Shown in pieces: positions 1-35,539 of a stretch of DNA of 35,539 nt. Positions within the stretch are counted from its first letter, which is position 1, and every line of letters begins with the position of its first letter. The translations under genes and the position numbers were made by a program. The stretch comes from an uncultured Thermodesulfobacteriota bacterium (GTDB lineage: Bacteria > Desulfobacterota > RBG-13-43-22), in assembly GCA_964609705.1 (NCBI GenBank), contig CAZSTT010000004.1, positions 13,183 to 48,721 on the forward strand. Reading direction: 5' to 3'. The notes beneath the pieces were generated by a model. The model worked only from the letters and a program-made list of their open reading frames with translations, made no database searches and was not told the DNA's origin.

Positions 1-1223
1 GAACGATAACTGCCCAGAAGGCCGGCTTTAAAATAATCCTTGGTCACCAGGAAACAGAGATGGACCGGAGAAAGCATCATCCCCATAAAGCCGAAGACAT
101 AAGCCAGGGCGGCATAGGAAAGAAAATTAAAAAGGGGAGTTGGGGGAAAGAGGGGGATGATCAAAGGGAAGGAAGTCCCCACAAATCCAATACCGATTCC
201 GGTAATGAGTCCGGAGAGAAAGGGCATAATGACAATGACCAGCAGCATGGGAATCCGGAAAGTCATCAATTCGGTCCTGATGTCGACCACGGCCCGGCTG
301 TCTTTCATAATGCCCTGGAAAATCATGATGGCCGCCACCAATAATAAAATGGAGAGGATGCTCCGGTCATAAACCGCCGCCGCCAACTGCCTGAGGGAAA
401 TCCGGTTGACCACACCGACCCAGATCAGGGATACCAGAAGACCGGGAAGAATAGAGATAACCCCGGGCAGACCGATCTTGACCCCGGCCCAATTCAGCAG
501 AAAGGTCAACCCTTCCAGGAAGAGGATGACCAGGACCACAATCAGAATGGGCATGATCTCCCAAAAAAAAGTTTTCAACTCTGAAGAGGAGAAGACTTTC
601 TTCGGTTGTAATGATTCCGACCGGATGGGTTTCAAAATGAAGACGACGCCGGCCAGAATCATGACCAGGGTCATGGGGATCATGACGGCTATAAACTGCC
701 AGGTGGCCACCTTCAGCAAGGCCACGGCCAGAACCACCGCCGGATAAAGGGGCCACCAATATTCCCAGATGTGCCGGAACCAATAATTGACCGCCGTTTG
801 CTGTTCGCCGGACAAGGCGCACTTGTTAAAAGTGGTTTCGACCATGGGCGCCGAAAAAAGCGCGCCTCCGGGCATGGGCAGGAGCCCGATTAAGGCCGGC
901 AGCACCGATCCGGCGGTGCGTTCATCGCCCGATAGCCCGGCAAAGCCCTCGACAATCCGGTCCATATGGCGGCTCTCTTTCATCAGGCGGCTGATGATCA
1001 GGATAGAACCGACAATCAGGAACAAGCTGATGGTCTGGAGTTGTGAGAGACTTTGGAGTGTGCTCCCGATCACCTCACCGGGAGCCAGTTTCATCCACAA
1101 ACCCAGCACCAGAGAACCGATAAGGAGGCAAAGACTCAACCCCAGGCGTAATCGGTTGAGAATGAGGATCAGGCCGAAGACGCCCAGTATTTTTACCAGG
1201 GCGGGAATGGAATAAAATATCAC
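1..1223 (-). CDS. DUF401 family integral membrane protein (3' end runs off the window)
   Basis: Missing from the ORF track because it has no stop in the window. Manual translation from GTG at 1223 (GTGA overlap with the stop of the upstream gene) gives MIFYSIPALVKILGVFGLILILNRLRLGLSLCLLIGSLVLGLWM, with internal IGLLPMPGGALFSAPMV and NYWFRHIWEYWWPLYP, which are DUF401 signature segments. Hydrophobic throughout. Confidence 0.8.
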   Translation of the reverse strand, partial: MIFYSIPALVKILGVFGLILILNRLRLGLSLCLLIGSLVLGLWMKLAPGEVIGSTLQSLSQLQTISLFLIVGSILIISRLMKESRHMDRIVEGFAGLSGDERTAGSVLPALIGLLPMPGGALFSAPMVETTFNKCALSGEQQTAVNYWFRHIWEYWWPLYPAVVLAVALLKVATWQFIAVMIPMTLVMILAGVVFILKPIRSESLQPKKVFSSSELKTFFWEIMPILIVVLVILFLEGLTFLLNWAGVKIGLPGVISILPGLLVSLIWVGVVNRISLRQLAAAVYDRSILSILLLVAAIMIFQGIMKDSRAVVDIRTELMTFRIPMLLVIVIMPFLSGLITGIGIGFVGTSFPLIIPLFPPTPLFNFLSYAALAYVFGFMGMMLSPVHLCFLVTKDYFKAGLLGSYR

Positions 1224-3157
1224 AATCGCCAGGCCGCCCGCGCCCCTTCTTCGACGGCCTCAAAAATCCGCCGGGGTTGGAAGGCATCGCCGATGACTGA
1301 AAAAGGAATTTTTAAAGACTCCAAGATCTCTTTTAACTCGTCCCTGGGCTTCAACCCCACGGCCAGAACCACCTGATCGATGGGAGACAGGGTCGAGGGC
1401 TCCCCTTTGGTTTCAATTTCAACACTCCCGTCGCCGATGGACTTTAAGACCGTGCCAAAGAGGAGACGGCATTTTTTTTCCTGAAGGCGCTGGTGCAGCA
1501 TATATCCGTGAGAGGTGATCTTCCGTACCGGTGACCGCTCCAGGATTTCAACCAAGGTCACTTCCTTTCCCTGGGCGCTGAGAAAATCAGCGGTTTCCAT
1601 CCCGATCAGGCCTCCGCCGACCACCAGAATGTGATTTTTAGGCGTAACCGTACCGCTCAGGATCTGCCAGGCATCGCAGACATTGGGTTTTTCAGACCCT
1701 GGGATATAGGGGATTATCTTTTCCCCACCGGTAGCCAGGATCACATAATCCGGGTTTTGATCCCTCAATAACTCTTCATTAACCCATGTGCCGCTTTTGA
1801 TGGTTACTCCGGTTTGTCTGACTTGATCGATCTGCCAATCGATCCATTCTCCGTAGATTTTTTTATAGGGCGGTATCCGGGCGTAACGGAGCTGGCCGCC
1901 CAGTTCCTTCTCCTGCTCGAAAAGGGTTACCTGGTGACCCAATCGGGCGGCTTCGAAGGCCGCGGTGAGACCTCCGGGGCCTGAGCCTACTACCAAGACC
2001 TTCTTCGGCTTTGCTGCCGGACCCTGGGGATAAATGGTTTCCTGGCCGGTCTCCGGATTGATGGAACAGCGGATATTGCCTTCCCCGAGTATCTCCCGTT
2101 CGATGCAGCCCTGGTTACAGGCGATACATTTTCGTATTTCCGCGGTTCGACCGGCCTTGGCTTTGATCAGAAAATCCGGGTCGGCCAGAAATTGACGTCC
2201 GAAGGCCACCAGGTCCGCATCCCCGCGACCGATCACCTCATCAGCCAGGGCCGGGTCACTAAACCGTCCGACCGCGATAACCGGTACCGAAACAACCTCT
2301 TTCATTTTTTTTGCCAGACCGACATTGAAACCCGGCTCATATTCGGCGGTGGCCTGGGTGATAGCTCCGGGGCTCCCGTGAGTGCCTATGGAAGCATGAA
2401 TGATATCGGCCCCGGCCCGGACCATATCGGGGAGGATGGTCTGCATATCCTCGATGGTGTAGCCCCCCCGGATGTATTCTTCTCCCGAGAGCCGAAGGGA
2501 AATGGGAAAATCCGGGCCGATGCAGCGCCGGACTTTTTCAATGACTTCGATAACAAATCGGGATCGTTCTTTCAGGGTGGCCCCGCCGTATTCGTCGGTC
2601 CGACGATTGGATATGGCCGATAGAAATTGGGTCAGCAGGTAGCCGTGAGCCCCATGGATCTCCACCGCATCGAAGCCGGCCTCCCGGGCCCGACCCGCGG
2701 CCGATCCGAAGGCCAGGATAACTTCTTGGATGTCTTCCAGAGTCATCTCCCGGGGCGTCTTTCGGAAGACGATACTTGGGACCGGCGAGGGCGCCACGGC
2801 CTTCCCTTGTTCCAGGAGAAAGCTACTCTCCCTGCCGGCATGATGGATCTGCATGGCGATCTTGGCCCCGGCCTCATGGGCCACGGCCACCAGTTTGGAA
2901 AGTCCCGGGATGAACCGGTCCTCATAGGCGCCCAACTGGTTCGGAGAGGCAATGCCTCCCGGGTGAGCCGCGGTTATTTCGGTGATGATCAACCCCGGCT
3001 GACCCTGGGCCCGGCGTTTCAGATAGGCCAGGTTTTCCGGGCTGACGGACCCGTCATCCCGGCCCAGGTTAGTCCCCATAGGGGGCATCACCACCCGGTT
3101 GGCCAGGGACATGGATTTAATGGTCAGGGGTGACAGAATATGGTTTAGTGGGCTCAT
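1220..3157 (-). CDS. OYE-family NADH:flavin oxidoreductase with [4Fe-4S] and FAD/NAD domains (FadH/BaiCD/Ncr-like architecture)
   Basis: TIM-barrel motifs NRVVMPPM, QIHHAGR, GFDAVEIHGAHGYLLTQFLS, NRRTDEYGG; Fe-S motif CIACNQGC-x12-C; two Rossmann motifs VVGSGPGG and VVGGGLIGME. Start chosen at ATG 3157 after RBS GAAGGAG. Confidence 0.9.
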   Translation of the reverse strand: MSPLNHILSPLTIKSMSLANRVVMPPMGTNLGRDDGSVSPENLAYLKRRAQGQPGLIITEITAAHPGGIASPNQLGAYEDRFIPGLSKLVAVAHEAGAKIAMQIHHAGRESSFLLEQGKAVAPSPVPSIVFRKTPREMTLEDIQEVILAFGSAAGRAREAGFDAVEIHGAHGYLLTQFLSAISNRRTDEYGGATLKERSRFVIEVIEKVRRCIGPDFPISLRLSGEEYIRGGYTIEDMQTILPDMVRAGADIIHASIGTHGSPGAITQATAEYEPGFNVGLAKKMKEVVSVPVIAVGRFSDPALADEVIGRGDADLVAFGRQFLADPDFLIKAKAGRTAEIRKCIACNQGCIEREILGEGNIRCSINPETGQETIYPQGPAAKPKKVLVVGSGPGGLTAAFEAARLGHQVTLFEQEKELGGQLRYARIPPYKKIYGEWIDWQIDQVRQTGVTIKSGTWVNEELLRDQNPDYVILATGGEKIIPYIPGSEKPNVCDAWQILSGTVTPKNHILVVGGGLIGMETADFLSAQGKEVTLVEILERSPVRKITSHGYMLHQRLQEKKCRLLFGTVLKSIGDGSVEIETKGEPSTLSPIDQVVLAVGLKPRDELKEILESLKIPFSVIGDAFQPRRIFEAVEEGARAAWRL

Positions 3158-3355
3158 CGTTATCTCCTTCAAAGAAAATTAGTTGTTAAAAGGTGATGGT
3201 CAGATAGAAAGGTTTTATCCTGCCATAAGATCCTGGAGGCCGTCAAACAGAAAAATAAAAACAAGGCGGAAATGGCCAATCAATATCCTGTTTAAATTTT
3301 ATTAACGCCTTCCTTTTGAACCTGACCGGCTGTCCGTTCAGGGGGTTCTTTTTGA

Positions 3356-4132
3356 TTAACAATGGGGGGCGGTGATATGGGTCCAGATATTTCCAACGGC
3401 CTCATAAGCCGGAGAATCACCGGGTAGTTCCAGTAGCGGTTTTCCCTCCAGATCAAATTGGGTGAGGCCGGGGTCTTCAGGGACGAACCCGAAGAGATCC
3501 AGACCGGTTTTTAAGATATGGGGCTGAAGTTGTTTTTCCTGGCCGTTGACGCGGTTTAACACCAGCCCTAACTTTTGATATTTAAATATTTTTTTATGGG
3601 AGGTGATGACGTCTTTTATGAGGGCTGCGGTTTGCAGTCCCCGATTGGAAATATCGGAGACGATCACCACCGTATCCACGCTTTTCATCACCTGGCGGTT
3701 GATCTGCTCCACTCCGGCCTCCCCGTCCATGATAACCACATCGTAATTTTCCGCCAGCATTTCGATCCCGCTTCTCAGGAAATCATTGACCGGACAATAA
3801 CAACCCAGGGATTCCGGCCGGCCCATAACCAGAAAGCTGAAACGGTCCGCTTCAATTAAGGCTTCAAACAGCATATATTCCAGAGAACGGGCCAGATTGG
3901 TTGTTTCCTTTTTTCCGGCCTTTCGCGCCTCCTGGATGATTCTTTCTCGAATATCGTTGACGGTTTTCTTGGGGGATAAGCCCAGCACCGAAGATAAATT
4001 CATGGTCGGGTCGGCATCAATAACCAATAAGCGTTGGTTATTAGTTTCCATAAGATACTTGGTCAGCAGGGCCACCAGGGCGGTTTTGCCGCTCCCCCCT
4101 TTTCCGCAAACCGCTACCAGTTTTTTCTCCAT
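3356..4132 (-). CDS. cooC: CooC/AcsF-family nickel-insertion ATPase (MinD-like)
   Basis: Deviant Walker A GKGGSGKT, IDADP, GRPESLGCYCPVN (CxC metal site) and DGEAGVEQINR. Start at ATG 4132 after a GAGGAAA RBS. Confidence 0.85.
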   Translation of the reverse strand: MEKKLVAVCGKGGSGKTALVALLTKYLMETNNQRLLVIDADPTMNLSSVLGLSPKKTVNDIRERIIQEARKAGKKETTNLARSLEYMLFEALIEADRFSFLVMGRPESLGCYCPVNDFLRSGIEMLAENYDVVIMDGEAGVEQINRQVMKSVDTVVIVSDISNRGLQTAALIKDVITSHKKIFKYQKLGLVLNRVNGQEKQLQPHILKTGLDLFGFVPEDPGLTQFDLEGKPLLELPGDSPAYEAVGNIWTHITAPHC

Positions 4133-4183
4133 GATTCTTTTTCCTCTTAGTCCGAGAATAGCGACCGTCGCTAAACGAGTTCT

Positions 4184-4234
4184 ATTTTCATGCTTGAAGG
4201 TGCCACGCCCCCAAAGGCGGGGCATGGCGGGTTA
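4184..4234. repeat. Dispersed palindromic intergenic element, copy A
   Basis: ATTTTCATGCTTGAAGGTGCCACGCCCCCAAAGGCGGGGCATGGCGGGTTA shares both ends with 28922-28994 and contains an internal GC hairpin. Confidence 0.65.
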
Positions 4235-5065
4235 CTCCAGAGCGTATCCCGGATTTTCTTCTTCTCGGACAGTAACCAACCGGTCACCTTTCCGGATCCG
4301 GATCACATCCCGGATGGTATCGCAAACAACCTGTTCGGAACAGGAATTACAATCCAGTTCCCGGGTGCATTCAAATGCTCCGTCTGAACCGACGGTATAG
4401 GTTTCCAGCTTTCTCTGTTTGATCCGGGCCTGTTCCACCAAATCATCCAATTCGTTGACATCATTTTTCGAACCGGTAACAAAGAAAATCTCACAGGCCG
4501 CTACCGGGTCGCATTGTTGTTTTATGGCGGTGATCAATCTTTCTCCCAGTCGCTTCAGCGAAAACCCGGAGCGGCAGGCTTCCTTGCTGACCCTGGCCCA
4601 TATCAGATTCGGGACGCTTCGGATCATATACCCGTCGGTTTGAGCGTAGCGGTGGGCTATCCGATCCATGGTTGAAGCCGTATTTTCAATTTCAAGGGTT
4701 GCTTGAGACGGGGCTTCGATTTCATTGGGACTTTTCAGCGCGGCGATGATGATTTGGGCAAAGGGCAACACAGGTTCCTGCGTTTCGGAGATTTCGGGAC
4801 CGACGAGATGGATGCACCTGTCCGAGACCAAATCCAAACGATGGGTGGCCAGTGTGGCGGAACAGGACCCCTGGGAAGGATGTCCCAACTCCACCTGGGT
4901 GTCTTCCTTCAGGACAATCCTTCCGTTTCTCCTTCCGGACTGATCGTCCGATAAAATAGGGAGAGTGATTCCCGGCGGAAGGAAGAAGCGGCGGGATTGT
5001 CCGTTCTTGGTTTTAGCCTCAAACCAGGCTTTTATTTCTAAGATAGCATCATCAAACAGGTCCAT
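4232..5065 (-). CDS. Stand-alone acetyl-CoA synthase (AcsB/CdhC) middle-domain homologue with C-terminal Cys cluster
   Basis: Segments VLKEDTQVELG, IHLVGPEI, LPFA and NLIWARVSKEACRSGFSLKRLGERLI correspond to the ACS middle domain (IRKGDMYVEMGG / IEVIGPDI / NINWLRVSKDAVAKGFRFKNYGEIL, recalled from Moorella AcsB). Ends with C-x5-C-x2-C-x5-C. Only 277 aa and has no Cys-Gly-Cys. Confidence 0.75.
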   Translation of the reverse strand: MDLFDDAILEIKAWFEAKTKNGQSRRFFLPPGITLPILSDDQSGRRNGRIVLKEDTQVELGHPSQGSCSATLATHRLDLVSDRCIHLVGPEISETQEPVLPFAQIIIAALKSPNEIEAPSQATLEIENTASTMDRIAHRYAQTDGYMIRSVPNLIWARVSKEACRSGFSLKRLGERLITAIKQQCDPVAACEIFFVTGSKNDVNELDDLVEQARIKQRKLETYTVGSDGAFECTRELDCNSCSEQVVCDTIRDVIRIRKGDRLVTVREEENPGYALE

Positions 5066-6285
5066 CAGGCACCGGCTTTATAAGGATAATAGCGCCGGAC
5101 CACGTCAAACTGGGCCAGTTGATGCCCTCCCAGCCAAAGTTGGATCTCCTTGACGTCCCGCCAGTATTTTTCAACATGATAGTCCCGGATATATCCATAG
5201 GAACCCATCAGTTCCATGAGCCGGCCGATGGTGGTGTTGGCCATATGGCAGGCATGGTTTTTGGCCGCGCTGGCATGGCTGATCATGGCCGGGGAGTGGA
5301 CTTCTCCAAATTGGTCGGGGTGACTCAGCATATAGGCCACCTGGAGATAATAGGCCCGGGCCGTCTCAATGCCGGTAATGGCATCGGCCAGGATACCGGC
5401 GGCAATAGAATGCTCCCGGATCGGTTTGCCTCCCACTTCCCGTTCTCCGGTATAGCGCAGGCATTCTTCAAAGGCCCCCCGGGCGCAGCCCACGGCCGCA
5501 GCGGCGCTGACCACCCTTCCGATAGAGACATTACGTTTCAGAATAATGGCATCTTCGCCGGCTCCGGCCGCCCGGTAGGACAACGGGACCCGGACATCGT
5601 CGAAAAAGATATCGCAATTGCGGTCCGACTGCAGACCGGCCTTGATTTCGAATTTGCCGAAGCTGAGGCCCTTGGCATTGTCGGGCACATAAATCAGGGC
5701 AATGCCCTCCTCTCCCTTTTCTGGAGCTGTTTGGCAGACCACGCAATAGAAAGAGGAGATACCGGCATTACTCGGGAATCGTTTGGCCCCGTTGATCACC
5801 CAGCTGTCTCCGTCTTGAACGGCACGGGTCTTAATGGTCCGTCCGTGCATCTCTGGCAGATTTTCCACATCGCAACCGCTGGCCGGTTCGGTCATGGCAA
5901 AGCAGGCAAAGGTGGGCTGTTTCTCCTGCTGGCGTTTCTGAAAGGCTTCAATGACTTGCCGGTTTCGGCCGTACTGGGCGCCGGCCATAGCCCAGCTGTT
6001 AATGCCGGCCACCAGTCCGATTCCGGCATCCCCCCGGGCAAATTCTTCTATAACAGCGCAAGCCATGGGAAGGGACGGACCTTCGACATCCGATCCTTCT
6101 TCGGGCAGGTTCACATTAAAGACCCCCAGGGCGGACATCTTGATCAGCAAATCGTTGATGAGCTTGTGTTCGGTATCGGCATCGAACCGGTCTCTAAGGG
6201 GCATGATCTCGGTTTCCACAAATTTGCGAACCACATCAACAATCATTGCCCCGCCTTCATCCACAAAAAGCGGAAAATATTTCAT
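5065..6285 (-). CDS. Acyl-CoA dehydrogenase family protein (non-canonical active site)
   Basis: FAMTEPASGCDV, WVINGAKRF, IFFDDVRVP and GSYGYIRDYHVEKYWRDVK motifs. Its stop overlaps the next start (TGATG). Confidence 0.9.
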   Translation of the reverse strand: MKYFPLFVDEGGAMIVDVVRKFVETEIMPLRDRFDADTEHKLINDLLIKMSALGVFNVNLPEEGSDVEGPSLPMACAVIEEFARGDAGIGLVAGINSWAMAGAQYGRNRQVIEAFQKRQQEKQPTFACFAMTEPASGCDVENLPEMHGRTIKTRAVQDGDSWVINGAKRFPSNAGISSFYCVVCQTAPEKGEEGIALIYVPDNAKGLSFGKFEIKAGLQSDRNCDIFFDDVRVPLSYRAAGAGEDAIILKRNVSIGRVVSAAAAVGCARGAFEECLRYTGEREVGGKPIREHSIAAGILADAITGIETARAYYLQVAYMLSHPDQFGEVHSPAMISHASAAKNHACHMANTTIGRLMELMGSYGYIRDYHVEKYWRDVKEIQLWLGGHQLAQFDVVRRYYPYKAGA

Positions 6286-6328
6286 GACGAATGGTCTCCT
6301 TTTCTTTTTTTATTGTTCCATAAGAAGC

Positions 6329-7450
6329 CTACAACATCTCTAAAAAAGCCTGAATGCGGGTGCTCAACTGCCCGGATTTTACCGTGTTGTATTCACGTTC
6401 CAATTCCATCACCGGAATACTGGTATCCTGACGCAATCGATCGGCCAGCAACTTTCGACTGCCGGCAAAGTGATCGCAGAATTTAAGACGGGCAGAAACG
6501 ACTCCTTGCACGCCGTTTTGGTCAATGACCGTTTTTAAGATTCTATAGCTTTGCTCGGTGCCGTCCAGTACGGCCGGGCAGGGAAGGCGGGAGATATACC
6601 GCTGGGCAATGGCTTCCCATGGATCTTCGGCCGTATCTCCGATTAATCCCCCATAATGACGCAGTCCGAAACACAAGCCGTCAGCAACGATATGGGCCCC
6701 CCGGCTTTCAATAAATTCAATAAAATCGGGAGAATCACAGGCTCCTCCGATAATAAGCAGGCGGGGGACCTGATGATCCGGCAAGTCTCTTTTTTCGAGC
6801 TCCGGCAGAAGGGCCTCCAGCTTTTGGTTGAAGGTTTCCCGGGGTATGGTCATGCCGGTCAGGGCAATGTTCATAAATTCCAGGCCTGTCAATAGAGGTG
6901 GATCTTTTTTCCTCAGGTCATTTATCCGGTTCATGAGGCTGCGCGTTTTGTTGTAGGTCGAGATCGTTTCTCGTAAGTTATCCTCGGAGATTGAAACCTT
7001 AAAAGCCCGTTCCAGCTGCTCAGCCAATTTTATCATTTCCTGCATCAGCCATTCTTTTCCACCCGGACCCAGGGTATGGTTCACTCGAAAATAGTAAAAG
7101 AACTTAAGGAGGGATTTGTCCTCGATTTCACTGACCAGCCGGAGATGATGATCACAGGTATTGGCGGTTACCAGTCCGTCGAGAAACTCCAGTTGGCCGG
7201 TCAGGAGCGATTCCAGGACCGCCCGGGTATAAGAACAATTGATCCTATGCAGGTGGGCGTCGGCGTTTTTGGTGTTGGGCAGACCGGAAACGCGGATTCT
7301 CAGGGGCAGCAGGCCGGCCGCATGGACCATTTCTTCCGGAATACCGGAACACAGAAGGCCGAGGATACCTCCCCCTTTGGCCTTCCAGGCGAGGACTTCC
7401 GGGTTGGATAGGGATTGGGCCATGGCTTCAAAATATTCCAGATGTTCCAT
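6329..7450 (-). CDS. 2-hydroxyacyl-CoA dehydratase / class I aryl-CoA reductase beta-type subunit (HgdB/BcrC/BzdN-like), copy 2
   Basis: IPEEMVHAAGLLPLR; three cluster Cys in INCSY, NTCDH and KFCDH; DGLCFG; C-terminal GQLSTRIQAFLEML. Confidence 0.88.
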   Translation of the reverse strand: MEHLEYFEAMAQSLSNPEVLAWKAKGGGILGLLCSGIPEEMVHAAGLLPLRIRVSGLPNTKNADAHLHRINCSYTRAVLESLLTGQLEFLDGLVTANTCDHHLRLVSEIEDKSLLKFFYYFRVNHTLGPGGKEWLMQEMIKLAEQLERAFKVSISEDNLRETISTYNKTRSLMNRINDLRKKDPPLLTGLEFMNIALTGMTIPRETFNQKLEALLPELEKRDLPDHQVPRLLIIGGACDSPDFIEFIESRGAHIVADGLCFGLRHYGGLIGDTAEDPWEAIAQRYISRLPCPAVLDGTEQSYRILKTVIDQNGVQGVVSARLKFCDHFAGSRKLLADRLRQDTSIPVMELEREYNTVKSGQLSTRIQAFLEML

Positions 7451-7467
7451 CGGTGCCCTCCTTATTT

Positions 7468-8739
7468 CTACAGTGAAGTAAAAAACTCTTCAATCTGGTT
7501 TTTCAGGTTCTCGGCCGATACCACCCGGTCATCGTTATAATCCATTTCCAGGAAAAGGGCGGGGATACCCTCCTTTTGGAAAAAATGGCGGAGGATGCCG
7601 CCGGCGCCGCAAATGCTGTTGCAGCCGACGTGTTGGGTATAGATCACCGCGTTACAGCGATATTGATGATAAAGTTTCATAGTGTATTCGATCATTTTCC
7701 GGGAATCAAAGCGCATGAGCGACATGGTCATGTCCAGCCCCTGCCAGGCATAGCCCTCGAACATGGTTTCGTCGTTGCTGGTATCGATGGGGCGTAAAAT
7801 GGCTGATCCGGTCAGCATATTGGTGACTACGGACACTTTAAGTTCCTGTTCCATCCAGGAGAAGAATAATGGGTCGAAGGTCGGAGGAACATGACCCCAG
7901 ATCACCCGGTGTTTTTCTTCAATCGGATGGGGGATGCCCTCCTTCAAACGCCGCATGACCTCATGATGAAAAACCTGCAGGCTGTCTGTTGCTTTGGGAT
8001 CTCCGGCAGCGGCCAGAAACATCTCCCAGGGGAACCCCCTCACGGACGCAGGAACCGGCATCGGCGTGGTCGTATAAGTATCGAAAACATCCAGCATGAG
8101 TTCGTAGGCCCGGTTGGATTCTTCAATGATCTCCCGGAAGCGGTCCAAGTTAAATTTTTTACCGGTCATTTCTTCCAAAAAGGGGACCAGTTCCTTCCGA
8201 ATCTGTTGTCCGTACCAACGGGCCGATTCCCTTTCATAGGTGGTGGGAAGTTCCAGAAACAGGGCGGGTACGCCCAGAGCTTTTTGCATGATGGGATAGG
8301 CGATCCGGGTCCCGTCACAGGGACCGGAGCAGGTTACAAAAAAAGAATTTTTCGGAAATTCTCCGCTGAGAGCGGCTCCCACCAGAAATCGGTCGGTGGA
8401 ACAAACGTCAGAGGGCAGCCCGGCCGATTCGGCGGCATCGAGAAATTCATGAACCACCTGTTTTTGGCTGGCGGTGAACCGCACTGGAAAGGTTTCCAGG
8501 CAAAGGGGAATACAGTCAAAGGCATAAAATAACTGGGGGGTCAATCCAAATTCAAAAAGGGCGATGGTTTTTTCCGGATGATTCGCGGCCTCGGTCAAAT
8601 CTTCCAGGCGGGTGACCAGACCCTCCACCCGCATGGCCTGGAGTTTCATATCCGCATCATCCAGGGCTCGAAGAAATTCAAGAGCCGGCTTTCCGAATTC
8701 ATTGACCAGGCGCCGGGTTTTTTCAAAGGTTTTTCCCAT
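7468..8739 (-). CDS. 2-hydroxyacyl-CoA dehydratase / class I aryl-CoA reductase alpha-type subunit (HgdA/BcrB/BzdO-like), copy 2
   Basis: GLPSDVCS, GPCDG and HVGCNS cysteines; C-terminal GIPALFLEMDYNDDR...IEEFF. Start at ATG 8739 after an AAGGAG RBS. Confidence 0.85.
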   Translation of the reverse strand: MGKTFEKTRRLVNEFGKPALEFLRALDDADMKLQAMRVEGLVTRLEDLTEAANHPEKTIALFEFGLTPQLFYAFDCIPLCLETFPVRFTASQKQVVHEFLDAAESAGLPSDVCSTDRFLVGAALSGEFPKNSFFVTCSGPCDGTRIAYPIMQKALGVPALFLELPTTYERESARWYGQQIRKELVPFLEEMTGKKFNLDRFREIIEESNRAYELMLDVFDTYTTTPMPVPASVRGFPWEMFLAAAGDPKATDSLQVFHHEVMRRLKEGIPHPIEEKHRVIWGHVPPTFDPLFFSWMEQELKVSVVTNMLTGSAILRPIDTSNDETMFEGYAWQGLDMTMSLMRFDSRKMIEYTMKLYHQYRCNAVIYTQHVGCNSICGAGGILRHFFQKEGIPALFLEMDYNDDRVVSAENLKNQIEEFFTSL

Positions 8740-8813
8740 AAGCCCACTCCTTTCCAACCGACCAGGGGCCTACTCCAATGATAGGGTTAGGTCTTGAAGA
8801 GTCCGAAGAATGT

Positions 8814-9593
8814 TTATTTCGACCCTCTCTCTTCGGCCAAAAGGGCCGCGCCAAAGGCGGCTACAGCCCGGGGGTCCAGGTTGTATTCGACAAAGGATGT
8901 TCCGAGTTCCTTCTCAATATCACGAACGGCAATCTTGTTTTTAGCTAACCCGCCGACAATAGCCATGGGCTGGTCCAGGGTAACCCGTCTAACCACGGCG
9001 GCGACCTTGCCGGCGACGGACTGAGAAATCCCGGCAAAGATGTCCAGTCGATCTTTCCCCTCATTGACGTGGGTAATAACTTCGCTTTCGGCAAAAACCC
9101 CGCATTGGCTGGTAATCGGCAAGGCCTTGTTGGACGACAGGGCAGCCGTGCTCAATTCTTCAATCGGCATCTCCAGGGCCTGGGCCATGACTTCCAGAAA
9201 CTTACCGGTTCCCGCGGCACATTTTTCATTGGCAGCCGAAGCGGTGACCTTACCCGCACTATCCATATTAAAGGCCTTGATGCTGCTGCCGCCGGCATCG
9301 ATGGCGGTCCTGATTTTCGGGTTCAGCGTCCTTAATGCCCGGCTGAGGCAGACCAGCTCCGGGAGGTCTTTATCGGCAAAAGGGACCGCTTTTTTCCCGA
9401 AACCGGTCGATAAACAATAAGCGATCCGGTCCAGGGTTAAACCGGCTTTCTGCAAAGCGATATCCATGACGGCCAGGGCCGCTTTTTTGGGAAGACTGGT
9501 GTAGGCCAGTATTTCAGCCGCCAGGATGTTGCCGTTTTCAATAAGTACCGCCTTGGCGGATATGGTTCCCAAATCACATCCGGCATAAATCAA
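8814..9593 (-). CDS. ATP-dependent electron activase subunit (ASKHA; BzdP/BcrD/HgdC-like)
   Basis: GCDLGTISAKAV, STGFGK, ANEKCAAGTGKFLE, ITSQCGVFAESEV, VGGLAKN and AFGAAL. Confidence 0.9.
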   Translation of the reverse strand: MIYAGCDLGTISAKAVLIENGNILAAEILAYTSLPKKAALAVMDIALQKAGLTLDRIAYCLSTGFGKKAVPFADKDLPELVCLSRALRTLNPKIRTAIDAGGSSIKAFNMDSAGKVTASAANEKCAAGTGKFLEVMAQALEMPIEELSTAALSSNKALPITSQCGVFAESEVITHVNEGKDRLDIFAGISQSVAGKVAAVVRRVTLDQPMAIVGGLAKNKIAVRDIEKELGTSFVEYNLDPRAVAAFGAALLAEERGSK

Positions 9594-10402
9594 TGGGTTT
9601 CACCTCCTTCCGTCTTTCTTTTAAGTTTTCCGGATCGTTCTGCCGCGAACACGGCCGCTCCCAGGGCCCCGACAATTTGCGGGTCTTCGTTTAACGGCAC
9701 AAAGCGGATATCCAGCATCTTTTCCAGGTTTTTGACGACCCCGTTGTTTTTACAGACCCCGCCGGTAATGGTGATGCCCGGTTTAACACCCACCCGGCCT
9801 ACCAGCATTTTAACCCGTCTGGCCATGGATTCGTTGATTCCGGCGGCGATATCCGCCGGCTCTTTATCTTCCATCAGATAATGCATGATTTCCAACTCAG
9901 AAAATATGCTGCATTGACTGGTAATGGTAATCGTCTGACCGGCTTTTTCCGCCAGGGCGGCTAATTCGCTGAAATGAACCCCCAGATATTTAGACATCAG
10001 TTCCAGCGATCGTCCGGTACCGGCGGCACATTTATCATTCATCACAAAATCCTGAAGGACCCCATATTCATCCACTCGTATGACCTTGCAATCCTGACCG
10101 CCGATGTCGATAATGGTCCTAATACCGGAGTCCAGGAAATGAGCCCCCTTGCCGTGACAGGAAATTTCACTGATATTGTGATTGGCGAAGGGTATGGATT
10201 CACGCCCGTATCCAGTGGAGACGGTATAGTCGATATCGTCATAGGTAAGCCGGGTTGAGGCCAGGGCTTTGTCCATTACCTCCCGGGCGGATTGTTCCGC
10301 CTTGGGTCTGACCCGAATAATTTCTGAGGCTACTATTTTTCCATCGTTCAAAATAACCGCTTCGGCCGTCAATGAACCTACATCACATCCGGCGACAATC
10401 AT
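9590..10402 (-). CDS. ATP-dependent electron activase subunit (ASKHA; BzdQ/BcrA/HgdC-like)
   Basis: GCDVGSLT, STGYGR, EISCHGKGA, DIGGQDCK, MNDKCAAGTGR, ITSQCSIF, TGGVCKN and PQIVGALGAA. Confidence 0.9.
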   Translation of the reverse strand: MIVAGCDVGSLTAEAVILNDGKIVASEIIRVRPKAEQSAREVMDKALASTRLTYDDIDYTVSTGYGRESIPFANHNISEISCHGKGAHFLDSGIRTIIDIGGQDCKVIRVDEYGVLQDFVMNDKCAAGTGRSLELMSKYLGVHFSELAALAEKAGQTITITSQCSIFSELEIMHYLMEDKEPADIAAGINESMARRVKMLVGRVGVKPGITITGGVCKNNGVVKNLEKMLDIRFVPLNEDPQIVGALGAAVFAAERSGKLKRKTEGGETH

Positions 10403-10453
10403 TAAATTTTATCTCCCTTTCCTTGGTTCAAAAAATGGGTTATTAACCCTTAA

Positions 10454-10527
10454 GGGCAATAGGCAATAGGCTACAGGTAAAAAAGAATAAAAAAAACAGT
10501 AAAACCTATTGCCCTTGCCGATTGCCC
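10454..10527. repeat. Inverted heptamer (GGCAATA/TATTGCC) arms around an A-rich loop
   Basis: GGGCAATAGGCAATAGGCTACAGG at 10454-10477 and CCTATTGCCCTTGCCGATTGCCC at 10505-10527. Confidence 0.6.
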
Positions 10528-10602
10528 AGAGGTAGACTTGATCGGTTTCAGAGATCAAAAGACAAGGGGATCAATCCCATTTTCTTATTACCAAGTTGAA
10601 CT

Positions 10603-11973
10603 TTAAACGATCGTTTCAAAGAATTCTTCCAGCTGCTCCTTGATAACCTCCATGGGGGTGGTTCGGGAATCCCAACCGTCGGCTTCCATTCTAAGAATAG
10701 GAACACCGAGTTCCTTTTGAATCCGGTCGGCTACTATCCGATAAATACCCCAAACCTGCTTGCAGGCCGTATGGCCGGTAAAAACCACACAGTCGGCCTT
10801 ATATTTTTCCACATAATACAGCAGGTCCGAGATCCATCCCCCGTGGAAATTATTACTTCCTTTCAACTGCCGGGTCATGGGCAGATTCATATTGATGGCC
10901 GCCAGTCCCGAAAGCATGGTATCCATATTGGCGGTGTCGATATAGGGCACATGATCGTTGAAAATAAGCATATCCATAATATAGGAAACGCCCATCTCTT
11001 CCTGAAACCATCCGTAAAAAGAGGTGTCGAAATAAAGACCGGTATACATAAACATAAAGCGGATACGTTCTTCCGGTAATACATGTTTGCCTTTTTTAAA
11101 GCGGTCCAATGATCGGTCATAAGCCATTTGATAAAAATCCACGGCATCCTGGGTTCCCAGTTTGGTCAGTTTTGTGCCTAAGTGGTTCATATTATAATAA
11201 TTTGGAACCGGGTTGGGCACATGACGTTTTAAGTCGCTGATCTCCATGGCCAGTTCATTGGCTTTATTGGACAAGGAACAGACTTCGCGGAGACGGTCTT
11301 CGTCGAGTTTGTTTCCTGAAACATCTTCCAGGATTTTCACGACTTCTTTAAAGCCCTGTTCATAATATTTGAAGGACCTTTTGTCATGGTAATAAGGCAC
11401 ATCAACAAAAAGAGTGGGAATCTCAAATTTTTCTCCCATGTATTCAAAAACCTTCGTGTTCGGATCGCAACCGCCCAAAGCGCCGTTGACTAATAAATCG
11501 GGTTTTCCCAGAACGCCGGCTTCAAGCATGCCGACCACCGCCCGTTGGGCGGAACACATAGTCTCCGGCAGTCCCCGTTCCACGGCCAGATCCAGGTAGG
11601 GGTGAATGCCCTCCTCCAGGGTCATGGTCATGGTATCCAATATTTCGACACCTACGGGGATCATATCCAGGGCGTAAAATATCTCCGGAGAAAAATTAAA
11701 AGGGATAAAGACCACTTTTTTGCCCAGGTCTTTGGCAGTCAGAACGCTTTCCCAATAATTGCCCATGCCCCGATTGAAAACATTGGAAATCATCCGTGTG
11801 TCGGGGTCCTTGGCCATGGTGATAAACATCGATCGCCGGCGTTCGGGTAAACTGTCCAGCAATAATTGGACTTCCGGGGATTCGAAATTTAAATCCTCCG
11901 GGATAACAGAACCCATCCTGAAGGCCTCCACCATTCTTTCCAGTGCCTTTGGTTGTGTCGTCATGGTCATCAC
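10603..11973 (-). CDS. 2-hydroxyacyl-CoA dehydratase / class I aryl-CoA reductase alpha-type subunit (HgdA/BcrB/BzdO-like), copy 1
   Basis: GLPETMCS, GGCDPNTK and HTACKQ cysteines; C-terminal LGVPILRMEADGWDSR...LEEFFE. Confidence 0.88.
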   Translation of the reverse strand: MMTMTTQPKALERMVEAFRMGSVIPEDLNFESPEVQLLLDSLPERRRSMFITMAKDPDTRMISNVFNRGMGNYWESVLTAKDLGKKVVFIPFNFSPEIFYALDMIPVGVEILDTMTMTLEEGIHPYLDLAVERGLPETMCSAQRAVVGMLEAGVLGKPDLLVNGALGGCDPNTKVFEYMGEKFEIPTLFVDVPYYHDKRSFKYYEQGFKEVVKILEDVSGNKLDEDRLREVCSLSNKANELAMEISDLKRHVPNPVPNYYNMNHLGTKLTKLGTQDAVDFYQMAYDRSLDRFKKGKHVLPEERIRFMFMYTGLYFDTSFYGWFQEEMGVSYIMDMLIFNDHVPYIDTANMDTMLSGLAAINMNLPMTRQLKGSNNFHGGWISDLLYYVEKYKADCVVFTGHTACKQVWGIYRIVADRIQKELGVPILRMEADGWDSRTTPMEVIKEQLEEFFETIV

Positions 11974-13097
11974 CCGATCCTTTCCAGAAAAGCCTGCACT
12001 CTGGTCCTTATCCGCCCGGCATCGGCCAGAGGACCGTATTGTCTTTCCAATTCAATGACAGGGATATTATCTTTCTCCAGGTTGGTTTTTAAAAGGGCAT
12101 TATCCGTCCCGTGCTGATCGCAGAACTTGATGTATTCCAAGATGGCCCCATCGGCCCGGCTTCGCTTGATCTGATCCCTGACAAACTCAAGTCTTCGTTT
12201 AAATTCTCCGGCCATTCTGGGACAGGGTTCATGATGGTAATATCTTCGGCACAGGGCCTCAAAAGGCTCCTCAGTTTCATCGGTCAAATTCCAGATGCCC
12301 CTGGCGCCGAAACACAAGGCGTCGGAAACGACAATCGCCCCGAGACTTTCCACATTCTCGATGAACTCCGGATCATCCAGTTCGCTTCCGGCTACGACCA
12401 GCCTGGTTTTGTTGTTTTTTTTCTGAGGCTCGGTGCCGGTCGTCGTTAGAATTTCATTCAAAAGCCGGTTGAAGCTTTCTTTTGGCATCAGATGGGAGGC
12501 GATAGTCAGAGTCAGGGCTTCAGCGCCGGTAAAGGGGGGATTTTCTCCGGTCCTCAGGTCATAGACTTTTCTAAGCAGCCGGCGAGTCTCATTATAAACG
12601 GCTACGGCCTTTTTTAAGTTTTCCGAAGTCACCTTAACGCTAAACCGGGTTTCAAAGGCGGATTTTAATTTTGCAACTTCCTCCTTAAACCATTGATAGC
12701 CGGCTTCGGAAAGGCGATGAGGCACTGGCAGGATATACATAAAGGGAAGGGCCGCGGTTTCATGGGTCGCCCAGTTTTCATAGCACCTCCGGATGTGATC
12801 GCAGCCATTGACAAATATCGCCCCGTCCAAAAAGTCAAATTTCGAATCCAGGGCCGCTTCCAGGCAGCAGCGGGCAAAACTGCAATTGACCCGGGATAAA
12901 TAAGAATCCGCCTTGGACGAATCGGTAACTCCCCGGCCGGTAATCCGGTAGGGCAAAATATCCACCGCATACAGAAGTTCTTCCGGAAGGTAGGTGCAGG
13001 CATAGCCCATGACCTTTTTCCCCTGCGACCTCCAATCCCGGATATAAGGATTATCCAGGGATCTGCAAATTTTTGACAATTCTTCCATGGCCTTCAC
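11970..13097 (-). CDS. 2-hydroxyacyl-CoA dehydratase / class I aryl-CoA reductase beta-type subunit (HgdB/BcrC/BzdN-like), copy 1
   Basis: GYACTYLPEEL, VNCSF, NGCDHIRR, DALCFG, KFCDQH and RIRTRVQAFLE. GTG start at 13097 after an AAGGAGG RBS. Confidence 0.88.
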   Translation of the reverse strand: MKAMEELSKICRSLDNPYIRDWRSQGKKVMGYACTYLPEELLYAVDILPYRITGRGVTDSSKADSYLSRVNCSFARCCLEAALDSKFDFLDGAIFVNGCDHIRRCYENWATHETAALPFMYILPVPHRLSEAGYQWFKEEVAKLKSAFETRFSVKVTSENLKKAVAVYNETRRLLRKVYDLRTGENPPFTGAEALTLTIASHLMPKESFNRLLNEILTTTGTEPQKKNNKTRLVVAGSELDDPEFIENVESLGAIVVSDALCFGARGIWNLTDETEEPFEALCRRYYHHEPCPRMAGEFKRRLEFVRDQIKRSRADGAILEYIKFCDQHGTDNALLKTNLEKDNIPVIELERQYGPLADAGRIRTRVQAFLERIG

Positions 13098-13381
13098 GGT
13101 AATACCTCCTTTTGAAAAGATTGAAGCAGCCCGGCCTCCCGGCATTCAGGGCAGGCCCAGAGTGATAAATCCCATGAATGTTTTCTGACAACACCTCCCC
13201 TGCGGTAATTAAACATTATCAGGGAATTGTCCATTATTTCCAGGGGCAAATACTCTTTGGGGGTACCGATTAAAGTCGAATCGGGATGGGATGGGAGGAA
13301 TCGGGAGAAGATTGGGTTTCGGGTTGAAAAAGACTCGGGGGAACGGCAACCCGCAGTAATTTTTCCGCGTCGGACTTTCAT
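13094..13381 (-). CDS. Small hypothetical protein (95 aa) heading the operon
   Basis: GGAGG lies 8 nt before ATG 13381, and the stop overlaps the GTG of the next gene (GTGA). Contains a CPEC motif. No family recognised. Confidence 0.4.
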   Translation of the reverse strand: MKVRRGKITAGCRSPESFSTRNPIFSRFLPSHPDSTLIGTPKEYLPLEIMDNSLIMFNYRRGGVVRKHSWDLSLWACPECREAGLLQSFQKEVLP

Positions 13382-13605
13382 AAAACAATCCTCCAAAGAT
13401 TATGGAAGAACCATTTTCAGATTTAAGTCCTATATTACTTCTTGCCTTGAACTTTTTTTATTTTTTGGACCTAGCTTACACTCTTTTCAAAAAAAAAGGA
13501 ATTATTATCGAAGGATCATTTGAAATTTTTACGGTAAGAAGGGTAAGTGAGGGCAAGGGGGTTCTTTGGCTTTTCTGCCGAGTTGAAAGGTGACAACTAG
13601 GGATC

Positions 13606-14445
13606 CTATCTCTTGATTTTCCTGGAGGGGGAATGCAAATAGTTTTCATCCCGCATACCTTCAACCACCGGAAGGCCATCCATCTCCGGCGACTGGAAGT
13701 TGAAAAGCACTTCCAGGATAATCATGACGATCCGGTAGGTCACCCCCCAAAGCACTTCCTGGCCTTCTTCATCCTCATGTAGGAATCCGGGAAAATCCTG
13801 AAGGGCTTCCTCTCCATCCACATAAGATTCGAAGCGCATTCGAAAGCGGACATATTTTTCAGGGTTCAATAAATCCTTGATCGGGATGGTGACCACCTTT
13901 TCCACTTCCCGGTTGAGGAAGAATCGTTTCTGATGCCGGACCCAGACCACCATGGGGTAAAGGAATCTTCTGAAGGATTGCAGGGACTGGGGAGGCATGG
14001 GACCGAGAAACTGGGTTCGGAAGGGATTGAGACGCATTTCCTCGGCGCATTCCCTCAGGCCGGTGGCCAGTAGAAGGGCCAGGCGATCGGCTTCCTTTCT
14101 TCTCTGGGTCTTCCATTGCCTCCAGTAAGGCCAGCGGCCCAGGGGGAAAAAGGGCCATCCCAGAAATTTAGCCGCCAGGGAGTCGATATGATGAATTCCT
14201 CCCCCCGGGAAGCAGAGGTCCCCGGCCTGCCTCACCCACTTCGATCGTTTATTGAAGACGAAGCAGAGTTCTTTTTCCTTCCCCGATCCTTTAAGACATT
14301 CACTGAAAAGACAAAGGACCACGGAAGAACCGGCCGAATTGTATAACTGATCCGAATAAAGGCAGGCGTCCCGGTTCCACTTCTCCAGGGTTTCGGTAAC
14401 CTGGTTTACAAATTGTTTGGGGTCCTTGGTTAACAGAGCGCTCAT
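13606..14445 (-). CDS. Nudix hydrolase, CoA pyrophosphatase-like
   Basis: KRS...AGDLCFPGG, ATGLRECAEEM, EVEKVVTIPI and LWGVTYRI are CoAse-type motifs. Confidence 0.8.
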   Translation of the reverse strand: MSALLTKDPKQFVNQVTETLEKWNRDACLYSDQLYNSAGSSVVLCLFSECLKGSGKEKELCFVFNKRSKWVRQAGDLCFPGGGIHHIDSLAAKFLGWPFFPLGRWPYWRQWKTQRRKEADRLALLLATGLRECAEEMRLNPFRTQFLGPMPPQSLQSFRRFLYPMVVWVRHQKRFFLNREVEKVVTIPIKDLLNPEKYVRFRMRFESYVDGEEALQDFPGFLHEDEEGQEVLWGVTYRIVMIILEVLFNFQSPEMDGLPVVEGMRDENYLHSPSRKIKR

Positions 14446-14541
14446 TTTTCCATTTTCTATTGTGATTTTTTTAAACCTGTAATATCTTTTATCAAATATC
14501 GTTTGGTTATGCCAATTTTTTCGACTGAAAGGAAGCGGAAG

Positions 14542-15537
14542 ATGAAACCAGAAGAATGGAACCCTGGAAATATTTTAGGTCTTTCCGGTAATTATTGGGC
14601 GGCCTGTGCTCTTCAGGCCGGGGTCAAATTGGGGGTTTTCAGCCACCTCGGCAACCAGAGCCTTAGCGGTGAGGAAATCGCAGGGCGACTTAAGGGAGAT
14701 TCCCGGGGGGTCACCACCCTGCTTAATGCCTTGACGGCCATGAATCTTTTAACCAAGCAGGAAGGACTTTATGCCAACACCCCCTTCAGTTCCTCCTTCT
14801 TATCCAGGGAATCCCCTCAATATCTTGGCTACATGATCATGCATCATCATCATCTGATGCCCTCCTGGGCGAAGCTGGATGAGGCGGTTATCAGCGGCCG
14901 GCCGATTCGGGGCCGGGCCTCTTTTGAGGACGAGACGGTTCGGGAAAGCTTTCTGATGGGGATGTTCAATATGGCGATGATGCTGGCCCCGCACCTGGCC
15001 TCGGTGATTGATCTTTCCGGGAAAAAGCATCTGCTTGACCTGGGCGGCGGTCCCGGGACCTATGCCATTCATTTCTGTATGAAAAATCCCGGGCTCAAAG
15101 CCTCGGTCTATGATCTCAAAACCACCCGGCCTTTTGCCGAAAAGACCATCGCCCGATTCGGACTGAACGAGAGAATCGTTTTTCAGGACGGCAATTATGT
15201 GCAGGAAGAAATCCGGGGGACCTTCGATGCGGCCTGGCTGTCTCAGATCCTTCACGGCGAGGGCCCGGAGGAGGCTCAGCGGATTATTCAAAAAGCGGTC
15301 TCGGTTCTTGAACCGGGAGGACAAATTTTCGTCCACGAATTCCTGTTAAACAAGACGATGGACGGCCCTCTGCTTCCGGCCCTTTTTTCTTTGAACATGC
15401 TCCTGGGCACGGATCACGGCCAGTCCTATTCGGAGCAGCAGGTCATGGATATGCTGGCTCAGGCCGGGGCTAAGGAAATCCGCCGCCTGCCTCTGCAGAC
15501 CCCCAACGATTCCGGGGTGATTGTGGGGACGGTTTAG
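14542..15537 (+). CDS. SAM-dependent O-methyltransferase (Methyltransf_2 with N-terminal dimerisation HTH)
   Basis: LLDLGGGPGTY SAM motif, FDAAWLSQILH, LEPGGQIFVHEF and FSLNMLLGT. ATG 14542 follows an AAGGAAG RBS. Confidence 0.85.
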   Translation: MKPEEWNPGNILGLSGNYWAACALQAGVKLGVFSHLGNQSLSGEEIAGRLKGDSRGVTTLLNALTAMNLLTKQEGLYANTPFSSSFLSRESPQYLGYMIMHHHHLMPSWAKLDEAVISGRPIRGRASFEDETVRESFLMGMFNMAMMLAPHLASVIDLSGKKHLLDLGGGPGTYAIHFCMKNPGLKASVYDLKTTRPFAEKTIARFGLNERIVFQDGNYVQEEIRGTFDAAWLSQILHGEGPEEAQRIIQKAVSVLEPGGQIFVHEFLLNKTMDGPLLPALFSLNMLLGTDHGQSYSEQQVMDMLAQAGAKEIRRLPLQTPNDSGVIVGTV

Positions 15538-15548
15538 GGGACCGGCCG

Positions 15549-15989
15549 TTATAAAGGGACGGCTTCCTGGAGATACCATTCGATGCGCGACAGGGTCTTG
15601 ATCAGGATGTTTTTCATCTGGGGCCAGCGCAGCGGAGGAAGTTCCAGGATAAAGCTGGCGCATTCCCCGGGGACCAGTTTCCCGGCCAGGAAACCCACCA
15701 GGATAATCACCCCGAAGATGATCAAGGCCCAGGCAATGAAGATCCAGGCCGGGAATCCGGCCAGCATGCCGAAAATGACCGCCAATTGGGCCGAGCAAGG
15801 GACCCCCAAAGCCAACAGCAGGGTGACGATGATTTTATCCCTCCGGGTCTCTAATATTCTGGTGGTCATGGTGGCCATGGTGTCACATCCCAGGCCCAGG
15901 ATCATGGGTAACACGGCTTTGCCGTTAAGCCCCATAATATTGAAAATCCGGTTGCTCATTACCGCCAGTCTGGGTAATTAACCGGAGTT
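15549..15989 (-). pseudogene. feoB: feoB internal fragment (relic)
   Basis: Reads NSG*LPRLAVMSNRIFNIMGLNGKAVLPMILGLGC...GVPCSAQL...FILELPPLRWP...EAVPL*. This matches the FeoB DSGYLPR / gate / PCSA / ELPP regions, with Tyr replaced by TAA at 15978-15980. The GTPase domain and the C-terminus are absent. Confidence 0.8.
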
Positions 15990-16296
15990 TCAATCTTGTT
16001 CTCTAAGAAATTTCCGGTTTTTAATTGTTCCGGCTGGTCCGGTCTTGCTACACCGAACTGATAAAAATCTTATCCCTATCGTCCTTGACTCTGAATGGGG
16101 AGGGAGAACTTCAATGATAAAAGAGGCCTTTCCCTTGCCGTCCGGGTAGGCACCGGATTTCTTTGGGTGAGCGGTGGAGAAGACGGACCTTCACCGGTCA
16201 ATTCCGGTATCAAATTCCACAGGGAAACAAAAAGTTTAAGCATCTCCCTTTGTAGCGGAGGCACAACAAGAGTCAAACGGAGATCTGACCCCTTTT

Positions 16297-17007
16297 TTAA
16301 TCACCCTTCAGCTTGATCACTCGAAAGGCTTCCGCGTATTTCAGGCCGTGTTTTTTGCCGGTATCCGCCGATCGCTGCCGGATCATGGCTTCCAGCCCCC
16401 GGAAGTCGTCGAGTTGGCTGTGATGTTCGGTCAGGGCTTTGATCTTTAAATCCATCGTGCCGGTGATGTCGATCCAGGTATCGACTTGGGATAAATCACG
16501 CACATAAACCCCGTGTACCTCATGGGCCTGGCCTTCTTCAGGCCACAGTAATTCCATTGAAGTACAGGGGAAGATGGCATCGATCGTGGCCAGCGCCGCC
16601 GCCCGGTGATCGGGATGGTTGATGCGGTTGCCCCAGAATACTTGATGCGGATCGCCGCAGAAGACGACTTCGGGCTGGTATTTTCGAATCAGATGGACGA
16701 GTTCCCGCCTCAAGGTCAGGTCGGCCACCAGACGGCTATCGTCGTGGCGAAGGAATTCAATATTGCGCACGCCAAGCACCGTGCAGGCGTTGCGCTGCTC
16801 CTGTTCACGCAAAGCGGCTATGGACTCCGGGGAGTACTTTAAATCGTGGGTGCCGACATTTCCGCTGGTGCAGAGCACAAAAGTGATTTCGCATCCCGCC
16901 CTGGCCCACTTGGCTACCGTGCCGCTGCAGGAGAACTCGGTGTCGTCGGGATGGGCAAAAATCGTCATCGCCGACTTCGGAATCCATTCACTATCAAACT
17001 TGGCCAT
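16297..17007 (-). CDS. PIG-L/LmbE family deacetylase
   Basis: AHPDDTE, TSGNVG, REQEQ, NHPDH, HHSQ and YAEAF motifs. Confidence 0.9.
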   Translation of the reverse strand: MAKFDSEWIPKSAMTIFAHPDDTEFSCSGTVAKWARAGCEITFVLCTSGNVGTHDLKYSPESIAALREQEQRNACTVLGVRNIEFLRHDDSRLVADLTLRRELVHLIRKYQPEVVFCGDPHQVFWGNRINHPDHRAAALATIDAIFPCTSMELLWPEEGQAHEVHGVYVRDLSQVDTWIDITGTMDLKIKALTEHHSQLDDFRGLEAMIRQRSADTGKKHGLKYAEAFRVIKLKGD

Positions 17008-17738
17008 TAGGAATCAATTTCCTCCTTTTTTTCCATTTCCGCCCTTTTTACACTGGGAGGATTCCAGCCGACGACCGAGCCGGATTTAATCTTTGACAAA
17101 TAGGGGGAAAGGGTCGTGCCGGGGAGGGTCCGGACATTATCCTCGATCTTGATAGGACCGATCCCCGTCCCGGCCCCTATGGTGCAATGATTCCCGATTT
17201 CTATCAATCCGAACCGAAATTTCCCCGATCCTTCATAGCCATGGACGGTAAGACGGCTGAAGGCCCCCAATAAAGTGTTTTTACCTATGAAAATAAGTTC
17301 TGGGCGGAAATGATCCAGCCAGACCATCTGCATGATTTCCGTGCCTTTCCCGATATGGACACCCATCCAGCGAAAAAATTTATTTTTACCCGGGGTCCCT
17401 TTCAGGAAAAAGGAAATCCCTGTCAGAAAGAGCAACAGGACCCTTCGGCGAAAGGGAAGGTTGAGGGTCCGCCAATTTATGGCGGTTGGTTCTTCTTGAG
17501 ACCCCAGGCCATAAAGGGTGTAATGCCTGCGCACGGGGAATAAAAACTTTTCCAGATTTTCTTTCCCTTCCCGGGTCTTCGGGTTCAAGGTTTGGACATC
17601 AATCCCCTTCCCCCCGGAGGTTTTACTGATATAGATGGACCGGTTCCGCCTGTCCCCCATTTTGATGGCCCGTTCGATAATCTCGGTGGTGACCATTTTT
17701 ATGACGTCTTCCGGGGTCTTGTTTCGGTATTTTTTCAT
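17007..17738 (-). CDS. Hexapeptide-repeat (left-handed beta-helix) acyltransferase-like protein
   Basis: FRWMGVHIGKG...LDHFRPELIFIGKNTLLG...IEIGNHCTIGAG...IKIEDNV, resembling the YvoF/DapH-related group. Confidence 0.7.
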   Translation of the reverse strand: MKKYRNKTPEDVIKMVTTEIIERAIKMGDRRNRSIYISKTSGGKGIDVQTLNPKTREGKENLEKFLFPVRRHYTLYGLGSQEEPTAINWRTLNLPFRRRVLLLFLTGISFFLKGTPGKNKFFRWMGVHIGKGTEIMQMVWLDHFRPELIFIGKNTLLGAFSRLTVHGYEGSGKFRFGLIEIGNHCTIGAGTGIGPIKIEDNVRTLPGTTLSPYLSKIKSGSVVGWNPPSVKRAEMEKKEEIDS

Positions 17739-17838
17739 TCGGTGTCCCAGTGCCCAATTTCACGAGCGCAGAATATCCTGTGTTGTCGCCGCCTATTAGC
17801 TCTTCTGCCCCTTATCTGGGCGGAAGGAAAATTGTAAT

Positions 17839-17878
17839 AAAAAGGACGGCCCGATTATGGCAAAAAGCCGGGCCGGCC
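17839..17878 (-). terminator. Putative intrinsic terminator after mscL
   Basis: Imperfect GC stem GGCCGGCCCGGCT...AATCGGGCCGTCC followed by TTTTT on the minus strand. Confidence 0.45.
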
Positions 17879-17919
17879 GTTGAAGATTTAAAAAAGATGT
17901 ATTTCTTTAATCCGGCGGT

Positions 17920-18348
17920 CTAAAGCGGAGAGGTACAGTTTGGACATCGGGTGGCTTTGATCGGGATTACGGAAAAACAATGGGGGCAATCTTTAGTGGT
18001 CGGCGCAGCCGGTGCCGGTTCTTTTTTCAGTCTATTGATTTGACGGATCATCATGAAGATGACAAAGGCCACGATTAAAAAATCAATCACGGTATTGATA
18101 AAACTGCCATAATTAATGGTTACTACTCCGGCTTTTTTAGCCTCTTCCAGAGTGGCAAAGGATTGGCTGGAAAGGGAGATAAAAAGTTTGCTGAAATCCA
18201 TCTTACCTAAAAGCAGGCCGATCGGAGGCATCAAAACATCATTGACGAATGAGGTTATAATCTTGCCAAAGGCCGCTCCGATAATGATACCCACGGCCAT
18301 GTCCATCACGTTTCCCTTCATGGCAAATTCTTTAAACTCTTTCCACAT
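17920..18348 (-). CDS. mscL: Large-conductance mechanosensitive channel with C-terminal CxxC-x10-CxxC tail
   Basis: [59 protein letters not shown] and CPHC...CPNC. AGGAGG RBS. Confidence 0.95.
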
Positions 18349-18554
18349 GATAAACCTCCTTTTCAAATTTAACGGTTAACTTCCAATCTCCGGTTGGGTA
18401 AAGTGACTCCCTTGTTTCTCATTAAAAAGTTCTTTCAGCATCATATCCACCAGAATCCAGGTCATCCCATTCCTTTTCAAAAATGGGATTAATTTAATAA
18501 ATAGGTTGATCAAAAATCGATCAGTAATACTATTGCCATATAACTTAATGTCTG

Positions 18555-19103
18555 TCAAATCAATCCCGGGATGAACATCTTGGTGGTTTTTCGGTAGCGG
18601 GTATATTCCTCCCCGAATCTGGCCAAGTTTTCCTTTTCTTCCGTCTTGGCGGTGGTTACCAGAAAGGCCGATATCCCCAGGGCCAAAATCCCGCTCCCTA
18701 TCGTTGTATGTTTAAAAAAGGCCCCCCAAGCCATCAATAACAGGGAGGCGTAAAGAGGATGACGGATATATCGGTAGGCGCCAATGGTCACAATATTAGC
18801 GGTGTTTTCAAATCCCCAATCGGAGGATCCTTGAACTGCGGCCTGGGGTTTACCGATTACCCGGAGGAGGTAAAATCCGTGGATGGCCAGAATAAGGGAG
18901 GCCGACAATAAAACCCAGGAAATCAGTTGAGGAACGGAAAAAGGATTTTCGAACCAAAACCCGAAGTTGTTCAATAAAAGGGCCAGCAGCAGCTCAAAGG
19001 CAAAAAAGCGGTGGAAACCGTGGGAATGAGGTTTGGGCAAAGATTTCCAGGAAATAAAAACAACCCCCACAGAAGCCAATCCAAAAACAATCCATTTGAC
19101 CAT
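18555..19103 (-). CDS. Isoprenylcysteine carboxyl methyltransferase / PEMT family membrane protein
   Basis: GAYRYIRHPLY and EEKENLARFGEEYTRY; several TM helices. Confidence 0.85.
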   Translation of the reverse strand: MVKWIVFGLASVGVVFISWKSLPKPHSHGFHRFFAFELLLALLLNNFGFWFENPFSVPQLISWVLLSASLILAIHGFYLLRVIGKPQAAVQGSSDWGFENTANIVTIGAYRYIRHPLYASLLLMAWGAFFKHTTIGSGILALGISAFLVTTAKTEEKENLARFGEEYTRYRKTTKMFIPGLI

Positions 19104-19115
19104 TATTGGCTCACA

Positions 19116-19359
19116 CATCAATAGGAAATTTTGACATCAAGTTTGAATCCCAGCCTCGGCAACAAACAGTTCGAATGGTTGGTTCAGTATTAAAGTCTTC
19201 GTCTCCAAAGGTTTCAACATGAGAACGAATGGCAGATTCAAGATCATACAGGGCTTCTTCATAGGCATTCCCCTGTCCAACAACAACCCCCTTAATTCCC
19301 AAGGGATAGGCAACATAGCTGCCGGGATGTTTTCCTACAACGATCTTATATTGTTTTAT
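19116..19359 (-). pseudogene. Decayed hicB-like antitoxin plus the first codons of its hicA-like partner
   Basis: RBS AAGGGG, then ATA in place of ATG, then KQYKIVVGKHPGSYVAYPLGIKGVVVGQGNAYEEAL...HVETFG (short HicB fold). A frameshift precedes ELFVAEAGIQT*. The stop overlaps an ATG (TGATG at 19135-19139) starting MSKFPID, which then breaks off. Confidence 0.65.
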
Positions 19360-19555
19360 AAAATCCCCTTATTGATTCTTAGATAATCATACCACGCTTC
19401 TTGAATTTTAACCAGCATATCCTGGCGGCGGCGTTCAGGCAACGTTCAAAGTCAAAAGAAGAACGTAGACTTTGAATGTTTAATCGAGCACTCCGTAATT
19501 TGTCCGTTGCAGGCAGGACTTGAAAAAGAAAACAGGGGCGGCGTCCCTCGTTCCC

Positions 19556-20212
19556 TCAGTTGATATCGTAAATTGTTTTAACAGCGTAATACAAGGCCAT
19601 GAACCCAAATAGTATCAGGCAAAGATTTGAAAAAAGAATCAGCCAATTTTTTAATGGATCGCTTATTCTCTTTTTTAATTTACTGACGATAAATATAAGT
19701 GGAACAAACCAAATCAACACTCCCAGCATAATAAAAGATACCGTTACTATCCCATACTTTTTATAATTTGGAAATTTATGATTCCAAATTAAGAAGAAAT
19801 TCCCGGCCACAACCATCCAACCCACGATGGTCAAGGGGTTAGATAGGGTGATTACAATCCCGGAAATAAAGGTGGCCAGAGGACTGGATTGAAAACCGGG
19901 TTTACTTTCTTCGATCCCTTGGTTCTTGCTTGTTGAGTTTATCGATGAGATTCCAAGAATGATCAATATCATTCCACAAACAATCCAAAGCGTGATTTTT
20001 AAATAGTGATTATTGGAAATGAGATTGGCAACCCCAAGATAAACAAGGGTTATATAAAAGATATCCGACAGGCAGGATCCCAAGGTGAAAATGGCGCTGT
20101 TTCTGAATCCATATTGAAGGGCTCTTTGACAAGCTACAATAGTAACTGCGCCCGGAGGAACCGCAACAACTATACCTAATAAAACTGCTGATACTAAATA
20201 TTCAAGTAACAT
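19556..20212 (-). CDS. LysE/RhtB family translocator
   Basis: AVPPGAVTI...GFRNS...GSCLSDIFY and FISGIVITLSNP; about six TM helices. Confidence 0.85.
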   Translation of the reverse strand: MLLEYLVSAVLLGIVVAVPPGAVTIVACQRALQYGFRNSAIFTLGSCLSDIFYITLVYLGVANLISNNHYLKITLWIVCGMILIILGISSINSTSKNQGIEESKPGFQSSPLATFISGIVITLSNPLTIVGWMVVAGNFFLIWNHKFPNYKKYGIVTVSFIMLGVLIWFVPLIFIVSKLKKRISDPLKNWLILFSNLCLILFGFMALYYAVKTIYDIN

Positions 20213-20501
20213 CTTGACTCAAATCTATTTTCGTCCTTTCGCAGAAAAATGGGTGACCCCAGTGACTCCTGTAGTTTTTGTTCGGGGCTTAACGAGTACC
20301 GTACAAGATGATATCCTGGTCAAGTCGTTACCCCATGGACGGCCCTCTTTCAGTAGGGTAATTCAGCACCAGCATCTCATTCTATAAGAATCATAGGTCA
20401 AATGGAGACTCGACCCCTTTATTACTGTAGTTTTTTGAATTATCTGCAAACCTTTTCTGTCAACCTTTATCCGGTGGTTATCCCCTAATATTAAAAAGTA
20501 T

Positions 20502-20535
20502 TTGACAAAATTACCATGATGTGTACTAATACACA
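20502..20535 (+). promoter_or_regulatory. hicAB promoter and palindromic operator
   Basis: TTGACA at 20502-20507. TGTGTA-N4-TACACA palindrome at 20520-20535 covers the expected -10 region and abuts the hicA ATG. Confidence 0.65.
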
Positions 20536-20536
20536 C

Positions 20537-20725
20537 ATGGATAGCCGGAAAATTATAAAGATGCTCGAATCGGATGGTTGGTACAAGGTTGATCAATCCG
20601 GCTCACACCTTCAGTTCCGGCACCCATCGAAAAAGGGGCGGGTTACAGTTCCGCATTCCCAAAAAGATATTCCAATGGGCACACTTAAAAGTATTGAACG
20701 CCAATCAGGAATTATATTCAAATAG
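20537..20725 (+). CDS. hicA: HicA family mRNA interferase toxin
   Basis: LESDGW...GSHLQFRHP...GRVTVPH..KDIPMGTLKSI, with the catalytic GSH His present. Confidence 0.92.
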   Translation: MDSRKIIKMLESDGWYKVDQSGSHLQFRHPSKKGRVTVPHSQKDIPMGTLKSIERQSGIIFK

Positions 20726-20734
20726 GTGACCAAC

Positions 20735-21151
20735 ATGGCTAATTATATTGCGGTCGTTCATAAAGATCGAAAGAGTGATTTCGGGATATCCTTTCCTGAT
20801 TTTCCGGGTTGTGTAACCGCAGGAAAAACAATCGATGAAGCCAAGGATATGGCCCACGAGGCCCTTTCTTTCCATATAAAAGGTATGATTAAAGATGGTG
20901 AGAATATACCAGCTCCATCAAAACTTGAAGACATCATGGATGATCCTGACTATTCAGATTCCGCCGCGATCCTCATCGTTTCTGTGACTGAGACCAAACC
21001 TCGATCCGTTCGGGTAAACATAACTTTACCGGAAGATACGTTGCGTAAAATTGATAAGGCTGCCCAAAAAAAGGGTATGTCTCGATCTTCTTACCTGGTT
21101 CATGCTGCTCAAAATGCTATCTCGTCTATTCAAAACGATCATTCATTATAA
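20735..21151 (+). CDS. hicB: HicB antitoxin with C-terminal ribbon-helix-helix domain
   Basis: FGISFPDFPGCVTAGKTIDEA...EAL, and RHH segment VRVNITLPEDTLRKIDKAA...SRSSYL. Confidence 0.92.
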   Translation: MANYIAVVHKDRKSDFGISFPDFPGCVTAGKTIDEAKDMAHEALSFHIKGMIKDGENIPAPSKLEDIMDDPDYSDSAAILIVSVTETKPRSVRVNITLPEDTLRKIDKAAQKKGMSRSSYLVHAAQNAISSIQNDHSL

Positions 21152-21159
21152 AAACTTCT

Positions 21160-24100
21160 TCATATTATCTCATGCTCTTTTTGTATCGCCGTAAAATAAA
21201 GGAAAAGGCGGATGAGGGACGGATCGAGGGAACGGGCGTGGGCCAGCATTTCCCGGTAGGCCAGTAATTGTTTCCGGTACAACACATCCTGCTCTTGTAA
21301 AAAGGTTTCCACCACCATCCCTTCCGGCAGCGGGGTGGTCTTATAATCGACCAGGAACCATTCCCGGCCGTTAAAAATGATGCGGTCAATCACCCCGCTG
21401 CGCAGCGTGTGTTCTTCCACCTGATCTTCCAGAGCCCATTCGCAGGCGGAAAAAGGATGATCGGTGCGGAGAATATTGGCGCAGAAGGGCTCTTGTTGAC
21501 AGTTGCTTATTTCCTCCAAGATAGGGCCGGCCATAGCCTGGGACATTTCAAGATCTATGCCTTCGGCCGTCAGCGCCCGGACCAGGGCTTTTCCCGTGGG
21601 AAGGCCCTTTCCCATCCCCAGGTGTTCCAGTATTCGATGGATAACCGTGCCTCGGGCCATTCCATAAGGCCCTTGGAATTCTTCCTGCAGGAAATCGGCC
21701 GTCCGGTCCGCTTCCTCCGGAAACAGATCCTCTTCATGGAGTCCCGAAGGCAGGATCATTCGATAGGGAATCGGCTCCGATTCAAAGGGCAGGGAAAGGA
21801 TCTCTTCCCTGCTTAATGGTTGGATCGGTTCCTTAGCTTTCTCGGGTCTTTGGGGGTCATAACGGATCTCCAGGAAATTTTCTTTCCCGGGATGGTTTAA
21901 GAGGTACTCCAGAAGGGAATGTTTCGGGGCCTTTTCCTTCTCCTCCTCCCGGGAATAAAGACCGCTCAGGAAAAGGTTCTTTTTGGCCCTGGTCAGGGCC
22001 ACATAATAGAGCCGTTTGGCCTCTCCCAGTGCCCGTTCTTTTTTTAAATTCTTCAGTAATCCCAAAACCCCCGGATCATTTTGGGTCCGGCGGTCCGGTT
22101 TTAAAGCAATAAGGTGTTCTTCCCTTTCTCCCGGGAGCCGCTCTATCAGATAAGGAAGATCCGATCGTTGACTCCCTTCCAAGGGATTGCGGTCCAGGTG
22201 GGGGAGGAAGACGGTATCAAACTCCAGGCCTTTGGCATGATGGACGGTCATGATCGTCACCGGGGAACGGGAGGCCAGTGGGTCCGGCGGGGCATAGGCC
22301 GAAGCCAGGAGTAATTCCAGGTGGGACAGGGTTTCTTCCGGCAAACCTTTTTCGGCCAGAAAAAGAAGGTGTAAAAATTGGCGGCAGTTTCGAACGCCGG
22401 CTAAACCGTAACGCTCGGCCACCAGCCGTGGGCCTGATAATTCTTCCCAGATTTTCTGCACCAGCCGATGCATAGGGAGACGGCCGACCTGGTTCTGATA
22501 ACTTCCCAAAACCTGTCCCAGATTTTTAACGGACTCCCGGGCCTGGGGCATTTGAGAGAAGGCCAATATTTTTTCGGCCATGGAGGTCATTGGAATTTGC
22601 GAGATAAGGAGCAAATCGGCCAATCCGATCCAACACCAGGCCGAGCGCACCAAAGAGGCCCAGGCCAGATCATCCTGGGGACGAACCAAAGACCGGGTCA
22701 GGGCCAGCAGGTCCTGAACCTCCGGCCGGGCCTCAAGATTAAGGCCTTCCCGGACCTGGACCTGTAATCCCTGTTCATATAGGGCCTTCAGATAAAAGGG
22801 CAGATGGGTCCGGGCGAAAAGGAGAATGCCTATGGATCCGGACCGGGGGTCCCGGACGGTCCGGCTTACCGTCCCGGCTAACCAGTCGGCTTCTTTGAGA
22901 CGGGACTCACTGGAATCCTCTTCTTGAGTGAAGAGGGTCAGCTTAATGGTGCCGGGGTCCCTGGTTAATATTTCCGGGGCCGGTTGAGCTTTCAGGAAAG
23001 GGACCTCATCCGCTTCCAGGTTGGGCTGAGTCATAATAGTTTTGGAGAAAAGATCGTTGGTGAAGTCGATCAGGTTTTTTCGAGACCGGAAATTGGTGCT
23101 GATATAAAGAGGTTTCAAAGGCAAGAGGCCCTGCCCCGGAAGGGGAAGGCCGTTCCGGGCCTTCATGAAAAGGGAGACCTCGGCCTTGCGGAAGCCATAA
23201 ATGGATTGTTTGGGATCTCCGACGATAAAAAGGGTCCGCCCGTCGCCCGGGTTCCATCCGGCGCAAAGGTATTGGATAAGCAGCCACTGGTTCAGGCTGG
23301 TATCCTGAAATTCATCCACCAGGATATGGCTGAGGCGCTGGTCGAGAATGAGTTGCAGATCCGTGGGGGTCTCATCGCTTCCCAGGACCCTCAAGGCGGC
23401 CTGTTCCAGTTCGACAAAGTCGATGACCCCTTGTTTCCGGCATAACCCCCGATAATGATCCACCACCTGACTGACCAGAAGGATCAAATCAAAAAGCAAA
23501 CCCACATCGACCGGTGATGTATCCGGCAAAGGAAATGATTTGATCTTGTGCAGCCGTTCCAAAACCGGTTGAGTCAGGGATTCCAGATAATCCGCCCAGG
23601 GAGTGTTTTTAAATCCGGAATAAAAACCGTTTTTCGGGCCGAATTGTTTTCGGGCCGTACCGCTTTTGGTAGTACTTAGCTCGGCAATTACCTGCCAGGC
23701 CGGAAGATCCTCCCAGCCGCTGCCCGGTAAAACACCGGTCATTTGCCCGGCAGCGGCCACTCCTTTGAGGACCAGATGATCATAAAAAAGACTCCAGTGC
23801 CGCCCAAGATCGGTGGATTCCAGGTAACCCTTTAAGGCCTGCAGATGACGGCCTATTAAAAATCCCAAGCGATCTCTTAACAACAGATCCAGGCGAGCCG
23901 GGTCGGGGTGTCCCTTGACCACCTTTAACAGGTCCGACAAGAGGTCTCGTTGAGCGGTTAATTGAGCCAGATCGGAGGCCAGGGCCTGCCAGTTGTTATT
24001 GAAATAAAGCAGGATTTTTTCCAGTGCTTTTCGATTCGGATTCAGGGGGGGCAAGGCCATCAGGAGCTGTTGGGTGCGGCGGAGGGATTCCCGGATCAAT

Positions 24101-24549
24101 TCATCCTGTTCCTCCTCGGCCAGGATGGCAGCTTCCAGAGGGACCTGGGCTTCGACCGGGGCCTGTTTGATAATTTGATTGCAGAAACTGTGAAAGGTTG
24201 TGATCTGGAGGCCGTCAGAGGCCCGGATAAGATGCTGGTGAGCCCTATGTTTCTTTAAGGCCTTTCGGGCGACAGCAAAAAGGTCATCCATCCAGGCCGA
24301 ACCAGGAGCAGTCTCCCGCTCGGCCTGGAGAAGGATCGTCTGGATTCTTTCCTGCATTTCATGGGCTGCTTTATTGGTAAAAGTCAGGGCCAGGATTTCC
24401 CGGGGATGGTTAACTTGAGCCAACAGGTGGATAAAACGGGCGGTCAAAAGAGAAGTCTTCCCCGCCCCGGCCGGAGATTCCACATGGAAGCTTGCTTCGG
24501 GTGAGAGGGCCTCCTGGCGTATGGAGAGATCGGGTAGTGCCTCAGTCAT
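21160..24549 (-). CDS. addA: AddA-like UvrD/SF1A helicase-nuclease
   Basis: PAGAGKT, LTFTNKAA, VDEFQDTS, VGDPKQSIYGFR, NFRS, MTVHHAKGLEFD and RLYYVALTRA; C-terminal RecB nuclease GVIDR...VDYKT...QLLAY. Confidence 0.85.
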   Translation of the reverse strand: MTEALPDLSIRQEALSPEASFHVESPAGAGKTSLLTARFIHLLAQVNHPREILALTFTNKAAHEMQERIQTILLQAERETAPGSAWMDDLFAVARKALKKHRAHQHLIRASDGLQITTFHSFCNQIIKQAPVEAQVPLEAAILAEEEQDELIRESLRRTQQLLMALPPLNPNRKALEKILLYFNNNWQALASDLAQLTAQRDLLSDLLKVVKGHPDPARLDLLLRDRLGFLIGRHLQALKGYLESTDLGRHWSLFYDHLVLKGVAAAGQMTGVLPGSGWEDLPAWQVIAELSTTKSGTARKQFGPKNGFYSGFKNTPWADYLESLTQPVLERLHKIKSFPLPDTSPVDVGLLFDLILLVSQVVDHYRGLCRKQGVIDFVELEQAALRVLGSDETPTDLQLILDQRLSHILVDEFQDTSLNQWLLIQYLCAGWNPGDGRTLFIVGDPKQSIYGFRKAEVSLFMKARNGLPLPGQGLLPLKPLYISTNFRSRKNLIDFTNDLFSKTIMTQPNLEADEVPFLKAQPAPEILTRDPGTIKLTLFTQEEDSSESRLKEADWLAGTVSRTVRDPRSGSIGILLFARTHLPFYLKALYEQGLQVQVREGLNLEARPEVQDLLALTRSLVRPQDDLAWASLVRSAWCWIGLADLLLISQIPMTSMAEKILAFSQMPQARESVKNLGQVLGSYQNQVGRLPMHRLVQKIWEELSGPRLVAERYGLAGVRNCRQFLHLLFLAEKGLPEETLSHLELLLASAYAPPDPLASRSPVTIMTVHHAKGLEFDTVFLPHLDRNPLEGSQRSDLPYLIERLPGEREEHLIALKPDRRTQNDPGVLGLLKNLKKERALGEAKRLYYVALTRAKKNLFLSGLYSREEEKEKAPKHSLLEYLLNHPGKENFLEIRYDPQRPEKAKEPIQPLSREEILSLPFESEPIPYRMILPSGLHEEDLFPEEADRTADFLQEEFQGPYGMARGTVIHRILEHLGMGKGLPTGKALVRALTAEGIDLEMSQAMAGPILEEISNCQQEPFCANILRTDHPFSACEWALEDQVEEHTLRSGVIDRIIFNGREWFLVDYKTTPLPEGMVVETFLQEQDVLYRKQLLAYREMLAHARSLDPSLIRLFLYFTAIQKEHEII

Positions 24550-24570
24550 TTTTTAATCCGAAAAAAACAG

Positions 24571-24655
24571 GTTCAAAGTTCAAACTGCAAAATGTAAAGT
24601 GCAAAAGGAAAATGGGTGGTGGAGTCTAATGTTCAATATTCAAGGTTCGAAGTCC
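24571..24655. repeat. Degenerate heptamer tandem repeats between addB and addA
   Basis: GTTCAAA GTTCAAA CTGCAAA ATGTAAA GTGCAAA AGGAAAA, then AATGTTC AATATTC AAGGTTC GAAGTCC. Confidence 0.55.
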
Positions 24656-24670
24656 AACAGGTTGCTGCCA

Positions 24671-27418
24671 TCAGCTTTGAGCTGACTTCCAAAAGGTGCA
24701 CAGAGTCTTATAAGAGCAATAAGTGCAGGCCCCTTGATTCTTTCCTTTAGGTTCCGGTCGGGGGTCGGGCGAGAAATCATTGGCCTTTAATTTTTCCCCA
24801 ATCCGCCCGATTTCATTTTCCCAATCCGGCAAACAGGCCTCCCAGGCCGAAGTCTCCGGCCAGAGGTCTTTCATGATCATTTCTCCTTCTGATTTAAGAG
24901 CGATATATCCGGCCCTGGAACTCCCCGAGGATTTTTTTTGCAATTCGTCCATGGTTTTTAAGGCCAGGAGGTACAAGGGTAACTGGGGGGCCAGGAAATT
25001 CTTATGGATGTCGCTGGAAGGAGGAAGAGCGCCTGTCTTGTAATCCCAACAACAGACTTCCCCCAGGGGTTCGTTGAGGTCGAGGCGGTCGATGCGGCCT
25101 TGTACGGAAAAAGACCAGGATGGAAAATGGAGATCAAAAAAAGAGATCTCCTCCTTCTCCCAGCGCCAGCCTCTTTCCCAATGTTCCTTTTCCGTTTCCA
25201 TCCAGATGCGCAGGAGCCCGCTTAGACTTTCTCCTTCACCGATCAGCCGTATTTTTTCTACCAGCCAGTGAGGATTGGAGGTTTTATCCCCGAGCGATTC
25301 ATCCACACATTGAGTAATTACGGTTTCCATCGTTTTTTGATCGGTCAGCGGAATTCCCCGGGAGCGCAGGGTCCTGGTTATCGTGGCCAGAATTTTATGC
25401 AGGGTCTCTCCCTTTTCCAAAGGAGAAATCCCGATGACGATTTCATCCAGAGGAGAAATTCGCAGCCGTTGTTCGACAAAATATTTAAAGGGACAGGCCA
25501 GAAGAGTTTCCACTGCGGTCACGGAAAGATTGGAGCCCGGAGGGGGGATTTCGACTCCGCCGGACCGGCAGGGAAAAGAATTCCGAGCGGTTTCCGAAGT
25601 CGGGGGACTTCCCGGGACCGGAGCAAAGGAAATATCCAGGGGCGGATGGGCCAGGGGATAATTTTGCATCCCCTGAAGGGTTTGTTTAAGCCATTCGGCC
25701 CGGGGCCAAACCTTTCCGGGGACGGCCCAGTAGTTTCGCCCCCCTTTTTCAGACTGGGATGGCCAAAAAGGAGAAGGAGGAACAGGGTCTCCCTTTTCTT
25801 CTTCCGGCCGGGTCAGCACCATTTTGGGGGAGGCGGTTTTGAGATGAGAGAAGGAAACCCGGGCAAAATCAAACTGGCTTTGTAAAGTCGCCCCCTGGAC
25901 CAGTTTTCGTTCTTCGGGGCCCAGAAAGGGAAAGGTTCGGATCGGCTGCGGCAGGCTCCCCTGGGAAAGGCCGGCCAGAAAGAGGTGATCAAAGGCCAGT
26001 CCTCTGGACTCGATCAGACCCAGGACCTGTATCCCGGATTGCTCATAACCGGGTTCATTAACCAGGGTTTGACTGAGCAGGTATTTCAACCAGGCAAAAA
26101 ACTGAGGCCCGTCCAGATCTTCGTTTCTTAAATCGCGGCTTAGATCCTGAAGGGATTGCCGAAGGTGTTGGTAGATCCCTTCTTCGCCCGACAGGGCTAG
26201 GGCCGGAAAGCCGAGGAGTTGCCAGCAATGCAACAGGGAATCCACCCAATCGGCCACGGCTTGGCGCGGTTGATTTAAAATTGTTAAGAGGGAGACCAGG
26301 CTTTCTTCCGAGGGGTTCATAAAAGATAAGCCGGGGAAATGGTCATGTTTAAGGCCGTTAAGAAGGGCTTCCAGACCAGAATCCAGGGAATGCCTGCGCC
26401 AGATCAAGTCCGCCTGGGCCAGTTGGGGGTGTTGGCCTCTCCAGATTCGATAATAGGGGGAGAGGAGCAGAGAAAGAAACAGGGTTCGGGATTCCCCTTC
26501 CAGAAAAAAGCGTAAAGGCAGGATCCCGGCCTGAATCAAAGGGTGATCCCACAATGATTGTCCCAGGGAAATGTTGTAATTCCCCGATTCCTCCAAAATG
26601 GAAGGACCGATCAGTTCCCGGAAAGCGGAAGATATTAAAGGGGTATATTGGGAGAGATTGGGCACCATAATCCCGATACGATGCAGAGGAGACTGCTGAG
26701 CGGCTAATAAAACCTGCTCAGCAATCCAGGCCACCTCTTCTTCCTGATCGGGCAGACTAACGGCTGATAGGACCGGCTCCTGGGCCGCCCTGGTTAAACA
26801 GGAAACCGCCCCCCATCGTTTTTTTAACATTTTGAGCAGGTCCGATTCGATCGGGGCCGGGAATTCAAAACCTGTCAATAAAATCTTTTCCGAAAAAAAT
26901 ACAGCCTCAATAATCTTGGGGTCCAGTATTTTTTTCGGAAGGACCGAGGGATGAATGAATCCCTGTTCGGAAAGCAATTGTTCAAACCGTCGAAAGATCT
27001 TTTCCCGCCAGTGGAGGAGGGGGGTTGGGTAACCGTTTCCCAGGGGAGGAATTTTATCTCTAATCCGGACGCGATAGGTTTCATCCAGCAATTGAAAAAG
27101 CTGGATATTTGCGGAAAGCCCCTCGGGCAGGTCGAAGTTCTGGACCGTTTGCTCCCAAGTTTTCAGAATCTTCAGGGGAGGGGCCAGGGTTTCTTCCGGC
27201 CAGGAATTTCGCCAGGATTCCTGGAGCCAGGCATTCAGGCTCAGGATTTTAGGCGGCAGCCAGCCGGTACGGCCTTTTCCTATCCGGTCCAGGCGGAAGC
27301 GGTGGCGCAATTGCCTGGCCAACCGGCCGCCGGAGGTCAGGATCAGGGTCTGTTCATCCACCGCGGTGATAATTTTGGCTTGCAGGGCTTCCGTAGTAGA
27401 AGCTATCCAGTCAGACAT
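24671..27418 (-). CDS. addB: AddB-like inactive helicase / PD-(D/E)XK nuclease with Fe-S staple
   Basis: ESRGLAFDHLFLAGL, ACPFKYF, GRIDRLD, DYKTG, QLPLY and CTYCSYKTLC. Lies directly upstream of addA. Confidence 0.8.
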   Translation of the reverse strand: MSDWIASTTEALQAKIITAVDEQTLILTSGGRLARQLRHRFRLDRIGKGRTGWLPPKILSLNAWLQESWRNSWPEETLAPPLKILKTWEQTVQNFDLPEGLSANIQLFQLLDETYRVRIRDKIPPLGNGYPTPLLHWREKIFRRFEQLLSEQGFIHPSVLPKKILDPKIIEAVFFSEKILLTGFEFPAPIESDLLKMLKKRWGAVSCLTRAAQEPVLSAVSLPDQEEEVAWIAEQVLLAAQQSPLHRIGIMVPNLSQYTPLISSAFRELIGPSILEESGNYNISLGQSLWDHPLIQAGILPLRFFLEGESRTLFLSLLLSPYYRIWRGQHPQLAQADLIWRRHSLDSGLEALLNGLKHDHFPGLSFMNPSEESLVSLLTILNQPRQAVADWVDSLLHCWQLLGFPALALSGEEGIYQHLRQSLQDLSRDLRNEDLDGPQFFAWLKYLLSQTLVNEPGYEQSGIQVLGLIESRGLAFDHLFLAGLSQGSLPQPIRTFPFLGPEERKLVQGATLQSQFDFARVSFSHLKTASPKMVLTRPEEEKGDPVPPSPFWPSQSEKGGRNYWAVPGKVWPRAEWLKQTLQGMQNYPLAHPPLDISFAPVPGSPPTSETARNSFPCRSGGVEIPPPGSNLSVTAVETLLACPFKYFVEQRLRISPLDEIVIGISPLEKGETLHKILATITRTLRSRGIPLTDQKTMETVITQCVDESLGDKTSNPHWLVEKIRLIGEGESLSGLLRIWMETEKEHWERGWRWEKEEISFFDLHFPSWSFSVQGRIDRLDLNEPLGEVCCWDYKTGALPPSSDIHKNFLAPQLPLYLLALKTMDELQKKSSGSSRAGYIALKSEGEMIMKDLWPETSAWEACLPDWENEIGRIGEKLKANDFSPDPRPEPKGKNQGACTYCSYKTLCTFWKSAQS

Positions 27419-27545
27419 TTTTCCCAAAGAGGAGGTTGTTTAATTCATTCAGTTTTGTTTTGGGCCGTCATTCTTTGAAGGCGATACCGGAGGTTTCGGT
27501 CATTTTCTCAATTATCCTTGCCTGGTCATGTCTCGCTATGAGGAA

Positions 27546-27854
27546 TTATTGTCTGATTAAAAGGGTCCCGTAGGATATAGCGACATAGCCAAGAAAGAGT
27601 ATCGAGTTATATCCCGATGCGGCCCAAAACATTCCATCGATAATTCTTAGTTTTTTTTGGGTTTTGGGGTTGTCCAGGGTTAAATCATAGAAGTATTTTG
27701 CCGTTCCGGTCTTCCAGGCCTTATACCTGGAAAAGAGGGTAACCCCGCCAACGATACCACAAGAAAGGGCCAGGATACCGGGAACCGATTGCCTGATCCA
27801 AAAAGAGACAATGGATGACGCCACTAAACCGATATTGAGACCCAGCAATAACAA
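27546..27854 (-). CDS. Hypothetical small membrane protein (start uncertain)
   Basis: Three hydrophobic segments; TTG start with a weak RBS; no family recognised. Confidence 0.4.
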   Translation of the reverse strand: MLLLGLNIGLVASSIVSFWIRQSVPGILALSCGIVGGVTLFSRYKAWKTGTAKYFYDLTLDNPKTQKKLRIIDGMFWAASGYNSILFLGYVAISYGTLLIRQ

Positions 27855-27966
27855 AGTTTCTCTCCGCCTGATGTCATTATTGATCTTCTATTCCCGGAAT
27901 TATAATTTAGGTCAAACTTTACGGTAATTTTCATCCGGAAGCCTCGGATTTCCGGATGGGAACTTC

Positions 27967-28614
27967 TTAGAAATCTGAAGGTTTAGTCCCCTGATCCCTC
28001 ACTTTTTGATCGATTCTTTTTTCTTCCTGACCGATGAGCCCCTCTTCTATCCTAACCACCTTTTCCAGGGTGGCAGGTTCATAATAAAACACACCCTTCT
28101 CTATTACAAAAACATAGAGTTGGTCTGTTTTATATTCAAGGTAGGAAAACCCCCGGGTGGTGCTGAAACTTCGAAAAACTTTTCCTTCAGGGTATTGTTC
28201 TTTCAATTTCCTGATCGCCGTTTCCGGAAAAAGCTCCGGATAGTCTTTAAAAAAAATCGTTTTCCCAAAAAATTTTCCTTCATAAGCATATCCATATAGA
28301 CGGCCGGTTGCCGAAGAATCGGTGGCGCTGAGCAGGGCCACCAACTTTCCTTTTCTAATCTTGAGGGACTTGGTCGGTGCATATTGGAATTCAATTTCCG
28401 ATCGATCCTGGTCTTCTTTGATCTGCCCGGTTTTATTTTTTTCTTTGACGGCCCGGTTTAATTCTTCCAGATTCAAACCCCAGGGCAGGACCGTCCATTC
28501 AATTTCGGAACTCAAACCCATTCCTGAAAAAAACAGGAGAAAACCGATGCCTACTATAAGCCGGATTTTCCCCGGTTTTTTCTTCCCGACTTTGCCTGTT
28601 TTTTCCCCTTTCAT
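27967..28614 (-). CDS. Hypothetical exported or membrane-anchored protein
   Basis: ATG 28614 after an AGAGG RBS. Lys-rich N-terminus, hydrophobic stretch LIVGIGFLLFFSGMGLS, then LPWG and a soluble domain. Confidence 0.6.
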   Translation of the reverse strand: MKGEKTGKVGKKKPGKIRLIVGIGFLLFFSGMGLSSEIEWTVLPWGLNLEELNRAVKEKNKTGQIKEDQDRSEIEFQYAPTKSLKIRKGKLVALLSATDSSATGRLYGYAYEGKFFGKTIFFKDYPELFPETAIRKLKEQYPEGKVFRSFSTTRGFSYLEYKTDQLYVFVIEKGVFYYEPATLEKVVRIEEGLIGQEEKRIDQKVRDQGTKPSDF

Positions 28615-28883
28615 GATCGACCTCTGATAATACGAAGTGGTAACATCAATTATGATGCCACCAGAATACTTCATTCCAGGCGACCATGCAACTGCAAGTT
28701 GAATCTCCCGCTGAATTTCAAATTCTCTTACCCCTCCCACCCGGATCAAGTCATCCTCTATTCTTAAATCAGGTTGATTTTTAAATTAGACTTGAGAAAC
28801 ACGGGCTTTTCGATTATGATAACTATTTTATATTTTAGTGCAAAAATAGGGTTTTCAACGCCCTTAACCTCAATTGGGGCCTT

Positions 28884-28916
28884 GTGGGGGCGGGTTTCAA
28901 TCAAACCCGCGCCTAC
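28884..28916 (-). repeat. GTAG-type REP-like palindrome
   Basis: Minus strand reads GTAGGCGCGGGTTT-GATTG-AAACCCGCCCCCAC. Confidence 0.6.
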
Positions 28917-28921
28917 GGGTC

Positions 28922-28994
28922 ATTTTCATGTTTCGTGGTGTCACGGCCTGCCTCGTGCAGGCATTACGCCTCCTAAGCGGGGCATAACGGTTTA
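28922..28994. repeat. Dispersed palindromic intergenic element, copy B
   Basis: ATTTTCATGTTTCGTGGTGTCACG...GCGGGGCATAACGGTTTA has the same termini as 4184-4234, plus an extra GCCTGC/GCAGGC hairpin. Confidence 0.65.
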
Positions 28995-29007
28995 GATTGA
29001 AGCCTAA

Positions 29008-30015
29008 ATGAATAAACCCATTATTGCCATCACCATGGGAGATCCAGCCGGGGTTGGACCGGAGATTATCCTCAAAACCCTGGATGATCCGAAGGTCAAA
29101 AAAGCCTGCCGTCTCTTGATCTTCGGGGACCGGCAGGTCCTGGAATCAACCGCCGGGAGATTGGGGAAATCTTTTTCAATTAATTCGATTGAAAGGTTCG
29201 ACCGGACAGCCGGCTGGGAAGAATCCGTTGGTCTGTACGAAGCTTCCCGTTTGCCTGCCGATGAGGTGATCCCCGGCCGACCCGATCCCCGGTGGGGGGC
29301 ACCGGTCTTGGAATATATCCGTCTGGCCGCCAGATCGGCTTTAAAAGGCCAGGTGGCGGCCATGGTCACCTGTCCCATCAGCAAGGAAATAATTCGCCGA
29401 CTGCGGCCTTCCTTTACCGGTCATACTGAATACCTGGCCCATCAATCCAAAACCCGGTCCTTTGGCATGATGCTGACCGGGCAGCGTTTAAAGGTCAGCC
29501 TGGTGACCATTCACCTTTCCCTTAAAAAAGCCCTTCGGGTACTGGATACGGAAAAAATTATAAAAACCATTGAATTGACTTATCAAACTTTAACCAGCCG
29601 GTTTGGTCTGGGAGACCCCCGGATAGCCGTCGCCGGTCTTAATCCCCACGCCGGAGAACAAGGGGCCTTCGGTTCGGAAGAGGAAAAGATTGTCTCCCCG
29701 GCCATCCGGAAGGCGCAAAGCCAGGGAATGCAGGTCTCCGGCCCTCATCCTCCGGATACCCTTTTTTATTGGGCCGCGCAGGGGCGTTATGACGCCGTTG
29801 TGGCCTTATACCACGATCAGGGTCTTATCCCAATAAAGCTCCTTCATTTCGATAACGCCGTTAATATCACCATGGGCCTGCCTTTTATTCGCACCTCCGT
29901 GGACCACGGCACGGCTTTTGATATCGCCGGTAAAGGCCTGGCCAATCCGGACAGCCTGATCCAGGCCGTGCTATTGGCCGGTGATTTTTCCGGAAGGGAA
30001 CCCAAATGGCTTTAA
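29008..30015 (+). CDS. pdxA: 4-hydroxythreonine-4-phosphate dehydrogenase
   Basis: [39 protein letters not shown] and [14 protein letters not shown]. Confidence 0.95.
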
Positions 30016-32843
30016 ACCAAATCCTAGTCAAAGGGGCCAGAGAGCATAATCTTAAAAATATTGATGTGACCATCCCCCGGGATAAACTGGTAGTCATCAC
30101 CGGTCTTTCGGGGTCCGGCAAATCCACCCTGGCCTTTGATACCATCTATGCCGAAGGCCAACGGCGTTATGTGGAATCCCTTTCGGCCTACGCCCGCCAG
30201 TTTCTGGAGCAGATGGACAAGCCTGACGTGGATTATATCGAAGGGCTATCCCCGGCCATCTCCATTGAGCAGAAAACCACCAGTAAAAATCCCCGCTCCA
30301 CCGTGGGTACAGTGACCGAGATTTACGATTTTCTCCGGGTCCTGTTTGCCCGGATCGGAGAACCCTATTGCTGGCAGTGCGGGCAAAAAATCTCTTCCCA
30401 ATCGGTTCAGGAAATCGTCGATCAGTTGATGAACTTTCCGGCGGGAGCCCGGATTCAACTTCTTTCCCCCCTGGTCACCGGACGCAAGGGGGAGCATCAA
30501 AAACTGCTGGACCAGTTAAAAAGAGAGGGGTTTGTCCGGGTCCGGATCAATGGTGAATTCAGGGAACTGGAGGAAACCATCATCCTGGATAAGAAGAAAA
30601 AACATACCCTGGAAGTCGTAGTGGACCGGCTGGTGATCAAGGAGGGATTGCACCGCCGCTTAACCGATTCAGTGGAACTGGCCCTGAAACTCTCCCAGGG
30701 GTTCCTGCGGGTCCTTTTGCCCGGTGGAGAAGAGAGTCTTTTCAGCGAGCGTTTTTCCTGTGACCGGTGCGACATCAGCCTGCCGGAATTGAACCCCCAG
30801 CTCTTTTCCTTCAACAACCCCCAGGGGGCCTGCCCGACCTGCGACGGCCTGGGGACCAAAATGTATTTTGATCCGGATCTGATCGTGCCCAATCCGAACC
30901 TCAATCTTCGGGAAGGGGCTGTGGTTCCCTGGGAAAACCGCTCCTCGGTCTATTTTCAACAGATGCTCGAAGCCCTGTTCAGCCATTATCATTTTGATTT
31001 CTATACTCCCTTTAAGGACCTGCCGGCCAAGGTCAAGGAGGTCCTGCTCTATGGGTCCGGGAAGGAACCGATTCGCTTTTATTTCGAAAGAGAAGGCCGA
31101 AGACATTTTTATGAAAGGCCTTTTGAAGGGGTCATCCCCAACCTGGACCGGCGTTACCGGGAAACCGACTCCGCCATGATCCGGGAGGAGTTGGAGCGAT
31201 TCATGAACGTCCGCCCCTGTCCCACCTGTAAAGGGACGCGGTTAAAAAAGGAAAGCCTGGCCGTCAAGATCCAGGATCTGTCCATTCATCAGGTTACGGA
31301 CTTTTCAGTCAAAGAGGCCAAGGTCTGGTTTGAGACCCTCCAACTGAATGTCAGGCAGACCCAGATCGCCCGTCGGATACTTAAAGAAATTAATGATCGC
31401 CTGGAATTTATGGCCAACGTAGGGCTGGATTACCTGACCCTCAACCGGACTTCGGCCACCCTGTCCGGCGGAGAAGGACAGCGCATCCGGCTGGCCACCC
31501 AGATCGGCTCCCAATTGATGGGGGTCCTTTATGTCTTGGATGAACCGAGCATAGGCCTCCATCCCCGGGATAATCTCCGGCTTCTCCAGACCTTGAAAAC
31601 CCTTCGGGATATCGGGAATACGGTCCTGGTGGTTGAACATGATGCCAACACCATTCTTTCCTCCGATTATGTTATTGACATGGGACCCGGGGCCGGAGAA
31701 CATGGGGGGCAGGTGGTTTTCAGTGGTACCCCGGAGCAATTGCTTCAAGACCCTTCCTCGCTGACCGGGCAATATCTGTCCGGAAGGCGGACTATTCCGA
31801 TTCCTTCCCAGCGCCGTCCTCATAAAAAAGGGCATATCCAGATCAAGGGGGCCTCGGAAAACAATCTTAAGCAGATCGATGTCTCCATCCCACTGGGGGT
31901 CTTTACCTGTGTGACCGGTGTCTCCGGTTCCGGCAAGAGCACTTTAATTATCGATACCCTTTATCAGACCCTGGCCCAGCGTCTTTACCGATCCAAAAAC
32001 CGGGCCGGCCGGGTTCAGGAAATGAAAGGGGTCAAGCTCATCGACAAGGTCATCAATATTGATCAATCGCCGATCGGACGGACCCCCAGATCCAATCCGG
32101 CCACCTACACCGGGCTCTTTACCACCATCCGGGATCTGTTTGCCAGAACGACCGAGGCCCGGTCACGGGGTTATAAACCCGGCCGCTTCAGTTTTAATGT
32201 CCGGGGAGGACGTTGTCCGGCCTGCAATGGAGACGGCCTGATGAAGATAGAAATGCATTTTCTGCCGGATGTTTATGTGACCTGTGAGGTCTGTCAGGGC
32301 AGCCGTTATAACCGGGATACCCTGGAAGTCCTTTATAAGGGGATGAATATCGCCCAGGTCCTCGACCTTACGGTAGATCAGGCCCTGGCGGTTTTTGAGG
32401 CCATCCCGACCCTAAGGGAAAAGCTGGAAACCTTAAGTCAGGTGGGCCTGGGTTATATCCGGGTGGGGCAACCGGCCACCACCCTTTCCGGCGGAGAGGC
32501 CCAGCGGATCAAACTATCCCGCGAATTGAGCAAACGATCCACCGGAAAGACTCTCTATATCCTCGACGAACCAACTACCGGTCTGCATTTTTCCGACATA
32601 CAAAAATTATTAGAGGTCCTGGGCAGCCTGGTGGAAATGGGCAATACCGTGGTCGTCATTGAACACAATCTGGATGTCATCAAAACCGCCGACTATATCA
32701 TTGACCTGGGCCCGGAGGGAGGAGACGGGGGGGGGCAAGTCGTCGGCTTTGGAATCCCTGAGGCTATGGCGGAAAATCCCAAATCCTATACCGGCCGGTT
32801 TTTAAAGCAGGTGCTTGGAAATTCCGGGGCCTCCGGGGATTGA
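30006..32843 (+). CDS. uvrA: Excinuclease ABC subunit A
   Basis: [59 protein letters not shown] and zinc fingers. Confidence 0.98.
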
Positions 32844-33491
32844 AGGCATTGAGGTTTCCGAGGACAGATTGCCTAAACGATAGGCCAGTCTGTCCAGTTT
32901 TACCGTAAAGTCGATATGATGTACCAGAAATCCTTCCGGGACATGCAGTTGAACCGGGGCAAAATTCAAGATCCCCCGTATGGGGGTTTTAGTCACCAGA
33001 TCGGCTACTTCCTGGGCCTTGGCTGCCGGGGTCGTGATTACCGCGATTTCGATGTTCCGGTCCAGGGCGATTTTCTCCAGATCCGACATGGGAGAGATAG
33101 GGAATCCCTGGGATAACATCCGGCCGATTTTCTGAGGATCGTTATCAAAAGCAGCAACGAAGTTATATCCCTGTCTGGGAAAGTTACTGTGGTCGATCAA
33201 GGCAAATCCCATATTCCCCATGCCGATGACACCCAGATGCCAGGATTTGTTCAGACCCAGGATCCTTTTGATTTCAAAAAGGAGTTCCTTGACCATATAA
33301 CCGACACCTCGGACCCCGAATTCCCCGAAGTAGGCAAGATCCTTTCTGATTTGAGCGGAGTTGACTTCACAGAACTGAGCCAGTTTTTCAGAAGATATCA
33401 CGCTCAGGCCCTGCTCGTCCAGTTCTTCCAGGGCACGAGAATAACGGGAGAGGCGAGTAATGGTTGCAGTTGGTATCTTAGAAAATTTCAA
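32802..33491 (-). CDS. rex: Redox-sensing transcriptional repressor Rex
   Basis: [39 protein letters not shown] and ILNFAP. Confidence 0.95.
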
Positions 33492-33510
33492 AACAGGCCC
33501 CTTAGAGAAT

Positions 33511-33528
33511 ATGTGAATTATAACACAT
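33511..33528 (-). promoter_or_regulatory. Candidate Rex operator overlapping an extended -10 promoter of rex
   Basis: ATGTGAATTATAACACAT fits the Rex-type TGTGA-N6-TCACA spacing with one mismatch. The minus strand contains TGTTATAAT (TGn + TATAAT, 33525-33517). Confidence 0.7.
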
Positions 33529-33536
33529 GACTGCTC

Positions 33537-33579
33537 AAAAAAAGAGGGCTGCCGGCCACAACCAGCAGCCCCCCTTTTT
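33537..33579 (-). terminator. Intrinsic terminator after atpE
   Basis: Minus strand GGGCTGCTGG-TTGTGG-CCGGCAGCCC followed by TCTTTTTTT. Confidence 0.75.
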
Positions 33580-33587
33580 ATTAGTAA

Positions 33588-33956
33588 TTATAAAGGTAAG
33601 CCGATCATCTTGGCAATCGGTGTCGCCATAGGATAGGCATACAACAGGATCAAAGAAACGACCAGGGCGTAGATACAGAGGGACTCGATCATGGCCAGAC
33701 CGATAATCATGGTCACCGTGATCTTACCGGAGGCTTCCGGGTTCCTTGCTACCCCTTCCACAGCGCTCTTTAATCCCAGACCTTGACCGATCCCTGTTCC
33801 CAGGGCGGCAATGGCAATACCCAACCCGGCAGCCAGCACCACGCCGTAATAGACGTTAAGACCGGCGGCGGCAACCTGGGGATTGGTTTCGGCAAAAGCC
33901 AGAGCCACCATGCTGAGCAGAGCGACCATCGTCAATAGAGCAACTTTTTTTACCAT
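33588..33956 (-). CDS. atpE: F0F1 ATP synthase subunit c
   Basis: GIGQG...ARNPE...[21 protein letters not shown]; N-terminal signal-like extension; AGGAGG RBS. Confidence 0.97.
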
Positions 33957-34016
33957 CAATTCATCCTCCTTTCTTAAAGATTTGCCTTCTTCCTAAAAAG
34001 TAAAACAAGGGTTCAG

Positions 34017-34049
34017 GGTTTCAATCCCGCCTTTGGCGGGATTGAAACC
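34017..34049. repeat. Perfect 15-bp hairpin between atpB and atpE
   Basis: GGTTTCAATCCCGCC-TTT-GGCGGGATTGAAACC. Confidence 0.8.
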
Positions 34050-34060
34050 TTGTTTATTAT

Positions 34061-34750
34061 TTAATGTGCTTCCTCCAAAGCTGTAGAAAAATAAATCATG
34101 GACAACAAAACAAAGACAAAGGCCTGGATGAAACTGGTGAACAAGGCCAGGAACATCATCGGCAAAGGGGCCAGGAATTTTCCGGCCAGAAAAATGAGGA
34201 TGAACAGAACCATATCCTCCCCCATGATGTTGCCGAACAACCGCAGGGTCAGTGAAAGCACCCGCGAAAGGTGACTGATGATTTCAATAATAAACATCAA
34301 CGGAGCCAGCCACACGATAGGTCCGAGGAATTGTTTGATATATTTAAACCCATGCTTTTTAATGCCGATGATATGGGTCATAACGAAAACAACCAAAGCA
34401 CAGGCAAGAGTCGTGTTGATGCTGGCCGTAGGGGAATAGAAGCCCGGGAGCAAGCCTATAACATTGGAGAGGAAGATAAAAATTCCCAATGTCGCGAGTA
34501 TAGGGAAAAACGGTCGCCCGTGCTCGCCCATTGTTTCCACCTGAAAATTTTCAATGCCGGAAATGACCATTTCAAAAAAATTCTGACCGCCGGCCGGGAC
34601 CATTTTTATCGACTTTACAGCCAGAAGGGAAAACACGATCAAAAGCAGCATGATCAGCCAGGTATAAGTAACATGGGGATAGGCGTGAGCGAAATGGCCT
34701 AACCCAATGGCCTCAAAAAACTTGGTAATAAAAAGAATCGGATGCTCCAT
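34061..34750 (-). CDS. atpB: F0F1 ATP synthase subunit a
   Basis: SPTASINTT, SRVLSLTLRLFGNI and IQAFVFVLLSMIY. Confidence 0.97.
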   Translation of the reverse strand: MEHPILFITKFFEAIGLGHFAHAYPHVTYTWLIMLLLIVFSLLAVKSIKMVPAGGQNFFEMVISGIENFQVETMGEHGRPFFPILATLGIFIFLSNVIGLLPGFYSPTASINTTLACALVVFVMTHIIGIKKHGFKYIKQFLGPIVWLAPLMFIIEIISHLSRVLSLTLRLFGNIMGEDMVLFILIFLAGKFLAPLPMMFLALFTSFIQAFVFVLLSMIYFSTALEEAH

Positions 34751-34753
34751 GAA

Positions 34754-35170
34754 TTAACCGGCCTCCTTAAAAAGGATTTTCTTCATTTCATAAAAACCAA
34801 CAAGGGTCAAGTTGATGACGACTACCGACAAACCGACTACCAGCCCCAGGGGATCAACCAACCGTTTGGCTATTAATAGGTACAAAATCAAGCCGGTACC
34901 CAGCAGGCGCAAATAATATTTAATGATAACCGATTTGGGACTGGCCAGGCGATCGGGGATAAAGGCCTTTTTCAAAATCCGGTACAGGAGGTGAAAATTA
35001 ATCAGTACAATCAGACCTCCCATGGCCACACCCAAAGAGAACAAAGGAGACATCCAAATCAGACTGCCCAGAAGCAACAGGGAAAAAACGGCCCCGTTCA
35101 TCAACCGGATCTTGTTTAGAAAAGGGTCTTCAGGCGCCCCTTTGCTCCCCCTGGATAATCCTTCAATCAT
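34754..35170 (-). CDS. atpI: ATP synthase subunit I
   Basis: Four TM helices with GG..VLINF, KYYLRL and GLVVGLSVVV; directly upstream of atpB. Confidence 0.85.
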   Translation of the reverse strand: MIEGLSRGSKGAPEDPFLNKIRLMNGAVFSLLLLGSLIWMSPLFSLGVAMGGLIVLINFHLLYRILKKAFIPDRLASPKSVIIKYYLRLLGTGLILYLLIAKRLVDPLGLVVGLSVVVINLTLVGFYEMKKILFKEAG

Positions 35171-35391
35171 TTAAGGTCTTTTTCAGCCCTTTTCATAATG
35201 ACATAGATGTTTCTAAAACCGGCGACGATCCCCAGAATCATGAAAATAAGAAAGAACAGCGGGCTGGTCTGAAACCATTTGTCCAAATAATAACCGATGG
35301 CAATAGCAATGACTATGGCCAGGACTATGGAGATTCCCATAGTACTGACCAGCGCTAATAACTTAATGTATTTTCTGGTTTCTTCCTGCAC
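35167..35391 (-). CDS. atpZ: AtpZ/AtpI (ATPase gene 1) family protein
   Basis: IGYYLDKWFQTSPLFFLIFMILGIVAGFRN; first gene of the F0 operon. Confidence 0.85.
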   Translation of the reverse strand: MQEETRKYIKLLALVSTMGISIVLAIVIAIAIGYYLDKWFQTSPLFFLIFMILGIVAGFRNIYVIMKRAEKDLK

Positions 35392-35465
35392 GAAGCCTCA
35401 TCCCGCTTCAAATAATAATGATACGGCAGGCTTCCAACCCATCTATATTTTTGATATTCCGATGA

Positions 35466-35513
35466 TTGTGTAAAAGATCACACTCCTCTAACATGGGAAG
35501 GAATCAAAGTCAA
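35466..35513 (-). promoter_or_regulatory. Candidate F0-operon promoter with Rex-like operator
   Basis: Minus strand TTGACT (35513-35508), a 17-nt spacer and TGT-TAGAGG. Immediately downstream lies TTGTGTAAAAGATCACAC (35466-35483; GTG-N8-CAC). Confidence 0.55.
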
Positions 35514-35539
35514 CTTTTTTTTGTTTATCCGGTTTATTC

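Follow-up and report, generated by a model that had tools for sequence, protein, structure and literature searches.

The window analysed in this work, a stretch of 35,539 nucleotides from an uncultured Thermodesulfobacteriota bacterium, begins with an unbroken array of 12 co-directional open reading frames (ORFs), which in the ORF listing extends across positions 3-13396 of the minus strand (viz. 3-1223, 1220-3172, 3356-4225, 4232-5065, 5065-6285, 6329-7450, 7468-8757, 8814-9593, 9590-10402, 10603-11973, 11970-13145 and 13094-13396), with an additional minus-strand ORF (13606-14445) lying outside it. The operon-like set of 11-12 co-directional genes reported in a preliminary description of this DNA is thus real, and the stop/start overlaps given there (1220-1223, 5065, 9590-9593, 11970-11973 and 13094-13097), as well as the two gaps (3158-3355 and 10403-10602), are all found at these positions. 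Each of the domains named there also has a Pfam match, and the domains of the array are DUF401, Oxidored_FMN together with Pyr_redox_2, a CbiA/MinD-type ATPase, CdhC, ACAD, four HGD-D and two BcrAD_BadFG. None of the array proteins reaches an NCBIfam equivalog cut-off, and the possibility, raised earlier, that all of these genes are close orthologues of a characterised operon does not hold, as none of the components is closely orthologous to a characterised enzyme.

The four HGD-D proteins form two N/O catalytic pairs (375+456 aa and 373+429 aa), both with complete cluster cysteines (6 + 3). The first pair consists of an N-type small catalytic subunit (11970-13097, minus strand; BzdN 8s02_B, E 2e-53), whose 375 aa are counted from a GTG at 13097 with AGGAGG upstream, within a 391-aa ORF open to 13145, and an O-type large catalytic subunit of 456 aa (10603-11973, minus strand; Pfam HGD-D 3e-57). 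In the second pair, a BzdN-like N-type subunit of 373 aa (6329-7450, minus strand; Pfam HGD-D 1e-83; BzdN 8s02_B, E 3.5e-32) is accompanied by a BzdO/MbdO-like O-type subunit of 429 aa (7468-8757, minus strand; Pfam HGD-D 9e-59), the solved relatives of which are MbdO (9g87_A, E 4e-9) and BzdO (8s02_A, E 9e-8). All six of the double-cubane cysteines listed for BzdN in the available part of PMC11971306 have aligned counterparts in the 391-aa ORF (BzdN Cys36/73/100/263/293 and the KFCD Cys), and these columns, which are the [8Fe-9S] ligand positions, are invariant in 10/10 aligned N-type subunits, while three O-subunit columns (C140/C169/C404) are invariant in 11/11 aligned sequences. The hexad would fit a BzdN-like [8Fe-9S] double cubane and the triad an open-site [4Fe-4S] cluster. 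However, conservation of His131 of BzdO is lacking in the O subunits, and BCR-type Birch chemistry is therefore not established. The 456-aa O subunit is the most conserved component of the cluster; against solved structures it gave no BzdO match at 1e-5, its best relative being DCCP (7yyl, E 9e-11). The identity of its homologues runs from 93% down to 50% and then falls to 35% or less, and by this sequence measure it defines a sharply bounded orthologue group that is seen in uncultured organisms only. At four loci (L001, L002, L008 and L026) this subunit is 84-91% identical to that of the window, and the mini-ACS protein described below 54-76%.

A single heterodimeric pair of BcrAD/BzdQ-type electron-activating ATPase subunits (P/Q) is placed between, and is common to, the two N/O pairs. 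The 259-aa subunit (8814-9593, minus strand; Pfam BcrAD_BadFG 9e-42), with Cys125 and Cys164, scores 185 bits against TIGR00241, above the cut-off of 125 for this family, and its 270-aa paralogue (9590-10402, minus strand; Pfam 2e-56), which is 40% identical to it and whose gene overlaps by 4 nt, scores 244 bits. The next protein, an ACAD-fold flavoprotein (5065-6285, minus strand; Pfam ACAD N, M and C domains), carries Leu at the position of the canonical catalytic Glu, in the motif 'IQLWLGG' as against 'IYEGT' in paralogues of the same genome, which bears out the earlier statement that it is atypical. This 'IQLWxGG' clade is found at 7/51 and 10/45 of the mini-ACS loci in the two locus sets considered below, and at three loci (L104, L105 and L108) the ACAD-like gene alone stands beside mini-ACS, with no HGD-D/BcrAD gene.

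The stop of the ACAD-like gene overlaps by 1 nt the start of a gene for a 277-aa protein (4232-5065, minus strand; Pfam CdhC 2e-13), which is referred to here as mini-ACS. It consists of an N-terminal helix, the CoA-binding middle (A2) domain of ACS and a C-terminal Cx5Cx2Cx5C tail that ends about 30 residues past the motif; the A1 domain, the A3 domain and the Cys-Gly-Cys nickel site are all absent by profile, fold and alignment. A profile search of the PDB matched ACS/CdhC middle domains only, and the AF2 model (pLDDT 78.5) found 1oao_C as the best Foldseek match (E 7e-12, about 180 columns). From residue 230 onwards pLDDT is below 60, and since the cysteine tail is modelled at such low confidence, a metal centre within it is a putative one. 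In the profile alignment, the first Cys of the tail falls on the Cys that comes first among the cubane ligands in the A-cluster segment of ACS. The proteins of this family are stand-alone and 230-320 aa long, a CxxCx4-7C motif is present in 45/45 of the members sampled, and every member has only 3-4 Cys. By their spacing in the profile alignment, W156, R135 and H138 map onto Trp405, Arg383 and His386 of ACS, of which, in the available part of the report on the C. autoethanogenum ACS-acetyl-CoA complex (bioRxiv 10.1101/2024.08.05.606187), Trp405 stacks on the adenine and Arg383/His386 lie on the thiol side.

Downstream of mini-ACS follows a CooC/AcsF-type P-loop ATPase (3356-4132, minus strand; Pfam CbiA/MinD-type) of 258 aa when counted from ATG 4132; the open frame itself extends to 4225, and its homologues begin at residue 29-37 of this long ORF. 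Its Walker A is GKGGSGKT, a GCYC metal motif is present, and the best solved relative is CooC1 of C. hydrogenoformans (3kje, E 3e-14), with CYC aligned on CYC. Walker A and GC[YF]C are found in 43/43 of the mini-ACS neighbours that cover the site. The relatives of CooC are metal insertases.

The recurrence of these genes was examined in an HMM-found set of 45 mini-ACS loci, drawn from 31 genomes of the phylum to which the window belongs, and in a second, pattern-found set of 51 loci. In the HMM-found set, HGD-D/BcrAD genes lie within 8 kb of mini-ACS at 39/45 loci and within 300 nt at 33/45, and where at least 5 kb is available on both sides such a neighbour is present in 26/27 cases; of the six loci lacking one, three are short or cut contigs and the others are L104, L105 and L108. 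Of the 20 pattern-found loci flanked by 8 kb or more, 16 have HGD-D/BcrAD genes. The link is seen in co-directional, divergent and convergent gene orders, it holds for at least four divergent N/O types (27-42% identical to those of the window), and it spans sequence records named Desulfobacterales, Poribacteria, Abyssobacteria, Actinomycetota and others. The pairing of an ACS-like protein and CooC beside HAD/BCR genes, to which the preliminary description had tied its proposal, is therefore conserved elsewhere, in several phyla by record name. A CooC-type ATPase with GCxC follows mini-ACS in 23/45 HMM-found loci, and it lies within 2 kb in 36/39 pattern-found loci that extend 900 nt or more downstream; because it is missing within 8 kb in 22/45 of the former, it is not obligatory in cis. 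The 456-type orthologue occurs in 7 of 401 sampled genomes, and all seven are among the 33 genomes with mini-ACS. Of five probed genomes that have the pair but no adjoining HGD-D/BcrAD gene, 4/5 encode a 62-67% identical 456-type protein elsewhere; in the genus g48 the 456-type gene is not linked to the copies of mini-ACS, and in genome G041 (locus L003) the pair is present and the 456-aa subunit matches at only 30%.

The boundaries of the conserved cluster are indicated by the genome of the nearest congener (G012), in which the upstream synteny is kept, viz. orf279 (89% identity) and a divergent O-methyltransferase (90%). The protein of orf279 (13606-14445, minus strand) has a weak likeness to Nudix/CoA pyrophosphatases (NCBIfam PRK10707, E 3e-7; 30 bits, the cut-off being 134); it is syntenic in G012 alone and was not found in the other loci. 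Between it and the cluster lies orf100 (13094-13396, minus strand), a 100-codon open frame whose stop shares GTGA with the start of the first N-type gene. It has no Pfam or NCBIfam match, and tblastn gave no match in the 51 mini-ACS loci or in the syntenic region of G012; orf100 is doubtful as a gene because it lacks both a family match and a homologue in G012 despite the syntenic neighbours.

At the other end, the CooC-type gene is followed by an AT-rich spacer of 198 nt, the limits of which (3158-3355) are set by the start of the next gene at ATG 3157 (GGAGA upstream; ORF open to 3172), and which is bridged by contigs from 4 sequencing runs, all of one study and possibly the assembly's own source. 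This next gene (1220-3157, minus strand; Pfam Oxidored_FMN 4e-80, Pyr_redox_2 3e-32) encodes a 650-aa FadH/enoate-reductase-type OYE flavo-Fe/S oxidoreductase, which has in common with FadH, enoate reductase and 2-naphthoyl-CoA reductase-type enzymes an FMN domain, a CxxCx3Cx12C motif (Cys349/352/356/369) and an FAD/NAD(P) domain. However, it falls below every equivalog cut-off (best match BaiCD, 520 bits against 825) and is not conserved with the cluster. The last gene (3-1223, minus strand; Pfam PF04165, E 4e-50) encodes a DUF401/TIGR00529-family membrane protein, 444 aa when complete, whose C-terminus extends past the window start and which is present in full at L021:13071-14405. The OYE recurs in 1/51 pattern-found and 1/45 HMM-found loci and DUF401 in 0/51 and 2/45, and the stretch of G012 fetched past the CooC-type gene contains no close OYE, no DUF401 and no KARI match, its nearest OYE-like protein being one that matches in the FMN domain at 33% and lies about 9 kb from the cluster. 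The conserved cluster thus stops at the 3158-3355 spacer, and the earlier assignment of OYE and DUF401 to the set is not upheld. The OYE is probably a separate unit specific to the window genome, and with DUF401 and a downstream KARI-like gene it would form one genome-specific unit.

The cluster shares features with several known systems and differs from each of them. BzdNOPQ of Aromatoleum sp. CIB (BzdNO, 8S02) and the 3-methylbenzoyl-CoA reductase MbdONQP (9G87) likewise combine HGD-D N/O subunits with two different BcrAD-type ATPases, and the six BzdN double-cubane and three O-subunit [4Fe-4S] cysteines are present in the window. However, the window proteins score far below the equivalog cut-offs (bzdN 185/454, bzdO 32/449, bzdQ 201/380), BzdO can hardly be aligned with the O subunits, one ATPase pair goes with two N/O pairs, genes for ferredoxin or BzdV and for the dienoyl-CoA hydratase, dehydrogenase and hydrolase are lacking, and mini-ACS and the CooC-type gene are extra. 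The 2-hydroxyacyl-CoA dehydratases with their activator (HadBC/HadI, 3O3M), after which ACAD/ETF reduce the enoyl-CoA, belong to the same enzyme family as the N/O proteins, and had/fld operons, like the cluster, include an ACAD-fold gene. Whereas these systems have one homodimeric activator gene and [4Fe-4S] in both subunits, the window has two different ATPase genes, the six-Cys double-cubane pattern, an ACAD with no canonical Glu, and neither a CoA-transferase nor an ETF. DCCP with DCCP-R of C. hydrogenoformans (6ENO, 7YYL) has the six-Cys pattern and an ATP-dependent BcrAD-type reductase partner in common with the window, but DCCP, in the available part of PMC7317905, is homodimeric, with a single subunit type and a 7-Cys motif, as against N/O heterodimers here, and the NCBIfam double_cubane scores, 191 or 184 bits, stay below the cut-off of 350. 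Lastly, mini-ACS shares with AcsB/CdhC the A2 fold and, to the extent that the ACS report covers them, the acetyl-CoA residues in WxR(I/V)S and RxxH, and, as with ACS and its maturase (AcsF/CooC), its companion is a CooC-family ATPase bearing CxC, whereas its gene stands beside BCR/HAD-family genes rather than CODH/CoFeSP genes. A separate canonical ACS of 746 aa is encoded on another contig of the window genome.

Based on these observations, the region 3356-13097 is best read as one uncharacterised ATP-dependent Fe-S enzyme system of the class I benzoyl-CoA reductase/2-hydroxyacyl-CoA dehydratase family with mini-ACS as its dedicated partner, to which we give a probability of roughly 0.55. 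The core of the cluster is a predicted Bzd-type BCR-like enzyme. At the expense of ATP, the P/Q module would drive low-potential electrons into either of the N/O modules, and these modules would reduce, in a BCR-like manner, or dehydrate an acyl-CoA, reduction being suggested because two different ATPase subunits are present; the substrate, as stated previously, cannot be read from the sequence. Mini-ACS, which would not be an acetyl-CoA synthase, may bind CoA or an acyl-CoA through its retained A2 face, on which the Trp, Arg and His used by ACS to hold acetyl-CoA are still present. Its tail may carry an Fe-S or metal centre, loaded by the CooC-type ATPase where present, and mini-ACS may serve the N/O enzyme as its dedicated partner, or as an additional subunit, in the handling of CoA esters or as an electron relay.

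In the preliminary description all 11-12 genes were taken as one CoA-ester pathway, in which an ACS fragment with CooC-matured Ni carries out a C1 step and the OYE reduces a dienoyl- or aryl-CoA. Its operon-like array, atypical ACAD and conserved ACS-like/CooC pair have been retained here, whereas the membership of OYE and DUF401 and the C1 step have not, and the proposal as a whole is improbable. It agrees with the co-directional, overlapping genes, with the nickel motif (CxC) of CooC1 kept in the ATPase, with the thioester-positioning residues of ACS kept in mini-ACS as far as the ACS report describes them, and with an OYE fragment adjoining mini-ACS in L040 and an FMN-domain protein in L080. 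However, as mini-ACS lacks A3 and Cys-Gly-Cys, with 3-4 Cys throughout the family and an NCBIfam cdhC score of 37.9 bits against a cut-off of 356, there is no sequence basis for carbonylation or decarbonylation; the OYE, preceded by its spacer, and DUF401 hardly recur, and in G012 the cluster and the synteny upstream of it are preserved, but the downstream stretch fetched holds other genes. It is less improbable, though still unlikely, that mini-ACS and the CooC-type ATPase serve solely in maturation, as a scaffold and an insertase that build a special metal cluster or insert it into the N/O subunits, and stand outside the working enzyme. The pair may be at the operon end, divergently transcribed or unlinked, mini-ACS evolves faster than the catalytic subunits (54% in L002, as against 84-85% for the 456-aa subunit), and the general role of CooC relatives would suit an insertase. 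Against this, G007 and G010 have 16 HGD-D genes each and no mini-ACS, mini-ACS directly adjoins structural genes in 33/45 loci, the CoA-binding face, so far as the ACS report defines it, would be superfluous for a cluster scaffold, and BzdNO with [8Fe-9S] and [4Fe-4S] was, according to the available part of PMC11971306, made in E. coli with no such factors.

A role of mini-ACS as a dedicated low-potential electron carrier, substituting for ferredoxin between the ACAD-like flavoprotein or another donor and the P/Q module, appears quite unlikely. Ferredoxin and ETF genes are absent from the cluster, the ACAD-like gene abuts mini-ACS in the window and in 5/45 loci, at L001 an additional protein with a Fer4 domain is encoded between the two, and L104, L105 and L108 have no nearby N/O gene, all of which such a carrier would accommodate; but there is no sign of a redox-active cluster in mini-ACS, a simple carrier leaves the kept CoA-binding residues unexplained, and the ACAD clade is missing in 35/45 loci. 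It is very improbable indeed that common descent or the large number of HGD-D genes has produced the adjacency as a side effect, the function of the pair being unrelated. Up to 19 HGD-D genes are present per sampled genome, which raises chance adjacency to about 3-5% by our own rough estimate, many loci come from related uncultured lineages, and solitary pairs exist (L003, L006, L011 and L031); however, 39/45 loci are observed against that expectation, and the link persists across the divergent N/O types, the differently named taxa and all three gene orders. In the literature no description was found of mini-ACS and a CooC-type ATPase beside BCR-like enzymes, and in the loci compared here mini-ACS and a nickel-chaperone-type ATPase recur beside BCR-family enzymes in many uncultured anaerobes.

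The first 13.4 kb of the window consist, in the ORF listing, of a minus-strand array of ORFs without interruption, and every domain named in the preliminary description was confirmed there by Pfam. This strand carries DUF401 (3-1223), an OYE with Oxidored_FMN and Pyr_redox_2 domains (1220-3172), a CbiA/MinD-type ATPase of the CooC type (3356-4225), a CdhC-domain protein of 277 aa (4232-5065; hereafter mini-ACS), an ACAD (5065-6285), four HGD-D proteins of 373, 429, 456 and 391 aa, and two BcrAD_BadFG ATPases of 259 and 270 aa. The gene overlaps reported earlier were likewise all found (ORF listing and inspection of start codons). The gene within the 391-aa frame starts with GTG at 13097 behind AGGAGG, and the nucleotides GTGA (13094-13097) are common to this start and to the stop of an upstream ORF, orf100. 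The OYE gene starts with ATG at 3157, preceded by GGAGA, and therefore the gap beyond it is 3158-3355, as had been described, whereas the CooC-type gene probably starts with ATG 4132. Contigs of four sequencing runs, all belonging to one study, bridge the spacer between these two genes, and the assembly itself may derive from them; no RNA run was among those listed in the search for sequencing runs. A promoter/terminator scan gave an uninformative picture: promoter-like sites numbered 12 (shuffled sequence, 13.1 +/- 3.2) and terminator-like sites 34 (shuffled sequence, 21.5 +/- 4.6), and the single site located inside a gap of interest (viz. 3158-3355 or 10403-10602) was a weak 5-bp hairpin at 10449-10437. 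There was no Rfam match in the whole window, and none of the genes reached an NCBIfam equivalog cut-off.

The source assembly of the window (contig C4, 13183-48721) comprises 3.58 Mb in 275 contigs and is 93% complete. The full-length DUF401 protein is 444 aa, and a KARI-like gene and a trp operon lie downstream of it; just outside the window, this trpCFBA row is headed by one 1058-aa ORF (8260-11436 of the fetched locus L021) which is a TrpE-TrpG-TrpD fusion, i.e. anthranilate synthase components I and II plus anthranilate phosphoribosyltransferase. Upstream of the cluster are found orf279 (13606-14445), a divergent O-methyltransferase gene and housekeeping genes. Of FeoB, only a C-terminal fragment (Gate and FeoB_C, 136 aa) is present at 15346-15959, overlapped by a second ORF in a different frame, and it is probably a gene remnant. 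The region ~18000-21200 has a low GC content (0.41-0.42 vs ~0.52 elsewhere) and encodes a PEMT/ICMT-like methyltransferase, a LysE exporter and a HicB-like antitoxin. The same genome contains a canonical 746-aa ACS on another contig, numerous ACAD and OYE paralogues, and, on contig C37, a second cluster of N-, O-, P- and Q-type genes where no match to mini-ACS or the CooC-type ATPase was found.

The closest solved structure to both small (N-type) subunits is BzdN (E 2e-53 for the 391-aa and 3.5e-32 for the 373-aa protein). In PMC11971306, the ligands of the BzdN [8Fe-9S] double-cubane cluster are given as Cys36/73/100/263/293/327 and those of the BzdO active-site [4Fe-4S] cluster as Cys95/128/380 plus water. 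The acid/base residues of the O subunit in the Bzd-type BCR are Glu65 and His131. When aligned to 8s02_B, the 391-aa protein has Cys opposite all six BzdN ligands, and these six columns are invariant in 10/10 aligned N-type sequences, the 373-aa subunit included. Among the O-type (large) subunits, three Cys columns are invariant in 11/11; the equivalents of BzdO Cys95 and Cys380 are aligned, the Cys128 region reads CsgpCdg, and the position of His131, which is not conserved, is occupied by Gly/Thr, while the alignment gave no placement for Glu65. The 429-aa O subunit is very remote from BzdO and MbdO (E 9e-8 and 4e-9), and the 456-aa O subunit has no match to either at 1e-5, its best solved relative being DCCP (E 9e-11). 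The 270-aa and 259-aa ATPases are 40% identical to one another, and each has two Cys which we take to be those expected for the bridging cluster. The presence of two different ATPase genes points to an architecture of the BCR type rather than the HAD type, and the cluster encodes a single P/Q (ATPase) module together with two alternative N/O (catalytic) modules.

The likeness to the Bzd-type BCR thus lies in the six double-cubane Cys of the N subunit and in the presence, beside the N and O genes, of two distinct genes for BcrAD-type ATPase subunits; however, the NCBIfam scores remain below the cut-offs (bzdN 185 vs 454, bzdO 32 vs 449 and bzdQ 201 vs 380 bits). DCCP is described in PMC7317905 as a homodimer of one subunit type with a 7-Cys motif, whereas the cluster in the window has two subunit types, and none of its proteins (191, 184, 72 and 64 bits) reaches the NF040772 cut-off of 350. 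The 456-aa subunit is the most conserved component, showing 84-91% identity at loci where mini-ACS shows only 54-76%. Its homologues, all of metagenome or MAG origin, range from 93% down to 50% identity and then fall to 35% or less, and they form a bounded group.

In acyl-CoA dehydrogenases the catalytic Glu lies in a C-terminal (I/F)(Y/F)EGT motif, which is not present in the ACAD-like protein of the window. Its sequence at this position is IQLWLGG, and most of its paralogues from the same genome have xYEGT or xFEGT; the alternative Glu position of the IVD type was judged by its motif only. The clade with QLWxGG recurs alongside mini-ACS, x being L, V or M in most of its members and E (QLWEGG) in the three loci where the ACAD and mini-ACS alone adjoin.

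A profile of 28 members of the mini-ACS family, searched against all solved structures, matched ACS and CdhC alone and in them the middle domain alone (e.g. 9c0s_E, E 1.8e-11; residues 327-505 of C. hydrogenoformans ACS). The AlphaFold model of mini-ACS (mean pLDDT 78.5) is of good quality as far as residue ~220, beyond which the tail is poorly modelled, and its best Foldseek match, 1oao_C (E 7e-12, ~180 columns), covers the same A2 domain. According to bioRxiv 10.1101/2024.08.05.606187, acetyl-CoA in the C. autoethanogenum CODH/ACS is held mainly by A2, where Trp405 stacks on the adenine and Arg383/His386 are located at the thiol end. In the family alignment, W156 of mini-ACS is invariant and R135 and H138 are at least 90% conserved; judged only by the spacing in the profile alignment, these residues would be the counterparts of Trp405, Arg383 and His386. 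The A2 middle domain with its CoA-binding Trp/Arg/His is thus kept in mini-ACS, for which CoA binding is predicted. However, the A-cluster enzyme has an A3 domain with four cubane Cys and a Cys-Gly-Cys for the Ni-Ni site, whereas mini-ACS relatives have just 3-4 Cys (45/45), and neither a Cys-Gly-Cys nor an A3 domain was found in mini-ACS by the family alignment, the listing of Cys residues, or the profile and fold matches. The tail of mini-ACS reads Cx5Cx2Cx5C and the protein ends 29 residues past the last Cys; CxxCx4-7C is kept in 45/45 members of the wider family, and the fourth Cys in 33/45. His62 (ELGHP motif) was considered as a metal ligand and rejected, since it is invariant in the close subfamily only and is replaced by N/S/P/A in the wider family. 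The family is large and its members are stand-alone proteins: at thresholds of E <= 1e-3, <= 1e-10 and <= 1e-30 it numbers 610, 392 and 105 representatives, respectively, and the best 150 are all 88-319 aa long.

The best solved relative of the CooC-type ATPase is CooC1 (3kje, E 3e-14), and its CYC lies opposite the CYC of CooC1. The CooC/AcsF metallochaperone ATPases combine a deviant Walker A with a CxC at the dimer interface, and both motifs are found here as GKGGSGKT and GCYC; among the proteins encoded next to mini-ACS, all those whose sequence spans this site (43/43) have Walker A and GC[YF]C. A predicted complex of two CooC-type chains and one mini-ACS gave a median of 0.31 vs a mark of 0.32. 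In the spacer from the mini-ACS stop to the CooC-type start (4199-4230), the contig depth exceeds the flanking depth by a factor of ~4-7 in three runs and of 2-3 in the fourth (an example value is 51.6 vs ~8), and loose contig ends flank a stretch of ~31 nt within GC-rich, hairpin-like sequence. This pattern suggests a short element with further copies in the community. Contig C68 of the same genome (locus L022, 2360-8556) also encodes a CooC/MinD-type ATPase, with 38% identity to that of the window, along with an enoyl-CoA hydratase, a 648-aa OYE 39% identical to that of the window, and two proteins (474 and 128 aa) without any Pfam match.

The conservation of the gene neighbourhood was examined in two samples. 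Sample A consisted of loci identified by peptide patterns (18 from species-representative genomes and 33 metagenome contigs), scored by tblastn with the window proteins as queries (E <= 1e-5). A CooC-type gene was present within 2 kb of mini-ACS in 36/39 loci with at least 900 nt downstream, the exceptions being L007, L014 and L042 and 12 further loci being too short for this count. An HGD-D or BcrAD gene was present in 31/51 of all loci and in 16/20 of those with at least 8 kb of flank (exceptions L003, L006, L011 and L031). The ACAD was found in 8/51 loci (seven of the QLWxGG clade), the OYE in 1/51 and DUF401 in 0/51. For sample B, which is less biased than A, 401 genomes of the window's phylum were searched by HMM, giving 47 mini-ACS matches in 33 genomes; the 45 matches outside the window's own genome and the same-genus genome G012 were fetched with 8 kb per side and HMM-scored. 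The expectation that the ACS-like/cooC pair is kept beside HAD/BCR-family genes in other genomes was borne out: an HGD-D/BcrAD gene lay within 8 kb in 39/45 loci, in 26/27 where at least 5 kb was available on both sides, and within 300 nt in 33/45, and a CooC with GCxC lay within 2.5 kb in 23/45. The six loci lacking an HGD-D/BcrAD gene are either short or cut (L093, L099 and L101) or have an ACAD-like gene adjoining mini-ACS (L104, L105 and L108). HGD-D genes are common (up to 19 per genome), and we put chance adjacency at roughly 3-5%, an estimate of our own rather than a computed figure. The association covers at least four divergent N/O types with 27-42% identity to those of the window, it is seen in co-directional, divergent and convergent gene orders, and the record titles of the pair loci name Desulfobacterales, Poribacteria, Abyssobacteria, Thermodesulfobacteriota and Actinomycetota.

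In sample B the ACAD clade was found in 10/45 loci, the OYE in 1/45 and DUF401 in 2/45. The OYE and DUF401, which had been counted as members of the pathway, hence hardly recur in either sample; the pathway as first outlined contains a real, conserved cluster, but it was drawn too wide because these two genes are not part of it. The sole recurrence of DUF401 found is at L082 and L083 (genomes G389 and G074 of one genus), within 8 kb of a mini-ACS-CooC-N-O-ATPase operon. In G012 the cluster, orf279 (89%) and the O-methyltransferase gene (90%) are syntenic, and the genes beyond the CooC-type gene are others, viz. FAD_binding_2, SBP_bac_5, amidohydrolase and AMP-binding; no homologue of orf100 (13094-13396) was found in this syntenic region or in the other loci searched.

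Several other gene arrangements were observed at these loci. In three Desulfobacterales/Desulfobacteraceae MAGs (L002, 12530-15085; also L003 and L008), the opposite strand just past the CooC-type gene encodes a VWA-domain protein together with a CbbQ/NorQ-type AAA ATPase, a pairing of the sort that acts as metal-centre chaperones, and the same region contains genes for a radical-SAM/ferredoxin-domain protein, PrpD, MeaB and enoyl-CoA hydratase. In a mini-ACS-linked cluster of a Poribacteria MAG (L004, 4903-7809), the gene for a 968-aa molybdopterin oxidoreductase lies between the O-type and N-type genes. Upstream of the stand-alone pairs at L006 and L011, where no HGD-D gene was found within 10 kb, aldehyde:ferredoxin oxidoreductase and class I/II aminotransferase genes are common to both MAGs.

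An orthologue of the 456-aa subunit (E <= 1e-100) is present in 7/401 genomes, and all seven are among the 33 with mini-ACS, which occurs in 26 of the remaining 394; however, four of the seven belong to one genus and these genomes are therefore not independent, and in that genus the 456-type gene and mini-ACS are unlinked. Five genomes with no HGD-D/BcrAD gene beside the pair were probed (those of L003, L006 and L011 and of the short loci L005 and L010; L031, a metagenome contig, falls outside such probing), and 4/5 carry a 456-type gene of 62-67% identity elsewhere, the L003 genome having matches just 30% identical. The genomes of L004, L007, L009 and L013-L018 have 456-type matches of 27-38% only, and their pairs adjoin other N/O types. 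Among 40 relatives examined, mini-ACS was found in only 2/13 congeners, and there are HGD-D-rich relatives without it (e.g. G007 and G010, with 16 genes each), and the pair is therefore confined to a subset of these enzymes rather than required by all of them.

Based on these results, the cluster, with its N/O and P/Q subunits, ACAD-like protein, mini-ACS and CooC-type ATPase, is a genuine variant of the BCR/HAD enzyme family that is conserved, as yet uncharacterised and equipped with a novel accessory module. In the mechanism proposed here, P/Q would inject electrons, driven by ATP, into either N/O module acting on an acyl-CoA; mini-ACS would bind CoA or an acyl-CoA, its Cys tail would hold a metal or Fe-S centre that the CooC-type ATPase, where its gene is present, would load, and it would serve as a partner or an extra subunit of the N/O enzyme. 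If the pair were instead purely a maturase, the CoA-binding face would be superfluous for a cluster scaffold, and, according to PMC11971306, BzdNO made in E. coli acquires its clusters with no such factors present; this explanation therefore ranks lower. A broader role, as a general maturase of double-cubane clusters, was also ranked low in view of the HGD-D-rich genomes without mini-ACS and the production of BzdNO in E. coli. The C1 step suggested in the preliminary description found no support, and, judged from its sequence, mini-ACS would be unlikely to carry out such a step because the Ni-Ni site is absent. The specific possibility that mini-ACS is a third, CoA-ester-binding metallo-subunit, which the CooC-type ATPase loads with a Ni or Fe-S centre and which gives a subset of ATP-driven BCR-family enzymes a chemistry at the thioester (making or breaking of the acyl-S bond with the help of a metal, or very-low-potential decarbonylation) is a speculative one, to which we assign a probability of about 0.12.

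No description of the pair beside BCR/HAD-family genes was found in the openly accessible literature (main texts), PMC6849830, PMC13416013 and PMC9686372 included. The mini-ACS family comprises several hundred sequence clusters with not one member characterised. Acetyl-CoA synthase is among the oldest carbon-fixing enzymes, and here a stand-alone fragment of it is re-used as a partner of BCR/HAD-family reductases. The reductions that these enzymes carry out rank among the most difficult in biology, and the equipment of their variants matters to enzymology and to anaerobic pollutant degradation. To this the window adds the bounded orthologue group of the 456-aa O subunit, a two-module architecture and an ACAD-like companion, which are concrete targets for expression. 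If the metallo-subunit reading is true, these proteins would represent a new organometallic/radical class of CoA-ester enzymes descended from acetyl-CoA synthase.

Follow-up and report, generated by a model that had tools for sequence, protein, structure and literature searches.

A stand-alone acetyl-CoA synthase middle domain and its CooC-type ATPase beside benzoyl-CoA-reductase-like genes

Genes of the locus

The window, that is, the whole stretch of 35,539 nucleotides that was analysed, carries on its minus strand an operon with benzoyl-CoA-reductase (BCR)-like genes, a gene for a short homologue of acetyl-CoA synthase (ACS), called mini-ACS here, and a gene for a CooC-like ATPase. The genes and motifs are listed below in the direction of transcription.

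10603..13145, minus strand: first HGD-D pair, an O-like protein of 456 aa and a BzdN-like protein of 391 aa (BzdN match)
8814..10402, minus strand: two BcrAD/BadFG-type ATPase subunits of 259 and 270 aa (Pfam BcrAD_BadFG, E 9e-42 and 2e-56)
6329..8757, minus strand: second HGD-D pair, an N-like protein of 373 aa and an O-like protein of 429 aa (Pfam HGD-D, E 1e-83 and 9e-59)
5065..6285, minus strand: acyl-CoA dehydrogenase, ACAD (Pfam ACAD domains)
4232..5065, minus strand: mini-ACS, 277 aa, ACS A2 domain and Cys metal loop (ORF, translation, Pfam CdhC)
4391..4975, minus strand: ACS middle (A2) domain fold, mini-ACS residues 31-225 (VIA-align, Foldseek)
4598..4600, minus strand: codon of Trp156, counterpart of the CoA adenine-stacking Trp405 of C. 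autoethanogenum ACS (alignment to 6YTT)
4322..4369, minus strand: Cys loop C233-x5-C239-x2-C242-x5-C248, CTRELDCNSCSEQVVC (translation, family alignment)
3356..4132, minus strand: CooC-family ATPase, 258 aa from Met32 (3KJE match; the ORF is open up to 4225)
4082..4105, minus strand: deviant Walker A motif GKGGSGKT of the CooC-like ATPase (invariant in 17/17 aligned partners)
3794..3805, minus strand: GCYC metal-binding motif of the CooC-like ATPase (GC[YF]C invariant in 17/17)
1220..3172, minus strand: OYE/FadH-type Fe-S flavoenzyme, 650 aa (Pfam Oxidored_FMN and Pyr_redox_2)

The 391-aa protein (11970-13145) matched BzdN (8S02_B) with an E value of 2.3e-53. It had a Cys at all six [8Fe-9S] positions, which are Cys36, Cys73, Cys100, Cys263, Cys293 and Cys327 of BzdN according to the relevant part of PMC11971306. 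The O-like subunits matched BzdO weakly, with E values of 1.7e-4 and 8.8e-8, and DCCP and HadB about equally; the 429-aa protein matched MbdO and BzdO with E values of 4e-9 and 9e-8, respectively. The two adjacent BcrAD_BadFG genes encoded two different BcrA/D-type subunits and scored above the cut-off of TIGR00241. For the ACAD, the nearest NCBIfam model was cyclohexane-1-carbonyl-CoA dehydrogenase (E 2.9e-52), a match that lies below the cut-off of that model. The stop codon of the ACAD gene and the start codon of mini-ACS share one base (TGATG). The OYE/FadH-type gene is the last on the minus strand after the mini-ACS/CooC pair and was not kept beside the pair in relatives. No ferredoxin gene was found in the window operon, and the window contains no CODH or ACS gene, as the original prediction had claimed.

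The best PDB match of the CooC-like ATPase was CooC1 (3KJE), with an E value of 3e-14. The CYC motifs of the two proteins were aligned, in agreement with the earlier description of an intact GCYC motif. The start of this gene had probably been placed too early. An AGAGGA Shine-Dalgarno sequence precedes Met32, and the 31 codons upstream of it are not kept in the 87%-identical copy of locus L001; both favour Met32 at 4132, which is the most likely true start and gives a protein of 258 aa and a 99-nt spacer.

Fold, CoA site and cysteine loop of mini-ACS

Mini-ACS, the N-terminus of which (MDLFDD) is kept in relatives, matched Pfam CdhC (PF03598) over residues 47-200 with an E value of 2.4e-13 and 50.7 bits (cut-off 24). 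PF03598 was the only Pfam family found at E<=0.01, and the A3 (C-terminal) domain PF19436 was absent; therefore, mini-ACS has no ACS C-terminal domain. The AlphaFold2 model (pLDDT 88.8) was aligned to ACS by VIA-align with a Z score of 20.1 and an rmsd of 2.1 A over 174 residues, and residues 33-224 of the model were paired with about residues 314-495 of ACS. The Foldseek comparison proposed earlier gave 23 PDB matches at E<=1e-3 (E 1e-11), and all 23 were ACS chains. The profile of the mini-ACS family matched the genome's own AcsB with an E value of 3e-27, and BLASTP showed only 25% identity between this AcsB and mini-ACS. The assignment of the 277-aa protein to the AcsB/CdhC middle domain is thus confirmed by the CdhC match and the structural alignment, and the stand-alone middle domain with its Cys tail is real.

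According to the relevant part of a bioRxiv preprint (10.1101/2024.08.05.606187), the adenine of acetyl-CoA stacks on Trp405 in the ACS of C. autoethanogenum. The corresponding position, W156, was Trp in 72 of 72 family members, and R158, which is aligned with Arg407 of 6YTT, was kept in 71 of 72. A histidine at position 138, which corresponds to the proposed catalytic His386 of ACS, was found in just 16 of 72 members. The invariant CoA-stacking Trp fits a role in binding CoA or a CoA ester, and the CoA-ester-binding module suggested in the original prediction is consistent with this residue. Judged from the alignment, mini-ACS would bind CoA.

The tail of mini-ACS has the letters FECTRELDCNSCSEQVVC and the pattern CX5CX2CX5C, and the chain stops 29 residues past C248. 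In the family HMM and BLASTP alignments, C233, C239 and C248 were paired with the cysteines of YSC, LC and HVC of the genome's own AcsB, respectively; C242 stood opposite a Phe and has no counterpart in ACS. Three of the four cubane cysteines of the A-cluster, which we take to be numbered 506, 509, 518 and 528 in M. thermoacetica, were aligned in this way, and the fourth falls past the end of the mini-ACS homology. The 277 residues contain no Cys-Gly-Cys, the ligands of the two nickel ions of ACS; in the genome's own AcsB, TCGCCEC sits downstream of the part aligned with mini-ACS. It had been claimed that a canonical A-cluster cannot be built from this chain alone, and the missing fourth cubane Cys and Cys-Gly-Cys bear this out.

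In the family alignment, all 72 members had C239, C242 and C248, and 61 of the 72 had C233 as well. CX2CX5C was found at 99 of 100 loci, the single exception ending at a contig edge. The form with three cysteines was found at 80 of these loci and the form with four at 19, including the window copy. Since 80 of 100 loci had three cysteines only, a classical 4-Cys cubane is not universal. The 4-Cys tail described earlier is therefore present in the window, but only three of its cysteines are universal in the family. The tail was the part of the AlphaFold2 model with the lowest confidence (pLDDT 57-81) and lay outside the VIA-align structural alignment to ACS, and its profile alignment to AcsB had low posterior support. 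On the basis of these alignments, the loop of three or four cysteines probably derives from the first of the A-cluster cubane ligands.

Distribution, gene pairing and relation to CODH/ACS

The mini-ACS family had 139 clusters at the 90% level of identity and 353 at the 50% level. Almost all of them were 240-280 aa in length and matched up to the end of the Cys loop, and residue conservation spanned the whole length of the protein. Mini-ACS was found in 25 of 301 sampled species of the phylum and is spread over at least six phyla. Genomes carried as many as three copies. A CooC-like gene followed mini-ACS at 58 of 58 metagenome loci, counted at loci with at least 600 nt downstream when its start lay within -200 to +400 nt of the mini-ACS end, and was present at 18 of 20 genome loci. 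We were able to show that the pairing of the two genes is obligate, and the predicted association of mini-ACS with its own CooC-type ATPase was right. The other four CooC-like genes of the genome had at most 39% identity to the mini-ACS partner, and a second CooC-like paralogue, on contig C68, had no mini-ACS alongside. Complex prediction with two copies of the CooC-like protein and mini-ACS gave a median score of 0.44, compared with 0.00 for the best control; this is weak support. Of 157 solved complexes, 116 reached the mark for this score, as did 2 of 215 mismatches; just 18 of the 157 solved complexes, but both of those mismatches, reached it at no more than 0.60. At least 64% of the contacts agreed among the runs, and the pLDDT of the partners was at least 73.

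A BcrAD gene was located directly upstream of the mini-ACS/CooC pair at 51 of 61 loci. At least one HGD-D or BcrAD gene was found at 39 of the 43 metagenome loci with enough flank and at 15 of the 20 genome loci, and no reductase genes were nearby at 4 and 5 of these loci, respectively. Loci with the pair and without any reductase genes were L003, L007, L011, L012, L037, L043 and L054; in L007 and L012, AFOR genes adjoined the pair. A LarE gene was located downstream of the pair in four related loci. No LarE gene was found in 80 metagenome loci, and the LarE link was rejected as lineage-specific synteny. The original prediction had noted the translational coupling of mini-ACS to the ACAD and had missed the conserved partner, the neighbouring BCR-like enzyme; the coupling to the ACAD holds for the window, with its one-base overlap, but was not kept in relatives. 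The second BCR-like cluster of the genome, on contig C37, had no mini-ACS/CooC pair, and Azoarcus BzdNO was produced with its clusters and no such helper, according to the relevant part of PMC11971306. The enzyme class as a whole therefore does not require the pair.

A search of the genome for CODH and acsB, as proposed earlier, located both on contig C58. A separate gene for the ACS C-terminal domain, which had been proposed as a further target, was not found: the sole PF19436 match of this 93%-complete genome was inside the 746-codon acsB frame on C58, that is, within full-length AcsB. This argues against the earlier idea that mini-ACS is half of a split ACS, which would join a separate A3 domain or CODH/ACS and make or cleave acetyl-CoA. 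The homology of mini-ACS to ACS is in favour of a split enzyme, as is the presence of a full ACS in the source genome and in five of five other pair-bearing genomes tested. However, in the wider sample of the phylum, 8 of 25 holder genomes (completeness 88-100%) had no other ACS-type match, and dependence on the Wood-Ljungdahl pathway was also rejected on this count. ACS-type matches were found in 17 of the 25 holders and in about 196 of the 301 species of the whole sample, a similar frequency. In addition, no CODH, CoFeSP or ACS gene was located beside the pair in Pfam scans of 94 neighbours, on which this negative result for the 100 screened loci rests. A split ACS is thus very improbable. 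Bare homology, and nothing further, would speak for mini-ACS as a recent truncation or pseudogene of acsB; this reading is refuted by the low identity to the genome's own AcsB and by the number of clusters, with their uniform length and full-length conservation, and its probability is close to nil. The mini-ACS family is independent of CODH/ACS, and the "repurposed module" of the original prediction proved to be an old stand-alone family that is not an ACS.

Proposed role and comparison with known systems

Mini-ACS turns out to be a widespread, undescribed companion of ATP-driven BCR-like enzymes and not a part of the CO-fixing machinery. With a probability of about one in two, it is a CoA-binding metal protein that is loaded by its own CooC-type ATPase and is auxiliary to the BCR-like reductase. 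The two genes would form a self-contained module. A dimer of the CooC-family ATPase, with the metal at the CxC site of its interface, would load or maintain the centre of mini-ACS on ATP hydrolysis, a step parallel to the action of AcsF on ACS; AcsF, a relative of CooC, inserts Ni into ACS (title of Gregg et al. 2016, cited in PMC10134865). The most likely centre would be a [4Fe-4S] cluster that has one position open or exchangeable and may carry an additional Ni or Zn ion. Loaded mini-ACS would then bind CoA or acyl-CoA and serve the neighbouring ATP-driven class-I BCR-like enzyme as its dedicated accessory or auxiliary subunit, and is not expected to synthesise acetyl-CoA. The analysis established the fold, the conserved residues, the obligate gene pairing, the operon context and the independence from CODH/ACS, and we infer the identity of the metal, the binding of CoA, the direction of metal transfer and the role for the reductase.

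Mini-ACS might instead be a dedicated electron carrier that, with a [4Fe-4S] cluster, feeds low-potential electrons to the BcrAD ATPase and replaces the ferredoxin of other BCR operons, while the CooC-like protein is an Mrp/NBP35-like Fe-S carrier or a NifH-like ATP-coupled reductase. This would account for the window operon having no ferredoxin gene, where the thn operon of N47 has ThnF (PMC12016498, Table 1). The proposed descent of the Cys loop from cubane ligands would suit such a carrier, and the CooC-like protein belongs to the P-loop class of NifH and had weak matches to the NifH family (Pfam, E 7e-8). However, electron transfer would leave the invariant CoA-stacking Trp and the entire A2 domain superfluous, the CxC motif corresponds to the Ni/Zn-binding site of CooC1, the best PDB match, and the closest relative, L001, has a Fer4 protein besides the pair. 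Mrp/NBP35 carriers have a CxxC motif and not CxC, which also counts against this reading, and we consider it unlikely. NifH helps to form the P-cluster of nitrogenase, and by analogy the CooC-like protein and mini-ACS, the latter as a scaffold or adaptor, might build or repair an unusual HGD-D cluster such as the [8Fe-9S] double cubane. The position of the pair immediately after the reductase genes in the operon, the six double-cubane cysteines kept in the 391-aa subunit and the exchangeable position left by a three-Cys site are in line with this, but BzdNO and DCCP gain double cubanes without such factors (relevant part of PMC11971306), the pair also occurs without reductase genes, for example beside AFOR, and a function as scaffold leaves the conserved CoA site unexplained. 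A maturation pair is as doubtful as the electron carrier. Slightly less probable still is a cut-down A-cluster, in which an Fe-S cubane and a nickel inserted by the CooC-like ATPase on the bridging-type Cys239/Cys242 pair would carry out nickel-thioester chemistry on the CoA esters that the reductase handles; examples of such reactions are acyl transfer, thioester exchange and the decarbonylation of an alicyclic or aryl acyl-CoA.

To our knowledge, CO2 fixation and acetate cleavage are the only processes in which ACS and its A-cluster have been described. In the present family, the half of ACS that binds CoA, together with a remnant of the metal site and a maturase-type ATPase, appears to have been recruited in at least six phyla and is encoded in operons for ATP-driven enzymes of the "biological Birch reduction" type. 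If the mini-ACS/CooC pair is needed for activity, it would explain the difficulty of producing such reductases heterologously and would represent a new cofactor-handling step in the anaerobic degradation of aromatic and alicyclic compounds. Should nickel take part, mini-ACS would be a new class of nickel protein, and a cut-down A-cluster would give ACS-type organometallic chemistry a second role in biology, outside the Wood-Ljungdahl pathway. In genomes, the module also serves as a simple marker for a branch of the BCR-I/HAD/DCCP family that is large and uncharacterised. The main texts of openly licensed PMC papers and bioRxiv preprints were found to contain no description of the pair, and no CdhC-like or CooC-like gene was reported with canonical bzd or bcr clusters in the literature searched. 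The window resembled an aryl-CoA reductase cluster, but Table 1 of PMC12016498 contains no CdhC-like or CooC-like gene for the thn operon (naphthalene), and this operon was therefore dropped as an explanation of the window.

Compared with class I BCR of the Bzd type (BzdNOPQ; 8S02) and the BCR-I/HAD/DCCP family, the window has a BzdN-like subunit, O-like subunits and two BcrAD-type ATPases, but its O-like subunits are remote from BzdO. Compared with ACS (AcsB, CdhC; 1OAO, 3GIT, 6YTT, 9C0S), mini-ACS lacks A1, A3 past its first ~25 residues, the fourth cubane Cys and Cys-Gly-Cys, has the new C242, and is located in BCR-like operons without a genomic link to CODH or CoFeSP. It shares with ACS the complete A2 fold, the CoA adenine-stacking Trp with the neighbouring Arg, and three cysteines that line up with the first three cubane ligands, and both have a CooC-family partner, which is AcsF for ACS. 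The CooC-like ATPase is a distinct paralogue that, unlike CooC and AcsF, is not encoded with CODH or ACS. Its deviant Walker A motif, DADP and CxC are aligned with those of CooC1 (3KJE), and, like AcsF, it is paired with a homologue of ACS.

Fold, cysteine loop and family of mini-ACS

Residues 47-200 of the 277-aa mini-ACS protein matched CdhC (E 2.4e-13, 50.7 bits, cut-off 24), the sole family found in the Pfam scan. An AlphaFold2 model built from an alignment of 72 relatives reached pLDDT 88.8, and all 23 Foldseek matches at E<=1e-3 were acetyl-CoA synthase (ACS) chains. VIA-align superposed model residues 33-224 onto ACS 316-495 (Z 20.1, rmsd 2.1 A, 174 residues). In the model, the matched region is the entire middle domain (A2) of ACS, as the original prediction had proposed.

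The tail of the protein reads C233-x5-C239-x2-C242-x5-C248, with 29 residues from C248 to the C-terminus. The family profile matched the genome's own AcsB (contig C58, 737-746 aa) at E 3e-27, and aligned C233, C239 and C248 with the cysteines of YSC, LC and HVC, where the A-cluster region begins, with Phe opposite C242. BLASTP against this AcsB (25% identity) gave the same Cys register. Mini-ACS lacks the fourth cubane Cys, the Cys-Gly-Cys that binds nickel in ACS, and the remainder of the C-terminal (A3) domain. Homology of the Cys loop to the A-cluster region is likely, not certain, because the posterior support of the tail was low in the AcsB alignment and model confidence was lowest there (pLDDT 57-81).

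Matches at E<=1e-3 comprised 139 clusters at 90% identity; at 50% identity the full scan found 353, of which 196 reached E<=1e-10. Nearly all members were 240-280 aa long, and the matches extended through the Cys loop. Among 72 diverse members, G61, G89, G145, W156, C239, C242 and C248 were invariant, E59, L60, P63, M147, R158 and G167 were almost invariant, and C233 was kept in 61. The four-Cys tail first described holds for the window protein, as does the missing Cys-Gly-Cys, but the universal site is three cysteines, not four, because CX2CX5C occurred in 99 of 100 loci (the lone exception was cut by a contig end) and the extra upstream Cys in only 19 of these 99, including that of the window, against 80 without it, a count biased by a metagenome scan seeded with the three-Cys subfamily. 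By their record titles, the genome loci come from Deltaproteobacteria/Desulfobacterales, Thermodesulfobacteriota, Poribacteria, Abyssobacteria, Chloroflexota and Actinomycetota.

Operon context and the CooC-like partner

The minus strand of the window carries one close-packed row of genes, from HGD-D subunits to an OYE/FadH-type flavoenzyme:

Genes of the row, in order of transcription
11970-13145, minus, BzdN-like HGD-D subunit (391 aa; BzdN match)
10603-11973, minus, O-like HGD-D subunit of the first pair
9590-10402 and 8814-9593, minus, two BcrAD-type ATPases
7468-8757 and 6329-7450, minus, second HGD-D pair (O-like, N-like)
5065-6285, minus, acyl-CoA dehydrogenase (ACAD)
4232-5065, minus, mini-ACS (277 aa)
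3356-4132 (open frame to 4225), minus, CooC-like ATPase
1220-3172, minus, OYE/FadH-type Fe-S flavoenzyme

A single BcrAD pair is common to the two N-like/O-like HGD-D pairs (6329-13145). The 391-aa subunit matched BzdN at E 2.3e-53 and kept all six cysteines listed in PMC11971306 as ligands of the [8Fe-9S] double cubane. The O-like subunits are only remotely related to BzdO. The ACAD stop and mini-ACS start share one base (TGATG). The link to ACAD drawn originally thus holds in the window, but the adjoining ACAD and OYE genes were not kept in the relatives' loci.

The usual order was HGD-D, HGD-D, BcrAD, BcrAD, mini-ACS, CooC-like, followed in 13 of 80 metagenome loci by a second HGD-D pair and one BcrAD. 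BcrAD lay immediately upstream of mini-ACS in 51 of 61 loci, and at least one HGD-D or BcrAD gene occurred in 39 of the 43 metagenome loci whose flanks were long enough, and in 15 of the 20 genome loci. The pair persisted without nearby reductase genes in seven loci (L003, L007, L011, L012, L037, L043 and L054).

The predicted pairing with a CooC-type ATPase was borne out: the CooC-like gene directly followed mini-ACS in all 58 metagenome loci with at least 600 nt downstream, and 18 of the 20 genome loci contained it. The GCYC motif was likewise intact, with GKGGxGKT, DADP and GC[YF]C invariant among 17 partners and the CYC motifs in register with CooC1 (3KJE, E 3e-14), the best solved relative. 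The gene most likely starts at Met32 (4132), which is preceded by an AGAGGA ribosome-binding site; the 31 codons before it bear no relation to the corresponding ones in related locus L001, whose copy of the gene is 87% identical. Prediction of a complex of two CooC-like chains and mini-ACS gave weak support (median score 0.44, best control 0.00; contact agreement at least 64%, partner pLDDT at least 73), where 116 of the 157 solved complexes attained the mark, as did 2 of the 215 mismatches; at or below 0.60 it was attained by just 18 of the 157 plus both mismatches. No description of the pair was found in searches of CC-licensed PMC papers and bioRxiv.

Four related loci carry a LarE sulfur transferase (TIGR00268, E ~1e-104) directly after the CooC-like gene (L004:11688-12515, L005:8342-9163, L006:2118-2939 and L012:12088-12906), followed by genes for a GAF histidine kinase and for a sigma-54 regulator; LarE was not found in any of the 80 metagenome loci. 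At L015:13026-14345, a homologue of LarA-type nickel-pincer racemases is encoded close to the pair. Aldehyde:ferredoxin-oxidoreductase-family (tungsten enzyme) genes adjoin the pair in six loci (L007:7196-9160, L012:7265-9229, and L068, L076, L077 and L107). L007 and L012 have no BCR-like (benzoyl-CoA reductase-like) genes nearby, and downstream in L007 lie moaC and genes for the transport of tungstate or molybdate. A second CooC-like paralogue (38-39% identical) occurs on contig C68 of the window's genome, 2.5 kb from an OYE/FadH-type flavoenzyme 39% identical to that of the window (L114:3324-5270 and 7804-8556); two opposite-strand genes without Pfam match lie between them, and no mini-ACS adjoins the paralogue.

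Just upstream of the operon, a 279-aa protein (13606-14445, minus) had no Pfam match and a weak, below-cut-off match to CoA pyrophosphatase (Nudix; E 3e-7). A plant-type O-methyltransferase (Methyltransf_2 and dimerisation domain) lies near the module at 14503-15537 (plus) and at L011:790-1815. A 136-aa ORF (15549-15959, minus) with only the FeoB Gate and C-terminal parts may be a ferrous iron transporter gene fragment. Further on, a HicB-like antitoxin gene adjoins an AddAB-type helicase-nuclease pair (20726-27427) of 1129 aa (UvrD and PD-(D/E)XK) and 918 aa (PD-(D/E)XK).

Relation to full ACS

The genome (93% complete) encodes CODH and a full acsB on C58. A search for a separate A3 gene, as expected if mini-ACS were half of a split ACS, found only the domain within acsB. 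Of 301 genomes sampled from the phylum, 25 held mini-ACS (36 copies, at most three per genome), and ACS-type matches were about equally frequent in these holders (17 of 25) and in the whole sample. In eight of the 25 (completeness 88-100%), mini-ACS alone matched the A2 profile, and this larger sample overrides the impression from a smaller check, in which all five other holder genomes had full ACS. Within the genus, two of eight genomes carried mini-ACS. Given this distribution and the single A3 domain, mini-ACS was rejected as half of a split ACS and equally as a recently truncated acsB, the origin that would have overturned the original prediction; it belongs instead to an old family of stand-alone proteins.

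Proposed role and comparison with known systems

The firm findings on mini-ACS are its A2 fold, conserved Trp and three-Cys site, its obligate CooC-type neighbour, the tie of its operon to BCR-like enzymes and its independence from CODH/ACS. From them we infer that mini-ACS is a CoA- or acyl-CoA-binding metal protein. Its centre would be loaded or maintained by its own CooC-type ATPase; the CooC relative AcsF reportedly inserts nickel into ACS (title of Gregg et al. 2016). The putative centre could be a [4Fe-4S] cluster in which a position is open, a cluster plus nickel, or a mononuclear site, and the protein could act as subunit, electron carrier or maturation factor. Mini-ACS may be dedicated to a particular reductase, in keeping with the several copies per genome. 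Against a general requirement for the pair, BzdNO gains its clusters without such helpers, according to PMC11971306, and a second BCR-like cluster of the same genome (C37:11956-16147; two HGD-D, two BcrAD) has neither gene adjoining.

According to bioRxiv 10.1101/2024.08.05.606187, in C. autoethanogenum ACS with bound acetyl-CoA the ligand lies chiefly on A2, with adenine stacked on Trp405, and Arg383 and His386 are near the A-cluster. In a phmmer alignment to this chain, with counts over 72 members, the counterparts of Trp405, Arg407, Arg383 and His386 were W156 (Trp in 72), R158 (71), R135 and H138 (His in just 16), respectively. The alignment suggests that the CoA site of ACS is kept in mini-ACS: the adenine-stacking Trp is common to both, whereas His386 of ACS is mostly not His in the family.
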